From Patescibacteria group bacterium (GTDB taxonomy: Bacteria; Patescibacteriota; Gracilibacteria; Peribacterales; Peribacteraceae), in the NCBI GenBank assembly GCA_018818235.1, contig JAHISE010000067.1:1-34699 (forward strand): a stretch of DNA of 34,699 nt, written 5' to 3'. This document shows, piece after piece, positions 1 through 34,699 of the stretch. The notes below the pieces were generated by a model that was not told the origin of the DNA, searched no databases, and saw nothing but the letters and a program-made list of their open reading frames with translations. The translations under genes were made by a program, and so were the position numbers. Positions within the stretch are counted from its first letter, which is position 1. Each line of letters starts with the position of its first letter.

Positions 1-45
1 TGGAAATATTGATATTTTTCCGTATATTAAAACAAATCCGTCATC

Positions 46-90
46 AGCCTTCGCTCCTCCGCTACGCTACGAAGCTACGGCCGACGAGAG
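46..90. repeat. CAGCCTTCGC...GCTACGGC hairpin element (~32-nt family)
   Basis: Same arms as copies at 2562, 2657, 7669, 9551, 25097 and 25696. Confidence 0.75.
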
Positions 91-124
91 GATGCTGTTA
101 TAGATAGAACTATTTTTCGGCTAT

Positions 125-213
125 AAAAAACAAATCCGTCACCAGAACGAATCTTTGCGGCGGAAGTGTTTTATCATCAGAATCAAAAAGTAAACTCTAA
201 TCAACTGACGACA
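125..213 (-). ncRNA. Candidate structured small RNA, copy 1 (stem plus terminator)
   Basis: Minus-strand promoter TTGAGA-17-TATACT (-10 at 219-224). Stem GTCGTCAG/CTGATGAT, then a hairpin and TTTGTTTTTT. Homologous to 2727-2816 with compensatory changes. Confidence 0.5.
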
Positions 214-372
214 TAACTAGTATAGCAAACTTGACCCTAAATCTCAATACTTCAAAATATTAAGTACCATTTATTGGCTTATTTAAGCCATAAAAATCTT
301 TTTGACAATATTTCCCCAAAATCGATGATTTTAGGAAATCCAGAAAAAAATAGGTAAAAAAGCTGAAAATCG

Positions 373-404
373 AAAAAGACCTCATCCCGCTGTGGAATGA
401 GGTC
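373..404 (-). terminator. Intrinsic terminator of the epimerase gene
   Basis: Minus-strand stem GACCTCATTCC/GGGATGAGGTC followed by TTTTT, 30 bp after the stop. Confidence 0.8.
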
Positions 405-433
405 GGTTCTTGTTGGCAGATATATCGACGATG

Positions 434-1306
434 TCAGCACGCCTGACTGGGCATTTGACTCGCCGCGTCCAGTTTTTTCCACATGTGCCGCAGACTTTCC
501 TTGGCGAATTGGTTGACGTCCGGATCCGAATTGAAGGCTTCGACCGACACATACCCTTGGTAATTGATGTCGAGCAGTGCCCTGAAGATCTTCGCAAAGT
601 CCAGATCGCCGTATCCGGGAGCTTGCAGGTTTGATTCGTTGGCATGGAAGTGAGCAAGCAAATTCCCATACTTACGAATCAAAGTAGCAACACTAGCTGT
701 TTCCTTCTCGCCGAGTTCAATGGCCTTGCAGTCCAACAGCAGCTGGACATATTTCGAATCAACTGTAGTGGCAAGTATCGAAGCTTCTTCAGCCGTAGTC
801 ACGAAGTCATTCTCGCATTCCGCCAGCGGCTCAAGTGCAAGTGTTACACCGGTTTGCTCCAAAGTCGGAACAACCCTCCTCAGCGTTTCTACCACATTAG
901 AGAAAGCATCTCTGACATCCGCACCACGCAAGTCACGATTGGGTGGCGAGCCCAAGACCATAACCTTGCCACCGATGTCTGCGCAGAACTTCGCAAGATC
1001 CTGCAGGTAGATGGCCGTCCGCAAACGAGTTTCACTACTACTGCTCGTCACGTGGAACTGCTGCGCAGAATTCTTGATCTTGGCGAAGAGCCAATGAAGG
1101 CCAATGATTTCGATCCCCGCATTCGAAGCTGTCTTCGCAATCCCCCTGCGTTTCGCTGCCGAAACCCCCCTGATGTCTCCATCACCTTCGTTGACAGAGA
1201 ACGGAGTCAGCTCCGCTGCAGTGTAGCCGCAATCCTTTGCAAGATGATCGAAAATCCTTCGCAACTTCCAGCCTTCGAATAGTTCAGTACAACATGCAAA
1301 CTTCAT
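434..1306 (-). CDS. Sugar phosphate isomerase/epimerase (AP-endonuclease-2 TIM barrel; D-psicose/D-tagatose 3-epimerase-like)
   Basis: Metal-ligand motifs LALEPL, LLLD, HFHANE, PGYGDLDF and YVSVE; AAAGGAG RBS. Confidence 0.85.
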   Translation of the reverse strand: MKFACCTELFEGWKLRRIFDHLAKDCGYTAAELTPFSVNEGDGDIRGVSAAKRRGIAKTASNAGIEIIGLHWLFAKIKNSAQQFHVTSSSSETRLRTAIYLQDLAKFCADIGGKVMVLGSPPNRDLRGADVRDAFSNVVETLRRVVPTLEQTGVTLALEPLAECENDFVTTAEEASILATTVDSKYVQLLLDCKAIELGEKETASVATLIRKYGNLLAHFHANESNLQAPGYGDLDFAKIFRALLDINYQGYVSVEAFNSDPDVNQFAKESLRHMWKKLDAASQMPSQAC

Positions 1307-1466
1307 CGTACCACTCCTTTTCTCAAAACCCGGGTTTCTGAAACAGAGCTTTATGCTCCAACAATCTAAACATCGGCTATTGCCGTTACTGCCAAAAGAA
1401 CAATCCCAAATCTAGTCTTAAAAAAAGACCATATCCAGAGAACCATCCTACAACCTACAAGCTAAT

Positions 1467-2186
1467 TCACCCTCCAATCGCCGCCACCGCTCTAACCCCA
1501 CTCTCCGTCAAATGAATATGCTTCTTATCAATCTGAATTAAACCGGTCTGAGCCAGATCATTTAGCTGCTTGGTAACAGTTTCCCGTGTCAGCCCTGTCA
1601 TATTTCCAAGCTTTTCATGAGTGATCTTTGTCGGACGTCTGAGGATTTCAGGAAGAATACTCCCGGAATCTTTTTGATTAAGAAGTTTTACGGTTGCCAG
1701 AATTCTGTCCTTTGCCTGCAGAGCAGAAAGAGCTCTTATTTGTGACTCGTACTGAGCAAGACGTTTATTTAAAACTTTTAACGCACGGAAAGCAACCTCC
1801 GGCCTCTTCTGCAATATCTGCAAAAAGTAATCGTGCGGCAAAGTGCAAAGGTAACCCTTCTGCGTAAACTCCGCATAATGCTTATCGTGCGACTCGGGAT
1901 CAAATCCAATGTTTCCGAATACCGCACCGGGTTTGAGTATATCCAGTATCACATGTTTGCCATCCACTGACTTATAAAGCGTCACCTCTCCCTCTTTTAA
2001 TATATAAACATTCTCTACTGAATCTTGCGGAGTATAAATGAACTCTTTATTTTCATATTCCCTGTCAAAAACTCCCTGAACCATCTCGTGCATTTCTTCT
2101 TCACTAATTCCTGCGAATAGTTCGATGCTTTGGAGGTACCAAAGAGGTGGGCGTGGCATAGTAAAATGAGTGTAGGAGTTTGGCAT
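1467..2186 (-). CDS. Crp/Fnr family transcriptional regulator
   Basis: cNMP-binding domain (ILKEGEV...PGAVFG) and C-terminal HTH (ITHEKLGNMTGLTRETVTKQL). Confidence 0.93.
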   Translation of the reverse strand: MPNSYTHFTMPRPPLWYLQSIELFAGISEEEMHEMVQGVFDREYENKEFIYTPQDSVENVYILKEGEVTLYKSVDGKHVILDILKPGAVFGNIGFDPESHDKHYAEFTQKGYLCTLPHDYFLQILQKRPEVAFRALKVLNKRLAQYESQIRALSALQAKDRILATVKLLNQKDSGSILPEILRRPTKITHEKLGNMTGLTRETVTKQLNDLAQTGLIQIDKKHIHLTESGVRAVAAIGG

Positions 2187-2339
2187 AGTAATAGGAAGGT
2201 AATTAGACGTTTCTTTTGTGCCTCTTTCTTACAAAGAAAGCTATAACGAGTCCAAAACCGGTGAGTAAAGAGATTCTAAACATGCGTGTATTTTGATCAG
2301 ATAGTGATTTGAGTTCTGTAAGGTTGATTACAATTTTCC

Positions 2340-2498
2340 CTCCACCTCCTCTCCCCCTGGCCCCCTCTCCACGGGAGAGGGGGAACTCCGCTATTGGAGA
2401 GAACAAACTTTAGATTCTCCAGTAGCGGAGCTCCCCTCCTCCTTAGGAGGAGGGGCCGGGGGTGGAGGGGCTACTTTGGAGAGGGGCCGGGGGTGAGG
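2340..2498. repeat. CCCCTCTCC/GGAGAGGGG double-hairpin element, copy 1
   Basis: Ends CCCCTGGCCCCCTCTCC and GGAGAGGGGCCGGGGGTGAGG; internal segments shared with 16641-16890. Confidence 0.85.
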
Positions 2499-2542
2499 TA
2501 ATATAATGCAAACAACAACAGCATCCATCTAAACCGAAGGTC

Positions 2543-2746
2543 ATTAAACAAAACCGCCAACCAGCCTTCGCTCGCTGCGGCGAGACTACGGCCGGCGGGA
2601 GATGTAATTAATCCACAAACATAATTTATATGCTGTTATTAAACAAAACCGCCAACCAGCCTTCGCCTATGGGCTACGGCCGGCGGGAGATGTAATTAAT
2701 CCACAAACATAATTTATATGCTGTTATTAAACAAAACCGCCAACCA
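2543..2746. repeat. Tandem repeat, 2 full units (95 and 88 bp) plus a partial third; each unit ends (minus strand) in a hairpin and U-tract
   Basis: ATTAAACAAAACCGCCAACCA starts at 2543, 2638 and 2726; the two full units differ only in the loop of the embedded hairpin element. Confidence 0.9.
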
Positions 2747-2816
2747 AATAAATTCGGAAGACGGTCCTGTAGCGTCACCGGATGAAATAAAGCAAGCTCC
2801 ATAACAACCAATGACA
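2727..2816 (-). ncRNA. Candidate structured small RNA, copy 2
   Basis: AAGTTTGCTATACTAGT promoter identical to copy 1 (-10 at 2822-2827). Stem GTCATTGG/CCGGTGAC, terminator ending GGCGGTTTTGTTT. Confidence 0.5.
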
Positions 2817-2933
2817 TTACTAGTATAGCAAACTTTACGTGTTTTTGGAACCCCAAAATTTGTATTCCATTAGCCATTTAAATGCAGATTTTTGACCTCG
2901 TGATCAACTAATCGCAAACATTTGTTGAAGATC

Positions 2934-2967
2934 AAAGGCCAGACGGATTCACTCCGTCTGGCCTTTT
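2934..2967. terminator. Strong hairpin terminator, possibly bidirectional
   Basis: Perfect stem AAAGGCCAGACGGA/TCCGTCTGGCCTTT plus T. Confidence 0.75.
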
Positions 2968-3065
2968 GCTTACCTACAAGTTACCTCCTTCAACCTAATA
3001 CAAGTCCCCTTTTCATAAAACCCACTCATTGCTATAGTGACTCCCTTCATTTCCTCTCCCACTCA

Positions 3066-4406
3066 ATGAAATACCAATCAAAAGAACAAGTCATGGATGC
3101 AATCGGTCGCGAGAATGTGCAGTTTATTCGGCTGCAGTTTACAGATACTTGCGGAGCACTAAAGGCTGTAACCATTCCCGCAAGTAAAATGGCAGACGCA
3201 ATAGACCACAATGTTTGGTTTGATGGATCTTCCATAGAAGGATTCACCAGAATTTGCGAAAGTGATATGTTCCTCAAGCTTGATCTTAGTACTTTTGCAA
3301 TTATCCCTTGGACAGTTGGAAATGGGATAGTTGTTGCAAGATGTATATGCAATGTGTTTCTTCCTGACGGGCAACCATTCGCAGGAGATCCCCGTCATAT
3401 TCTTGCTACACAAATAGAACGTGCAACCCGAATGGGATTTGATTACTACGTTGGACCGGAATTGGAATTTTTCTTGTTCGAAAAAGGTGAAAATGGAGAA
3501 CTTATGCCACTGCCTCACGACACGGCAGGCTACTTTGATCAAACATCAGACAAAGCTGCACAAATCAGAAAAGAAATTGCATTGGCACTGGATAAATTTG
3601 GTCTGGATGTGGAAGCACTTCATCATGAGGTTGCGGCAGCACAACACGAGATCGATTTTAAGTACGCAGATGCGCTATCAACTGCCGATGCTACGATGAC
3701 AATGAAGTTTACAATCAAAGCCATCGCAGAACAGCACGGACTTTATGGAACTTTTATGCCCAAACCGATTGCCGGAATAAACGGATCCGGAATGCACGTT
3801 CATCAGAGTCTTTTCAGGGAAGATACTCCCCTCTTCTTCGATGCAAACGATCCTTATAAGTTGTCACAAGTAGCAAAACAATTCTTAGCCGGTCAGTTGG
3901 CACACATAAAAGCGATATGTGCGATAACAAATCCTCTGGTTAATTCATACAAACGACTTGTAGCAGGATACGAAGCACCTGTTTACATAGCTTGGGGGCA
4001 GAAGAATCGTTCAACTTTGATTCGCGTTCCCAGATATACACCGGGACGCGAAAAAGCAACACGCTTCGAGCTACGATGTCCTGACCCAAGTACAAATCCA
4101 TATCTTGCATTCGCAGTAATGCTCGCAGCGGGGCTGGATGGAATAGAAAGACAAATGGAAGTACCAACTGCCGTTGAAGAAAACCTTTATGAACTTACCG
4201 TAGCAGAAGCTCGTGCCAAGGGATTTGACGTTTTGCCTCAGTCACTGGATGAATCACTAGGCTTTCTGGAGAAGGATACTGTTATTCGCGGTGCGCTCGG
4301 TGAACATACATACAACGCATTCACAAGAGCAAAGAAATCGGAGTGTGAACAATACAGAGTTCAAGTGAGTGAGTGGGAGATGGATGCTTACTTTGGGAAA
4401 TACTAG
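3066..4406 (+). CDS. glnA: Glutamine synthetase type I
   Basis: Motifs FDGSSI, GPELEFF, HHEVA..QHEI, FMPKP..GINGSGMHVHQS and RFELRCPD. Likely start is ATG 3066. Confidence 0.97.
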   Translation: MKYQSKEQVMDAIGRENVQFIRLQFTDTCGALKAVTIPASKMADAIDHNVWFDGSSIEGFTRICESDMFLKLDLSTFAIIPWTVGNGIVVARCICNVFLPDGQPFAGDPRHILATQIERATRMGFDYYVGPELEFFLFEKGENGELMPLPHDTAGYFDQTSDKAAQIRKEIALALDKFGLDVEALHHEVAAAQHEIDFKYADALSTADATMTMKFTIKAIAEQHGLYGTFMPKPIAGINGSGMHVHQSLFREDTPLFFDANDPYKLSQVAKQFLAGQLAHIKAICAITNPLVNSYKRLVAGYEAPVYIAWGQKNRSTLIRVPRYTPGREKATRFELRCPDPSTNPYLAFAVMLAAGLDGIERQMEVPTAVEENLYELTVAEARAKGFDVLPQSLDESLGFLEKDTVIRGALGEHTYNAFTRAKKSECEQYRVQVSEWEMDAYFGKY

Positions 4407-4407
4407 G

Positions 4408-4458
4408 CGACAGTTGACATTTGACTTTTGACAATTGACCTTCGACTTTCGACTTTCA
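4408..4458. repeat. Heptamer tandem arm (TTGACNN/TCGACTT), left
   Basis: About 7 degenerate 7-mers right after the glnA stop; inverse arm at 5027-5103. Confidence 0.8.
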
Positions 4459-4625
4459 ATAAATCACATACTCTGGCGTGGCTATGAAGCATTATTCACA
4501 AATTATTATAGAATTGACATTGGTATTATTTTGATATGGAATTGGTGTAATAATATATTCCCTTATCAAAAGCAAACTGTTCTGCCTTGCAATAGTTTTG
4601 CTGAGTGGTGTATGCTCTTCCACCC

Positions 4626-5021
4626 ATGGCAAATGACACCTCACAACAACCGGCTACTAAACAGGATATTACTGAGGCAATCGGAAATCTTCATCAATAC
4701 ATGGTTAAATGGAAAGATGAGAATCTGGTAAGTAATAAGAAATGGAAAGATGAAATCATTAATGCGACTGATGAAAAGATATTAAAGTCAGAAAACAGGA
4801 TAATTCGCATACTCAAAAGATATTTTGATACCAATATTGAGCTTGCACTTGAACGTCAGGAAACAAGCTTGATACATAAGTTTAATGTTATCGCCGAAAA
4901 CCTTCATCATAATGCAGTGGGTGCCAACAAAGATGAAATCGAAACGCTAAAAGATACACACAAAACTCATGACCTACGAATAACAAGATTGGAAAAACAC
5001 ACCAACCTCATTGCAGCCTGA
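4626..5021 (+). CDS. Small coiled-coil hypothetical protein
   Basis: 131 aa; PATKQDI motif and heptad-like C-terminus (RITRLE); -10 TATGCT just upstream. Confidence 0.75.
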   Translation: MANDTSQQPATKQDITEAIGNLHQYMVKWKDENLVSNKKWKDEIINATDEKILKSENRIIRILKRYFDTNIELALERQETSLIHKFNVIAENLHHNAVGANKDEIETLKDTHKTHDLRITRLEKHTNLIAA

Positions 5022-5026
5022 CCTAC

Positions 5027-5103
5027 TGTCGAAAGTCGAATGTCGATTGCGTAAAGCAACGTGGTTGCCACGCAACTTTACGTTGTCGATTGTAAACTAT
5101 CAA
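5027..5103. repeat. Heptamer tandem arm (GTCGAAW), right, interrupted by a CGTAAAG..CTTTACG hairpin
   Basis: TGTCGAAAGTCGAATGTCGATT...TGTCGATT is the reverse complement of the 4408 arm. Confidence 0.75.
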
Positions 5104-6164
5104 TTATTGACATAAACCGTCTGCGTCGGGAACGCCATCTCTATCCCCTCTTTTGCAAACGCTTCCATGATTTTCAGATTCATCTCCTGTTGAGATTCCA
5201 TATAATCAACATACTCGCTGGAAGTTGTGTAGTAAACAATCTCGTAATTCAGACTAAAGTCACCAAATTCAAAGAAATGCGCCCGATCAAACTCTGTCTT
5301 TTTCAAAGGATCAATGCTGTCCTTAATTATCTGAGGAATCTTTTTTAGTTTTTCCGTCGGAGTTGCATATGTAACACCGATATTAAACACAACCCGTCTC
5401 TTTTTCATTCTCTTAAAATTCTGCACTCTTGCCGTAGTTAATTCGCTATTCGAAATAACAATTTCCTCACCCTGTACCGATTCTATTCTGGTTGTTTTTA
5501 CTCCAATGTGTTTGACCTTACCTTTGTCCGTGCCAACTACAATAAAATCTCCTTCCTGAAACGGCTTGTCTATTGCAATCGAGAGCGAACTGAACATATC
5601 ACTAAGGACACTTTGTAGAGCAAGTGAAATTGCCAAGCCTCCAATACCTAAGCCCGCGATAAGTGATGTGATATTGAATCCAAGGTTGCTTAAGATCAAA
5701 AGCAAACCAACTGACCATAGAATTATTTTGATAAAGATAGAAAAAACTCCTGACACCCTTTTTTCTTCTTCCTCAGACAATCCTTGTTGCTTTGCCTTCA
5801 TGCTTTTTACGATGAAGAAGTGTATTACTCTTTCGATGAGTTTGATAACTTCGTAGATTACCGCGAATAGGAATATTCCCTTAAGCAACACATTGATCAC
5901 CGGAGTTAATGAGAGCGACTGAACGGATGAGTACAAAGCAATCGCCACATAAAACAGTCCCCCAACTCCTTCCAAGACATCCAGAATTACATCATCCAAC
6001 TTCATACTTGTCTTGCTTGCAATTTTACGAACCTTTTTAAGCAGAAACTTCCATATGATTGTAAGTGCAATATAGACCACAACAAACGTAGCTGTGGCAA
6101 TCAGAAGATCCTGAATGGTATTTGAGCCGATGCTTTTGGTTAGAATATCTGAGTAGTTTTCCAT
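5100..6164 (-). CDS. mscS: Small-conductance mechanosensitive channel (MscS family)
   Basis: TM3 motif IAGLGIGGLAISLALQ, DKPFQEGDFI, and C-terminal GIEMAFPTQ. Confidence 0.95.
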   Translation of the reverse strand: MENYSDILTKSIGSNTIQDLLIATATFVVVYIALTIIWKFLLKKVRKIASKTSMKLDDVILDVLEGVGGLFYVAIALYSSVQSLSLTPVINVLLKGIFLFAVIYEVIKLIERVIHFFIVKSMKAKQQGLSEEEEKRVSGVFSIFIKIILWSVGLLLILSNLGFNITSLIAGLGIGGLAISLALQSVLSDMFSSLSIAIDKPFQEGDFIVVGTDKGKVKHIGVKTTRIESVQGEEIVISNSELTTARVQNFKRMKKRRVVFNIGVTYATPTEKLKKIPQIIKDSIDPLKKTEFDRAHFFEFGDFSLNYEIVYYTTSSEYVDYMESQQEMNLKIMEAFAKEGIEMAFPTQTVYVNN

Positions 6165-6226
6165 ATGGAAATATTGTAACGCAATCTAATGCAACCGACC
6201 AGTTTTTAGTACTATACTGGTAGTCC

Positions 6227-6745
6227 ATGAAACACGCCCTCCTTTGCACCGAACAAGGTATCCCGCAAGGAACCTCAAATGTCGACTACGCACACGCTGC
6301 GCCGGGCAAGCTGCATAGAGCTTTTTCCATATTTATATTCAGAAATAATTATACTGAATTACTTATCCAAAAGAGGACTGACGGAAAGCGATTTGGAGGA
6401 CTCTGGGCAAATACCTGCTGTTCCCATCTGCAGGAAAACGAAGATTTGATCGCAGCAGCAGAGAAAAGGCTCAAGGAAGAGTGCGGATTCACCTGTCCAC
6501 TCACTGAACACTCCTCCTTTATATATAGAGCGAACGATCCAACTGGAGATGCTGTTGAATATGAGTTTGATTCGATATTAATAGGTGACTTCACAAACCC
6601 TAACCTTAATCCTGATCCCACCGAGATTTCCGAACTGAAATGGATCAACATCGATAAGCTTACAAACGAAATCGAAAACAATCCTGAGAAATTTGCACCA
6701 TGGCTTCCAATAGCACTTGATCGGATCTTGAGTATAGAAATTTGA
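6227..6745 (+). CDS. idi: Isopentenyl-diphosphate delta-isomerase, type 1 (NUDIX fold)
   Basis: Motifs LHRAFSIFIF, WANTCCSH, EYEFD and FAPW. Confidence 0.95.
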   Translation: MKHALLCTEQGIPQGTSNVDYAHAAPGKLHRAFSIFIFRNNYTELLIQKRTDGKRFGGLWANTCCSHLQENEDLIAAAEKRLKEECGFTCPLTEHSSFIYRANDPTGDAVEYEFDSILIGDFTNPNLNPDPTEISELKWINIDKLTNEIENNPEKFAPWLPIALDRILSIEI

Positions 6746-6756
6746 TAAGATATCGA

Positions 6757-6784
6757 CCGGATTCCGGATTCCGGATTCCGAATC
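6757..6784. repeat. Heptamer tandem repeat (CCGGATT)x4
   Basis: Read directly; the same unit occurs at 10117 and 15757 inside CDSs. Confidence 0.9.
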
Positions 6785-6802
6785 TACGCTTCGCATAACA
6801 AT

Positions 6803-7498
6803 ATGGATAAACCTTCAAGCTTACATCTCGCAATCATCCCTGACGGAAATAGACGTTGGGCGAAGAATCGCAGCCTCCACCCCTGGAAAGGACACGAACA
6901 AGCAATAGAAAACTTCCGATCTATAACAGAGTGGTGCAGAAACGATCCGCGTGTGAACATTCTGACTGTCTGGTGCTTCTCTACAGAAAACTGGAAGCGT
7001 GATCCAAAGGAAATAGAGATGCTTATGAAGATGTTGGAGGATTATTTAAGAAAGGAGCAGGAAGGTTTTATCGAAAAGAAGACAAAGTCCCTTCATTCCG
7101 GAAGAAAAGATAGGATCCCCTCTTCTCTTGCGCAGTTAATTGAGGAAGTTGAAAAGAAAACTGCTGACCAGTCCGAATTTACTCTGCACTTGGCTGTTGA
7201 TTACGGTGGGAAGGATGAGATCATACGTGCAATCAATAAAATATCCGTAACGGAAGATTGCGATCTTCCGCTGCGATCAGAAAATGGTATTCGTGAGCAT
7301 CTCGACCATCCGGAATTGTCTGATATTGATTTGATCATCCGAACTTCCGGTGAACAAAGAACCAGCAACTTCTTCCTTTGGCAAACTGTTCACTCCGAAT
7401 GGGTTTTTAATAACAAGTTGTTCCCTGATTTTGAAGTTAGTGACCTAGAATCTGCAGTTGATGACTTCGCAAATCGTACACGTCGCTTTGGTTCATGA
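6803..7498 (+). CDS. uppS: Undecaprenyl diphosphate synthase (cis-prenyltransferase)
   Basis: Motifs HLAIIPDGNRRWA, FSTENWKR, IIRTSGEQRTSNF and RRFG. Confidence 0.96.
   Translation: MDKPSSLHLAIIPDGNRRWAKNRSLHPWKGHEQAIENFRSITEWCRNDPRVNILTVWCFSTENWKRDPKEIEMLMKMLEDYLRKEQEGFIEKKTKSLHSGRKDRIPSSLAQLIEEVEKKTADQSEFTLHLAVDYGGKDEIIRAINKISVTEDCDLPLRSENGIREHLDHPELSDIDLIIRTSGEQRTSNFFLWQTVHSEWVFNNKLFPDFEVSDLESAVDDFANRTRRFGS
7246..7275 (+). repeat. Intragenic REP-like palindrome (in uppS)
   Basis: CGTAACGGAAGAT-TGCG-ATCTTCCGCTGCG. Confidence 0.8.
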
Positions 7499-8442
7499 AA
7501 AACATAGGTTCAGCTCCGGGAAAAATAATTCTTACCGGTGAGTACGCCGTAGTTTTCGGATTCCGTGGTATCGCAATCCCCTCTCCTCTGAAAATGGAAG
7601 TTGAGTTTGAAGAAAACAGATCGATCGAAGGGATTGAAGTTGAGTGGGAAGGTATTAAAGGTGACGAAACAGCCTTCGCCCAGCCGTCGCTCTCCGAGCT
7701 ATGGCCGGCAGGCAAGGCTACGGCTGTCCAGGGTTGGAATTCTAATTTAATAGAGATACTAAATTCAATTCAGCAATTCAAAGGAAAGATTTTTAATGGA
7801 AAACTGACTATCAAAAACTCAATCCCACTCGGAAAAGGTATGGGATCTTCAACTTCACTCGTAATTGCTGTGGCCAGATGCATGCTTGGTGGTGAATGCC
7901 GATCCGAAGCACTTGCGATCGAGAATAAACTGTCACCAAACAACAGTGGAATCGATTTCAATGTGATTTGGGAAGGTTGTCCCATACTGTTTAAGAAAGA
8001 TGAAAAACATCAATTAATTGATATACCCAAAGACTTTCTGAGTGATGCAATATTAATTGATACCGGCACACCAAATGAGTCAACAAAGGAGTTGGTAGCA
8101 TGGGTAACCGACCGTCGTGGTCGTAGCGGAAGATCGTTATCTTCCGATAATGTTTATGAGGCATTGGAAATGATCGGAAATTGTACAGAGCGCCTCATTA
8201 ATAATGATGATTTTTCAAAGATTATTGCTGATAATTATCGCGCCCAACTCACCCTCGGCATCGTCCCTCCTCAGGTTCAGGAATTAATCGAAGAAATTGA
8301 ACAGGCAGGAGGAGCCGCAAAGGTTATGGGGGCGGGCGGGAGAACGGGTGGGGGTGGGATGGTGTTGGCTCTACACAAAAATCTGAAGAATATTGAAGAA
8401 ATAGCTGCACAATATCATCTACAATCACTCACACTTAACTAA
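7495..8442 (+). CDS. mvk: Mevalonate kinase (GHMP kinase)
   Basis: Motifs APGKIILTGEYAVV, IPLGKGMGSS, SGID and AKVMGAGG..GGG; ATGA overlap with uppS. Confidence 0.88.
   Translation: MKNIGSAPGKIILTGEYAVVFGFRGIAIPSPLKMEVEFEENRSIEGIEVEWEGIKGDETAFAQPSLSELWPAGKATAVQGWNSNLIEILNSIQQFKGKIFNGKLTIKNSIPLGKGMGSSTSLVIAVARCMLGGECRSEALAIENKLSPNNSGIDFNVIWEGCPILFKKDEKHQLIDIPKDFLSDAILIDTGTPNESTKELVAWVTDRRGRSGRSLSSDNVYEALEMIGNCTERLINNDDFSKIIADNYRAQLTLGIVPPQVQELIEEIEQAGGAAKVMGAGGRTGGGGMVLALHKNLKNIEEIAAQYHLQSLTLN
7669..7727. repeat. Two nested ~32-nt hairpin elements inserted in frame in mvk
   Basis: ACAGCCTTCGCC[CAGCCGTCGCTCTCCGAGCTATGGCCGGCAGGC]AAGGCTACGGCTGT. Confidence 0.85.
8122..8146 (+). repeat. Intragenic REP-like palindrome (in mvk)
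   Basis: CGTAGCGGAAGATCGTTATCTTCCG. Confidence 0.85.
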
Positions 8443-8444
8443 GT

Positions 8445-8485
8445 CATTTTCCACTTTCCACTTTCCACTTTCCATTTTCCATTCC
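8445..8485. repeat. Heptamer tandem repeat (TTTCCAY), about 5 units
   Basis: Fills the mvk-mvaD spacer. Confidence 0.9.
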
Positions 8486-8486
8486 C

Positions 8487-9512
8487 ATGACAACCGCCTC
8501 CTCCTCCCCCAATTCCGCATTCATTAAATACTGGGGCAACCGAAATAATCCCCTCAGGCTTCCTGTGGCAGATTCATTCTCTATGTCACTCGACGGTCCT
8601 ACCGTAGAAATAGATATAGAACACTCAGATGCTTTAAAAGTCATATCATTTAATCCTGATGGAACGCAGCTTGAGCTGGGCGAGAAACATGTGAACAGAT
8701 TTGGAAAGACTTTGGATATGACAAAGGAGTATTTAACAAAGTTGGGAGCACCAGATGCAATTCCTGCTTCCGTTTCCATCACCGTAAGATCTAATATCCC
8801 ACCTGCTGTGGGACTTGCCTCTTCCGCAGCAGTTTTTAGCTGCCTTGCAAAGGCAATACAGGGTTTGGTTGCTCCGGTGATTGAACTTACTAATGATCAG
8901 ACGAGTGTAATAGGTCGATTGGGATCCGGTTCTGCAGGAAGAAGTGTACATGGAGGCTTTGTTGCATTGGTTGCGGGTGAAGGTGAAGAGATCGACAGCT
9001 CTTATGGCAAACAATTCGCAGACCAGAACCATTGGACACTCCATGACATCATAGTTGTACCCACAATGCTGGAGAAAAAGGTCGGATCAACCGAAGGGCA
9101 TGCCACTGCACAAACCAGTCCCGGCTATAATGATCGAGTTGAAGCAATAATGAGCCGCAGACAACAGGAATGTATAGATGCAGTTCTTAAAAAGGACTTC
9201 GAAAAGCTTACCGCAGTGTGCGAAGAAGATGTTCTGGACATGCATCATGTGATGCAGACCTCCAATCCCCCACTTAACTACCTGACTGACGACACTCATA
9301 GGATCACAAACGGAATAATTGAGCTTAGAATCTCCGAACACCTTCCTGTGTTCTACACAATGGATGCCGGCCCTACAGTTCAGCTGATATGTACCGACGA
9401 ATCCGTTGATCGTGTTCGGGAATTTGCCTACGCACAAGAAGGATGCAAGGTTTTTGAGGCGAAGACGGGGGGTGGGGCGAGGATTGTTAGAGAGGTGGCA
9501 TTATCTGCTTGA
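8487..9512 (+). CDS. mvaD: Diphosphomevalonate (or phosphomevalonate) decarboxylase
   Basis: Motifs FIKYWG, GLASSAA, RLGSGSA.RS, KKVGSTEG and YTMDAGP. Confidence 0.92.
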   Translation: MTTASSSPNSAFIKYWGNRNNPLRLPVADSFSMSLDGPTVEIDIEHSDALKVISFNPDGTQLELGEKHVNRFGKTLDMTKEYLTKLGAPDAIPASVSITVRSNIPPAVGLASSAAVFSCLAKAIQGLVAPVIELTNDQTSVIGRLGSGSAGRSVHGGFVALVAGEGEEIDSSYGKQFADQNHWTLHDIIVVPTMLEKKVGSTEGHATAQTSPGYNDRVEAIMSRRQQECIDAVLKKDFEKLTAVCEEDVLDMHHVMQTSNPPLNYLTDDTHRITNGIIELRISEHLPVFYTMDAGPTVQLICTDESVDRVREFAYAQEGCKVFEAKTGGGARIVREVALSA

Positions 9513-9522
9513 TATTGCACCC

Positions 9523-9680
9523 TTGTCTGAACCATGATTAATAGGATTATCAGCCTACGCCTCTGGGCTACGGTTGACAGGAAGGATTACCTTGATTTCA
9601 CAATCAGAGCTTTTTTAAGCAAAAATCCACACTTAATGATCATGTAAATCCTTTAATCAAGAAAATCAAGGTTCAGACAA
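9523..9680. mobile_element. Non-coding TIR element with inverted 9-mer tandem arms, copy 1 (carries a hairpin element at 9551-9581)
   Basis: TTGTCTGAACC...GGTTCAGACAA ends; NNNGATTAN 9-mers; homologous to 12921-13020. Confidence 0.8.
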
Positions 9681-9681
9681 T

Positions 9682-9716
9682 CACCACTTTTCACTATTCA
9701 CTATTCACTTTTCACT
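9682..9716. repeat. Heptamer tandem repeat (TTCACTW)
   Basis: Read directly, just upstream of the HMG-CoA reductase start. Confidence 0.85.
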
Positions 9717-9730
9717 CCACAATAGTCTCA

Positions 9731-10987
9731 ATGGACCTCCGAAGCCTCCCTACATCATTAAACTCTTCCGATCGCTGTAACGAGCGTCGCAAAATCATCG
9801 AACGTGAGCTTGGAGCGGACCTTGGAGCACTGAAGATTGATCCAAATAAGCTCGGCAGTGCCGAAGAGAATAATTGCGAACAAATGTTCGGACATGTTCC
9901 GATTCCTGTAGGCCTGGCAGGCCCACTCAAAATTTATTTCAACGGTCGTAGCGGCGATTCGAAAATCGCCGATGAGAATGCCACAAATATTTTCCTCCCA
10001 CTCGCAACAACAGAAGCTGCACTCGTCGCAAGTGTTAATCGCGGGTGCAAAGCTCTCACTTTATCAGGTGGAGTTACAACCAGATCTATATATCACGGCA
10101 TGACCCGATCTCTCGCATTCCGGATTCCGGATTCCGGATTCCGAAACTTCATAGAAACAATTAACAAACTAAAACCTGAGTGGATGAAAATCGGCGAATC
10201 CACCAGCTCCCACCTCAAAATAATTAATTACTACATTGATGAATGTGATAACCATCTATTTGTAACAATCAACTGTGATACCGACGAGGCAATGGGTATG
10301 AACATGGTAACAATTGCCGCTCAGGCAATCGGAGAATGGATCGAGGCACATATTCCTGAGCTTGAATTTATAACAGTGGCCGGAAATGTGGACTCGGATA
10401 AAAAACCGAGCAAAAGAACTCATGATTTGGGAAGGGGTTACGAAGTTTTTGCTGAGGCTGAACTCTCTGAGGAAGTCATCAAGGACGTACTTCATACTAC
10501 CCCCTACTCACTACTCACTACTGCCCAAGCTAAACTTGAATCAGGCTCTAAAGTTGCAGAATCAATAGGTTCAAATCTTCAAGCTGCAAATATTATCGCT
10601 GCACTCTACCTTGCAACGGGTCAGGATGCTGCGCACGTTGTCGAGGGATCGATGGCGGATACAACAATTACAGACGTAGCGGAAGATCGTTATCTTCCGC
10701 TCCGCATATCGGTCCGTTGCCCCGCCATCCTCGTCGGAGTCCGCGGAGGTGGAACTCAACTACCTGCACAATCTCAATGCCTTCAACTTCTTACAAAACC
10801 AATTAACCAATTAACCAATCAACCAATTAACCTACACTTAGCTGAGATCATTGGAGCCGCCGTCCTAGCAGGAGAAATATCGTTATTGGCTGCTCAAGCA
10901 ACTCATACTTTGGCAAAGTCGCATAAATCACTTGCAAGAAATAGTAAAGAACTGGAAAGACCCCAGTTTTTTAAACCCAAATCCTGA
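9731..10987 (+). CDS. hmgA: HMG-CoA reductase, class I (archaeal/eukaryote type); C-terminus extended by an IS insertion
   Basis: Motifs PLATTEAALVASVNRG, DEAMGMNM, GN.DSDKK, ATGQDAAHV and LAGEISL. Confidence 0.95.
   Translation: MDLRSLPTSLNSSDRCNERRKIIERELGADLGALKIDPNKLGSAEENNCEQMFGHVPIPVGLAGPLKIYFNGRSGDSKIADENATNIFLPLATTEAALVASVNRGCKALTLSGGVTTRSIYHGMTRSLAFRIPDSGFRNFIETINKLKPEWMKIGESTSSHLKIINYYIDECDNHLFVTINCDTDEAMGMNMVTIAAQAIGEWIEAHIPELEFITVAGNVDSDKKPSKRTHDLGRGYEVFAEAELSEEVIKDVLHTTPYSLLTTAQAKLESGSKVAESIGSNLQAANIIAALYLATGQDAAHVVEGSMADTTITDVAEDRYLPLRISVRCPAILVGVRGGGTQLPAQSQCLQLLTKPINQLTNQPINLHLAEIIGAAVLAGEISLLAAQATHTLAKSHKSLARNSKELERPQFFKPKS
9947..9971 (+). repeat. Intragenic REP-like palindrome variant (in HMG-CoA reductase)
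   Basis: CGTAGCGGCGATT-CGAA-AATCGCCG, with compensatory stem changes relative to the other copies. Confidence 0.75.
10675..10704 (+). repeat. Intragenic REP-like palindrome (in HMG-CoA reductase)
   Basis: CGTAGCGGAAGATCGTTATCTTCCGCTCCG, encoding VAEDRYLPL. Confidence 0.88.
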
Positions 10988-12257
10988 GAATAGCTTAAAA
11001 CCATGCGGAAAAGGGGCATAGTGTATTTTGACATAGTCCAAATGTCTACTTAACCCATTTTTCGCTATGCAACAATACCTCCATGATGCTCTTAGAAACA
11101 ACCTTCGTCCTGTAATTAAGTATTGCACCAGGCCTCAGCAAAAAGCTGTAAGCGAGGTTGTTCGTGGTCTATTCACAGAAGCCACACCTGTCTTGAGGCA
11201 TGTTGCGCAAGACAAAACAAAAACAGTTAAAAAGCAGGCTGAAAAATACAGCTATCACTTGGGAAACATTGATGTAACAGATGAAGTTGATGCCCTTGCA
11301 TTGAGGAAAGTTAAATCTCAAGTGCGTAAGCACACAGTGATTGCCTATGATCTTTGTGATATCAACAAAGAGTTTTCAAAAAAGATTGAGAAGATGACAA
11401 ATGTATTTGATGGAAGCAGGAGAAAGATAGCACCGGGATTTTTTCTGCATGGCGTTGGTATCAATGGCATTCTCTTAAAGTTTCAAGTGCACGATAATGA
11501 GGTACACACACTCAGCCAAATTCGATCAAAGATCGTTGGAAACATTTCAAAAGAACTCAAAAACAAGGGTATCTGGGTTTTTGATCGTGGCAATGACAGC
11601 AAGACATGGTACCGTGAACTCTGTCAGGTTCACGAAGCTGATTTTATCGCAAGAGTAAAAGAAAATCGTTATGTTGTCTTAAAAGAAACTGGGGATTATT
11701 TGCTTGTGAAAGATTTGGAACCGGGCATGTATGAAGTCCACTTTATGAATTATCACAACAACAAAGTGCACACAGATATCACCTATACACTCATCATCAA
11801 TGAGCACTTGGAAGACAAAGAGCCCATCAGACTAATCAGCAACCTTGGCATTGATCAATTCACATCAGAAGAGTTTGTAACAATGTATCTGGAACGCTGG
11901 GGTATTGAGAATGTTTTCAAAAGAGCAAAGCAGAAGTTTTGTCTTGAAAAGATCAGAGTTCTGAGTTTTCGGAAGTTCAAGAACCTTGTGTCTCTCATTC
12001 AGCTTGCAACCATTATTGCTACTGTAACATTTGTTGCCATTCAGAAGTCCACACATGCAGTTATCGTTGCTGTTGTGAAACTTTACAAAAACTTCCTGTG
12101 GCATCGTTCACTTGAACAAAATCTCGACTCCTTCATTGCATTCATGCAGGCATCTTTGCCAAGACTTGTACATCGTATCAAACTTCCTTCTGACCAAATG
12201 AGCCTGTTTTCAAGGAAGTGTTTAAACAGAGTGGGGTAAAAACTGGGGTCTTTTCAG
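10952..12257 (+). mobile_element. IS4-family insertion sequence, 1306 bp
   Basis: 20-bp TIRs CTGGAAAGACCCCAGTTTTT / CTGAAAAGACCCCAGTTTTT; direct repeat TAAAGAA at 10945-10951 and 12258-12264. Confidence 0.93.
11067..12239 (+). CDS. DDE transposase (IS4 superfamily)
   Basis: Motifs IAYD and VFDRG, plus the Y-R-E-K signature YLERWGIENVFKRAK. Confidence 0.93.
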   Translation: MQQYLHDALRNNLRPVIKYCTRPQQKAVSEVVRGLFTEATPVLRHVAQDKTKTVKKQAEKYSYHLGNIDVTDEVDALALRKVKSQVRKHTVIAYDLCDINKEFSKKIEKMTNVFDGSRRKIAPGFFLHGVGINGILLKFQVHDNEVHTLSQIRSKIVGNISKELKNKGIWVFDRGNDSKTWYRELCQVHEADFIARVKENRYVVLKETGDYLLVKDLEPGMYEVHFMNYHNNKVHTDITYTLIINEHLEDKEPIRLISNLGIDQFTSEEFVTMYLERWGIENVFKRAKQKFCLEKIRVLSFRKFKNLVSLIQLATIIATVTFVAIQKSTHAVIVAVVKLYKNFLWHRSLEQNLDSFIAFMQASLPRLVHRIKLPSDQMSLFSRKCLNRVG

Positions 12258-12450
12258 TAAAGAATAATTGACTTATGCCCTGTTTTATTGCAAGATACTG
12301 CACTCATATCCTCTTTTGGATATGCGTTCATTCCCATCAAAGGACAACGGATAAATCTCCGGAATCAAAAACCGGAAGATGAAGATATCCCAATCTAGTT
12401 GATCAAGTAACCGTCACCCGTCACACGTTTCGCGAAAGAAGGAAGAACCA

Positions 12451-12828
12451 ATGAGAAAAGCTTTGCTGACCACATTGTCGTGGATTGTAGTCGTAGCACT
12501 CATCATGCTTGTTTGCCAATCGATCCGTCAACAGGATCGGAACACAAGTCAATTCCTGATGATGGATAAGTCAAACCGTGTTATTTCCGCCTCAAAAGAA
12601 AGGCACGAACAAAAAATCGCCCATATACTCGAGAGCCCACTAGACCCGGAATTGGACAAAGATACATGGAAGTATCTGAATTGGGAAAGGAAGGAATTGG
12701 ATCTTATGATCCAGAAACACAACAACGAAATCTCTTGTTATGGTTATGACAAAGAAACACCGGCGAGCGAGTACAAACCGATTCCCAAAATCCCGGCCAT
12801 TCAGTGGCCGGAAACTGCCCCACCGTGA
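12451..12828 (+). CDS. Hypothetical membrane-anchored protein
   Basis: N-terminal hydrophobic helix, purine-rich RBS (AAGGAAG) and its own terminator. Confidence 0.7.
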   Translation: MRKALLTTLSWIVVVALIMLVCQSIRQQDRNTSQFLMMDKSNRVISASKERHEQKIAHILESPLDPELDKDTWKYLNWERKELDLMIQKHNNEISCYGYDKETPASEYKPIPKIPAIQWPETAPP

Positions 12829-12869
12829 CCCAACCAACCGTTGTCCAATTCATGTTAATGGGAACCGAT

Positions 12870-12899
12870 CCCGACGTCCACAGCGACGTCGGGGTTTTT
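12870..12899 (+). terminator. Intrinsic terminator
   Basis: CCCGACGTC-CACAGC-GACGTCGGG followed by GTTTTT. Confidence 0.8.
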
Positions 12900-12920
12900 G
12901 ACATATTTGTCTGAACCCAC

Positions 12921-13020
12921 TTGTCTGAACCATGATTAAAAGGATTATTTGATTACCTTGATTGCCTTAATCAGTATAATCAAGTTAATCCTTTAATCGT
13001 GTAAATCAAGGTTCAGACAA
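12921..13020. mobile_element. Non-coding TIR element with inverted 9-mer arms, copy 2
   Basis: TTGTCTGAACC...GGTTCAGACAA; extra left TIR at 12907-12917; right end abuts the ATG at 13021. Confidence 0.8.
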
Positions 13021-14058
13021 ATGCACTCCTCAATAATCTCCTTCGGCCAATACATCCCCTCCAAACGAATCAAAACTGAGGAGATTGCACGGCAACATTC
13101 AAAGGATCCTGCTCCTTATATAAAAGGATTGGGAGTAACCGAGAAATCAGTCCCCAACCAAGGCGAAGATACTTTTACGATGGCGGTTGAGGCGGGTAGG
13201 CAAGCATTAAACTCCGTAGCGGAAGATCGATATCTTCCGCCCCTGCGATCCTCGCAAATTTCCGCTGTCTTCGTCGGCTCCGAAAGTCACCCGTACGCAG
13301 TTAAACCCACAAGCGGAATGGTAGCCTCCGCACTTGAGTGTCATCCCTTCTGTCATTGTGCTGACTTGGAGTTTGCATGCAAAGCCGGAACCGCAGCAAT
13401 GCAAATTGTTGATAGCATGGTGAGGTCCGGTCAGATTGAATATGGAATGGCTATAGGATCGGATACTGCTCAAGGCAAACCCGGTGATGCACTCGAGTAC
13501 ACAGCTGCCGCAGGAGCAGGTGCGATCATACTTGGACCGGAAAATTCCAAGAATGCCATCTGCAGAATAGAAAAGACGCTATCTTTTACATCAGACACTC
13601 CTGACTTTTGGAGAAACTCAGAGAAAAAGTACCCCGAACATGCCGGGCGCTTTACGGGTGAGCCTTCTTATTTCCGTCATACCGAAGAAGCACTAAAAGG
13701 AATACTCGAAATTACTAAAATGGAGGTTGGCGACTTTGCTCACGCAGTATTCCACATGCCCAATGCAAAGTTCCCTTCCAAGATTGCAAATAAATTCGGA
13801 TTTACCAAAGAGCAAATGGAACATGGCTTCATTGTTCCCAAAATTGGGAACACATACAGTGCATGTTCACTGCTTGGGCTGATATCAGTTCTGCAAAAAG
13901 CAAAGAAAGATGAAAAGATACTTCTTGTTAGCTACGGATCGGGTGCGGGGTCGGATGCGTTTGTGTTTACGATGCTGAAGGATGGAGTTGAACTACCCTC
14001 AGATGAAAGAGCAACTGAATATGTGGATTATAATGAGTATGTAAGGTGTACTTCTTAA
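13021..14058 (+). CDS. HMG-CoA synthase, archaeal type
   Basis: 345 aa; motifs GSESHPYAVKP, FACKAGT (catalytic Cys), FHMPNAKFP, IGNTYSA and SYGSGAGSD. Confidence 0.95.
   Translation: MHSSIISFGQYIPSKRIKTEEIARQHSKDPAPYIKGLGVTEKSVPNQGEDTFTMAVEAGRQALNSVAEDRYLPPLRSSQISAVFVGSESHPYAVKPTSGMVASALECHPFCHCADLEFACKAGTAAMQIVDSMVRSGQIEYGMAIGSDTAQGKPGDALEYTAAAGAGAIILGPENSKNAICRIEKTLSFTSDTPDFWRNSEKKYPEHAGRFTGEPSYFRHTEEALKGILEITKMEVGDFAHAVFHMPNAKFPSKIANKFGFTKEQMEHGFIVPKIGNTYSACSLLGLISVLQKAKKDEKILLVSYGSGAGSDAFVFTMLKDGVELPSDERATEYVDYNEYVRCTS
13215..13240 (+). repeat. Intragenic REP-like palindrome (in HMG-CoA synthase)
   Basis: CGTAGCGGAAGATCGATATCTTCCGC, encoding VAEDRYLP. Confidence 0.88.
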
Positions 14059-14092
14059 GAAGAATCTTCAGATTTTTGGCATCACTGTGATC

Positions 14093-14354
14093 CGACCTCA
14101 CCCCCTGTCCCCCTCTCCTGCCACGCAAATGACTTTGAATAAGTCTGATGTATATATTCAATTCTGGATACACACAGGAGAGGGGGGAGCCCATATCATA
14201 GAAATGAATATCATTGCTACATGATAATGAAAAGAATCTAAAAACCTACTTAAACTTAGGCTCCCCCATCTCCTCTGAATCTGATTATATATTAGCAATA
14301 GATAACATAGGGGTTCACTGACGTGGGAGGAGAGGGGGACAGGGGGTGAGGTCG
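14093..14354. mobile_element. CCCCTCTCC double-hairpin MITE-like element (262 bp)
   Basis: TIR CGACCTCACCCCCTGTCCCCCTCTCC; inverted homologue of 32113-32507. Confidence 0.85.
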
Positions 14355-14436
14355 AAAAGAAAATAGAAAGAACAAATAAAGACTTTGAGTGCATGCATGA
14401 TCCTCTAATTTGTAGTAGGATATCCCAGAGCTACCC

Positions 14437-15552
14437 ATGAATCAGGACATCTACATCACCGGAACCGGCCAAACACCCTTTGGAGAACATTGGGACTTAA
14501 GTCTAAAAGATTTAATGGAGCAAGCCATATCAAAAGCTATTGAATCATCAGAATTAACCGCACTTGATATCGATTTTATCATTGTCTCCAACATGCTCGG
14601 CGAAAGAACCAATGACCAAGCACATTTGGGAGCAATGGCATCCGCAATGCTTCCTCATAGACCTCCTGCCATAAGAACCGAGGCCGCATGTGCATCGGGA
14701 TCGGTCGCAATTCATACGGCGTTGAGTTTACTGGAGAGCGGACGTGCCGAAACAGTCTTGGTAATAGGAGTCGAGAAGATGACAGATGTTCCAACAGAAG
14801 AAATTTCCGCAGCACTTATGGGAGCCGCCGATGCGGAGAAAGATATTCCTTCAGGGCTCACATTCCCCGGAATTTTCGGACTGATCGCTAACAGATACAT
14901 GTACGAATATAGTCTGACCAGAGATAAATTGAATATAGTAAGTGCCCGACATCACGAAAATGCGGTTTATAATCCCAATGCACAGTTCCAAGTTAAGATT
15001 CCTGCTGAAAAAGTCTCTCAGAGCGCAACAGTTGCGGACCCACTTTGTCTTTTAGACTGTTCTCCAATCAGTGACGGAGCTGCTGCTGTCATTCTTTCCA
15101 CTAAACATGAGTCACCAATCAGAATTGTGGCTTCACAAATGAGCACTGATACTTTAAGTATTACAGATCGACCCTCATTAACATCGTTCCCGGCAACAAA
15201 AGATGCTGTTGAACGTGCACTGGAAGAAGCTCAGATTTCTCGCGAAGATATTTCCCATTTGGAGATACATGATTGCTTTTCCATAGCTGCCATAATCAAT
15301 TTGGAAGACCTAGGGTATGCAATTCCGGGGCAAGGAATTCGGCTATATGAAGCGGATAACTCGATGCCTTCAATTAATAAGTCCGGTGGACTTAAAGCAT
15401 GCGGTCATCCTGTAGGAGCAACAGGTGTAAAGCAGATCAGCGAACTTACTGCGCAACTTAAATCTTCAAATGAGCGCTATGCTCTTGCTCACAACTTTGG
15501 AGGAGCCGGTGCAACATGCTGCATTCACATTTTAGAAAATTCAAATGCCTGA
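14437..15552 (+). CDS. Acetoacetyl-CoA thiolase, archaeal/SCP2 type
   Basis: Motifs EAACASG, HDCF, GHPVGATG and HNFGG. Confidence 0.93.
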   Translation: MNQDIYITGTGQTPFGEHWDLSLKDLMEQAISKAIESSELTALDIDFIIVSNMLGERTNDQAHLGAMASAMLPHRPPAIRTEAACASGSVAIHTALSLLESGRAETVLVIGVEKMTDVPTEEISAALMGAADAEKDIPSGLTFPGIFGLIANRYMYEYSLTRDKLNIVSARHHENAVYNPNAQFQVKIPAEKVSQSATVADPLCLLDCSPISDGAAAVILSTKHESPIRIVASQMSTDTLSITDRPSLTSFPATKDAVERALEEAQISREDISHLEIHDCFSIAAIINLEDLGYAIPGQGIRLYEADNSMPSINKSGGLKACGHPVGATGVKQISELTAQLKSSNERYALAHNFGGAGATCCIHILENSNA

Positions 15553-16507
15553 TTCTCCTCAAGTAATTCACCGAGCCAATAAAGAACAGTATAAAAAAAT
15601 GCAGAGTGGTGTCATCATCTCTCATACAACAATAATGAATCCGCCTAAGGGTTTCGGAAGCAAGCCGAAGACTATTGGGTTAATTGAATTGAATGATGGT
15701 AGCCGAGTGCTTGGTAATATTATTACGCGCGTTTCGGAATCCGACTCAACATTCTGTCCGGATTCCGGATTCCGGATTCCGATCATTGGGCAAAGCGTTA
15801 CTCCCCACCTAAGACTAAATAGAATCAATCCCCAAGGCCTGCGCATCTACGAAGTCCAATACCAAGTAACTCAAGAACAACCCGTTAAACAAAAACAAGA
15901 ATTCCACGGTTACATAATTGCCCTTACCGGACCTTCGGGAGTCGGGAAAACAACCGTAAGTAAAATTCTTACTACCAAAATAGGAGACTATGCTGTCAAA
16001 GTTCCGATACTTACAACCAGAAAATCTTCCAATCAGGATGATGGTGAATATGAATACATCTCAGGAAGAGAATTTGATGTACTCAAGAAACAAAACAAGC
16101 TCGCATCCTTCACTCGCATCCCATCTTCTACAGAATCGCGATGGTACGGATATAGAAAGAGTGATATCGAAGTAATTCTTAAGCAAAAGAAAATCCCGGT
16201 TGTAATTACAGAGATGGGACTACTGCAAGAACTTGCAAATAACTACGGTCGCCGATCAATTCTTTCATTCGGACTTCTCCCCCCGGGAAAGAGCAAGAGA
16301 CTAATGCTCAGTTGCCTGCTCCATCGTCTAAGAAAGCGTGGTCGTGACAGCGAAGAGGCTATCGAAGAGCGCTTAAAGAACGCCGAACGAGATCTGCAGT
16401 ACTTTGACGATATGGGACATCTGTTTGATGATTTGATCGTGAATGAGGATTTGGATACGGTTATTTCTATGCTTAAGGGGAAAGTATTGGCAATCGCGAA
16501 GGGGTAA
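15545..16507 (+). CDS. DUF35-type OB-fold domain fused to a guanylate-kinase-like P-loop domain
   Basis: N-terminal SHTTI..PPKGF...IGLIELNDGSRV (DUF35 OB-fold). C-terminal GPSGVGKTT, LTTR, WYG and RLRKRGRDSEEAIEERL. Overlaps the thiolase stop. Confidence 0.85.
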   Translation: MPDSPQVIHRANKEQYKKMQSGVIISHTTIMNPPKGFGSKPKTIGLIELNDGSRVLGNIITRVSESDSTFCPDSGFRIPIIGQSVTPHLRLNRINPQGLRIYEVQYQVTQEQPVKQKQEFHGYIIALTGPSGVGKTTVSKILTTKIGDYAVKVPILTTRKSSNQDDGEYEYISGREFDVLKKQNKLASFTRIPSSTESRWYGYRKSDIEVILKQKKIPVVITEMGLLQELANNYGRRSILSFGLLPPGKSKRLMLSCLLHRLRKRGRDSEEAIEERLKNAERDLQYFDDMGHLFDDLIVNEDLDTVISMLKGKVLAIAKG

Positions 16508-16640
16508 TAATGAATCAGAATAAAACTGAATATTCTTGGCACGCGTGGGTGGGAACCGCGACATTGTAATTTTGCAGTTTCAGCCTCCAAATGCGTAGCG
16601 TGGCAAAAATGTAGGAGGGGTCATTTGTAAGTCAAATCCT

Positions 16641-16890
16641 TATCCGACCTCCGCGCATTGGAGCGCCGGTCCCTTTCCAACTGACCTCACCCCCGGCCCC
16701 TCTCCTCTGAGGAGGAGAGGGGAGCTATGCTTTTGGAGAGAACGAACTTTGATTTCTTTAATATTTGAGAGAACAAACATGGTTTTCTCCAATAGCGGAG
16801 CTCCCCTCTCCACAGTGGGCAGGGCACGTCTCACATGTGAGACGTGCCAGGCGGAGCGGTGTGGAGAGGGGCAGGGGGTGAGGTCGGATA
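16641..16890. mobile_element. Composite CCCCTCTCC element with an internal palindrome
   Basis: Ends TATCCGACCTC / GAGGTCGGATA; internal GGCACGTCTCACATGTGAGACGTGCC; shares segments with 2340-2498. Confidence 0.85.
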
Positions 16891-17022
16891 GAAAGCTAAA
16901 ATTTATTCCAGCAAATTATCTTTTGATCCCAGCCAATATAGCAATATTTTGACCCCATCCTGTCTCTACTATATTGCCCCAATTTATGCTATAATCTAAA
17001 GATTCGTTGAATCTAATATCAA

Positions 17023-17850
17023 ATGAAAAAACAAAAACACACCATCAATATCGAACTTTACGAGGCAATGTTTGTTGCCAGCTTACTACTGACAATAACC
17101 CTTGCCACGCTATCATCTATGAATAGGACGCATAGTGCTGAGGTTATGGATGCTAAGAGTGGCAGTGGTGCTGTTGTAGATCAATCCGGAGCATTGGTGG
17201 TTCCACATCTGCTAACTGAAGATGAACGTAATGAGCGAATATTCGGTTTTATACTACGAAGACGAAGCAAGCAGAAAGAGTTTTTTGCATATAAGAATGA
17301 AGATAGCGAAAGATGGATCAAGCGCAAACAACACGGAGACTCGTGCCTTATGGAACTTAGGATGGCAAACAGAGATACCAAATTGCCAATCCTCTTTAGA
17401 TGCTACAGAGCTCAACTTACTTTGAATCTGGAGTCACTTCGCAAAGAAAAAGCATTTGTACTAAATATGCCCGGTATTTCCGAAGATAAATTGAATCAAG
17501 CGACGAGTTCAATCGATAATTTGACTGAAGCAATCACAACAATGATAGATGGAATTGATTCCGTAGTTTATACAACAAAGGAATCTTTGGAAGAGTCCAA
17601 AGTGCTGCTTGCAGAAAATTACAGGACACCTTATTGGAAAGCTCAAGAAGAACTTCGCGCAGATTACCTGCTTACATGGGCTGCATATTTTATGGATAAG
17701 ATCGAAAAGATAGAGAACACCGACCTTTCTCCGGAAGATGAGGAATTGGTGACTAATGCGCGTGAATGTATCGAGGATGTGATGTTAAAGATTCAGCTTG
17801 AGGATGCTCAGGGTAGATTTAAGGAATGCGTGGAAATAATGAGGAATTGA
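17023..17850 (+). CDS. Hypothetical secreted or membrane-anchored helical protein
   Basis: 275-aa ORF with an N-terminal TM segment; TGCTATAAT upstream. Confidence 0.8.
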   Translation: MKKQKHTINIELYEAMFVASLLLTITLATLSSMNRTHSAEVMDAKSGSGAVVDQSGALVVPHLLTEDERNERIFGFILRRRSKQKEFFAYKNEDSERWIKRKQHGDSCLMELRMANRDTKLPILFRCYRAQLTLNLESLRKEKAFVLNMPGISEDKLNQATSSIDNLTEAITTMIDGIDSVVYTTKESLEESKVLLAENYRTPYWKAQEELRADYLLTWAAYFMDKIEKIENTDLSPEDEELVTNARECIEDVMLKIQLEDAQGRFKECVEIMRN

Positions 17851-17851
17851 A

Positions 17852-17968
17852 GGCAGTTGGCAGTTGGCATATTGGCAGTTGGCTATCGGCGGCTGTTGAA
17901 CATGGTTTATTGGCCATCATTTGCGACCGCAAATAGCCAATAAGCCAACCTGCCAAAAGCCAATTGCT
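17852..17968. repeat. Empty inverted tandem-repeat shell (TTGGCAG / GCCAA)
   Basis: Left arm 17852-17890, right arm 17934-17968. Confidence 0.85.
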
Positions 17969-18012
17969 ATTCAATGCAACCTCTTGACTCATGCTGTATA
18001 CTTCGCATCTCC

Positions 18013-18714
18013 ATGACCCCCAAAAAACGTATCCGCCACAGGGTTGAACGCACAGGAAACAAGCATTCCCGTGCCGTATTTACCGATGGAACCATAGTTA
18101 TCAGACTAGCCAGAAATCTATCGCGAACAGAAGCGGAAGAACATGTTCGCGACCTTCTGCGCAGAATGACACAACAATTGCTGGAGGAGGAGCAAAAGAC
18201 AGTTATAGACCCATTCAGACCACTGCTTGATGGTAATCAGAGTCTTACAATCACACTAGCTACAGGAAAACAATATCACTTTACTCTTAAATCCGGATCC
18301 AGGACTTCAGCCAGAAGAACCTCCAGAGGCTGGTCTGTTACAGTTGGTCCACATATCCGACGCAAGGGGCTGCACAGTTTTCTGTGGAAATTGCTCTCTA
18401 AATCTGAAGAGAAACGAGTCCGAATTCTGGTACATATGATTAATGACGAAACATTCAGCTATCCTCTGCGAAAGATCACTCTTAAATTTGCAACATCCCA
18501 ATGGGGAAGCTGCTCAACCAGAAAAGTAATCATGCTGAATTCTGCATTGCTGTTCACACCACCATCAGTTCTAAAATATTTGATAGTGCATGAGCTTTCT
18601 CATTTGCGATTTGGGAACCACTCCCCTACTTATTGGAGAAATGTGGGTAGCGCGATGCCTACTTTTAAAAGAGCGAGGGAAATATTGAAGGATTATAGAT
18701 TGCCAACTCTGTAA
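18013..18714 (+). CDS. YgjP/DUF45-like (M48-related) zinc metallohydrolase
   Basis: Motifs SQWGSCS and YLIVHELSHL..NHS..YW; likely start ATG 18013 after TATACT. Confidence 0.9.
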   Translation: MTPKKRIRHRVERTGNKHSRAVFTDGTIVIRLARNLSRTEAEEHVRDLLRRMTQQLLEEEQKTVIDPFRPLLDGNQSLTITLATGKQYHFTLKSGSRTSARRTSRGWSVTVGPHIRRKGLHSFLWKLLSKSEEKRVRILVHMINDETFSYPLRKITLKFATSQWGSCSTRKVIMLNSALLFTPPSVLKYLIVHELSHLRFGNHSPTYWRNVGSAMPTFKRAREILKDYRLPTL

Positions 18715-18783
18715 AAAATACAAACATGTCGATTGTGACAATATTTCTCTTGTTTTCCCTTTTTAAATAACTACAATTTACGC

Positions 18784-20541
18784 ATGCGCATGAAAAGATA
18801 CCATTCCAGCCAAGGATTCACCCTGCTAGAAATACTAATCGTAATGGTGATTCTTATCATTCTTTTTGGATTAATATTTGTAAAACTTCGTCCAATAAAG
18901 CATAAAGGGCAAGCTTATGACATAGAAAGGATGGCTGAAGTAAAAAGTATTGAAAGCGGAGTTACACAATACATTATAGATAACTTGTCTTTGCCCTCAG
19001 GCACTCCTATAGGAGACGCATCGGTTGCAAAAGATATATGTCAGGAATCTGTCACCGGTGCATCGTGTACCGGTAGCCCTGTTAATGGAGTTGATCTTTC
19101 TAGCCTAGTACCCGTTTTCCTTCAAACAATCCCTGTGGATCCTGCGGCCACAGGATCGATCGTAACTGGATATAAATTTTATAGCGACGGCGAAGATGTG
19201 TATGCAATAGCACCATTGATTAGTGCTTTGCCATCCTATACTCCGCCAACCGGAGATGATGATGAAGGCGAAGACGAAAGCGGATGTGCAGGCAGTCTAA
19301 TTGCGTATTGGAAACTAGATGAAACTACCGGAACATCCTCTACTGATGAATGTGGCGGTACTCACAATGGCACACTTCTTAATGGAGCCACTTGGATGAG
19401 TGGACTTTTTGATAATGCAATTAAGCTTGACGGATCTAATGATTCGATAAATATACCCACACATTCCGACTTCAACTCATTAAATTCCTTCACAACTTCT
19501 GCATGGATATTGCCTTATACACTCAATGATTCACGAATAATACAAAATGATGCTTTGGAGATGACATTTTATTCTGATGGGCGCGTTCGATTTTCTATTG
19601 CCGGAATACTTGGGAACTACTATTCAATAAGCAAGCTACCGGTTAATCATTGGTCACATGTAGCAATAGATTATGATGGATCTAATGTTAAACTATACAT
19701 CAATGGCGCATTGGACATATCTTTAGTTGCATCTGGCACTACGTCTTCGGATGCAGGCGATTTAAACATCGGATCTACAGGTTCATCTAATTACTTCAGT
19801 GGAAAAATCGATGATGTACGATTTTATAATTCATCTATCAGTGCCTCCGAAATAGGAACACTTGCAGCTGCAGGATTTGATGGCTCGTTAGTTGCTTATT
19901 GGAAACTGGATGAGGGATCCGGAAATACTTCTGCGGATTCTTCCGGTAGTACAAACGAGCATTTTCTTACATTGTACAATAACCCTACTTGGGAAGCTTC
20001 TTCTACTCCACCAACAAATTATAGCAATCCATATTCTATCAATCTCGATGGGAGTAATGATTATGGACGAGTTGCCTCCCATAATGATTTCACATTCCCC
20101 GAAGGATTCAGTGTGAGCCTATGGGCATATCTGGATACAAGCATGCCTTATGGTGGCGGTCTTGTAGGAAGCCAACACTTCTATTATCAAGGATGGATGA
20201 TTTATACATATAATAATAGCGTACGTGTTTATATTAATAATGAGCTTAAAGGAAATACCAGCATAAGTTCTGCAGAATGGAAACTGATAACTTTGGTATG
20301 GGATGGATCAAACGTTAAGCTATATATAAATAGCACACTCACGAATGATACTGTTTATGGTACTGCACCAAATAGCGGAGGTGATAGTATCATCATTGGT
20401 GGCATGTACTCCTCCGGTTCCGACACAGGTGGCAATCCCAGTTCTTTCTTTAATGATAAAATCGATGATATTAAAATATTCAATAGACCACTGTCTTTTG
20501 CGGAAGTGCAAAGAATTGCTTCGGGAAATCCGCTCCCTTAA
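18784..20541 (+). CDS. Type IV pilin-like protein with two LamG/concanavalin-like domains
   Basis: GFTLLEIL N-methylation motif; two copies of LxAYWKLDE...IDDV/IR/KxxN. Confidence 0.9.
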   Translation: MRMKRYHSSQGFTLLEILIVMVILIILFGLIFVKLRPIKHKGQAYDIERMAEVKSIESGVTQYIIDNLSLPSGTPIGDASVAKDICQESVTGASCTGSPVNGVDLSSLVPVFLQTIPVDPAATGSIVTGYKFYSDGEDVYAIAPLISALPSYTPPTGDDDEGEDESGCAGSLIAYWKLDETTGTSSTDECGGTHNGTLLNGATWMSGLFDNAIKLDGSNDSINIPTHSDFNSLNSFTTSAWILPYTLNDSRIIQNDALEMTFYSDGRVRFSIAGILGNYYSISKLPVNHWSHVAIDYDGSNVKLYINGALDISLVASGTTSSDAGDLNIGSTGSSNYFSGKIDDVRFYNSSISASEIGTLAAAGFDGSLVAYWKLDEGSGNTSADSSGSTNEHFLTLYNNPTWEASSTPPTNYSNPYSINLDGSNDYGRVASHNDFTFPEGFSVSLWAYLDTSMPYGGGLVGSQHFYYQGWMIYTYNNSVRVYINNELKGNTSISSAEWKLITLVWDGSNVKLYINSTLTNDTVYGTAPNSGGDSIIIGGMYSSGSDTGGNPSSFFNDKIDDIKIFNRPLSFAEVQRIASGNPLP

Positions 20542-20553
20542 AAAGAAGAATCT

Positions 20554-21006
20554 ATGAAAGATTCCTTTATCAGAAAACACAATGGCTTCACTCTATTGGA
20601 ATTGCTGATGGTAATGGCAATTATGGTAATTCTGTTGGGTATTATAAGTGTTAAATTAAAACCAATGCTTCGCACCGGTCTGGCATATGATATTCGAAGA
20701 AAGAGTGATGTAAAACAACTGGAAAATGCACTTACGCAAGCTATGATTGATAGAATTAGTCCACCAAATAATATTCCTTCCTCAGAAGCAAATGCAAAAT
20801 GGATTTGCCAATACACTTATAAGGGCATTGACTGCATTGATCCTCCTTTGGGAGGTATTGATTTATCTTATCTGGTTCCGGATTATTTATCAGATATACC
20901 AGTAGATCCTATAATTGAAACAGATGATTTATCAGGATATAAAATATATAAGGATGGTTCATTCTTTTACATAATTGCTCCATATTTGGAACAATTACCA
21001 GATTGA
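20554..21006 (+). CDS. Type IV pilin-like protein
   Basis: GFTLLELL motif; paralogous to the N-terminus of the upstream gene (DLSxLVP..L..IPVDP). Confidence 0.9.
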   Translation: MKDSFIRKHNGFTLLELLMVMAIMVILLGIISVKLKPMLRTGLAYDIRRKSDVKQLENALTQAMIDRISPPNNIPSSEANAKWICQYTYKGIDCIDPPLGGIDLSYLVPDYLSDIPVDPIIETDDLSGYKIYKDGSFFYIIAPYLEQLPD

Positions 21007-21061
21007 TTTACTAGTTTCCTGTTAGTTTGCTACCATAGAGTCACCAATTCCCCCTAATAAT

Positions 21062-21208
21062 ATGTTCTACGATGACGACGATGACAAGAAGCCCGAAGAT
21101 GACAACTCAGAGGAAGAACAAATAGTCGAAGCCGGTGACTACAATCTTGGTGAAGATATCGGAGCTATGATTGACGAAGGACAGGATTCCGACACTGCAC
21201 AATTATGA
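21062..21208 (+). CDS. 48-aa highly acidic microprotein (below the ORF-track cutoff)
   Basis: MFYDDDDDKKPEDDNSEEEQIVEAGDYNLGEDIGAMIDEGQDSDTAQL; ATGA overlap with the next gene; TGCTACCAT upstream. Confidence 0.7.
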   Translation: MFYDDDDDKKPEDDNSEEEQIVEAGDYNLGEDIGAMIDEGQDSDTAQL

Positions 21209-22032
21209 GCAAAGAAGTAAATTTAGATATAGCAATGGAAGTTGCATTGCCAACTATAAAAAAAGCAGCTGAGCTAGCTTTGGAATATCATAAAAAGATA
21301 GATCCAAAAAATGCAGGATCCAATCTTGGCATAGATACCAAAAGACCAAGGGACTATGTAACTGATGCCGATAAAGCAGTGCAAAAAATGATTATTGAGG
21401 AAATTCAAAAGACGTATCCATCGCATCGCTTTATAGCAGAGGAAGAAGGATCAGATAATTTGGGTGATCCTGAATCACCTTACACATGGATTATTGATCC
21501 GATTGATGGAACTTGTCCTTTTATTCACGGTCGCCCACACTTTGGAACAATTATTGCACTAAAAAAGGATGATGAGGTTGTTCTTGGATTGATGTATATG
21601 CCTCTTCTGGATGAACTTTACACATGCATAAAAGGAAATGGTGCGTTCTTTAACGACAAACCTGTTGTGTTACGCAATACAAGAAATATGGATGATGCGG
21701 TGCTCTGTTCTAATTTTCGACGAACTGTTGATATAAATGGCATTGCACATCTGCCAGTTATTTTATGCGCAAATACAGAGAACTACGGATGTGCAGTTTA
21801 TGAACTTGGTCTAATCCTTCAGGGATTAAATGATGGGTTCTATTGCTCCGGCCCACGCCTCTGGGACATAGCTGCAGGATGTTTGATGATAGAGGAAGCA
21901 GGAGGCAAAGCTAGATATGAATTGAAGGAACCGGATAATGTAAGGTCAGGAGTCCTTTGCGCAACATCAACCGCTGCGATTTTTGAAGAGCTTGAGGAGT
22001 TTGTCTTCAACAAGATGAAGTACTTGAGTTAA
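21205..22032 (+). CDS. Inositol monophosphatase family protein (SuhB-like)
   Basis: Motifs DYVTDAD, AEE, WIIDPIDGT and WDIAAG. Confidence 0.93.
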   Translation: MSKEVNLDIAMEVALPTIKKAAELALEYHKKIDPKNAGSNLGIDTKRPRDYVTDADKAVQKMIIEEIQKTYPSHRFIAEEEGSDNLGDPESPYTWIIDPIDGTCPFIHGRPHFGTIIALKKDDEVVLGLMYMPLLDELYTCIKGNGAFFNDKPVVLRNTRNMDDAVLCSNFRRTVDINGIAHLPVILCANTENYGCAVYELGLILQGLNDGFYCSGPRLWDIAAGCLMIEEAGGKARYELKEPDNVRSGVLCATSTAAIFEELEEFVFNKMKYLS

Positions 22033-22051
22033 ATACAGATAAATCCAATAC

Positions 22052-22124
22052 TTACTACTCACTACCAACTACAAACTCGATATTACTAATAACATATGAT
22101 TAGTGAGTAGTTTGTAGTGAGTAG
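22052..22124. repeat. Empty inverted heptamer shell (CTACTCA / TGAGTAG)
   Basis: Left arm 22052-22077, right arm 22101-22124. Confidence 0.85.
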
Positions 22125-22691
22125 TTAAACTCCTGCCTCCTCAAGCAACCTCCTCAACAGCCCCATCGGCAACCCCACCACCCCCGTATAGTCTCCTTCC
22201 AAATGCTCAATAAGTTTCTCCCCTTCTCCTTCAATTTGGAATGACCCGCTGCGATCTTTCCAAAGACCCAACGAAATCCACCAATCCAGTTCCTCATCAG
22301 TTAATGTTCTAAAGTGAACGTGTGAGGTTTCTACTCCTTCGAATTTTTTCGACTTTGGAGCCAAAAGACTTATTGCCGAATGAACCTGAGAAACTCCCCC
22401 ACTCTGCTCCCTAAGCATTTCTCGTGCATGATGTTTATCCTGAGGTTTTTCCAATAGATTACCTTTATGCGAAACAACCAAAGTATCTGAACCAATCACA
22501 TAATAATCAGGATACTTTGCATAAACATCCTCTGCCTTAAGTCGAGCCAGAACCTGAGCTCTCTTTATAGGATCTTCAAGCTCACAAAGCGTTTCATCCA
22601 CATCGCTTGCAATTACTTCAAACTGAATGCCAAGTTCCTCCAATAGTCTACGACGCTGAGGACTTCCCGATGCAAGAATAATATTAGACAC
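22125..22691 (-). CDS. maf: Maf family nucleotide pyrophosphatase
   Basis: Motifs IILASGSPQRR, GSDT, LEKP and VVGLP. Confidence 0.95.
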   Translation of the reverse strand: MSNIILASGSPQRRRLLEELGIQFEVIASDVDETLCELEDPIKRAQVLARLKAEDVYAKYPDYYVIGSDTLVVSHKGNLLEKPQDKHHAREMLREQSGGVSQVHSAISLLAPKSKKFEGVETSHVHFRTLTDEELDWWISLGLWKDRSGSFQIEGEGEKLIEHLEGDYTGVVGLPMGLLRRLLEEAGV

Positions 22692-22701
22692 ATCAATATA
22701 C

Positions 22702-22758
22702 TAACGAATAAACGAGTAAACGAGTAAACGAATCAACGATTTTTATTCGCGCTCGTTC
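22702..22758. repeat. Octamer tandem repeat (AAACGAGT) with a degenerate inverse arm
   Basis: Read directly. Confidence 0.85.
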
Positions 22759-22774
22759 AACAACAATACATATC

Positions 22775-23566
22775 TCAGTAGTTTATATACGGTGTCGGCC
22801 TCCCCGGTACAACCGACTCCCTTCTGTTAGACCTATCCAGCGCCTGCTCAAGCATCTGCATCCTAAGCTTCATGGTCGGAATGTAATTAACCTTATCCCT
22901 ATTCAACCATTGTATTGGATTCGAAAGACCCTGACGTGGCAGCGTAGTTGGAGCTTTTGTCACGGAAAGACAAAGCTCATAAAAACCTTCCAGAGAATAA
23001 TCCTTTAGAGTCTCGGGGCAATTGTTTGCATTCATATATCTTCGCAATAGATGACGCTCTTTTTCGCCCAGCTCATCTGTGGTCAGGCTACTTGTCTTTG
23101 GTTCAGGTACAACCTCAACCACAGGTTCAGGTGCAGGTGCGGCAGGACGTACCTCTTCTATTTCTATTTCTACTTTCTCTCCACTCAAATACCAAGTTAT
23201 AGATTCATAATCATTCATATCAGGAGGAACAAGATCTTCCTCGCCTGCCTTTGTGCGGTGTTGAAACATCTTCATTGCCTGCCAATACTCTCTTCTTTGT
23301 TTTCTCAATCTTACTTTATCTACTAAAGCAGTTTCACGAACAGTAGTTCTCTCTTCGGCATCCATAATATCGAATGCTGATCCTTCCATATCCTCATCCT
23401 GAGGCACCTTTGAAATTAAGTTCGCAGCTAAAGGTGCAGAAATAACCACTAGCAGAGTTGCTGTAATTAAACGAGTTCGTGAGATTTTGAGTTTTTTGTG
23501 GGGCATAGTTTGTATTGGTATTACGTGGATATTATACCATAATTGATGACTTCTAGCTATGCTCAA
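22775..23566 (-). CDS. Hypothetical membrane-anchored protein
   Basis: Long ORF with an N-terminal TM helix; true start probably ATG near 23506. Confidence 0.75.
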   Translation of the reverse strand: MSIARSHQLWYNIHVIPIQTMPHKKLKISRTRLITATLLVVISAPLAANLISKVPQDEDMEGSAFDIMDAEERTTVRETALVDKVRLRKQRREYWQAMKMFQHRTKAGEEDLVPPDMNDYESITWYLSGEKVEIEIEEVRPAAPAPEPVVEVVPEPKTSSLTTDELGEKERHLLRRYMNANNCPETLKDYSLEGFYELCLSVTKAPTTLPRQGLSNPIQWLNRDKVNYIPTMKLRMQMLEQALDRSNRRESVVPGRPTPYINY

Positions 23567-23666
23567 TTTGCTCGTTTTCTGGTTTACTCGTTTGCTCGTT
23601 TGTTCAAAAATTTAAAGGTTATTAGCCCATTCTAATATAACGAGAAACGAGCTAACGATTAAACAA
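23567..23666. repeat. Empty inverted octamer shell (CTCGTTTG / AAACGAG)
   Basis: Left arm 23567-23605, right arm 23638-23666. Confidence 0.85.
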
Positions 23667-24626
23667 TTAACCTAACCCAACCGCCTTCCTCACCCTCTCC
23701 ATCGTACCCCCCGCGATCTCCCCCGCCCTCTCCCTCCCCGAGGCCAAAACCTCCTCCACATCTTTTGTGGTCAGCTTCTCCCTTGTTTCCCTCATCGGCT
23801 TCATATAATCCATATAATCTTCAAACAACCTCTTCTTTGCATCACCATAAGAAATTCCGGACTTATATTCATCCGCCAATTTTTCCGCTACCTTTTTATC
23901 CAGGAACAACTTATTAATAATATATATTGTGGATTTCTCCGGATCCTTCGGATCGTTCTGACCCGCTGAGTCTGTAACTATTCCCATAATGATTTTCTTA
24001 ATTTTTTTCTCATCTCCGAATAGTGGAATTGTATTCCCATAACTCTTACTCATTTTTTGCCCATCCACACCCGGAACAACCGCAACTTCTTCTCTTATAA
24101 CAGGTTCTGGAATCGTAAGAGCATCTTTTCCAAAAATAGTATTAAATTTCTGAGCAATATCACGAGCCATTTCCACATGTTGCTTTTGATCCTTTCCAAC
24201 AGGCACATGCGTTGCATCATATAATAGGATATCTGCAGCCATTAAAACCGGATAAGCAAAAAGCCCGACCGAAGGAATAATCCCCTTTTGAACTTTATCT
24301 TTATAGCTAACTGCACGTTCCAAAAGTCCCATAGGTGTTATGCAGCTTAGTATCCACATAAGTTCGGTGTGCTCCGGAATCTGAGACTGATCAAATATAA
24401 TCGCCTTCTCCGGATCAAATCCACATGCAAGATAATCCAGAACAATATCTTCACGAGCTTTATTAAGTACACTTGCATCCTGAATTGTTGTAAGCGCATG
24501 AAGATCGGCAACAAAGAATAAGCTTTGGTCGGATTTTTCCGTGAATTCCAAATTAGGCTTTATTGATCCGAAATAATTTCCTATATGTAATTGGCCGGAG
24601 GGTTGGATACCCGAAAGTACTCGCAT
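23667..24626 (-). CDS. trpS: Tryptophan--tRNA ligase
   Basis: Motifs SGIQPSG.LHIGNY, YPVLMAADIL, VPVGKDQ and KMSKS. Confidence 0.97.
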   Translation of the reverse strand: MRVLSGIQPSGQLHIGNYFGSIKPNLEFTEKSDQSLFFVADLHALTTIQDASVLNKAREDIVLDYLACGFDPEKAIIFDQSQIPEHTELMWILSCITPMGLLERAVSYKDKVQKGIIPSVGLFAYPVLMAADILLYDATHVPVGKDQKQHVEMARDIAQKFNTIFGKDALTIPEPVIREEVAVVPGVDGQKMSKSYGNTIPLFGDEKKIKKIIMGIVTDSAGQNDPKDPEKSTIYIINKLFLDKKVAEKLADEYKSGISYGDAKKRLFEDYMDYMKPMRETREKLTTKDVEEVLASGRERAGEIAGGTMERVRKAVGLG

Positions 24627-24738
24627 GGGTGTATGTTAACGTTCAGAGAGGATTTTGTATAGAAATAATGATCTACCTTCCTCGTGGGTCGTATTATTGA
24701 ACCTTCCTTTTTCTCTATTTTATTGTATAATATATTTA

Positions 24739-24999
24739 GTGAATGTAATACCAACACCGGAAAATATAATCCCCGCTTCCGAAGTCTCTACAGGTGCTGC
24801 TGAGCAAATAGCAGCTGACAAGGCACCGGTAATTTCTCAGGTTTCGCCCGGACTGGAAGTACTTAAACAATCAATCGGACCAACTATTGCTCCGGTTCTA
24901 ACAATTGCAGGGATTGCATATATTACATATCTGGGAATTAAAACAATAATCACGGGGAAGAAGCCTTTTGGGAAAGGGTCAACAACAATGGTTGCTTAG
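24739..24999 (+). CDS. Small hypothetical membrane protein
   Basis: In-frame GTG 7 nt after TATAAT; C-terminal TM helix. Confidence 0.55.
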   Translation: MNVIPTPENIIPASEVSTGAAEQIAADKAPVISQVSPGLEVLKQSIGPTIAPVLTIAGIAYITYLGIKTIITGKKPFGKGSTTMVA

Positions 25000-25146
25000 A
25001 TCCTTGGCCAACCTTCGCTGCTGGTTGGCTTGCCACGATCAATCACGACTGACGTGGCCTGCCAACCGAAGCCAGGAGGTGGTCGTAAAATTGGTCAACC
25101 TTCGCTCGCTGTGGCGAGGCTATGGTTTACAACCTCCTGCGGAGGT

Positions 25147-25223
25147 TGGTGGACGATACTGGATTCGAACCAGTGACCTTACGGATGTGAACCGTACGCT
25201 CTAACCAACTGAGCTAATCGTCC
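25147..25223 (-). tRNA. tRNA-Val (anticodon CAC)
   Basis: GGACGAT/ATCGTCC acceptor stem, anticodon arm TACGG-TTCACAT-CCGTA, GGTTCGAATCC T-arm, encoded CCA; TACAAT -10 at 25238-25243. Confidence 0.96.
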
Positions 25224-25473
25224 ATTATGTTGAGTGCATTGTACCAATAACTACTGAGTATAACTAAAAATATTGGAATTTCATGATTATTTGTCGTTCA
25301 ATAATACAGAATACTTTTGCACAAATGTATTTGTGATGTAGATATTTATGCACCCTTAACATGTAAGGCAATTCCGGAATTGCTTTACTGGTTTTTTAGA
25401 CAAGTCAAAGACCCTGACGTCGTATAGATCCTCGATCTTCCAGATCGAAGAAGAAACCTACCTTGTATCCTTT

Positions 25474-25612
25474 TATACTCCTTCGCCTAAATAGTTCCGA
25501 TTCTTGAGGACTCATTAATTATTAACAAATCTATTTCTAATGGCTATGGAGTACGAGATTGCATAACAAAAGCACAGTGAATTTTTCGGAATTATTAACT
25601 AAAAGCAGTATA
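25474..25612. mobile_element. 139-bp TA-bounded MITE, copy 1
   Basis: Imperfect ~26-bp TIRs TATACTCCTTCGCCTAAATA.TTCCG / CGGAATTATTAACTAAAAGCAGTATA; near-identical to 32172 and 34559. Confidence 0.92.
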
Positions 25613-25695
25613 TCAAGGGCGTTAGGGGTGGTTTTGAATTTAAAACACTGTTGATTTTTGGCTTAAATTAGAGCCTTTAGGGATCACTAGTCGCT

Positions 25696-25795
25696 TGCCT
25701 GCCGACCGTCTTGTCGGCCATAGCCCAGCCTGCCGACCATAGCCCAGAGGCGACGGCTGGAGGCGACGACTGAAGCCCAAGAGGCGAAGGTTGGT
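25696..25795 (-). repeat. Three nested ~32-nt hairpin elements
   Basis: Minus strand parses as outer[middle[inner]] copies of CAGCCKTCGCCTCTGGGCTAYGGYCGGCAGG. Confidence 0.8.
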
Positions 25796-25820
25796 CACTA
25801 GTCGAATGTCGAATGTCATC

Positions 25821-26435
25821 TCAAACCCCAATCACATGCCTCTTCTTTACTTCCTCCTGAATAAACTCGGGGTCACTTCCCAACCTACTACCTTCCGGTT
25901 CAACTTGTCCCATATATTTGCTATTTGGTTTTTTGTTGTAAGGAGTCTGCGCCGGACTTGTCATCTGTTCAAAAGAAATCTGACAAACTCGCATCCCTGA
26001 ATAAAGCGCAACCGGCATTGTATTTAAGTTACTGATTTCGAGTGTGATTGTTCCGCTAAATCCGGGATCAACGAACCCTGCAGTTGAGTGGACAATGATT
26101 CCCAGACGTCCCAATGAACTTCTGCCTTCCACACGTACAACCAAATCATCGGGGACTGTAATTTTTTCCTGAGTAACCCCAAGAAAGAACTCACCGGGTT
26201 GCACTATAAATGGCTCCCCGTCTGCAACTTCTATGGTTCTGATGTTATCGGTTAGAGTTTCTGACTTTCTTGGATCCAGAAGTGAGGCTTTGGAATTATC
26301 GTAAAGCTTAAAGATGTTTCCAAGATGCAAATCCATAGAACTTGCATGGATGTGGTACGAACTCGGATCACAGTTTTCTATTTTTACGTGACCTGAGGTG
26401 ATGGCTCGGCGGATGTCGATGTCGGAGAGGATCAT
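25821..26435 (-). CDS. dcd: dCTP deaminase
   Basis: Motifs MILSD.DI, EGRSSLGRLG, TAGFVDPGFSG.ITLEI and KYMGQ. Confidence 0.96.
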   Translation of the reverse strand: MILSDIDIRRAITSGHVKIENCDPSSYHIHASSMDLHLGNIFKLYDNSKASLLDPRKSETLTDNIRTIEVADGEPFIVQPGEFFLGVTQEKITVPDDLVVRVEGRSSLGRLGIIVHSTAGFVDPGFSGTITLEISNLNTMPVALYSGMRVCQISFEQMTSPAQTPYNKKPNSKYMGQVEPEGSRLGSDPEFIQEEVKKRHVIGV

Positions 26436-26463
26436 GATGTGAGAGTATCATAAATAATATAAA

Positions 26464-26626
26464 AAATCCCAAATCCCAAAACACAAATCACAAAGAAATC
26501 CCAAATCCCAAAACACAAATCACAAAGAAATCCCAAATCCCAAAACACAAATCATAAAGAAATCCCAAATCCCAAAACACAAATCACAAAGAAATCCCAA
26601 ATCCCAAAACACAAATCCCAAATGCC
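26464..26626. repeat. Heptamer tandem arm (AAATCCC/AAAACAC/AAATCAC) in 32-bp higher-order units
   Basis: Unit AAATCCC AAATCCC AAAACAC AAATCAC AAAG, four copies plus a partial fifth. Confidence 0.95.
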
Positions 26627-26628
26627 AT

Positions 26629-26985
26629 TTATTGTGTAAGCTTTAATATTATTGAACTTAGAATTCGTAATAATTGATTTGCCTCATCCTTTAAATAAGT
26701 CTGTTCCTTTTGTAGCTCAGTATTGTTTCCGGCATCTATAAGATCTAACCAATGAATACTTTCTTTAGCTTCTTTTCTTGAAATTCGCATATGCATTATT
26801 CGATCCTTTTTACCCAGTGCCTCATCCGCCTCAATAAAATTTGCTCCAATAGATCCTGAAGAACGAATAAGTTGTTTAGTGTATTCGGTGTTGGAAATTG
26901 AGTATGGGATTTTTTCTGTAAAGAATTTAACTTTGCGTGCAAATTGCCTAGAGCGCTGCTCAAAATCAAATGGTTTATCAGTCAT
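26629..26985 (-). CDS. Four-helix-bundle protein (23S rRNA IVP / Avd-like family)
   Basis: QLIRSSGSIGANFIEA...ISRKEAKES.HWL signature; 118 aa. Confidence 0.93.
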   Translation of the reverse strand: MTDKPFDFEQRSRQFARKVKFFTEKIPYSISNTEYTKQLIRSSGSIGANFIEADEALGKKDRIMHMRISRKEAKESIHWLDLIDAGNNTELQKEQTYLKDEANQLLRILSSIILKLTQ

Positions 26986-27043
26986 AAGGTGAACCAGTAT
27001 ACACCATTATTGTGAATATCAAGTATTTTCTATTAATAACAAT

Positions 27044-27146
27044 CTTGGGATTTGGGATTTGTATTTTGGGATTTCGTTGTGTTTTGGGATTTGTGTTTTG
27101 GGATTTCGTTGTGTTTTGTGATTTGTTTTTTGAGATTTGGGATTTC
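27044..27146. repeat. Inverse heptamer arm (GGGATTT/GTGTTTT)
   Basis: Reverse complement of the 26464 arm, with the same 4x7+4 register. Confidence 0.95.
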
Positions 27147-27256
27147 TTAAATGGGTCCCTGCATTTTGGCATTGATCCGTGATTTGTATTCTTACCTACA
27201 AAAACCTCACCTATTCCATTGCCCTACCCCCAAATTTCCATAAAATACCTGCGTCC

Positions 27257-29005
27257 ATGTCATCTGCAACCGATGTAAATCGCCTGGCCACAAAAAGCTC
27301 TAATGACAAGATAGTCGGAGGAGATGGATCAAGCCTGATGGGAGATTATGAGCGGGAACTGCAGTGTAAATTTTTGAATGATAAATGTATGGAGAGATTG
27401 ACCGGCATAATGCAGGCTTCACCTTTATATACGGAAAAAGATCTGGATCTGGAAAGGCGCGGACTTAAAATGTTCGAAGAAAAAATGCAAACCGAAGAGC
27501 TTAAACAGAGTTACGAAAATACTCCCGCTCTTAAGAGCGAATTGGACGCAGCAGAACAGGAATTTAACAGACAAATGGGAAGGGCCAGAGCAAATAACTG
27601 GATAACCGACAATACTTTAAAATACTGGACCAATAAGCTTTCATCAAAAAATTATCACTGGTCACAGAAGGTTCAATTCATATATGACAAATTGCCTCAC
27701 TTGGTAAGCAATTGGGAGAAAATGACCAATGATATTAAAAAGATCAAAGATGAAATTAAAAAAGATCCGACTCTGAAGAATATTCCTGCAGTAAATATTG
27801 TTGAAACCGGAAAAGGACTTAAGAAATTCACTGACTGGCGTAATGCAATCAGTGAAGCACTGGGGATAATAGAAGCTACCAAGCGCGGAAGAACTGAACT
27901 GTTCAAGGAAGCCAAACAAATATTAAGCTCAGCCGTAAAAAAAGATGTGCTTTCTTCGCATAAAGTCGGAGAATGGCTGCATCGCATATTCGAAAGTAAT
28001 GCACCAGTCGAATTGATCCGCAAATTTGTTCAGGGATCTGATGATAAATCTTTGAAGGGCTTGATAGGACGATGGACAATGGTAAGAGAAAGATATGACA
28101 AAATAGAAATTAAAAGAGTGAAGGTTGGCACCCCACGCAGTTTTAGTTTTGTAAAAACGGAAAAATTCCTTGATTGGCACTACTCCAAACGCCTTGCCTA
28201 TGTGGAAGAAGCTGAAAAAAGATTTACAGACATAGAAAAGGAAAATCCACTGATACTTGATATCAGGCGCGAACTTGATTGCGAAGACTGGGCAACAGCC
28301 GCGCACCTTATCGGCAAGGCAGAAAATGAATTGGTTTCGGAAAAAGACAAGGAAAAGCTCAAATCACTGAAGAGATATCTGAAAGAACATCAAACAACAG
28401 GAATATCTGGCTCGGCAACATTCGAAGAAGAAGGTGAAGATCCTCACGCAGAATTGGAGCGTCTGCTTTCCATTCTGCCAAGTTCATTACAGTCCCTTTA
28501 TCGTAAATCAATTCACGCAGGTAAGTTTAAGTGTCTTTCCTCCATAATGTACAACCGTGTCTGGTGTCACGAAAAAGGACGAGTACTTGATGATAATAAA
28601 GAAGAAGAAATGCGTCAACATGCAACCGAAGATACAAGAACCAGATTGGAAGAAGGCGATAACAAGGATCAACACGTTGCCACCGACGTAGACAGTTACA
28701 AAGAACCATCCATACGCTCCTACTCGTACACGGGTATCAACAAATCACAGACGTTGTTCGTAAGTTCCACGGGTCATGATGCACTTGTCGCAAAAATGCA
28801 TCAGGAGGACAGTTACCTTTTCCGCTATTGGACTACACTGATACCCGACGGAGTGGATTATGGAACTCACTCTTATGTGGTTAATAACATTAATTACAAA
28901 ATTAAAAGCTGTTTGCGTAAAATTGAATCTCCAAAAGCATCGGTTGCAAGCAAGCCATCCCCTTCTAAATCTGCAGGGGCAACTTCATACGCAATGTCTT
29001 CATAA
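27257..29005 (+). CDS. Large helical hypothetical protein
   Basis: Long ORF; likely start ATG 27257 after TTGCCC-16-TAAAAT; no recognised motif. Confidence 0.85.
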   Translation: MSSATDVNRLATKSSNDKIVGGDGSSLMGDYERELQCKFLNDKCMERLTGIMQASPLYTEKDLDLERRGLKMFEEKMQTEELKQSYENTPALKSELDAAEQEFNRQMGRARANNWITDNTLKYWTNKLSSKNYHWSQKVQFIYDKLPHLVSNWEKMTNDIKKIKDEIKKDPTLKNIPAVNIVETGKGLKKFTDWRNAISEALGIIEATKRGRTELFKEAKQILSSAVKKDVLSSHKVGEWLHRIFESNAPVELIRKFVQGSDDKSLKGLIGRWTMVRERYDKIEIKRVKVGTPRSFSFVKTEKFLDWHYSKRLAYVEEAEKRFTDIEKENPLILDIRRELDCEDWATAAHLIGKAENELVSEKDKEKLKSLKRYLKEHQTTGISGSATFEEEGEDPHAELERLLSILPSSLQSLYRKSIHAGKFKCLSSIMYNRVWCHEKGRVLDDNKEEEMRQHATEDTRTRLEEGDNKDQHVATDVDSYKEPSIRSYSYTGINKSQTLFVSSTGHDALVAKMHQEDSYLFRYWTTLIPDGVDYGTHSYVVNNINYKIKSCLRKIESPKASVASKPSPSKSAGATSYAMSS

Positions 29006-29084
29006 TTGAAATAAGACACCTATTTGCTTGAAAATATCACAGATTTGTACAAAAATGCCACCAACAAATTTCCCCATTCCGATA

Positions 29085-29690
29085 ATGAAAAGATTATTAT
29101 TGATTTCCACCGTTTTCCTTACTGCTTGTGCATCAATTACCGATGGCAGTCCTGATGCAGAAAACAATCATGCATCCATCCCACTTAAAGAGCGCTTGGT
29201 TAATCCTCTTTTTGCCGAGCAATACTCAAAGGCTATGACCGAAAGACTCACAGAACTTGTTATTGATAAAGATCCGATTATTGAAGATGAAAAAAAGGCG
29301 AGGTACGTGGAAGACACAAAAAGATATTGGATGGATATTGATCGCAAGTCACGCAAGCTACAGCAGCAAGGATTAACCGGTCAATTTGTAGGCGATAAAG
29401 AGTATGTGATAGGTGAAGCACTTTTGATTAATAACATATTATTTCTCGGTACAAAATTCGAAACTGACCCAGGACCTGAACTTCATATATTTTTGTCAGA
29501 AGTTCTGGATCCGCGTGACCTTGAGGAGTTCCCCGATCCCAGCTTTGTTGATCTTGGGGCTTTGCAATCCCCTTACGGAGCTCAGCGTTATGGCATTCCT
29601 GTCGTAACTAATATTGATGCATTAAGAACTGTTATACTTTGGGATAATCAGCTAAAGAGGTTGTATGGGTTTGCACAGTTAAGCAAGTAA
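29085..29690 (+). CDS. Lipoprotein with a C-terminal DM13 domain
   Basis: Lipobox FLTAC; GPELHIFLS...DLGAL...GAQRY.IP...VILW...YGFA pattern. Confidence 0.8.
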   Translation: MKRLLLISTVFLTACASITDGSPDAENNHASIPLKERLVNPLFAEQYSKAMTERLTELVIDKDPIIEDEKKARYVEDTKRYWMDIDRKSRKLQQQGLTGQFVGDKEYVIGEALLINNILFLGTKFETDPGPELHIFLSEVLDPRDLEEFPDPSFVDLGALQSPYGAQRYGIPVVTNIDALRTVILWDNQLKRLYGFAQLSK

Positions 29691-29767
29691 TAACAATCGA
29701 CACGGTCCTGCGGGACCTTTCGACAGTCAACTATCAACACAGTAATATTTATGCTACACAGAATCAA

Positions 29768-29872
29768 AATGTCGAATGTCGAATGTCGAATGTCGAATGT
29801 CGAATGTCGAATGTCGAATGTCGAATGTCGAATGTCGAATGTCGAATGTCGAATGTCGAATGTCGAATGTCG
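29768..29872. repeat. Perfect heptamer microsatellite (AATGTCG)x15
   Basis: 105 bp, read directly; degenerate inverse arm at about 29695-29740. Confidence 0.97.
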
Positions 29873-29874
29873 AT

Positions 29875-30459
29875 TCACAATCTCTGCTGAAACTTCTTTA
29901 GCTCCTCATCTATCGCCGCCTTTAAAGTGTCATACCCCACCTGAACCTTTTTACCATTAACAAAAAAGGTTGGTGTACCTGCGACGTCCAGTCCCCTACC
30001 TTCTTCGTAATCTGCAAGAACAACTTTACGTTTAGCATGAGACTTCCAACATCTTTCGAATTGCTCAACATTTAAACCTAGTTGATCTGCCCAACTTAAA
30101 AGTGAGTCGTAACTCAGCTCATTCTGATTCTCGAAAGCCAAATCCACAAATTCCCAGAACTTCCCCTGATCAGATGCGCACTCAGAGGACTCCGCAGCAT
30201 CCATTGCGAACCTGTGGATGGCTCTTAGAGGAAAGTGTTTGAATTCAAATCTTACTTCGTTACTAAATTCCTCCATAATCGGTCCTACTACTCCCTTGTG
30301 AACAGATGAGCATGCAGGACATTCAAAATCCGAGTATTCCTTTATTACAACGACCCCATTGGGGTTGCCTTTTGGGGGTCTGCTGGATTCAGGGGGGATG
30401 CCTCCCGTGCAAGAAACCAGGATTATTGATAAAATTGAGAGAGATATTAAGCGTTTCAT
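29875..30459 (-). CDS. DsbA-family thioredoxin-fold lipoprotein
   Basis: Lipobox LVSC; motifs SDFECPAC, KHFPL and GTPTFFVNG; likely start ATG 30459. Confidence 0.92.
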   Translation of the reverse strand: MKRLISLSILSIILVSCTGGIPPESSRPPKGNPNGVVVIKEYSDFECPACSSVHKGVVGPIMEEFSNEVRFEFKHFPLRAIHRFAMDAAESSECASDQGKFWEFVDLAFENQNELSYDSLLSWADQLGLNVEQFERCWKSHAKRKVVLADYEEGRGLDVAGTPTFFVNGKKVQVGYDTLKAAIDEELKKFQQRL

Positions 30460-30487
30460 GTGGTTAGGATGACAGAGAGCCCTGCTT

Positions 30488-30575
30488 TTGGCAATTTGCA
30501 ATTGGCAATTGGCTATCAATTGCTGCCAAACGTAGCCAATATGCTAATATGCTAATATCCCAATTAGCTAATTGC
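30488..30575. repeat. Empty inverted tandem shell (TTGGCAA / GCYAATAT)
   Basis: Lies between the divergent dsbA-like and dnaX genes. Confidence 0.85.
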
Positions 30576-30618
30576 TTTTTATGCACAAAGATTTAGATTA
30601 TGTATAATCTATATCTCT

Positions 30619-32112
30619 ATGTCCCTCTACAGAAAGTACCGGCCCCAGACCTTTGCCGAAGTAGTAGGACAGGATGCTGTTGTATCTACTTTAGAGCAAG
30701 CTGCAGAGCAGGATAAGCTTTCACATGCATTCTTGTTCTCCGGAAGCAGAGGAACAGGAAAGACATCAATCGCGCGCATACTTGCAAAACTGATAATGGC
30801 TGAGGGTGTTGAGGATGAAACGATAAAAAAACAGATTATAAATGGAGTCACGGAGGGAAATATTGTGGACCTTCTGGAAATTGATGCCGCAAGTAATCGT
30901 GGGATTGATGATGTTCGTGATCTTATAGAAAAGATTCAGTTCTCCCCCGTCGTTTCGAAGGCAAAAGTTTATATAATTGATGAGGTGCACATGCTTACAA
31001 AGGAAGCATTTAATGCACTGCTCAAAACTCTGGAAGAACCTCCTGATTACGCATACTTTATACTTGCTACAACGGAACTGAGTAAAATCCCTTCTACAAT
31101 CCAATCGCGCTGTCAGTGTTTTTCTTTTAGAACCATTCCGGAGGAAGACATAATAAGGAGGCTGCAGTTAATTGCTGATCAGGAACATATTAAAGTTGAG
31201 CGGGAAGCACTAAGGATCATTGCTCACCACGGGCAAGGTAGCATGCGTGATGCAATCTCCATGCTTGATCAGATGCGGTCCTTGCCAAATGTAACTCTGG
31301 ATGATGTTGAACAACGAATGGGTAAGACAGGCAGCGAATATCTGGAACCGCTTTTCGAAGCTATTGATAATGAGGATAAAAAAACAATCATTTCGATAGT
31401 TCAGAAAATTGAAGAGACCGGAATAGCATTGGATGTTTTTGTAAGAATGTTACTTACAACAGTCAGAAGTATGTTGCATGAAGCGATAGAAAAGAATCAG
31501 GAAACAGATTATCTAAGAAGCATTCTTGATACTCTTTTGCAGGCAATAAGAGATGTAAGAATCTCCCCTTTGCCGGGTCTTGTTCTGGAATCGGCTTTGA
31601 TTTCGCTATGCAGTACGGAAGAAGAATCGGGGAAAAAGGCAACACTCAATAAACCTTCTAAAGAAGACAAGAAAGCTGCGAAAAAAGAGGCGAAAGTACA
31701 GGTAAAAGCCAAAATTATTGAAGATAATATTGAAGCTAAACAAATAGAAACAAAATTGGAGGATGAAGAAATCAAAGAGGCACAAGTGGAAGCAGTTGAG
31801 CTTTCTAAAGAAAAAGTATCCGAGTTGTGGCCTCAGGTTATAGAAGAAATAGCCAAATCCTCTGTAAAACTTTCCTTAAAGGACGGTAGTCTTGTGAATG
31901 TGAATGAGAAATTGTTAACACTTGGCTTTTCTTCTTCATTCCATAAGGATAAAGTGGCGCATCCGGAGGCAAGCCGCGCAGTTGAAGAAGCTATGAAAAA
32001 GATACTAAAGAGATCACTGAAAATAGAATGTATTATTGGCGATGGTCATCAGGAAAATACAACTCCGGAACCCGATGTGGATTTGGCGGAAGCGGCGGCG
32101 GAGATATTTTAG
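30619..32112 (+). CDS. dnaX: DNA polymerase III subunit gamma/tau
   Basis: Motifs LYRKYRPQTF, GSRGTGKTS, EIDAASNRG, IIDEVHML and SRC. Confidence 0.97.
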   Translation: MSLYRKYRPQTFAEVVGQDAVVSTLEQAAEQDKLSHAFLFSGSRGTGKTSIARILAKLIMAEGVEDETIKKQIINGVTEGNIVDLLEIDAASNRGIDDVRDLIEKIQFSPVVSKAKVYIIDEVHMLTKEAFNALLKTLEEPPDYAYFILATTELSKIPSTIQSRCQCFSFRTIPEEDIIRRLQLIADQEHIKVEREALRIIAHHGQGSMRDAISMLDQMRSLPNVTLDDVEQRMGKTGSEYLEPLFEAIDNEDKKTIISIVQKIEETGIALDVFVRMLLTTVRSMLHEAIEKNQETDYLRSILDTLLQAIRDVRISPLPGLVLESALISLCSTEEESGKKATLNKPSKEDKKAAKKEAKVQVKAKIIEDNIEAKQIETKLEDEEIKEAQVEAVELSKEKVSELWPQVIEEIAKSSVKLSLKDGSLVNVNEKLLTLGFSSSFHKDKVAHPEASRAVEEAMKKILKRSLKIECIIGDGHQENTTPEPDVDLAEAAAEIF

Positions 32113-32507
32113 CGACCTCACCCCCTGGCCCCCTCTCCTCCCACATAAGTGAGCATCATAGTTACTTGTTGTATACTCCTTCGCCTAAATAATTCCGGTT
32201 CTTGAGGACTCATTAATTATTAACAAATCTATTTCTAATGGCTATGGAGTACGAGATTGCATAATAAAAGCACAGTGAATTTTTCGGAATTATTAACTAA
32301 AAGCAGTATATATATACTTTAAAACATAGAGGAAAGGGGAACTCCGCAAATGAATGTTTTTTAATTACATTTGCAATTCAATGAAATTAAATTTATTCCT
32401 TTAATACGGGCTCCCCCCTCTCCTGTGAGTATCCAAAAATCTCAAACAGCATAAAATTTACTCGAAGCCCTTGTTGGGGCAGGAGAGGGGGCCAGGGGGT
32501 GAGGTCG
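32113..32507. mobile_element. CCCCTCTCC double-hairpin element carrying a nested MITE
   Basis: TIR CGACCTCACCCCCTGGCCCCCTCTCC; inverted homologue of 14093-14354. Confidence 0.88.
32172..32310. mobile_element. 139-bp TA-bounded MITE, copy 2
   Basis: Near-identical to 25474-25612. Confidence 0.92.
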
Positions 32508-32555
32508 ATTGAAGAAGACTAGCCAATAAGCCAATAAGCCAATATGCTAACTCCC

Positions 32556-33131
32556 ATGCACCCCTCAGAATCAAAACAACAACTCAGGGAATCCATAATC
32601 GAACGCCTTGCCCACATGTCAGAAAAAGATCGCGCAGACGAAAGTAGATCCATATGCAGAAGACTTAAAGAGAATATCCCCGAAGGATCCGGTGTTTGTG
32701 TTTATTCCGCATTAAAAAAGACTGAGCCTGACCTTACAATGCTTATAGAAAAGCTATTAAAGAGAGGAGACAAAGTATATTTTCCATTTTTTGAAGGTGA
32801 CCACTTTATATTCAAACGTGCTATGAATCTAGATGAACTTAAACCGGGCAAATTAAAAATACTTGAGCCTCCGGCAGACTCTGAACTTGCAGATCCGAAG
32901 GAAATCGACTTTGTTCTTGTGCCGGGTCGCGCTTTTGACCGAAATGGAAACCGCTTGGGCAGAGGAAACGGAGGTTATGACTATTGGATAGCAGATCAGA
33001 GGATGGCCAATCCCAAAACTGCAATGTGGGGCGTTGCTTTTGAGTGTCAGATTGTAAATGAAGTGCCGGTGGAAGAGCATGATCGGAGAGTGGACGGGGT
33101 GGTTACTGCTAGAACGTTGTTAAGTTGCTAA
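32556..33131 (+). CDS. 5-formyltetrahydrofolate cyclo-ligase
   Basis: VLVPGRAFDRNGNRLGRGNGGYD and VPVEEHD motifs; preceded by (AGCCAATA)x3. Confidence 0.95.
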   Translation: MHPSESKQQLRESIIERLAHMSEKDRADESRSICRRLKENIPEGSGVCVYSALKKTEPDLTMLIEKLLKRGDKVYFPFFEGDHFIFKRAMNLDELKPGKLKILEPPADSELADPKEIDFVLVPGRAFDRNGNRLGRGNGGYDYWIADQRMANPKTAMWGVAFECQIVNEVPVEEHDRRVDGVVTARTLLSC

Positions 33132-33186
33132 GTTGCTACATTGGACAGCATGCAACATAAACGTAGCAACGTAGCAACGTATCAAC
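33114..33186. repeat. Empty inverted octamer shell (GTTGCTAA / TAGCAACG)
   Basis: Left arm overlaps the upstream stop codon. Confidence 0.85.
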
Positions 33187-33286
33187 AAATAACATAACAA
33201 AACAATAATTTATTTGCCACACAATCAAATCAGTATTAATCTGGACACCTATGATCACCCCGACAATTTCTTCACCCAAAATTGCC

Positions 33287-34579
33287 ATGACTTACCTTCC
33301 AGCGCTTAAGGAAACCGATCCGGAGATTCGCGATCTTATATTACTGGAGGAGAAACGTGAATTTGAGAAGATGAGGCTTATTCCATCCGAAAATTACGCA
33401 TCAGATGCTGTCAAAGAAGCTACCGGAGGAATATTTACGAACAAATATTCGGAGGGCTACCCGAATAAGCGGTATTACGAAGGACAACAATTAACCGATC
33501 AAGTGGAAATATTGGCATGTGAGCGAGCAAAGAAGTTATTTGGTTGTGATCATGTAAATGTTCAACCACTTTCCGGAAGCCCGGCCAATATGGCTGCTTA
33601 CCGAGCAGTCCTTAAACCGGGTGATACTATCATGGGACTCTCCTTACCCCATGGAGGGCACTTAACTCATGGGTGGAAAGCTAATTTTTCCGGATCACTT
33701 TACAATTCTGTTCCCTACGAACTGGATCCCGAGACCGAGATGCTCAACTTCGACATGATTCGAGCATTGGCAAAGGAGCACAAACCTCAAATGATTATTG
33801 CAGGATACACCGCATACCCAAGAACCATAGATTGGACCAAGTTCCGCGAAATTTGTGATGAAGTTGGAGCTTACTTCCATGCCGACACCTCACATATTAC
33901 GGGGCTTATCGCAGGAGGAGCACATCCCAACCCATTTCCGATCTCCGATACCGGAATTACTACAACTCACAAGACACTAAGAGGTCCCAGAGGTGCAATG
34001 ATTCTATGTAAACAAGAACATGCGGAGGCGGTTAACAAAGCAATCATCCCCGGACTTCAGGGTGGACCTCACATTCATACAATTTCAGCTATTGCAGTTG
34101 CACTTAAGCAAGCAAGTCAGCCGGATGCTCAGGTTTATGCTCAGCAAGTTGTTAAAAATGCAAAAGCTCTGGCAGAAAGACTGCTCAGTCACGGATTCAG
34201 ACTTGTAACAGGTGGTACGGATAATCATCTTATACTTATGGAAGTGTTCGAAAGCAAAGGAATACTGGGGCGTGATGCTTCGCGGGCACTCGATAAAGCC
34301 GGAATAGTCTGTAATGCAAATATGGTTCCGTTTGATAAGAACTCACCATTCAATCCTTCGGGAATCAGAATCGGAACACCGTCTATAACATCCAGAGGAA
34401 TGAAGGAGGCAGAAATGGATAAACTTGGAGACTGGATGAACGAGGTGCTGAGTAATATTGATAATGATGCGATCCTGAAAAGAATTGAAGGTGAAGTACG
34501 TGACCTATGTGTAAGCTTCCCGGCTCCTGGGATTGATCCGGAGAGGTGGAATTGTTTATATACTCCTTCGCCTAAATAA
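33287..34579 (+). CDS. glyA: Serine hydroxymethyltransferase
   Basis: Motifs LIPSENY, NKYSEGYP, GGHLTHG, TTTHKTLRGPRG and SGIRIGT; start is 33251 or 33287. Confidence 0.97.
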   Translation: MTYLPALKETDPEIRDLILLEEKREFEKMRLIPSENYASDAVKEATGGIFTNKYSEGYPNKRYYEGQQLTDQVEILACERAKKLFGCDHVNVQPLSGSPANMAAYRAVLKPGDTIMGLSLPHGGHLTHGWKANFSGSLYNSVPYELDPETEMLNFDMIRALAKEHKPQMIIAGYTAYPRTIDWTKFREICDEVGAYFHADTSHITGLIAGGAHPNPFPISDTGITTTHKTLRGPRGAMILCKQEHAEAVNKAIIPGLQGGPHIHTISAIAVALKQASQPDAQVYAQQVVKNAKALAERLLSHGFRLVTGGTDNHLILMEVFESKGILGRDASRALDKAGIVCNANMVPFDKNSPFNPSGIRIGTPSITSRGMKEAEMDKLGDWMNEVLSNIDNDAILKRIEGEVRDLCVSFPAPGIDPERWNCLYTPSPK

Positions 34580-34698
34580 TTCCGATTCTTGAGGATTCAT
34601 TAATTATTAACAAAATCTATTTCTAATGGCTATGGAGTACGAGATTGCATAACAAAAGCACAGTGAATTTTTCGGAATTATTAACTAAAAGCAGTATA
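34559..34698. mobile_element. TA-bounded MITE, copy 3 (140 bp), overlapping the glyA 3' end
   Basis: Near-identical to copies 1 and 2, with one extra A. Confidence 0.92.
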
Positions 34699-34699
34699 A

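Follow-up and report, generated by a model that had tools for sequence, protein, structure and literature searches.

Probable GTAG-tagged REP hairpins lying in frame in isoprenoid and other genes of a Candidatus Peribacteria genome

Background

REPs are hairpin repeats that are non-autonomous: RAYT, a REP-associated tyrosine (HUH/Y1) transposase, cuts and copies them as single-stranded DNA. The closest described system is that of the GTAG REPs and REPtrons, which, in the sections of Di Nocera, De Gregorio, and Rocco (2013, PMC3733652) drawn on here, have a 6-13 bp stem, a short loop, and GTAG or GYAG at one end, fall into species-specific families with sub-families of complementary stems, and accompany RAYT genes flanked by repeats. 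The same sections already describe intragenic GTAG REPs; uvr genes and tRNA synthetases are among the hosts, and copies within known genes code for extra residues. The phyla with GTAG repeats listed there do not include CPR/Patescibacteria.

Two other systems are similar in part. REPIN-RAYT systems, in the portions of the work of Bertels and Rainey (10.1101/2021.07.10.451892) used here, share with the repeats described below a dominant "master" sequence in each genome and vertical persistence in the lineage. REPINs are extragenic doublets of two inverted REPs and a spacer, whereas the five copies of the mevalonate operon described below are single hairpins, not REPINs, and only some copies elsewhere in the genome have a second one close by. 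Rickettsia palindromic elements (RPEs) are likewise selfish palindromes lying in frame in housekeeping genes of small genomes and tolerated in the protein. RPEs are not known to be linked to RAYT. Their tag descriptions set them apart from the present family, RPE-4 and RPE-6 being CGTC-tagged and RPE-1 a longer insertion according to the relevant section of PMC3733652, whereas the tag here is GTAG. Our literature search found no paper naming RAYT or REPIN together with Patescibacteria, and the 2016 Peribacteria genome paper makes no mention of palindromes or transposases.

Hairpins in the mevalonate operon

The genome under study (G000; Candidatus Peribacteria, CPR) is metagenome-derived, from groundwater, and comprises 1.58 Mb in 164 contigs (95% complete). 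The window is a 34.7-kb stretch of this genome. Five REP-type hairpins are present in it at the places given by an initial sequence-only reading, all on the plus strand and in frame within plus-strand genes. The uppS gene (cis-prenyltransferase, 6803 to 7498; Pfam PF01255, 230 bits) contains a hairpin at 7246 to 7275 with a GGAAGAT stem and the loop TGCG, encoding SVTEDCDLPLR (45.2 bits). Mevalonate kinase (mvk, 7495 to 8442; identified by Pfam GHMP_kinases_N and GHMP_kinases_C and by orthologue alignment) has a GGAAGAT stem at 8122 to 8151 with the loop CGTT and the 3' flank GAT, encoding RSGRSLSS (42.4 bits). HMG-CoA reductase (HMGR, 9731 to 10987; PF00368, 308 bits) has two copies, a GGCGATT stem with the loop CGAA at site 1 (9947 to 9976; RSGDSKIADE; 35.8 bits) and a GGAAGAT stem with the loop CGTT at site 2 (10675 to 10704; DVAEDRYLPLR; 46.3 bits). 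The fifth hairpin, again with a GGAAGAT stem and with the loop CGAT, lies at 13215 to 13244 in an archaeal-type HMG-CoA synthase (HMGCS, 13021 to 14058; ACP_syn_III_C and HMG_CoA_synt_C, orthologues 82% identical), where it encodes SVAEDRYLPPL (42 bits).

The hairpins stand singly, 0.7-2.5 kb apart, and the GGAAGAT-N4-ATCTTCC core is exact at 7252, 8128, 10681, and 13221. The site 1 copy shares the CGTAGCGG lead with the others and has a different stem that is nonetheless fully paired (GGCGATT/AATCGCC), confirming the compensatory changes first noted for it. Searching for GTAGCGGAAGAT with up to two mismatches gave 13 strand-matches in the window compared to a shuffle mean of 2.14, and at least 13 were reached in 0 of 100 shuffles. 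When folded as single-stranded DNA, the five copies have energies of -8.2 to -11.6 kcal/mol (z -3.0 to -5.0). In the window, the family's covariance model matches these five places and no others, and the sole match of an Rfam scan of the window at gathering score is a tRNA. Two reading frames are used: as first noticed, the unrelated enzymes HMGR (site 2) and HMGCS share VAEDRYLP, to which uppS adds VTEDCDLP, and mvk (RSGRSLSS) and HMGR site 1 (RSGDSKIA) use the second. That all copies match one strand says little, since near-perfect palindromes match the minus strand too; what holds is that the sense strand carries the better-conserved CG(T/C)AG end in each of the five copies.

A dispersed family in the genome

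The family has 42 dispersed places in G000, with the consensus CG(T/C)AG, a stem of 8-13 bp, a 4-nt loop, and then usually CT(A/G/C)CG. Alignment of 33 copies shows CG(T/C)AGCGG to be almost invariant; the GTAG/GYAG tag is present, with G5 and A7 conserved in at least 90% and T or C at position 6. The layout thus matches that of RAYT-associated REPs, as had been suggested. In most copies of G000, one arm carries GTAG and the other its complement, CTAC, a difference from the REPs of PMC3733652 as characterized in the part considered here. The stems form sub-families that differ by complementary changes (GGAAGAT, GGAAAGC, (A/G)GCGATT, GCGGTT, GGAGGTT, and GGAGAGC). The inner five stem pairs of the aligned copies have 37 two-sided changes and 2 unpaired cells, and the covariation score of 0.330 (0.154 in shuffles) was reached in 0 of 500 shuffles, statistics that are partly circular because the census admitted only near-perfect hairpins. 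Two weak matches to the model (C153:7583 and C119:13847) were excluded from it for having no clean hairpin.

Half of the copies (21 of 42) lie within Pfam-supported genes, all in frame and free of stops; three are in unnamed ORFs (142-210 aa), three immediately upstream of likely start codons, and 15 have no spanning ORF longer than 104 aa. Besides the operon genes, the hosts include SOD, UvrC, MurB, Sua5, AcrB, FemAB, LspA, FtsJ, and an aminoacyl-tRNA synthetase, among others. The restriction to isoprenoid genes and the absence from intergenic DNA that were first noted are therefore true of the window and fail for the genome, where 37 of 42 copies are elsewhere; the genic versus intergenic count bears out a family that is about half intragenic and not one that is genic only. 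Long ORFs (at least 140 aa) span 27 of the 42 copies compared to 80% of random positions, a mild depletion. With 21-24 of 42 copies inside ORFs, the family contrasts with the REPs of PMC3733652, which the sections used here describe as mostly extragenic while accepting intragenic members.

The operon holds 5 of the 42 copies in 6 kb, which was equalled in 1 of 5000 random placements, and the operon of the relative G007 holds 3 of the 13 copies of that genome's own type. This excess is a real hot spot. The clustering itself is not special to the operon, given that tight clustering is general to the family: seven neighbor pairs lie within 1 kb of each other in G000 compared to 1.0 expected, and closely spaced pairs (25-60 nt) are present on contigs C37, C101, C144, C153, and C158. 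The supposed concentration in one pathway thus survives as a local excess, while the hosts overall are unrelated, and we found no evidence for a tie between the element and isoprenoid metabolism.

Extra residues in predicted loops

Comparison to orthologues identifies added or replaced residues at the hairpin sites. Relative to same-genus orthologues, mvk is longer by 6 aa and HMGCS by 7 aa, the latter insert being absent in 66 of 68 orthologues. HMGR gains 9 aa at site 1 relative to 13-aa empty sites and 4 aa at site 2 relative to G001 and G004, and the uppS hairpin falls in a hypervariable loop (62 orthologues). Among other hosts, the net gain is 8 aa in MurB, 12 to 14 aa in Sua5, 3 aa in SOD, and 2 aa in UvrC. 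The overall range, from -1 (UvrC compared to G003) to +14 aa, is at odds with the fixed increment that a 20-30-nt unit would give if it were simply inserted. The empty sites in relatives have 55-83% protein identity, a divergence too great for insertion boundaries or a target-site motif to be fixed from them.

In the AlphaFold model of HMGR, site 1 is in a loop (71-84) between two strands, with pLDDT below 50 at 73-79, and site 2 is in a turn (316-323) that joins strand 310-315 to strand 324-333. The HMGCS model places the insert at the end of helix 51-68 plus coil 69-76. In both modeled proteins the copies are thus predicted to sit in loops between secondary structure elements, consistent with the peptide inserts in loops that the sequence-only reading had envisaged.

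Species-specific stems and same-site occupancy

The family is found throughout the genus, and its dominant stem sequence differs by species. The GGAAGAT type has 19 places in G000, one in each of four relatives, and none in the remaining 26 (a reversed-pattern control gave 0). In G007, a stem type particular to that genome, (G/C)GGACG, occupies 13 places, and the covariance model gives one place there; cross-species copy numbers from this model, which undercounts relatives with other stems, are therefore lower bounds. Other genera have CCGTAGC...GCTACGG with other stems.

At six of nine sites compared, another species has a different, species-specific hairpin. The mvk site is occupied by a GGCGATT hairpin in G001 and G004 and by a CCGAAGT hairpin in G002. 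HMGR site 1 has the same element in G001 and G004 and a different stem in G005, and in G007 the HMGR site 2 turn is occupied by a GGGACG-type hairpin and the HMGCS site by a GCGACG-type one. Random transposition does not predict such occupancy; in the portion of PMC3733652 used here, the one case described of different hairpins at a shared site is recB in two species of Xanthomonas. Only G000 has the MurB and Sua5 copies.

RAYT genes

We searched for RAYT with the profile NCBIfam NF047646 (curated cut-off, 80 bits). Relatives G004 (C25, 106.2 bits), G001 (C3, 105.9 bits), and G005 (89.9 bits) have matches above the cut-off, and those in G004 and G001 have GTAGCAGCGATT-CGAA-AATCGCTGC on both sides. 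G000 has this type at HMGR site 1 and 7-8 other places. On C118 of G000 lies a truncated remnant orthologous to these genes, which matches the profile at positions 98-146 only (52.9 bits) and has yet another stem variant beside it as flanking repeat. Two intact RAYT genes in G000 exceed the cut-off (C90, 97.7 bits; C106, 93.8 bits), and the repeats beside them have the layout (T/C)AG-CG-N6-N4-N6-CG, like the family, with other sequence. This layout is visible only with a looser pattern; the covariance model gives a best E of 0.69 at the G000 RAYT loci because it requires GG/CC at the base of the stem. In the 95% complete G000 assembly (164 contigs), we found no intact RAYT with flanking repeats of the GGAAGAT type. 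A RAYT gene flanked by members of the family, which the sequence-only reading proposed to look for, is present in the same-genus relatives G001 and G004; G000 has the truncated orthologue and two intact genes with repeats of the same layout.

Origin of the intragenic hairpins

We consider it likely that the five window palindromes are members of a GTAG-tagged REP family, non-autonomous and copied by RAYT, whose survivors are tolerated in loops. RAYT acting on the GTAG-plus-hairpin signal would generate new copies, many of which would strike genes in a genome that is ~80% long ORF, and the survivors would be those insertions that keep the frame, lack stops, and fall in tolerant loops. In keeping with such a translation filter, the frames of the 21 copies in Pfam-supported genes are distributed 13:6:2, and the three copies that lie in the frame where GTAG would yield TAG all carry CGCAG instead (FtsJ, QRKI in an unnamed ORF, and QRKI in a leader-like stretch before an HD gene). 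Stem pairing may be kept for the hairpin need of the transposase and not for the peptide, and local spread, with resident copies serving again as targets, may underlie the operon hot spot rather than isoprenoid chemistry. Weighing against this reading are the variable net length changes, the different hairpins at shared sites, the lack of an intact RAYT beside the GGAAGAT type in the G000 assembly, and the absence of presence/absence polymorphism in the metagenome contigs over the operon. This would extend the range of REP/RAYT to the Candidate Phyla Radiation and suggests that, where spacer DNA is scant, as in this 1.6-Mb genome, essential enzymes can retain half of a selfish repeat family. 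Those who annotate genes or predict structures should then expect lineage-specific "loop inserts" of REP origin.

One possible, rather doubtful extension is that a resident intragenic hairpin is itself a landing pad, recognized by RAYT and overwritten by a cassette with the species-dominant stem, a form of concerted evolution within coding sequence. Overwriting would leave different, perfectly paired hairpins at orthologous codon positions with little net change in length, and, if true, it would account for the loading of the operon in two species with two stem types. The differing hairpins at identical codon positions in sister species amount to a natural experiment on whether RAYT re-targets existing REPs.

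The same-site, species-specific, perfectly paired stems at mvk, both HMGR sites, HMGCS, SOD, and UvrC could also be read as host-selected mRNA or DNA signals (stability, processing, pausing, or binding of a domesticated RAYT), fixed in the mevalonate genes and co-evolving with a species-specific reader. Enrichment of the operon in both G000 and G007 with different stems is in line with this, as are vertical inheritance and a possible benefit, which the parts of the REPIN-RAYT literature used here favor (10.1101/2021.07.10.451892). We regard such a role as unlikely, since the host genes are functionally unrelated, the MurB and Sua5 copies are confined to G000, 15 copies are outside long ORFs, and many orthologues, nearly all those of HMGCS among them, do without the hairpin. 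In the one RNA run, short contigs match stretches of HMGR and HMGCS at full identity; one ends exactly at 13215, and none spans an element.

Selection for the peptide, with many proteins having acquired xAAEDRYLPLR as a short linear motif, is very improbable. Of the 21 copies in Pfam-supported genes, 13 encode A-E-x-x-x-x-P-L-(R/Q), and synonymous codons (CTA, CTC, CTG, TTA, and TTG) are used for the Leu that follows CCG, as selection on the peptide would have it. However, the P-L-R pattern is a consequence of the palindrome itself, the three frames give unrelated peptides (RSGRSLSS and QRKIVIFR), stem variants alter the peptide while retaining pairing (AESRGFPL, AEVHEPPL, and GDSKIAD), and 15 of the copies fall outside long ORFs.

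That the palindromes are miniature, paired-end derivatives (MITEs) of the IS4-like IS with a DDE transposase located between HMGR and HMGCS (10951 to 12258) can be dismissed, given that its 21-bp terminal inverted repeats (10951 to 10971 and 12238 to 12258) are unlike CGTAGCGGAAGAT and no longer element bounded by palindrome arms was seen. A separate half-site search for such an element (9-mer, one mismatch allowed) returned uninformative noise because Ala-Glu-Asp codons are common.

The probable REP copies of the operon also recur in public reads. Contigs from three DNA runs (X2, X7, and X8) cover five, three, and one of them, respectively, with no indel, and metagenome contigs over the operon from four runs show no presence/absence polymorphism or empty sites; some DNA runs may be the source sample, so these contigs are not independent. 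Two further features of the operon concern its gene boundaries and content. The final ~15 codons of HMGR extend into the neighboring IS (HMGR orthologues stop at ...LAR), and a thiolase and a DUF35 fusion follow HMGCS.

A GTAG-tagged hairpin family

Contig C121, which is the whole window, belongs to a Peribacteria genome (G000; 1.58 Mb, 164 contigs, 41% G+C) whose closest public relatives are metagenome-assembled Candidatus Peribacteria and Peregrinibacteria of the CPR. Palindromes are present at all five places named in the sequence-only reading: 7246 (uppS), 8122 (mevalonate kinase, mvk), 9947 and 10675 (HMG-CoA reductase, HMGR, sites 1 and 2), and 13215 (HMG-CoA synthase, HMGCS). All five are read in frame, with two frames in use. 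Four contain GGAAGAT-N4-ATCTTCC exactly; in the fifth, the lead CGTAGCGG precedes a stem of another sequence that is fully paired. The 12-mer motif, allowing up to two mismatches, matches the window 13 times against 2.14 expected, a count reached in none of 100 shuffles.

The genome-wide census combined a hairpin search with a covariance model derived from an alignment of 33 copies. The model gave 72 strand-matches in G000 at E values up to 0.1, which collapse to 44 places; removal of two weak ones that lacked a clean hairpin left 42. The lead CG(T/C)AGCGG is almost invariant, while the stem types comprise GGAAGAT (19 places by exact pattern), GGAAAGC, (A/G)GCGATT, GCGGTT, GGAGGTT, GGAGAGC, and one GCACGG. 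The inner five stem pairs show 37 two-sided changes and 2 unpaired cells, and the covariation score of 0.330, compared with 0.154 in shuffles and reached by none of 500, is partly circular because the census demanded a good hairpin. Just one perfect CGG...CCG hairpin with a 4-nt loop lacks the family flanks. The genome also has two further families of abundant GC-rich palindromes, CCCCTCTCC...GGAGAGGGG and GGCACGTC...GACGTGCC, which are distinct from the GTAG family; both have window members (2361-2455 and 16697-16848), are intergenic, and are often found together.

Location of copies and reading frames

Half of the copies (21 of 42, including the five in the window) lie inside Pfam-supported genes. 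The other hosts encode Sua5/YrdC, a class I aminoacyl-tRNA synthetase, a carbamoyltransferase, Fe/Mn superoxide dismutase (SOD), FemAB, signal peptidase II (in the C-terminal tail), UvrC, an LTD-domain protein, a PduO-type adenosyltransferase, a TsaB-like protein, MurB, a GT1 glycosyltransferase, AcrB (two copies), an HGSNAT-type acyltransferase, and an FtsJ methyltransferase. The proposed restriction to isoprenoid genes is therefore wrong. Three further copies are in ORFs (142-210 aa) that have no assigned family, and three probably lie in an open frame just upstream of the start of GAPDH, SufB, and HD-domain genes, judging from the first methionine and the domain start. The remaining 15 have no spanning ORF longer than 104 aa. 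ORFs of at least 140 aa span 27 of the 42 copies, compared with 80% of 3000 random positions, indicating that the family is mildly depleted from genes rather than attracted to them. Its copies are tolerated in genes to a much greater extent than published accounts of REPs describe. A 1127-aa open frame on contig C18 (2-3382), which runs past both contig ends, has a histidine-phosphatase domain midway among class I tRNA-synthetase domains and may represent an unusual fusion or read-through of two genes.

Among the 21 genic copies, 13 are read as GTA GCG GAA..., six as CGT AGC GGA..., and two otherwise. Three copies of the family are in the frame where GTAG would supply a TAG stop, and all three have CGCAG instead (the FtsJ copy and two QRKI copies, one in an unnamed ORF and one in the leader-like sequence ahead of the HD gene), which fits selection at translation.

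Hairpin-encoded segments in host proteins

Window hosts were aligned with 62-80 Peribacteria orthologues, and four further hosts with same-genus orthologues. As the sequence-only reading had expected, the hairpin-encoded segments are net added residues at all eight scorable sites (+2 to +14 aa), and thus are not ancestral. The additions in G000 are +7 aa in HMGCS (absent at the site in 66 of 68 orthologues), +6 in mvk, +9 and +4 at HMGR sites 1 and 2, +8 in MurB, +12 to +14 in Sua5, +3 in SOD, and +2 in UvrC; the uppS copy is in a hypervariable loop where the net change is not scorable. UvrC of the relative G003 has a perfect hairpin at the site and is one residue shorter there than the empty orthologues. 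Given this case and the variable increments, simple insertion of a fixed unit is an insufficient explanation.

AlphaFold models from 41-row alignments (mean pLDDT of 84.6 for HMGR and 86.4 for HMGCS) place HMGR site 1 in a loop joining two strands (residues 71-84, with pLDDT below 50 at 73-79), site 2 at the turn of a beta hairpin (316-323), and the HMGCS copy at the end of a helix (51-68) and in the coil after it.

Two hosts have a second in-frame insert. In mvk, a GC-rich segment of about 21 aa (window about 7670-7735) is exclusive to G000 and missing from 7 orthologues; stretches of 26-30 nt in it match sequences scattered over other contigs at 90-92%. The SOD gene (C32, 7144-7239) has an insert of about 27 aa (68% G+C) composed of two further palindromes, one of which recurs on C101, C141, and within the tRNA-synthetase ORF on C18; short hairpins are present at the same SOD site in relatives G005 and G003.

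Spread among relatives and clustering

The GGAAGAT type, found at 19 places in G000, occurs once each in G002, G003, G005, and G015, and in none of the other 26 genomes or the control. The covariance model finds the family in all seven same-genus genomes, and in other genera it finds GTAGC-hairpin-GCTAC elements with other stems. It overlooked 13 places of a (G/C)GGACG-GCGC type in G007, so the counts for relatives are lower bounds.

The mevalonate operon is a hot spot, with five of the 42 copies in a 6-kb stretch, a number equaled in only one of 5000 random placements. Clustering is general in the family, with seven neighbor pairs within 1 kb (mean of 1.0 in random placements; seven reached in none of 5000). 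Of the 13 own-type copies in G007, three lie within 3.7 kb of the mvk, HMGR, and HMGCS genes of that genome, two of them in loops that are also occupied in G000 (HMGR site 2 and HMGCS) and one at another mvk site.

RAYT transposases and known systems

Matches to Y1_Tnp were obtained in 24 of the 31 genomes searched. A RAYT (REP-associated tyrosine transposase) flanked by the motif, as looked for after the sequence-only reading, is present in two relatives, G004 and G001 (106.2 and 105.9 bits), where GTAGCAGCGATT-CGAA-AATCGCTGC and its complement border the gene on both sides. This stem type is that of HMGR site 1 and 7-8 further G000 copies. The association is incomplete in G000 itself, where the counterpart is a remnant on C118 (about 20641-20871) covering only profile positions 98-146 (52.9 bits) and bounded by hairpins with yet another stem. 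The intact RAYTs of G000, on C90 and C106 (97.7 and 93.8 bits; NCBIfam cut-off 80), are different from that of G004 and G001, and the palindromes on their flanks belong to another family, (T/C)AGCG-CAGGGA-TACT-TCCCTG-CG. Only this family and the GTAG family match the layout (T/C)A(G/A)-CG-N6-N4-N6'-CG. An in-frame family hairpin lies inside the RAYT frames of three relatives, in G005 (C79, 4579-4614; a GGAAGAT copy), G006 (C11, 39314-39329), and G007 (C22, 20816-20831).

GTAG-tagged REPs, in the portion of PMC3733652 available, are defined with complementary stem sub-families and RAYT genes flanked by such REPs; those in known genes add residues, and their hosts include uvr genes and tRNA synthetases. 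Compared with that account, the G000 family matches every feature except the intragenic share and the phylum. The available parts of two REPIN-RAYT papers (10.1101/2021.07.10.451892 and 10.1101/2024.10.14.618302) report that such systems have master sequences and persist vertically, that they decay once the RAYT is lost, and that a related RAYT may take over; a remnant alongside two intact RAYTs matches this picture. The REP/RAYT interpretation was right in kind, from both the GTAG layout and the flanked RAYT of G001 and G004, and the family is a further REP/RAYT-type repeat of a kind already known. One feature that stands out is recurrent occupancy of the same sites.

Recurrent occupancy of the same sites

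At six of nine comparable intragenic sites of G000, a perfect hairpin is in the same loop of another species, with a different stem (the same stem in one case). The mvk site is also occupied in G001, G004, and G002; HMGR site 1 has the same stem in G001 and G004 and another in G005; HMGR site 2 and the HMGCS site have hairpins in G007, and the SOD and UvrC sites in G003. The MurB and Sua5 copies are present only in G000. Point mutation cannot replace a perfect stem with a different perfect stem that at the same time fits the dominant type of its genome; therefore, either the same loops have been struck repeatedly or resident copies have been overwritten. This is the one feature of the family that stands unexplained and merits a test.

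Other features of the mevalonate block

The mevalonate-pathway block (window 6227-16507) consists of a Nudix (idi-like) gene, uppS, mvk, diphosphomevalonate decarboxylase, and HMGR, then an IS4-like insertion sequence and a small ORF, followed by archaeal-type HMGCS, thiolase, and a DUF35/kinase fusion. The pathway is on record for Peribacteria in PMC4736985, the available text of which contains neither of the words palindrome and transposase. The insertion sequence (10951-12258; DDE transposase at 11067-12239, with 21-bp terminal inverted repeats) overlies the 3' end of HMGR, such that the last ~15 codons of this ORF are IS sequence; orthologues terminate at ...LAR. Directly upstream of the HMGCS start is an AT-rich 119-bp inverted repeat (12905-13023) whose 13-nt outer arms are perfect and enclose 46-nt arms of 80% complementarity. 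Directly after thiolase and HMGCS comes a fusion of a DUF35/OB-fold domain with a guanylate-kinase-like P-loop kinase (15545-16507). The phosphomevalonate kinase step is missing from the list in the part of the Peribacteria genome paper available (PMC4736985), and this fusion could be a candidate for it.

What the first reader, a model, noticed from the sequence alone, without database searches (positions are those of the whole stretch)
7150..33200. Base-composition skew flips at repeat elements, including mid-gene
Seen: the top strand is G/T-rich for roughly 50-100 bp left of elements and C/A-rich to the right, largely at synonymous positions and regardless of gene orientation. Examples: mvk end GGG GCG GGC GGG AGA ACG GGT GGG GGT GGG versus mvaD start ACC GCC TCC TCC TCC CCC, and the C-rich run at 23671-23760. 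The same flip surrounds intragenic elements: GATGGCGGTTGAGGCGGGTAGG then CCCCTGCGATCCTC at 13215; GAGGGATCGATGGCGG then GCCCCGCCATCCTC at 10675; also 7669, 8122 and 15757. Element-free junctions (7495, 15545, 20541) lack it. Inference: repeated cutting at the elements followed by resection would expose 3' single strands to C>T and A>G damage, giving this polarity. That would be a footprint of an element-targeted nuclease or recombination system. Judged by eye, not computed.
Basis: partly seen in the sequence, partly recalled or inferred. Interest (0 to 1): 0.8.

Follow-up and report, generated by a model that had tools for sequence, protein, structure and literature searches.

The report
Strand-composition flip around heptamer repeat elements
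In this small uncultured bacterium the DNA for about 100 bases on either side of its short repeat elements is G-rich on one side and C-rich on the other, even inside conserved genes, which looks like the lasting footprint of a DNA process acting at these elements that has not been described before.

Summary
Around 380 repeat-element clusters, the top strand carries 9.3 more G than C in the left 90 nt and 9.4 more C than G in the right 90 nt. Both sides point as expected in 64% of clusters against 18% of random positions (p=2e-104).

- **Where the flip sits:** mostly at synonymous sites. G at four-fold sites rises from 0.17 to 0.41 before elements, and C from 0.155 to 0.35 after them.
- **Where it is absent:** tight operon junctions.
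- **Inside genes:** it surrounds 51 in-frame heptamer elements in housekeeping genes.
- **Orthologous sites:** element-poor relatives lack it there.
- **Across genomes:** its strength tracks repeat density in 12 genomes (rho 0.84).

So it does not simply follow start and stop codons.

The cause is unsettled. The polarity matches bidirectional 5'-3' resection at a break (passages of PMC6786661). Against that reading:
- A>G dominates over C>T.
- Non-coding flanks show only half the skew of coding flanks.
- No nuclease could be tied to the elements.
- No polymorphism was available for a test.

Selection on transcripts remains a live rival. In passing: 44 of 58 element sites are occupied in a congeneric genome too, but by unrelated repeat sequences.

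The parts
8318..8360 (+). G-rich run near the 3' end of the mevalonate kinase gene (7495-8442)
   Evidence: Read directly. The protein matches GHMP_kinases_C. It is partly made of glycine codons.
8443..8486 (.). TTTCCAC x4.9 tandem repeat filling the mvk|mvaD spacer, with a flip across it (S=17)
   Evidence: TRF; S.
8487..8550 (+). C-rich start of the diphosphomevalonate decarboxylase gene
   Evidence: The right 90 nt have G-C = -18.
9513..9730 (.). Spacer mvaD|HMG-CoA reductase with REP-like and inverted-repeat elements and a CACTATT repeat. The G-rich mvaD end lies to its left and the C-rich reductase start to its right (S=30).
7669..7716 (+). REP-like element read in frame inside mvk, with a weak flip (S=10)
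   Evidence: Repeat family D12; S.
8122..8150 (+). 28-nt palindrome (GGAAGAT..ATCTTCC family) in frame inside mvk; no flip (S=-2)
10117..10143 (+). ATTCCGG x3.9 repeat in a variable loop of HMG-CoA reductase (S=7)
10496..10522 (+). ACTACTC repeat inside HMG-CoA reductase that does not change the protein length relative to relatives (S=17)
10675..10703 (+). 28-nt palindrome in frame in HMG-CoA reductase, about 4 codons longer than in most relatives, with a flip (S=15, D=11)
10797..10832 (+). AACCAATT x4.5 repeat in a reductase loop. S=-12, because its left flank is the C-rich right flank of the element at 10675.
13215..13243 (+). 28-nt palindrome in frame in the HMG-CoA synthase-like gene, with a flip (S=20)
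15757..15781 (+). TCCGGAT x3.6 repeat in the linker between an OB-fold (DUF35-type) part and a guanylate-kinase-like part of one ORF, with a flip (S=22)
17851..17973 (.). Spacer holding a GGCAGTT arm and an AGCCAATA arm, an imperfect hairpin of heptamer/octamer repeats (S=34)
22033..22124 (.). Spacer between convergent genes holding an inverted pair of heptamer repeats (S=37)
23567..23666 (.). Spacer with TTTGCTCG repeats; the strongest flip in the window (S=53)
23667..23760 (-). It is the G-rich 3' end of a class I (Trp/Tyr-type) tRNA synthetase gene on the minus strand.
   Evidence: PF00579. The right 90 nt have G-C = -42.
26436..26628 (.). AAATCCC-type array (period 7 within a period of 32), inverted partner of the array at 27045-27148 (S=15)
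26986..27178 (.). TTGGGAT-type array, inverted partner of 26464-26627; the two bracket a 118-aa gene (S=26)
29691..29874 (.). Spacer with AATGTCG x15 (S=32)
33132..33250 (.). Spacer with GTTGCTAA / AACGTAGC repeats (S=36)
7495..7498 (+). Overlapping uppS|mvk junction without an element; no flip (S=6)
15545..15552 (+). Overlapping thiolase|next-gene junction without an element; no flip (S=4)
20542..20553 (+). 12-nt junction without an element; no flip (S=-7)

Best explanation
The flip is a real, lineage-specific signature about 100 nt wide on each side. It is centred on short elements built from tandem heptamers, which often sit as inverted pairs that can form hairpins. On either strand, the sequence 5' of an element is enriched in G and somewhat in T, and the sequence 3' of it in C and somewhat in A.

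My best reading is a strand-polar mutation or repair footprint. The DNA at these elements would be repeatedly nicked or broken. The 5'-ending strands would then be removed and resynthesised outward over about 100 nt, by resection or by patch synthesis. Changes arising on the surviving 3'-ending strand would be fixed, and changes on the removed strand erased. Over evolutionary time this would drive A>G and C>T on the strand 5' of the element. It would be visible mainly where the protein tolerates it, at synonymous sites, gene termini and loops.

**Shown:** the signature, its link to the elements, its polarity and its phyletic distribution.

**Inferred:** the cutting, the resection or resynthesis, and the enzyme.
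For: 1. **Antisymmetry and symmetry.** The signature is antisymmetric and of equal size on both sides (+9.3 and +9.4 per 90 nt). It does not depend on gene orientation.
2. **Complementary shifts at four-fold sites.**
   - Mid-gene: A .347, C .155, G .167, T .331.
   - Before elements: A .21, C .073, G .406, T .311.
   - After elements: A .296, C .35, G .112, T .243.
   - One DNA-level process seen from both strands would give this.
3. **Not tied to start or stop codons.**
   - It is absent at tight junctions.
   - Around 51 in-frame heptamer elements, third-position GC skew is +0.23 to +0.52 upstream and about -0.22 downstream. It returns to baseline beyond about 150 nt.
   - These elements lie in real housekeeping genes. 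In at least 8 of the 20 proteins scanned the element is inside a single Pfam domain; these include Dus, RluA-type, KsgA, Mur ligase, an ATP synthase subunit and a GMP synthase GATase domain. In most of the rest it lies between the Pfam-matched domains.
4. **Not a property of the gene position.** At 10 such sites, orthologs in five element-poor genomes carry no element. Their mean D is 1.7 over 37 site-by-genome cases, against 11.9 in G000. G000's sites were picked for high D, so some regression to the mean is expected.
5. **Covariation across genomes.** In 12 genomes the amplitude tracks heptamer-repeat density (rho .84). A member of the same family without repeats (G008) has amplitude 0.00.
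6. **Translation start mode does not explain it.** No Shine-Dalgarno-like enrichment upstream of starts appears in 7 of the 8 genomes tested, whether or not they show the flip; G040, which has no flip, shows a slight enrichment.
7. **Polarity.** It equals that of resection-derived strand-switch clusters in yeast, with mutated C on the left and mutated G on the right of the top strand (passages of PMC6786661).
8. **Rewriting in place.** 44 of 58 element sites are also occupied in G001, against 6.5% of random sites, but only 3 of 44 share a 10-mer.
9. **No specific pairing.** Native left and right flanks pair no better than mismatched ones (-25.3 against -26.9 kcal/mol). The flip is therefore not an extended stem.
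Against: - Non-coding flanks show about half the skew of coding flanks (0.15 against 0.27). On average the skew drops at the stop codon. A neutral footprint should be at least as strong in non-coding DNA, unless spacers turn over quickly or consist of other elements.
- The main shift is A>G. C>T, the classical single-strand damage, is weaker. Purine content at four-fold sites also shifts (.51 to .62), which needs transversions or selection.
- No enzyme is identified. SbcD was not found. The two RAYT-like genes are flanked by other repeats.
- Generic hairpins show no flip (283 cases, S=0.2). Other dispersed repeats show little (271 cases, S=4.0). Secondary structure alone is therefore not the cause.
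- In G018, spacers without a detected repeat show the same skew as spacers with one.
- Within HMG-CoA reductase, several repeat-bearing loops in several genomes show no flip.
- No polymorphism or close relative was available to measure mutation direction.
Confidence: 0.4

Rival explanations
1. **Selection on transcripts.** RNA read outward from a spacer or element is kept A/C-rich and G-poor, so it cannot fold on itself. This would help ribosomes start without a Shine-Dalgarno sequence. RNA running into an element or gene end is kept G/U-rich. The repeats would be part of leader or terminator modules that the cell uses.
For: - The C-rich zone at gene starts spans about -45 to +45 around the start codon, which is the size of a ribosome footprint.
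- No Shine-Dalgarno enrichment upstream of starts.
- Coding flanks are more skewed than non-coding ones, and the G-rich zone ends at the stop codon on average.
- G gains and C gains come from several bases, not only by transitions.
- Tight junctions, where translational coupling could replace fresh initiation, lack the signal.
Against: - The flip also surrounds in-frame elements in the middle of housekeeping genes, where no start or stop is needed.
- Relatives with the same lack of Shine-Dalgarno motifs but without repeats (G008, G020, G026) lack the flip.
- The composition after elements is close to the complement of that before them. Two unrelated selective demands would produce this only by coincidence.
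- Rho, which could have given outward C-rich RNA a role, was not found.
- Canonical G-quadruplex motifs are rare, in 4 of 512 gene-end windows.
- No RNA data exist: 0 of the 11 runs that hold the stretch are on record as RNA.
Confidence: 0.3
2. **Target choice.** The elements insert, or repeats arise, preferentially where a G-rich stretch already meets a C-rich stretch. The flip would then come first and the element second.
For: - The same orthologous sites are occupied in G000 and G001 by unrelated repeat families (44 of 58).
- Sites occupied in both genomes have high D in both (7.8 and 7.2). The 14 sites occupied in only one genome have low D in both (1.3 and 1.1).
Against: - Element-poor relatives show no flip at gene ends (G008 0.00, G040 0.01).
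- They show none at 10 orthologous intragenic sites either (mean D 1.7). The supposed targets therefore do not exist where elements are absent.
- This reading leaves unexplained what would create hundreds of flips at synonymous sites in the first place.
- Random intragenic positions rarely have D>=10 (about 5%).
Confidence: 0.1
3. **Strand-biased mismatch correction during recombination that starts at the elements.** Heteroduplex next to the element would be repaired towards G/C on one defined strand, for example by Vsr-like (DUF559) nicking. This differs from damage on exposed single strands.
For: - GC content at third positions rises on both sides (0.35 to 0.44 or 0.47).
- The main changes are A:T to G:C.
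- DUF559 hits are numerous, 7 in G000, and their number tracks the amplitude across 12 genomes (rho .75).
Against: - No evidence of recombination tracts was obtained.
- The DUF559 count is confounded with the general load of mobile elements.
- Kin are not independent.
- It shares the non-coding-flank weakness of the footprint reading.
Confidence: 0.12
4. **Artefact** of gene calling, assembly or repeat detection.
For: - The gene caller was home-made.
- Start codons are taken as the longest ORF.
Against: - The element-centred test uses no gene calls.
- The signal recurs in independent genomes (G001, G018, G011).
- The window sequence is held nearly unchanged by 11 runs from 7 studies.
Confidence: 0.01

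Closest known systems
Strand-switch ('single-switch') mutation clusters from bidirectional 5'-3' resection at double-strand breaks in yeast (PMC6786661; passages read)
   Same: The polarity is identical: on the top strand, C is hit to the left of the break and G to the right. Both are centred on a point.
   Different: - The yeast clusters are single experimental events, spanning kilobases, driven by an added cytosine deaminase or alkylating agent.
- Here the pattern is a fixed, evolutionary, roughly 100-nt signature at hundreds of natural sites.
- Here A>G is the main change, and no break has been shown.
Heptameric simple repeats of Xanthomonas (GGGAATC) and Nostoc (GGGGAYT) (PMC4692102; passages read); cyanobacterial STRR heptamers and small dispersed repeats (recalled, not read)
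   Same: - Tandem heptamers, mostly in spacers close to gene ends.
- Sites conserved between relatives, with length and sequence variation.
- Some units look alike (here AATCCGG and AAATCCC).
   Different: - The passages I read do not mention a flanking composition flip.
- Those repeats are discussed as quadruplex formers, whereas quadruplex motifs are rare here.
- Here many unit families coexist, form inverted pairs and sit in frame inside conserved genes.
REP / REPIN elements with RAYT transposases (PMC3116915, search listing only; details recalled)
   Same: - Short palindromic dispersed repeats, often as inverted doublets.
- Two RAYT-like genes with HUH and Tyr motifs are present, flanked by their own hairpins.
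- The four genomes without such genes have the weakest flips.
   Different: - The hairpins flanking the RAYT-like genes are GC-rich and unrelated to the heptamer repeats.
- Non-tandem dispersed repeats show only a weak flip (S=4.0).
- G039 has 9 hits but a weak flip.
Rickettsia palindromic elements inserted in frame in protein genes (recalled, not read)
   Same: Selfish palindromic repeats tolerated in frame in loops of conserved proteins.
   Different: - Those elements are about 100-150 nt long. Here they are 20-60 nt and built of tandem heptamers.
- I know of no report of a flanking skew.
Replication- and transcription-associated GC/keto skew (established knowledge)
   Same: The same kind of base shift, G+T enrichment on one strand, usually ascribed to single-strand exposure.
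   Different: - Those skews follow replication direction or gene strand over kilobases to megabases.
- This one flips within about 200 nt at elements, whatever the gene orientation. It reaches a third-position GC skew of +0.71.

Membership tests
Resection-type strand-switch mutation footprint | On the top strand, C is depleted to the left and G to the right of the centre | tested here: met
   Left G-C +9.3 and right C-G +9.4 per 90 nt at 380 clusters. Polarity as stated in PMC6786661.
Resection-type strand-switch mutation footprint | The change is dominated by damage typical of single strands (C>T) | tested here: not met
   A>G is the larger shift (d ln G/A 0.8-1.7 against d ln T/C 0.15-0.95). 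T at four-fold sites does not rise.
Resection-type strand-switch mutation footprint | A break or nick at the centre, made by an identifiable nuclease | not testable with these tools
   SbcD was not found in G000. RAYT-like and DUF559 genes are present but not tied to the heptamer repeats. No DNA-end data exist.
Resection-type strand-switch mutation footprint | Neutral (non-coding) DNA shows at least as strong a signal as constrained DNA | tested here: not met
   Folded GC skew is 0.15 in non-coding flanks (n=293) and 0.27 in coding flanks (n=354).
Translation start/stop related codon bias | The signal depends only on distance to start and stop codons | tested here: not met
   Absent at 108 tight same-strand junctions. 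Present around 51 intragenic elements. Absent in relatives without repeats.
Replication or transcription strand skew | The sign follows replication direction or gene strand | tested here: not met
   The flip has the same sign for both gene orientations. The local background skew only shifts the balance of the two sides (L 11.9 / R 7.2 against L 6.8 / R 12.5).
Extended palindrome (the flanks are stem arms) | Native left and right flanks are specifically complementary | tested here: not met
   Duplex energy is -25.3 for native pairs against -26.9 for mismatched pairs (62 intragenic elements), and -22.8 against -23.6 (464 others).
REP/REPIN-RAYT system | A RAYT gene flanked by copies of the repeat it mobilises | tested here: not met
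   For the heptamer repeats the feature is not met. The two RAYT-like ORFs (HUH and YxHxNP motifs) are flanked by GC-rich hairpins of other sequence.
Quadruplex-forming heptamer repeats (Xanthomonas/Nostoc type) | G-tracts able to form a quadruplex | tested here: not met
   Canonical motifs occur in 4 of 512 gene-end windows, no more than in synonymous shuffles (3.7). Most units, such as GTCACTG, CGGAATC and GTCGAAT, lack G-tracts.

The most novel reading that the evidence does not exclude
The heptamer-repeat elements of these candidate-phyla-radiation bacteria would be sites of a so far unknown, recurrent DNA transaction. The DNA would be cut at the element. The repeat would be rewritten in place from a small, lineage-specific set of heptamer templates. 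This would explain why the same protein loops and spacers stay occupied in two species while the repeat sequence is replaced. It would also explain why inverted pairs of the same heptamer arise, as expected if both 3' ends of a break are extended with the same unit. The 100-nt flip would be the resection or resynthesis footprint of this process.
Probability: 0.2. Interest if true: 0.9.

Novelty: new variant of a known kind. Interest (0 to 1): 0.8.

Why it matters
- **Strength of the signal.** Local strand skews are read as records of which DNA strand is exposed or copied. This skew flips within 200 nt at hundreds of small repeats. It overrides codon choice in core genes and even changes the amino-acid make-up of protein ends. 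That points to a strong and frequent process at these elements in a group of bacteria that cannot be grown.
- **If it is mutational.** It would be a natural, fixed counterpart of the resection-linked mutation clusters known from yeast and cancer genomes. It would also mark the elements as hotspots of breakage or nicking.
- **If it is selective.** It would reveal an unrecognised rule of gene-boundary design in organisms without Shine-Dalgarno-led initiation and, as far as searched, without Rho.
- **Practical use.** The flip is a simple computable marker for finding such elements and for dating their residence.
- **Annotation warning.** Codon-usage-based gene finding and selection tests will be biased near them.

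Tried and rejected
1. **Flanks as extended hairpin arms.** Rejected: native flanks pair no better than mismatched ones.
2. **G-quadruplex selection.** Rejected: 4 of 512 windows against 3.7 expected.
3. **Rho-loading sites on outward C-rich RNA.** Rho (TIGR00767) was not found in G000, which is 95% complete. I did not pursue this further.
4. **SbcCD cutting of hairpins.** SbcD (TIGR00619) was not found.
5. **Any hairpin causes the flip.** Rejected: 283 generic hairpins with stems of 9 bp or more, away from repeats, give S=0.2.
6. **Intragenic cases are mis-called gene fusions.** Rejected for the 20 genes with the highest D. All are well-known single-chain enzymes or proteins with Pfam matches on both sides of the element.
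7. **Polarising substitutions with close relatives.** Not possible. The best genome and metagenome relatives have about 70% protein identity.
8. **Polymorphism spectrum from public runs.** Eleven runs hold the stretch, but laying four of them gave only about 24 variant places. Most lie in repeats and probably come from other copies, and all runs are kept as contigs. No test was possible.
9. **Per-locus test on 50 metagenome contigs.** It gave a noisy correlation only (rho .42). The 12-genome comparison replaced it.
10. **HMG-CoA reductase alone across 19 relatives.** No consistent flip at its five variable loops. The sites lie so close together that their flanks overlap.
11. **Sequence context of the shifts.** No sharp signature.
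12. **Technical failures.** A literature search with a mis-formed term failed.
13. **Literature.** Full-text search for 'Peribacteria' plus 'repeats' returned 9 papers. Passages of PMC4736985 mention no local skew or heptamer repeats. I ran no search aimed specifically at local skew around repeats in other bacteria, so 'not described' rests on these searches and on recall.

Full report
**What the window is**

The window is contig C121 of a 1.58-Mb, 164-contig genome, 41% G+C. Earlier notes of this scan place the genome in the Peribacteria of the candidate phyla radiation. I took that label from the notes and did not test it.

The window carries a mevalonate-pathway cluster:
- undecaprenyl-diphosphate synthase (6803-7498);
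- a GHMP-type kinase (7495-8442);
- diphosphomevalonate decarboxylase (8487-9512);
- HMG-CoA reductase (9731-10987);
- a DDE transposase (11067-12239);
- an HMG-CoA-synthase-like gene (13021-14058);
- a thiolase (14437-15552);
- an OB-fold plus guanylate-kinase-like fusion (15545-16507).

Spacers, and several loops inside these genes, hold short repeats. These include tandem heptamers and octamers such as TTTCCAC, CACTATT, CCGGATT, ACTACTC, AACCAATT, GGCAGTT and AATGTCG. There is also a 28-nt palindrome family with 19 copies in the genome, 4 of them in the window.

**Is the flip real?**

Yes.
- **Method.** I called genes with a simple codon-score ORF picker (1304 genes, 81% of the genome). I defined elements as TRF repeats of period 5-9, at least 2.9 copies and score at least 40. 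That gave 608 elements, 127 of them inside called genes.
- **Element-centred test, independent of gene calls.** At 380 element clusters the left 90 nt hold 9.3 more G than C and the right 90 nt 9.4 more C than G. Both sides have the expected sign in 64% of clusters, against 18% of 3000 random positions (p=2e-104).
- **Gene-anchored view.** Coding-strand GC skew is about +0.12 inside genes. It falls to -0.25 in the first 45 nt and rises to +0.39 in the last 60 nt (618 genes).
- **Codon positions.** At gene ends the shift is mostly at third positions, +0.07 mid-gene against +0.55 in the last 60 nt. At gene starts positions 1 and 2 shift as well (503 genes).
- **Four-fold sites.** Composition moves from A .347 C .155 G .167 T .331 (mid-gene) to A .21 C .073 G .406 T .311 in the last 60 nt before a repeat-bearing spacer. 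In the first 60 nt after one it is A .296 C .35 G .112 T .243, close to the complement.
- **Protein ends.** They shift too: V, E, R, W, K and G are enriched at ends, and L, I, S, T and P at starts.

**Is it tied to elements or to start and stop codons?**

The evidence ties it to the elements.
- **Junction type.** The last-60 third-position skew is +0.71 when a repeat-bearing spacer follows (n=299) and +0.11 at same-strand junctions of 25 nt or less (n=108). It is +0.40 to +0.54 for spacers without a detected repeat (n=213). Starts behave in mirror image (-0.37, -0.06, -0.13 to -0.18).
- **Distance.** The coding skew falls as the distance to the first repeat grows. Short non-coding spacers carry it as well (0.16-0.39).
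- **Intragenic elements.** 62 repeats lying at least 250 nt from both gene ends have a mean D of 6.6, against 0.0 for 1390 control positions (p=2e-11). Eleven of the 62 are coding low-complexity runs (poly-E, poly-G and the like), and these have D near 0.
- **Heptamer-type intragenic elements.** For the other 51, third-position skew is +0.23 to +0.52 from -120 to 0 and about -0.22 from 0 to +90. It is back at baseline beyond about 150 nt.
- **These genes are real.** Pfam scans of the 20 genes with the highest D show the element inside a single domain envelope in at least 8. Examples are Dus, PseudoU_synth_2, Citrate_synth_N, Mur_ligase_M, RrnaAD, ATP-synt_ab, GATase and Glycos_transf_1. In most of the others the element lies between the Pfam-matched domains of well-known single-chain enzymes, including GT4, MurG, LepA, CarB, transketolase and PilB; in DnaE it lies after the last matched domain.

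**The window's own examples**

Random S in the window has sd 12.9 and a 95th percentile of 21.
- Spacers give S = 30, 34, 37, 53, 26, 32 and 36, with some weaker ones (17, 15, 10, 6).
- The cited intragenic cases give 20 (13215), 15 (10675), 22 (15757), 10 (7669) and -2 (8122).
- Element-free junctions give 6, 4, -7 and 1.

The C-rich run at 23671-23760 is the G-rich 3' end of a minus-strand tRNA synthetase gene.

**Comparative evidence**

*Twelve genomes of the class* (100 kb to 1.2 Mb each). Amplitude is the gene-end minus gene-start third-position skew at real spacers.

| Genome | Amplitude | Note |
|---|---|---|
| G000 | 0.87 | |
| G018 | 0.73 | |
| G001 | 0.66 | same genus as G000 |
| G011 | 0.49 | |
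| G016 | 0.40 | |
| G035 | 0.38 | |
| G017 | 0.37 | |
| G039 | 0.24 | |
| G020 | 0.17 | |
| G026 | 0.14 | |
| G040 | 0.01 | |
| G008 | 0.00 | same family as G000, no repeats |

- Amplitude tracks the density of heptamer-type repeats (Spearman 0.84, p=7e-4). Kin are not independent.
- Shine-Dalgarno-like motifs are not enriched upstream of starts in 7 of the 8 genomes tested; G040, which has no flip, shows a slight enrichment (0.19 against 0.06). The mode of translation start therefore does not separate genomes with the flip from those without it.

*Orthologous sites in element-poor genomes.* At 10 element sites of G000, orthologs in five element-poor genomes hold no element. Their mean D is 1.7 (37 cases), against 11.9 in G000. 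The G000 sites were chosen for high D, so part of the contrast is regression to the mean.

*G000 against G001* (395 reciprocal best hits, median 67% identity).
- 44 of 58 intragenic element sites are occupied in both genomes, against 6.5% for random sites in the same genes.
- Only 3 of those 44 pairs share a 10-mer. 12 have exactly the same length.
- The common unit families also differ between the two genomes.
- Sites occupied in both have D of 7.8 and 7.2. The 14 sites occupied in one genome only have D of 1.3 and 1.1.

**What kind of element shows the flip?**

| Element type | n | S |
|---|---|---|
| Tandem-heptamer type | 439 | 18.6 |
| 28-nt palindrome family | 19 | 9.7 +/- 3.2 |
| Other dispersed repeats with no tandem repeat nearby | 271 | 4.0 |
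| Generic hairpins, stem of 9 bp or more | 283 | 0.2 |

The GTCACTN family is an inverted pair, [GTCACTN]n-loop-[GACCAGY]n. Its left flanks have a GC skew of 0.4-0.6 over 110 nt (37 hits).

**Mechanism**

- **Specific pairing of the flanks.** Excluded.
- **Quadruplex selection.** Excluded.
- **Rho and SbcD.** Neither was found.
- **Polarity.** It equals that of mutation clusters made by bidirectional 5'-3' resection in yeast (passages of PMC6786661).
- **Kind of shift.** The keto-type shift (A>G, C>T on the strand 5' of the element) is the kind usually ascribed to single-strand exposure. This is established knowledge.
- **Candidate nucleases.** Genes exist for two RAYT-like HUH proteins and seven DUF559 hits. 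The four genomes without RAYT-like hits have the four weakest flips. However, the RAYT-like genes are flanked by GC-rich hairpins, not by heptamers.
- **Against a neutral footprint.** A>G outweighs C>T and purine content shifts. Non-coding flanks carry about half the skew of coding flanks. On average the G-rich zone stops at the stop codon.
- **The selective rival.** It would keep outward RNA A/C-rich and inward RNA G/U-rich. It explains these last points but not the intragenic flips or the complement symmetry.

I therefore give the footprint reading 0.4, selection on transcripts 0.3, biased mismatch correction 0.12 and target choice 0.1.

**Known analogues and novelty**

- Heptamer repeats near gene ends are known in Xanthomonas and Nostoc (passages of PMC4692102).
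- REP/RAYT systems and in-frame palindromic elements of Rickettsia are known (recalled).
- The Peribacteria genome paper mentions neither heptamer repeats nor local skew in the passages I read (PMC4736985).
- I found no description of a composition flip centred on such elements.

**Limits**

- The gene caller is home-made.
- Start codons are taken as the longest ORF.
- Genomes other than G000 and G001 were only sampled.
- Cross-genome statistics ignore phylogeny.
- No expression, polymorphism or DNA-end data were available.

Noticed in passing
G000 vs G001 orthologs genome-wide; in the window e.g. 10117-10143: The same protein loops hold tandem repeats in two congeneric genomes (44 of 58 sites, against 6.5% of random sites). 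The repeat sequences are unrelated: only 3 of 44 pairs share a 10-mer, and 12 of 44 have identical length. The sites persist while their sequence is replaced.
   Followed up: partly
whole genome G000 and G001: The common heptamer unit families are lineage-specific. In G000 they are AATCCGG (38), AAATCCC (38), ACCAGTG (35) and AATCGAC (22). In G001 they are AAAAATG (20), AACTTGG (15) and AAGAATT (11).
   Followed up: partly
window 9731-10987 and loci L002-L020: HMG-CoA reductase has five hypervariable loops in which different relatives carry different small repeats or hairpins. One repeat (10496-10522) replaces sequence without changing the protein length.
   Followed up: partly
locus L002 (G005:C24): In one congener the HMG-CoA reductase frame runs on without a stop into the HMG-CoA-synthase-like gene, giving a 742-aa ORF.
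   Followed up: no
window 15545-16507: One ORF joins an OB-fold (ChsH2/DUF35-type) part to a guanylate-kinase-like P-loop part, with a CCGGATT repeat in the linker. It could be a fused partner of the thiolase/synthase pair plus a kinase of the pathway.
   Followed up: no
window 11067-12239 and 11385/13035: A DDE transposase gene sits between the reductase and synthase genes. A contig of run X11 joins 11385 (minus) to 13035 (plus), an inverted arrangement of this segment in another sample.
   Followed up: no
window 26464-26627 and 27045-27148: Two roughly 100-nt arrays of AAATCCC-type repeats, 83% complementary, bracket a 118-aa gene (26629-26985, minus strand).
   Followed up: no
G000 contigs C90:9724-10161 and C106:5134-5646: Two small RAYT-like genes (HUH motif, YxHxNP tyrosine motif), each flanked on both sides by its own GC-rich hairpin repeats.
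   Followed up: partly
whole genome G000 and seven relatives: No Shine-Dalgarno-like enrichment upstream of called starts (0.08 against a background of 0.14 in G000). The region upstream of starts is C-rich and G-poor. Rho and SbcD were not found in G000.
   Followed up: partly
window 4500-24499: Eleven public runs from seven studies (groundwater, biofilm) hold this stretch almost letter for letter. The population appears nearly clonal across samples.
   Followed up: partly
window 9946-9975 and loci L003, L006: A second small palindrome (GCGGCGATTCGAAAATCGCCG type) sits in frame in reductase loop 1 and is shared with two congeners. A third congener, L002, has another hairpin at the same place.
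   Followed up: no

Follow-up and report, generated by a model that had tools for sequence, protein, structure and literature searches.

A guanylate kinase-like domain fused to a DUF35-type OB domain is a candidate isopentenyl phosphate kinase in the mevalonate cluster of Peribacteraceae

The mevalonate cluster of a Peribacteraceae genome contains a fusion gene whose product joins an N-terminal DUF35-type OB domain to a C-terminal domain with the guanylate kinase fold, in which the guanine-reading residues are replaced. We tentatively propose that this guanylate kinase-like (GKL) domain is the missing kinase of a lower mevalonate pathway of the haloarchaeal/Chloroflexi type, converting isopentenyl phosphate (IP) to isopentenyl diphosphate (IPP). 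The claim is that GKL works like an isopentenyl phosphate kinase (IPK), not that it is a member of the amino acid kinase-type IPK family. The window, the whole stretch of 34,699 nucleotides analyzed here (GenBank assembly GCA_018818235.1, contig JAHISE010000067.1), carries the following features:

6227 to 6745, forward strand: type 1 IPP isomerase (IDI; NF002995, 131.7 bits, cut-off 127)
6803 to 7498, forward strand: cis-prenyltransferase, UppS (PF01255, 230.4 bits; TIGR00055, 199.3 bits)
7495 to 8442, forward strand: divergent GHMP kinase of the mevalonate kinase (MVK) family, called GHMPdiv (TIGR00549, 101.8 bits, cut-off 163)
8487 to 9512, forward strand: decarboxylase MDD1, with phosphomevalonate decarboxylase-type residues
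9731 to 10987, forward strand: HMG-CoA reductase, HMGR (PF00368, 308.4 bits)
11067 to 12239, forward strand: DDE (IS4-type) transposase gene, between HMGR and HMGS (PF01609, 54.7 bits)
13021 to 14058, forward strand: archaeal-type HMG-CoA synthase, HMGS (NF003274, 430.6 bits, cut-off 244)
14093 to 14354, no strand: MITE-like element between HMGS and thiolase, with 40-nt terminal inverted repeats
14437 to 15552, forward strand: archaeal-type acetoacetyl-CoA thiolase (NF004720, 396.7 bits; Thiolase_N/C)
15545 to 16507, forward strand: DUF35(OB)-GKL fusion gene, ATG start, 320 residues, 483 homologues
15545 to 15886, forward strand: N-terminal DUF35-type OB domain, residues 1-114 (PF01796 match and AlphaFold2 secondary structure)
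15887 to 16504, forward strand: GKL domain, residues 115-320 (PF00625, TIGR03263 and Foldseek)
15929 to 15955, forward strand: P-loop GPSGVGKTT, residues 129-137

The final codons of the thiolase gene contain the ATG of the fusion gene, giving an overlap of 8 nt, and the reading frame positions bear out an earlier note on this DNA that had placed the gene across the thiolase stop and at the end of the mevalonate cluster. Downstream on the same strand, the nearest open reading frame of at least 100 residues begins at 17023, without a match in Pfam. The order HMGS, thiolase, fusion holds in the related clusters compared. HMGR and HMGS are neighboring or close in most related clusters; the transposase gene, which stands outside the pathway, is present as a single copy in the genome. 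The arms of the MITE-like element (14093-14132 and 14315-14354) are 90% complementary, and the element recurs on eight further contigs and, within the window itself, at about 32113-32507.

The AlphaFold2 model of the fusion protein (mean pLDDT 88.7, pTM 0.70) consists of an OB part, a poorly ordered linker and a kinase domain. PF01796 aligns with residues 21-60 at 23 bits (25.9 in a second search) against a cut-off of 27.1, and a search with the fusion found 483 homologues, of which 117 of the 120 among the matches listed have a precomputed PF01796 match. The modeled OB domain comprises a helix (residues 5-18) and five strands. An insert at about residues 64-75, modeled with low confidence, is specific to the protein of the window, with gaps at these positions in 107-118 of the 120 relatives. 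As had been noted from the sequence, the zinc ribbon is absent; the N-terminal part contains no CxxC, and among the 120 relatives a single one carries this motif within the first 110 residues. The C-terminal domain matches Guanylate_kin (PF00625) over residues 125-311 with 51.9 bits (cut-off 25.2), and the best Foldseek match of the fusion in the PDB is 1gky, yeast guanylate kinase with GMP (E 7.2e-16, TM 0.88 on the target, r.m.s.d. 2.4 Å, 25% identity).

Active site residues were read from an alignment of the 120-member GKL family with the canonical guanylate kinase (Gmk) of the host genome. The motifs that the earlier note had reported as kept are all recovered in this alignment: the P-loop, TTR (157-159), YG (201-202) and the lid arginines (R261, R263, R265, R267 and R276). 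Its list of lost residues agrees equally well, with Ile155 replacing Ser36 of Gmk before the TTR, Ser162 standing where the second arginine after it is expected, LASF (186-189) aligned with VLEW, and VITE (220-223) aligned with REVD. At single positions, Ser188 (Ala, Thr or Ser in the family) replaces Glu70, Tyr203 replaces Thr82 and Glu223 replaces Asp102. In Gmk, guanine is read by the Ser that precedes TTR, the Glu in xLEW, the Ser/Thr that follows YG and the Asp in DxQG. The P-loop reads GPSGVGK[ST] in 120 of 120 family members, and its GxxGxGK core is present in all 38 fusion or GKL sequences compared, with Ser131 varying in two. R159, K162, Y169, Y201 and the lid arginines are likewise conserved across the family (the position of Ser162 is Lys in 104 members), as is a family-specific set consisting of R199, Y203, R204, E223, R236, R237, K251 and R252, and the lid carries an insert of six residues relative to Gmk. 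Judged by the alignment, the ATP site of GKL is intact and the guanine readers are exchanged for another strictly conserved set. The Gmk residues that match the conserved acceptor site residues of GKL bind the phosphate of the acceptor, and their strict retention in GKL is what a phosphomonoester acceptor would lead one to expect.

The earlier note had asked whether the genome encodes a canonical gmk apart from the fusion, and one lies on another contig (G000:C86:288-869). On the Gmk equivalog profile TIGR03263 (cut-off 160.45) the fusion scores 80.8 bits and the canonical gene, likewise under the cut-off, 140 bits; family genomes also carry a second, weaker Gmk match. The expectation that no canonical phosphomevalonate kinase (PMK) or IPK would be encoded elsewhere held in profile searches of the host genome, which is 95% complete. 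Only two GHMP enzymes were found in it, both within the window and neither recognizable as a GHMP PMK. The animal-type PMK was rejected as the missing kinase, the best PF04275 match in the host genome (12.6 bits) being to a protein other than the fusion and not credible. The fusion itself matches neither PF04275 at E ≤ 0.01, nor the GHMP PMK profiles TIGR01220 and NF040957, nor AA_kinase of Pfam. For the amino acid kinase-type IPK (NF040647, cut-off 120) the best score in the host genome is 33 bits, and the cut-off was passed in none of 20 family genomes. A ProB-like amino acid kinase (G000:C85) was considered as a hidden IPK and set aside, with 166.7 bits for proB against 34.7 bits for IPK; it is present in just 15 of the 61 family genomes. 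GHMPdiv is also unlikely to be a hidden PMK, scoring 21.3 bits on TIGR01220, on which the true PMKs of the candidate phyla radiation (CPR), found in 5 of 251 genomes of the phylum, reach 146-244 bits.

To follow GKL across genomes, we searched 61 genomes assigned to Peribacteraceae by their source names, with a threshold of E ≤ 3e-32. GKL is present in 48 of them, all among the 49 with a PF00288 (GHMP) match, and in none of the 12 that lack such a match, so that the fusion follows the mevalonate cluster across this sample, as had been suggested for checking. Among 151 genomes sampled from the class, the full-length form is confined to the family. Two genomes (95% and 92% complete) keep an intact but unfused GKL two genes from UppS, among cell envelope genes and beside a histidine phosphatase. 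In these two genomes no HMGR, mevalonate-type GHMP gene or IspH was found. The OB part is absent exactly in the two genomes without nearby thiolase and HMGS and without detected HMGR, which ties the loss of DUF35 to the loss of thiolase and HMG-CoA synthase. The position of the unfused GKL near UppS fits an acceptor downstream of the decarboxylase. UppS itself does not depend on GKL, since five genomes without the mevalonate cluster have UppS and lack GKL. The MEP pathway was rejected as the source of IPP in genomes without HMGR, IspH not being found in 5 of 5.

The choice of substrate turns on the decarboxylase at 8487-9512, which contains the motifs YWGN, an Arg at +6, GSTEGH and the catalytic DAGP. 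Its best PDB match is 6n0x (160.2 bits), the phosphomevalonate decarboxylase (PMD) of A. thermophila with mevalonate 5-phosphate (MVA-5-P) (PMC9254496), and the best true diphosphomevalonate decarboxylase (DMD) reaches 118.2 bits. In a residue alignment the enzyme of the window shares Asn and His with 6n0x; these two positions are occupied by Lys and Met in the variant entry 6n0z and in the plant and mouse DMDs. The enzyme also has the Arg listed as MPD-like by Dellas et al. 2013 (Table 4; PMC3857490). All 23 window-type decarboxylases compared retain the PMD-type residues. By this signature, which comprises two to three residues and draws on one engineered variant recognized as such by its sequence only, the annotated "diphosphomevalonate decarboxylase" of the window appears to be of the phosphomevalonate decarboxylase type. 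Its product should then be IP, and the missing step would more likely be IP to IPP than MVA-5-P to mevalonate 5-diphosphate (MVA-5-PP). Of the two steps that the earlier note had offered, the one that it preferred, MVA-5-P to MVA-5-PP, thus becomes the less likely.

If GKL were nevertheless a PMK, the decarboxylase would use the diphosphate as its substrate, as it does in the classical route. We regard this as quite improbable, although several observations apply to it equally well, namely the gap in the pathway, the separate gmk and the co-occurrence with the cluster. The mevalonate pathway of Peribacteria has been described as "near-complete", with the steps to MVA-5-P and from MVA-5-PP identified and the gap placed between these two compounds (PMC4736985). 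The decarboxylase also exceeds the cut-off of TIGR01240 ("diphosphomevalonate decarboxylase"; 177.9 against 171.35 bits), and R199, R204, R236, R237, K251 and R252 of GKL could hold a carboxylate. In three genomes a conserved GKL is accompanied by a decarboxylase with Lys in the DMD-type position, a pairing that a PMK fits better than an IPK does. Against a PMK stand the PMD-type Asn, Arg and His of all 23 relatives and the identity of the closest solved homologue as a PMD. A PMK would moreover be useless in the two genomes with the unfused GKL near UppS, where no decarboxylase or mevalonate kinase was found.

With GKL as an IPK, the pathway could be completed as follows. The divergent MVK paralogue (7495-8442) would phosphorylate mevalonate to MVA-5-P, the PMD-type decarboxylase (8487-9512) would convert this to IP, and GKL would use ATP to convert IP to IPP, which would pass to IDI and UppS. 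The DUF35-type OB domain would form the scaffold part, translationally coupled to thiolase. We infer both the catalysis by GKL and its acceptor, the substrate being assigned from context and the residue signature.

A second set of genomes bears on the identity of the acceptor. All 28 GKL sequences from genomes without an extra true mevalonate kinase retain R159, Y169 and R199. Of the 10 genomes with both an extra true MVK (TIGR00549, 190-207 bits, over the cut-off of 163) and a second decarboxylase type, 9 have a GKL in which one or more of these three residues is replaced. No other recognizable IPK or PMK was found in the genomes with an eroded GKL either, so their pathway must finish with two MVK-family paralogues and a decarboxylase. 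In the tree of upper pathway genes, the cluster type changes at least five times. In an underpowered independent-pairs test on this tree, 3-4 of 5 pairs agreed in direction and none ran the other way (p = 0.125-0.25). In the CPR genome G389, a decarboxylase is accompanied by two MVK-family paralogues, with no GKL match in the cluster examined, and one of these paralogues presumably serves as the second kinase.

The simplest view of the genomes with an eroded GKL, and one that tells against an IPK, is that GKL and a true MVK are interchangeable. GKL would then be an analogue of mevalonate kinase acting on the 5-hydroxyl, and GHMPdiv would come second, acting on MVA-5-P or IP. The erosion of acceptor residues alongside a bona fide MVK, the repeated changes of cluster type and the gene content of G389 all speak for this arrangement, as does the occurrence of GHMPdiv in every cluster type without type-specific conserved substitutions. 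We nonetheless hold it to be rather unlikely. The strict retention of the residues that bind the phosphate in Gmk fits a phosphomonoester acceptor, and a mevalonate kinase would be pointless in the genomes that have an unfused GKL but no mevalonate gene at all. The PDB matches of GHMPdiv are nine mevalonate kinases and one heptose-phosphate kinase, with no PMK, so that MVKs are its only matches among enzymes of the mevalonate pathway, and it retains the GxSGxD motif, which in MVKs contains the catalytic base. GHMPdiv is a divergent MVK paralogue, although the step that it catalyzes is uncertain.

The P-loop and lid motif are still conserved in the 10 genomes with an extra mevalonate kinase, despite the loss of acceptor residues, which suggests that the domain is retained for something besides its original acceptor. 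We therefore considered that GKL might not be a kinase of the pathway at all but a module of the thiolase/HMGS complex that binds nucleotides and has a regulatory or structural role, or that it might phosphorylate some other phosphomonoester, for example a nucleotide or a prenyl phosphate. Guanylate kinase domains of MAGUK proteins, which are catalytically dead, are among the PDB sequence matches, and the setting of the unfused GKL among cell envelope genes by a histidine phosphatase also points this way. On balance we find such a role doubtful, if the least so of the alternatives. The strict conservation of the acceptor residues in the 28 sequences and in the 120-member family argues for catalysis on one particular acceptor, the distribution tracks the mevalonate cluster, and no alternative kinase for the open step was found.

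Among known systems, GKL has the fold, P-loop, TTR, two tyrosines and lid arginines in common with Gmk (PF00625, TIGR03263, 1gky). In contrast to Gmk, it reaches half of the equivalog cut-off, has Ile, Ala/Thr/Ser, Tyr and Glu at the guanine-reading positions of Gmk, and adds conserved basic residues, the lid insert and the fused DUF35 OB domain. PhnN, the ribose 1,5-bisphosphate phosphokinase, is a member of the Gmk family that converts a non-nucleotide phosphomonoester, a sugar phosphate, to a diphosphate and so offers a precedent for the proposed chemistry. GKL scores 31.4 bits on its profile (TIGR02322, cut-off 156), and PhnN has no OB domain and a different genomic context. Animal-type PMK has an NMP kinase fold; it belongs to the P-loop kinases and, like GKL as proposed here, transfers phosphate onto phosphate in the mevalonate pathway. 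PF04275 does not match the fusion. The amino acid kinase-type IPK (NF040647; PMC3857490) catalyzes the same reaction as proposed here, after a phosphomevalonate decarboxylase, with an unrelated fold.

The DUF35 scaffold bridges archaeal thiolase and HMG-CoA synthase, according to PMC12960953, which cites Vogeli et al. 2018 and also records HMGS-DUF35 fusions. The fusion shares with this scaffold a probable OB fold of the PF01796 type and a position directly after HMGS and thiolase, but lacks the rubredoxin-like zinc ribbon and carries a C-terminal kinase domain. We found neither a DUF35-kinase fusion nor any description of a GKL-type fusion in the literature. According to the earlier note, the fusion would supply the missing kinase for a phosphomonoester while tethered to the upper pathway complex. 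The kinase part of that proposal gains support from the co-occurrence with the cluster; the tethering to thiolase and HMG-CoA synthase we infer from gene order and domain loss. When thiolase and HMG-CoA synthase were modeled together with fusion residues 1-118, each supplied with an alignment, the complex prediction was uninformative either way, since a control with a replaced thiolase also scored high.

Taken together, and with slightly more reserve than for the reaction itself, we suggest that the fusion may be a new IPK of Gmk fold on a DUF35 scaffold, which would place thiolase, HMGS and the last kinase in one assembly. Inside this single family, the pair of PMD and GKL may have been swapped repeatedly for an all-GHMP lower pathway, with the acceptor site decaying and the ATP site staying. 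GKL is a concrete candidate for the phosphorylation step missing from the Peregrinibacteria pathway as reported in 2016 (PMC4736985). If the assignment is true, GKL would be a third, unrelated family making the diphosphate of IPP, besides the GHMP and animal PMKs and the amino acid kinase-type IPKs, and the source names "guanylate kinase" and "OB-fold domain-containing protein" for family members would be corrected. A scaffold protein would then bear a late pathway enzyme, and the haloarchaeal/Chloroflexi-type route would reach the candidate phyla radiation, which is relevant to arguments about the ancestral mevalonate pathway that are based on kinases in CPR genomes (PMC6107057).

The gene that fuses a DUF35-type OB domain to a guanylate kinase-like kinase domain (GKL) is the final gene listed in the mevalonate cluster of the window.

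Genes of the mevalonate (MVA) cluster, with coordinates, strand and product
6227-6745, +, type 1 IPP isomerase, MVA cluster member
6803-7498, +, UppS, MVA cluster member
7495-8442, +, GHMP kinase of the mevalonate kinase family (the divergent GHMP kinase), MVA cluster member
8487-9512, +, decarboxylase of the diphosphomevalonate decarboxylase family (the window-type decarboxylase), MVA cluster member
9731-10987, +, HMG-CoA reductase (HMGR), MVA cluster member
11067-12239, +, IS4-type DDE transposase gene, between HMGR and HMGS
12451-12828, +, small ORF of 125 aa with no Pfam match, between HMGR and HMGS
13021-14058, +, archaeal-type HMG-CoA synthase (HMGS), MVA cluster member
14437-15552, +, archaeal-type thiolase, MVA cluster member
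15545-16507, +, DUF35-GKL fusion ORF, final gene listed

As the earlier note had observed, the fusion starts at the end of the thiolase gene; its ATG lies inside the final thiolase codons, with an overlap of 8 nt. HMGR and HMGS, which are neighbouring or near each other in most related genomes, are separated in the window by the 125-aa ORF and the transposase gene, the latter present in one copy in the assembly. Between HMGS and thiolase lies a 262-bp MITE-like element (14093-14354) whose terminal inverted repeats measure 40 nt; related copies (BLASTN, ∼67-82% identity) occur on eight other contigs of the genome and at ∼32113-32507 of the window. The divergent GHMP kinase carries a 20-residue insert (residues 53-72) that is missing in at least 90% of 35 aligned family orthologues. 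Two genes downstream of the cluster (18784-21006) encode proteins that start with prepilin methylation motifs, one of them 585 aa long with two Laminin_G_3 domains.

Pfam places Guanylate_kin on residues 125-311 of the fusion (51.9 bits) and the DUF35 OB domain (PF01796) on residues 21-60 (23 bits, slightly below the cut-off). A confident AlphaFold2 model calculated from an alignment of 65 family sequences (mean pLDDT 88.7) has a helix and five strands followed by a flexible linker and the kinase domain, and the closest PDB structure is 1gky, the GMP-bound yeast guanylate kinase (TM 0.88, r.m.s.d. 2.4 Å, 25% identity). The OB domain had been described as lacking CxxC, and the motif is indeed absent from the fusion and found in the N-terminal 110 residues of only 1 of 120 relatives. 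The residue-level details claimed for GKL likewise all hold in an alignment with the Gmk of the same genome, and the sequence observation on the fusion is confirmed. A free-standing DUF35 protein encoded 3' of thiolase in another CPR genome (G394, locus L071, 8188-8634; 59.8 bits on PF01796) also has no CxxC after its first Met, and the zinc ribbon may be absent more widely among CPR DUF35 proteins.

Among 120 family members, little or no variation occurs in the P-loop, R159 of the TTR motif, Y169, Y201 and the lid arginines, and position 162, the second Arg of Gmk, is Lys in 104 (Ser in the window). The Gmk counterparts of R159, K162, Y169, Y201 and the lid arginines bind the GMP phosphate, and Ile155, Ala/Thr/Ser188, Tyr203 and Glu223 stand at the positions where Gmk reads guanine. 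New invariant residues are R199, R204, W212, R236, R237, K251 and R252, of which the last two lie in a six-residue lid insert. Judged from these residues, the site fits a phosphomonoester acceptor other than GMP; by itself it does not distinguish isopentenyl phosphate (IP) from MVA-5-P.

A word-indexed search gave 483 homologues of the fusion. The best 120 of these are 50-69% identical, 287-326 aa long and almost all two-domain, with Peribacteraceae, Peribacter or Peregrinibacteria as named sources and 'OB-fold domain-containing protein' or 'guanylate kinase' as record names. Across 151 genomes sampled evenly from the same GTDB class, the only full-length fusions found were in the window's own family, and the top match outside it was an ordinary Gmk (58 bits). 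With GKL alone as the query, a full HMMER search over 1.84 billion representatives yielded 17 clusters at E <= 1e-30, some of them fused (∼300 aa) and others unfused (194-224 aa), below which came ordinary guanylate kinases. One unfused cluster (proteins P0124, P0271 and P0272), which shares 50% identity with GKL of the window, comes from metagenome bins and bears the public name 'guanylate kinase [Candidatus Kentron sp.]', a gammaproteobacterial label that could reflect a mis-binned contig or transfer.

We examined co-occurrence with the pathway in 61 family genomes sampled evenly at one per genus, 49 of which have a PF00288 (GHMP) match and 12 none. Strong matches to the fusion query (E <= 3e-32) were found in 48 of the 61, all of them GHMP-positive, and the GHMP-negative genomes gave only housekeeping-Gmk cross-matches (E >= 2.5e-11). 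The fusion was thus found in 48 of 49 GHMP-positive and 0 of 12 GHMP-negative genomes; the sole exception (G176) is not a true absence, because its contig ends directly 3' of thiolase.

The proposal that the fusion is a new phosphomevalonate kinase (PMK) or isopentenyl phosphate kinase (IPK) had presupposed a separate canonical gmk and no canonical PMK or IPK elsewhere, and the genome (1.58 Mb in 164 contigs, 95.3% complete) agrees on both counts. A second, canonical gmk is present on contig C86 (140 bits on TIGR03263), and its product retains the Ser, second Arg, Glu, Thr and Asp missing from the fusion. The two GHMP-domain matches of the genome both lie inside the window, the animal-type PMK family has no credible match in it, and the amino-acid-kinase genes are those for UMP kinase, a ProB-like kinase and an aspartate-kinase-like protein. 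On the IPK model the genome reaches at most 33 bits against a cut-off of 120. The ProB-like kinase was considered as the family's IPK and ruled out, because its gene is found in only 15 of 61 family genomes. This inventory therefore leaves one kinase step open. The relevant passage of Anantharaman et al. 2016 (PMC4736985) calls the Peribacter pathway 'near-complete', with the steps to MVA-5P and from MVA-5PP identified. The fusion is real, strongly conserved and linked to a known pathway gap.

The window-type decarboxylase scores 177.9 bits against the 'diphosphomevalonate decarboxylase' equivalog, narrowly over the cut-off of 171.35. Its top solved homologue is 6n0x (160.2 bits, versus 118.2 bits for the top true diphosphomevalonate decarboxylase, DMD), which the Fig. 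5 legend of PMC9254496 gives as the Anaerolinea thermophila phosphomevalonate decarboxylase (PMD) in complex with MVA-5-P. When aligned, wild-type 6n0x shows Asn at the YWGx and His at the GSTxGx motif; its companion entry 6n0z differs at exactly these positions, with Lys and Met, as have Arabidopsis and mouse DMD. A statement in PMC9254496 credits Thomas et al. with turning PMD into DMD specificity by mutagenesis, and we infer that 6n0z belongs to that experiment. Table 4 of Dellas et al. 2013 (PMC3857490) treats Lys21 as MDD-like and non-Lys together with Arg at position 27 as MPD-like. At these specificity positions the decarboxylase of the window carries Asn, Arg and His, as do 23 of 23 window-type decarboxylases of the family. 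Of these 23, one is cut by a contig end, and the other 22 all have the DAGP motif with the catalytic Asp. Because it carries these PMD-type residues, its product is most likely IP, and the open step would then be IP to IPP. The earlier note had offered two steps for the fusion; this second one is the likelier, and the first, MVA-5-P to MVA-5-PP, is disfavoured.

Cluster regions from 39 further genomes were mapped by BLASTP to the window's proteins, and the fusion is present in all three layouts.

Kinase and decarboxylase layouts of the clusters
Layout A, the window plus 22 other genomes: divergent GHMP kinase and window-type decarboxylase
Layout B, 11 genomes (loci L013, L014, L031, L039, L041, L047, L049-L051, L053, L058): divergent GHMP kinase, extra kinase and second decarboxylase type
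Layout C, 3 genomes (loci L022, L028, L036): divergent GHMP kinase and a variant of the second-type decarboxylase, without the extra kinase

The extra kinase scores 190-207 bits, over the mevalonate kinase (MVK) equivalog cut-off; the divergent GHMP kinase reaches only 77-102 bits on the MVK model, and no PMK is among its PDB matches, which are nine MVKs and one heptose-phosphate kinase. Identity between the second decarboxylase type and that of the window is only 27-31%; position 21 is Arg or Lys in the second type, and all 14 of its sequences carry Asn for the catalytic Asp (NTGQD for DAGP); NTGQ-type enzymes are putative decarboxylases. Layout C, which combines a Lys21 decarboxylase with a conserved GKL, is the arrangement that best fits GKL as a PMK, a reading that we find very doubtful beside the PMD-type residues of the window-type decarboxylases. 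The NTGQ variant with Lys at the DMD-type position also occurs in the CPR genomes G389 and G232, in G389 with the DMD-type Met too. In a family genome rated 100% complete (G007; locus L042, G007:C1:28000-45000), HMGR, HMGS, thiolase, a fusion with conserved kinase site, the divergent GHMP kinase, UppS and IDI occur with a single PF00288 match and no MDD-family decarboxylase in the cluster.

None of R159, Y169 and R199 is replaced in any of the 28 sequences that represent layouts A and C, G007 and the two unfused forms. For layout B, 10 genomes provided a sequence; substitutions affect R159 in 5, Y169 in 7 and R199 in 8 (ambiguous in 1), and only G198 retains all three; the GxxGxGK P-loop core and the lid motif are intact in 38 of 38. 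In a 35-genome phylogeny based on thiolase, HMGS and HMGR, which are linked, layout B requires 7 changes, and well-supported branches force at least 5 of these; three layout B genomes, whose three genes are not all within the fetched loci, lie outside this tree. Erosion accompanied layout B in 3-4 of 5 independent pairs and the opposite held in none (sign test p 0.125-0.25, with few pairs).

The meaning of this erosion is the main uncertainty of the assignment, and there are two readings. No amino-acid-kinase IPK was found for layout B (cut-off passed in 0 of 20 genomes), and GHMP PMKs of the TIGR01220 type, present elsewhere in the phylum (146-244 bits, 5 of 251 genomes), were not found in the window's family, layout B included; layout B must therefore rely on a decarboxylase and two paralogues of the MVK family to complete the pathway. 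G389 apparently does likewise, with two MVK paralogues (213 and 160 bits on TIGR00549), a decarboxylase bearing the Lys and Met of the DMD signature, and no GKL match in its fetched cluster. On one reading, the 'true' MVK paralogue of layout B would act as PMK, and a PMK and DMD module would take the place of PMD and GKL, which fits GKL as an IPK. Alternatively, GKL would itself stand in for MVK and the divergent paralogue would be the second kinase everywhere; we think this improbable, although that paralogue shows no layout-specific conserved substitutions. Our tentative preference, falling a little short of an even chance, is for GKL as the IP kinase.

Two genomes, G159 (95% complete) and G163 (92%), in which HMGR, mevalonate-type GHMP genes and IspH were sought and not found, still encode the kinase domain, intact but lacking the OB part; the gene order there is UppS, histidine phosphatase, GKL. 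This apparent UppS/His_Phos_1/GKL operon (5919-7903 of locus L015, 4549-6542 of L016) adjoins genes for a Wzy_C protein and UDP-GlcNAc 2-epimerase, which are cell-envelope genes. The OB part has been lost there together with thiolase and HMGS, which supports a putative scaffold role for it, and the retention of the kinase beside UppS argues for an acceptor that would lie downstream of the decarboxylase. That GKL has no role as a pathway kinase, or acts on another substrate, is a serious alternative, if an unlikely one.

In full-text searches we found no guanylate kinase-like enzyme or DUF35-kinase fusion for the mevalonate pathway, and a passage of PMC6107057 ascribes MVK, PMVK and DPMD homologues to CPR; the architecture of a scaffold with a Gmk-fold kinase, and the role proposed for it, were not found in the searchable literature. 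With GKL as the candidate IP kinase, the pathway of the fusion would be the haloarchaeal/Chloroflexi-type mevalonate route, differing from it by a kinase unrelated to the known one.

Follow-up and report, generated by a model that had tools for sequence, protein, structure and literature searches.

The window, by which we mean the whole stretch of 34,699 nucleotides that was analysed, comes from an assembly of the Peribacteria (CPR) that is 1.58 Mb long, in 164 contigs, with 41% G+C, and is 95% complete. Between dcd and a gene of 608 amino acids (aa), at a junction of two divergent gene starts, lies a compact cassette: one small gene, for a four-helix-bundle protein, enclosed by two arrays ('arms') of short tandem repeats in inverted orientation. 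The parts of the cassette, in the coordinates of the window, are these:

26436..26463, unstranded: degenerate B-type outer end, between the start codon of dcd (26433-26435) and the 3' arm; a tentative assignment.
26464..26627, unstranded: 3' arm (relative to the gene), five blocks of 32 bp made of AAATCCC-type heptamers, from TRF; pairs with the 5' arm in the fold.
26629..26985, minus strand: the 118-aa four-helix-bundle gene, from matches to the profiles PF05635 and TIGR02436.
26986..27044, minus strand: leader, with the near-palindrome GGTGTATACTGGTTCACC (26988-27005) directly before the ATG.
27045..27146, unstranded: 5' arm, about three blocks of 32 bp, inverted with respect to the 3' arm, from TRF and the fold.
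27147..27178, minus strand: A-type outer end, GGATC-AATGCCAAAATGCAGGGAC, common to the other A ends of the repeat family.

The neighbours of the cassette are dcd, tRNA-Val, trpS, the 608-aa gene, for which a profile search found no family match, and a DM13 gene. As a reading of the sequence alone (hereafter, the sequence-only reading) had stated, no transposase, integrase or reverse transcriptase (RT) adjoins the cassette; the nearest transposase, of the DDE kind, is at 11067-12239. The cassette is not an insertion in 23S rRNA, since Rfam, used at the gathering threshold, finds only the tRNA-Val in the window.

The 3' arm is described by TRF as a repeat of period 32 at 26464-26622 (5.0 copies, 97% matches, score 304), with the unit AAATCCC AAATCCC AAAACAC AAATCAC AAAG. 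The 5' arm is described as a repeat of the same period in the opposite orientation at 27051-27138 (2.8 copies, 92% matches), the unit of which, on the other strand, is AAATCCC AAAATAC AAATCCC AAAACAC AACG. TRF rows of period 7 run from 26464 to 26627 and from 27045 to 27145. Together with the profile matches, these rows confirm what had been claimed from the sequence, namely that the 118-aa gene sits inside inverted AAATCCC-type arms, and that each arm is built of four heptamers and a 4-nt spacer (AAAG in one, AACG in the other). The 32-bp block is likewise real, but conservation does not back its interpretation as three turns of the helix, for the size of the block varies: the paralogue on contig C130 has about one block fewer, and the family member on C132 repeats a block of 35 nt. 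The order of heptamers within the block is unlike in the two arms of the window copy, from which it follows that blocks were duplicated recently, and separately, in each of them. Such duplication produced the 32-bp register, which is not a conserved measure. The left arm had also been said to stop 2 bp from the stop codon. It does end close by, but the gap is a single base: the period-7 array ends at 26627, and only position 26628 separates it from the stop codon at 26629-26631.

When the sense strand of the cassette is folded as RNA, the arms pair with each other at -210.8 kcal/mol, against -143.1 +/- 5.1 kcal/mol for 20 shuffles (z = -13.3), a difference that places the arrangement beyond chance. 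In layout, the cassette is that of an intervening sequence (IVS), with an S23p-type ORF inside terminal inverted repeats that are able to form a long stem. The near-palindrome of the leader is present in Peribacteria copies only, and is unconserved elsewhere. A simple scan of the leader, which presupposes promoters of a form from which those of CPR may differ, found no sigma-70-like promoter.

The protein matches PF05635 over residues 9-110 (E = 4.6e-15; 56.2 bits, cut-off 33.8) and TIGR02436 over residues 9-116 (E = 1e-20; 74 bits, cut-off 24), and its closest solved relative is PDB 2RLD (E = 8.2e-9). Its pI is 9.2, and the median for 118 family members is 8.6. Seven synonymous and two non-synonymous changes separate the window gene from the C130 paralogue (dN/dS 0.07), and in the five pairs of paralogues or orthologues for which it was computable, dN/dS is 0.03-0.09. 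The protein is thus under strong purifying selection, and it is not RNA alone that is being selected. The 23S-IVS/Avd-like family to which the protein belongs is large and widespread; to our knowledge, it has no known function outside DGRs, and we know of no nucleic-acid binding or catalytic activity for members of PF05635/TIGR02436.

Arms of this kind accompany the gene far beyond the window. TIGR02436 has 15 matches in the assembly, and every copy that has both its flanks is bracketed by inverted tandem arrays, the units of which differ (GGTCACT, CAATCAA, GTCGAAA, GGTTGGGTA, GGAATAxT and others). The sequence-only reading had proposed that the flanks of the whole family be surveyed, and this was done, with a 5-sequence alignment as the query for related loci. 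To score a locus, the 250 nt that follow the gene were reverse-complemented and compared with the 250 nt that precede it, the best local match being taken; arms were called at a score of at least 13, and positions shifted by 650 nt (n = 229) served as controls. Excluded before counting were L013, L014, L015 and L017, in which the gene is cut by a contig end, and L061, in which a flank is too short. Inverted tandem arms are present at 110/119 family loci, against 16/229 of the shifted controls; if the score is raised to at least 15, the figures are 106/119 and 2/229. All 12 of the loci in the genome itself have them, as do 24/28 in other genomes of the class, 16/17 in further Peribacteria, 15/15 orthologues in Flavobacterium, and 43/47 in other phyla. 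The last group includes Chloroflexota, Planctomycetota, Acidobacteriota, Ignavibacteriae, Thermotogae, Bacillota, Spirochaetes, Kiritimatiellia and Cloacimonadota. The period of the arms is 7 at 63 loci, 8 at 29, 9 at 15, 6 at two and 12 at one. To judge from these flanks, inverted 7-9-mer arms are a property of the gene family.

The repeat unit itself varies from locus to locus. Two cassettes have the same unit in 0.2% of pairs (3/1214) when their proteins are less than 30% identical, and in 40% (2/5) when they are at least 80% identical. Since the sharing of units rises with protein identity, the arms must be inherited with the gene, yet they change much faster than the gene does. The orientation of the gene relative to the arms is preferred: among 96 non-redundant cassettes, the unit of the upstream arm contains GT in 80 and AC in 26, the window copy being of the minority type. 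Outside the Peribacteria, the 5' arm extends up to the ribosome-binding site, so that the mRNA there must include the arm. The differences between the two arms of a cassette are mostly transversions (338), and those compatible with G-U pairing number 112 in the sense strand versus 137 in the antisense. A test of these arm changes for compensation in an RNA stem gave no signal, and no bias of G-U-compatible changes to the sense strand. By these measures, the arms look like arrays of a single repeat family that are out of register with one another, rather than stems kept by compensation.

In the assembly, the AAATCCC repeat family has one intact member, the window copy. The family has outer ends (GGATC-AATGCCAAA...) of two types, about 15 of type A and 16 of type B. 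The A-end motif, GGATC-AATGCCAAAATGCAGGGAC, has 16 matches in the genome, against one for the reversed control, and AAATCCC arms follow it in 15 of these 16 cases (the exception is on C147). The B end, GGATC-AATGCCAAATGTTGTGGAAAAAATAGTAAACC..., occurs 16 times. Outside the heptamer arms, 15 A and 16 B ends have the sequence GGATCAATGCCAAA, a 14-nt terminal inverted repeat, and nine elements, of 134-529 bp, are complete from A to B. As in MITEs and TIR transposons, then, the terminal inverted repeats are common to full-length and deleted copies. The B end of the window copy is degenerate: in a tentative, by-eye comparison with the 16 B ends, its inner part can be made out and the terminal AATGCCAAATGTT is unrecognisable. 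The window copy thus has no clean B end, and for this reason may no longer be mobile. In the nine complete elements, no direct repeat of 3 nt or more was found beyond GGATC; because GATC is palindromic, a 4-bp duplication of GATC would look the same as the terminal repeat.

Remnants of the 3' end of the gene (the last ~22 codons, 79-88% identical) are present at ten other loci (C19, C46, C50, C60, C94, C101, C111, C118, C152 and C154), and four of these (C50, C60, C111 and C152) also have an inner piece, corresponding to aa 27-46. The remnant copies have the same internal layout, and so, in our reading, they all go back to a single element that underwent an internal deletion and then spread. 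The A end is on the 5' side of the gene in three copies (C111, C121 and C152) and on its 3' side in seven (C19, C46, C50, C60, C101, C118 and C154), which indicates that the core flips between the inverted arms. The gene has also moved together with its arms. The C130 paralogue, which is cut by a contig end, is 96% identical to the window copy over 253 nt, and the homology covers leader and arm and ends at the outer edge of the arm; another pair of paralogues, C156 and C4, has nothing in common outside the arms.

Public sequencing runs were consulted as assembled contigs only, a form of evidence that cannot show RNA ends. Contigs from three DNA studies and one RNA run match the window up to 27178 and diverge exactly there, which is consistent with the boundary assigned to the A end, and contigs from two DNA runs (X3 and X5) depart from the window at 26459. 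One joint between opposite strands (26459 to 27115) resembled an inversion; the contig has six differences in 64 nt, and we read it as another copy of the family. One metatranscriptome covers part of the stretch, with the body of the gene uncovered, and has no bearing on expression either way.

In congeners, the site of the cassette is differently occupied. We located dcd in six of seven, in all six divergent from the homologue of the 608-aa gene, and none of the six has the four-helix-bundle gene there. The gene is thus not fixed at the dcd site, and the cassette is a lineage-specific gain or replacement. Four of the six hold a complete gene-less hairpin at the site, with units other than AAATCCC (AAGTTCC in two, a 9-mer of GAATCAGAG type in one, and AAAGAGAT in one); in another, only a left array of the 9-mer type is present, together with a GC-rich insert; and in the last, the hairpin is absent. 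A role of the dcd hairpin as a terminator is ruled out, since the junction is one of two gene starts. Three further junctions, which have CGGAATC hairpins in this genome, are occupied in the congeners by other hairpins or by GC-rich palindromes, or lack a spacer. At one of them, on C124, the two genes are ~5 nt apart in three congeners, which excludes for this junction that arms were laid around native intergenic DNA. This variety implies that hairpins are inserted whole, loops included, and turn over quickly.

Gene-less hairpins are numerous in the genome. TRF finds 1705 arrays in the 1.58-Mb assembly (period 7: 727; period 8: 343; period 9: 193). Among adjacent arrays of period 6-10, 179 pairs of one unit are inverted, with a median gap of 41 bp, versus 27 that are direct. 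Inverted pairs with a gap of less than 150 bp, which we count as gene-less hairpins, number 143, and fall into 53 unit families, the largest being AAATCCC (18), AATATTCC (14), AATCCGG (10-11) and ACCAGTG (8). For 42/143, the unit is exactly that of one of the genome's own gene-bearing cassettes, against a mean of 7.8 under a null of equal numbers of units taken from cassettes of other Peribacteria genomes, and for 86/143 it matches within one mismatch, against 33.4. The 57 others, including the AATCCGG family, are without a cognate gene-bearing cassette in the assembly. The arrangement is that of a REPIN-RAYT system, in the sense that the repeat which flanks the gene in inverted copies is also dispersed as gene-less hairpins. 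In the sequence-only reading, the cassette was the loaded form of empty shells scattered through the window. The idea of loaded and empty forms survives at the level of the genome, in these unit matches and in the ten remnant loci, but not in the window, where the arrays have other units and so are not empty forms of this cassette; most of them are solo, and for only about five does an inverted partner lie at a distance of no more than 260 nt.

Thirty relatives were sampled blind, each by the initial 20 kb of its contigs 1 and 2. The ten that are without the gene had no inverted pair in 363 kb of this DNA, ten with 1-4 copies of the gene had 5 in 379 kb, and ten with at least seven copies had 16 in 316 kb. 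Gene copies and hairpins are correlated across these relatives with a Spearman rho of 0.63, a value confounded by kinship, as related genomes are not independent; within the family to which the window belongs, the counts are 0 in 183 kb versus 19 in 378 kb. The link between gene and hairpins across relatives is suggestive only.

The loops of the gene-less hairpins are less easily explained than their arms. Members of the AATCCGG and AACGTAGC families have near-identical arms from one locus to the next, and loops of clustered length (57-71 nt and 25-31 nt, respectively), yet the loop sequences are no more alike than random pairs, and simple copying of whole elements is therefore no explanation. 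Capture of loops from elsewhere in the genome was considered and rejected: of the 77 loops that are at least 30 nt long, 29 occur a second time in the genome, most of these being AAATCCC-family cores or GC-rich repeats, and loops of the AATCCGG family have no second copy anywhere in the genome. Intrinsic termination was rejected too, as the hairpins lie at tandem, convergent and divergent junctions in the same proportions (71/22/18) as the baseline (759/205/210), and the window site is divergent.

Other enzymes of the assembly were compared with the cassette. Searches with PF01797, PF01609, PF00665 and PF07282 found no transposase cognate to its ends in this 95%-complete assembly. The DDE transposase of the window (11067-12239) has 21-nt terminal repeats that are unrelated to the cassette ends, and the two Y1 (RAYT-like) genes, on C90 and C106, are flanked by GC-rich palindromes and not by heptamers. 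There is one rve match in the assembly and none of TnpB type, and no pair of GGATCAATGCCAAA repeats encloses a segment of transposase size. The assembly has an rnc gene. Its sole RT is at a contig edge (C104), away from any family member, and scores best as a group II intron RT/maturase, below the curated cut-off.

The known systems that the cassette most resembles are IVSs, REPIN-RAYTs and MITEs. In the 23S rRNA IVS of Coxiella burnetii, as described in PMC4990558, an S23p ORF occupies the loop of a 28-bp terminal stem, the 5' part contains 2-3 tandem GACAGAT heptamers that vary in number between strains, and RNase III cuts in mid-stem; the element is characterized there as selfish. IVSs with an ORF in Leptospira and others are cited there, and the authors (Warrier et al. 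2016), in the text available, do not generalise beyond the Coxiella IVS. RNase III cutting has been shown for the 23S rRNA IVSs of Leptospira as well. The window cassette is like these elements in having an S23p/PF05635 protein in the loop of a long terminal-repeat stem, with tandem heptamers. It differs in its position outside rRNA, between dcd and a protein gene, in its arms (~100-160 nt, versus 28 bp in the Coxiella account), and in its extra outer ends and population of gene-less derivatives, and RNase III cutting, for its part, would be expected here only by analogy. In REPIN-RAYT systems, a repeat that is dispersed as intergenic hairpin doublets also encloses the gene, in inverted copies (PMC3116915, PMC3337134). 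Going by these descriptions, the cassette is like them in its single small gene, and in that each type of gene goes with its own repeat population. It is unlike them in that its gene, a PF05635 four-helix bundle, is without a known catalytic motif, where RAYTs are HUH Y1 transposases, and in that its repeats are tandem 7-9-mers and not palindromes of 20-40 nt; the Y1 genes of the assembly, moreover, carry separate GC-rich palindromes of their own.

MITEs and TIR transposons (e.g. Ac/Ds) have terminal inverted repeats and, at both ends, inverted subterminal arrays of short motifs. The cassette is like them in its terminal repeats, its inverted subterminal arrays and its multiplied, internally deleted copies. 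It is unlike them in that the assembly yielded neither a cognate transposase gene nor a clear target-site duplication, and, in the AATCCGG and AACGTAGC families, in the unrelated loops of different copies. Finally, Avd, the accessory protein of DGRs, belongs to a homologous four-helix-bundle fold family, according to PMC10053308; unlike Avd, the window gene has no adjacent RT, template or variable repeats.

The analysis shows that the arms are part of the element and move together with the gene, that the element was gained at the dcd site, that it has duplicated, and that it has given rise to internally deleted, gene-less derivatives that multiplied, with a core that flips between the arms. 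On balance, we think it probable, if by no great measure, that the whole is a selfish, IVS-type cassette with inverted heptamer termini, in which the sole gene is that of a non-enzymatic four-helix-bundle protein (S23p/Avd-like), and which has MITE- or REPIN-like dependants. In such a cassette, the protein, which to judge from its solved relatives is probably a pentamer, would act in trans, with the heptamer arrays of its own family as targets, and would in this way maintain or propagate both the full cassettes and the gene-less dependants, as RAYTs do REPINs. In the transcript, the arms could pair into a duplex of ~100 bp and be cut by the RNase III of the cell, as in the IVSs of Coxiella and Leptospira. 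With such cutting, a cassette located between genes, in an operon or in rRNA would cost the host little. The sequence-only reading, which had the cassette as a candidate mobile or diversifying system, was right in outline as regards mobility, given the paralogue, the remnants and the empty sites. The diversifying part found no support, the only RT being on another contig and group-II-intron-like.

A bolder version of the same idea, which we consider less likely than not, is that the element is a replicator that has no need of a transposase. The pentamer would recognize its own heptamer arrays, as DNA or RNA hairpins, and recruit host enzymes of replication, repair or RNA processing to copy or maintain them, and the gene-less populations would depend on it. 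One type of element might then account for rRNA IVSs, free-standing cassettes and much of the heptamer load.

Several other explanations compete with the selfish cassette. The arms might matter at the RNA level only, making of the transcript of a host-useful protein one that is processed by RNase III, protected at its ends or insulated; cassettes would then spread by recombination and horizontal transfer, and the gene-less hairpins would be unrelated, regulatory ones. The very stable duplex predicted between the arms, the presence of rnc, the precedent of IVSs, the strong purifying selection on the protein, and the preferred orientation (GT in 80/96 upstream-arm units, AC in 26/96) all speak for this. 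We consider it unlikely even so, because deleted derivatives of the window gene, with the same arms and ends, are present at ten other loci, hairpins have units in common with gene-bearing cassettes of the same genome, mismatches between arms are uncompensated in the RNA sense, and the baseline distribution of hairpins over junctions argues against a role at transcript ends. The clear 14-nt terminal repeat outside the arms and the many short derivatives could instead point to a conventional transposase that acts on the terminal repeats, with the four-helix-bundle gene as cargo or accessory, as in MITE families, and in an assembly of 164 contigs that is 95% complete, the gene for such an enzyme could be missing. 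Across phyla, however, the four-helix-bundle gene is the only gene found between the arms; close paralogues (C156/C4) have nothing in common outside them; and the transposases that the assembly does have go with other ends (21-nt repeats for the DDE enzyme, GC-rich palindromes for Y1), with one rve match, no TnpB-type match and nothing transposase-sized between GGATCAATGCCAAA repeats. This makes mobilization by a conventional transposase distinctly unlikely, in our judgement.

Two further explanations fare less well. The hairpins could be intergenic features of the host, with arms that are not part of the element, into the loops of which four-helix-bundle genes insert by preference. This would suit the gene-less hairpins of various units that congeners have at the dcd site and three other junctions, and the occurrence of other small elements (GC-rich repeats and an element of ~140 bp) in hairpin loops. 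Against it, arms and gene keep together from one locus to another (C121/C130), the arms follow the similarity of the proteins across genomes, they are present around the gene in phyla in which a population of empty hairpins was neither looked for nor seen, and gene-less relatives had no such hairpins in the DNA sampled; we rate it as very improbable. A DGR-like diversifying system, in which an Avd-like protein and an RT act on the repeats, would draw on the relationship of the family to Avd (PMC10053308, in the part that was available) and on the one RT gene of the assembly. That RT scores best as one of a group II intron and is away from any family member, at a contig edge on C104; there is no pair of template and variable repeats next to the cassette gene; and the differences between arms have no adenine-specific pattern. 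The chance that diversification is at work here seems to us vanishingly small.

With these results, a family of proteins becomes tied to a fixed nucleic-acid architecture, and a hypothesis follows that can be tested at the bench, that the protein acts on its own heptamer arrays. ORF-bearing IVSs of rRNA could have originated as one landing place of a more general element. A search of the literature, with subscription journals and supplementary files outside its scope, found no published description of a free-standing cassette outside rRNA. Beyond what a single cassette could tell, the genome adds defined ends, multiplied deleted copies, a flipping core, empty orthologous sites, and a link, at genome level, between the gene and gene-less hairpins. 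The cassette also accounts for part of the very high load of tandem repeats in this CPR genome (1705 arrays in 1.58 Mb), and a transposase-free replicator, were it true, would explain rRNA IVSs, free-standing cassettes and much of the heptamer load of such genomes together.

Heptamer repeats have been noted in other settings. Cyanobacteria have the STRR heptamer tandem repeats. In the Beggiatoaceae, TAACTGA repeats form direct arrays, with one inverted case among ~170 sets (PMC4679880), and neither the 23S IVS nor a four-helix bundle is mentioned in the available text on them. Insofar as these accounts go, the cyanobacterial and Beggiatoaceae repeats are like ours in being intergenic arrays of 7-nt units with few copies per array. 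The four-helix-bundle family itself appears, in a survey of CRISPR systems (PMC10910872, as far as available), among proteins associated with arrays, and our guess is that the tandem repeats that flank its genes contribute to this listing.

Hairpins, by which we mean gene-less pairs of inverted tandem-repeat arrays named by their arm repeat unit, have near-identical arms across loci within both the AATCCGG and the AACGTAGC families. Loop length is typical of the family (57-71 nt and 25-31 nt, respectively), yet despite the likeness of the arms, loop sequences are unrelated between loci. These and the other features discussed are as follows (C-numbers are contigs of the same assembly as the window):

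C124:4708-4822, C136:10837-10941 and window 33116-33186, examples of AATCCGG and AACGTAGC hairpins
C112:6232-7346, RNase III gene (6232-6873) and AAATCCC-armed element (6948-7346)
C74 end/C146 start, C60:1305-1463 and C87:3236-3390, element of ~140 bp
C90:9898-10116 and C106:5323-5526, Y1_Tnp (RAYT/IS200-like) genes with GC-rich palindromes on their flanks
Window 10951-12258, DDE_Tnp_1-family insertion sequence, transposase ORF on plus strand
Window 29768-29873, solo array (AATGTCG)x15, 100% identity
Window 2586-2746, direct repeat of period 88 bp with GC-rich ends (1.8 copies at 100% identity)
Window 26988-27005 and paralogues, near-palindrome GGTGTAyAC..GGTtCACC, immediately 5' of ATG

Among AAATCCC-type hairpins, a 45-nt loop recurs at 98-100% identity (C118:22070-22114 and ~10 more loci), and is the marker of a second sub-family of derivatives. 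The AAATCCC-armed element on C112 bears a GC-rich insert; the RNase III gene immediately adjoins it. A four-helix-bundle gene is split by the ~140-bp element into parts at the end of C74 and the start of C146; the element is found again (96-100% identity) in the loops of two hairpins with other arm units.

The Y1_Tnp genes and their palindromes are a REP/RAYT-type system distinct from the heptamer hairpins, some of whose loops also contain GC-rich palindromes. The insertion sequence encodes a 390-aa transposase (window 11067-12239) between 21-nt terminal inverted repeats, ACTGGAAAGACCCCAGTTTTT, which bear no relation to the ends of the cassette, the heptamer-armed four-helix-bundle gene. The (AATGTCG)x15 array has no inverted partner within 260 nt.

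The near-palindrome in the cassette gene's leader is common to Peribacteria copies only; its candidate roles are a ribosome-binding-site hairpin or a promoter.
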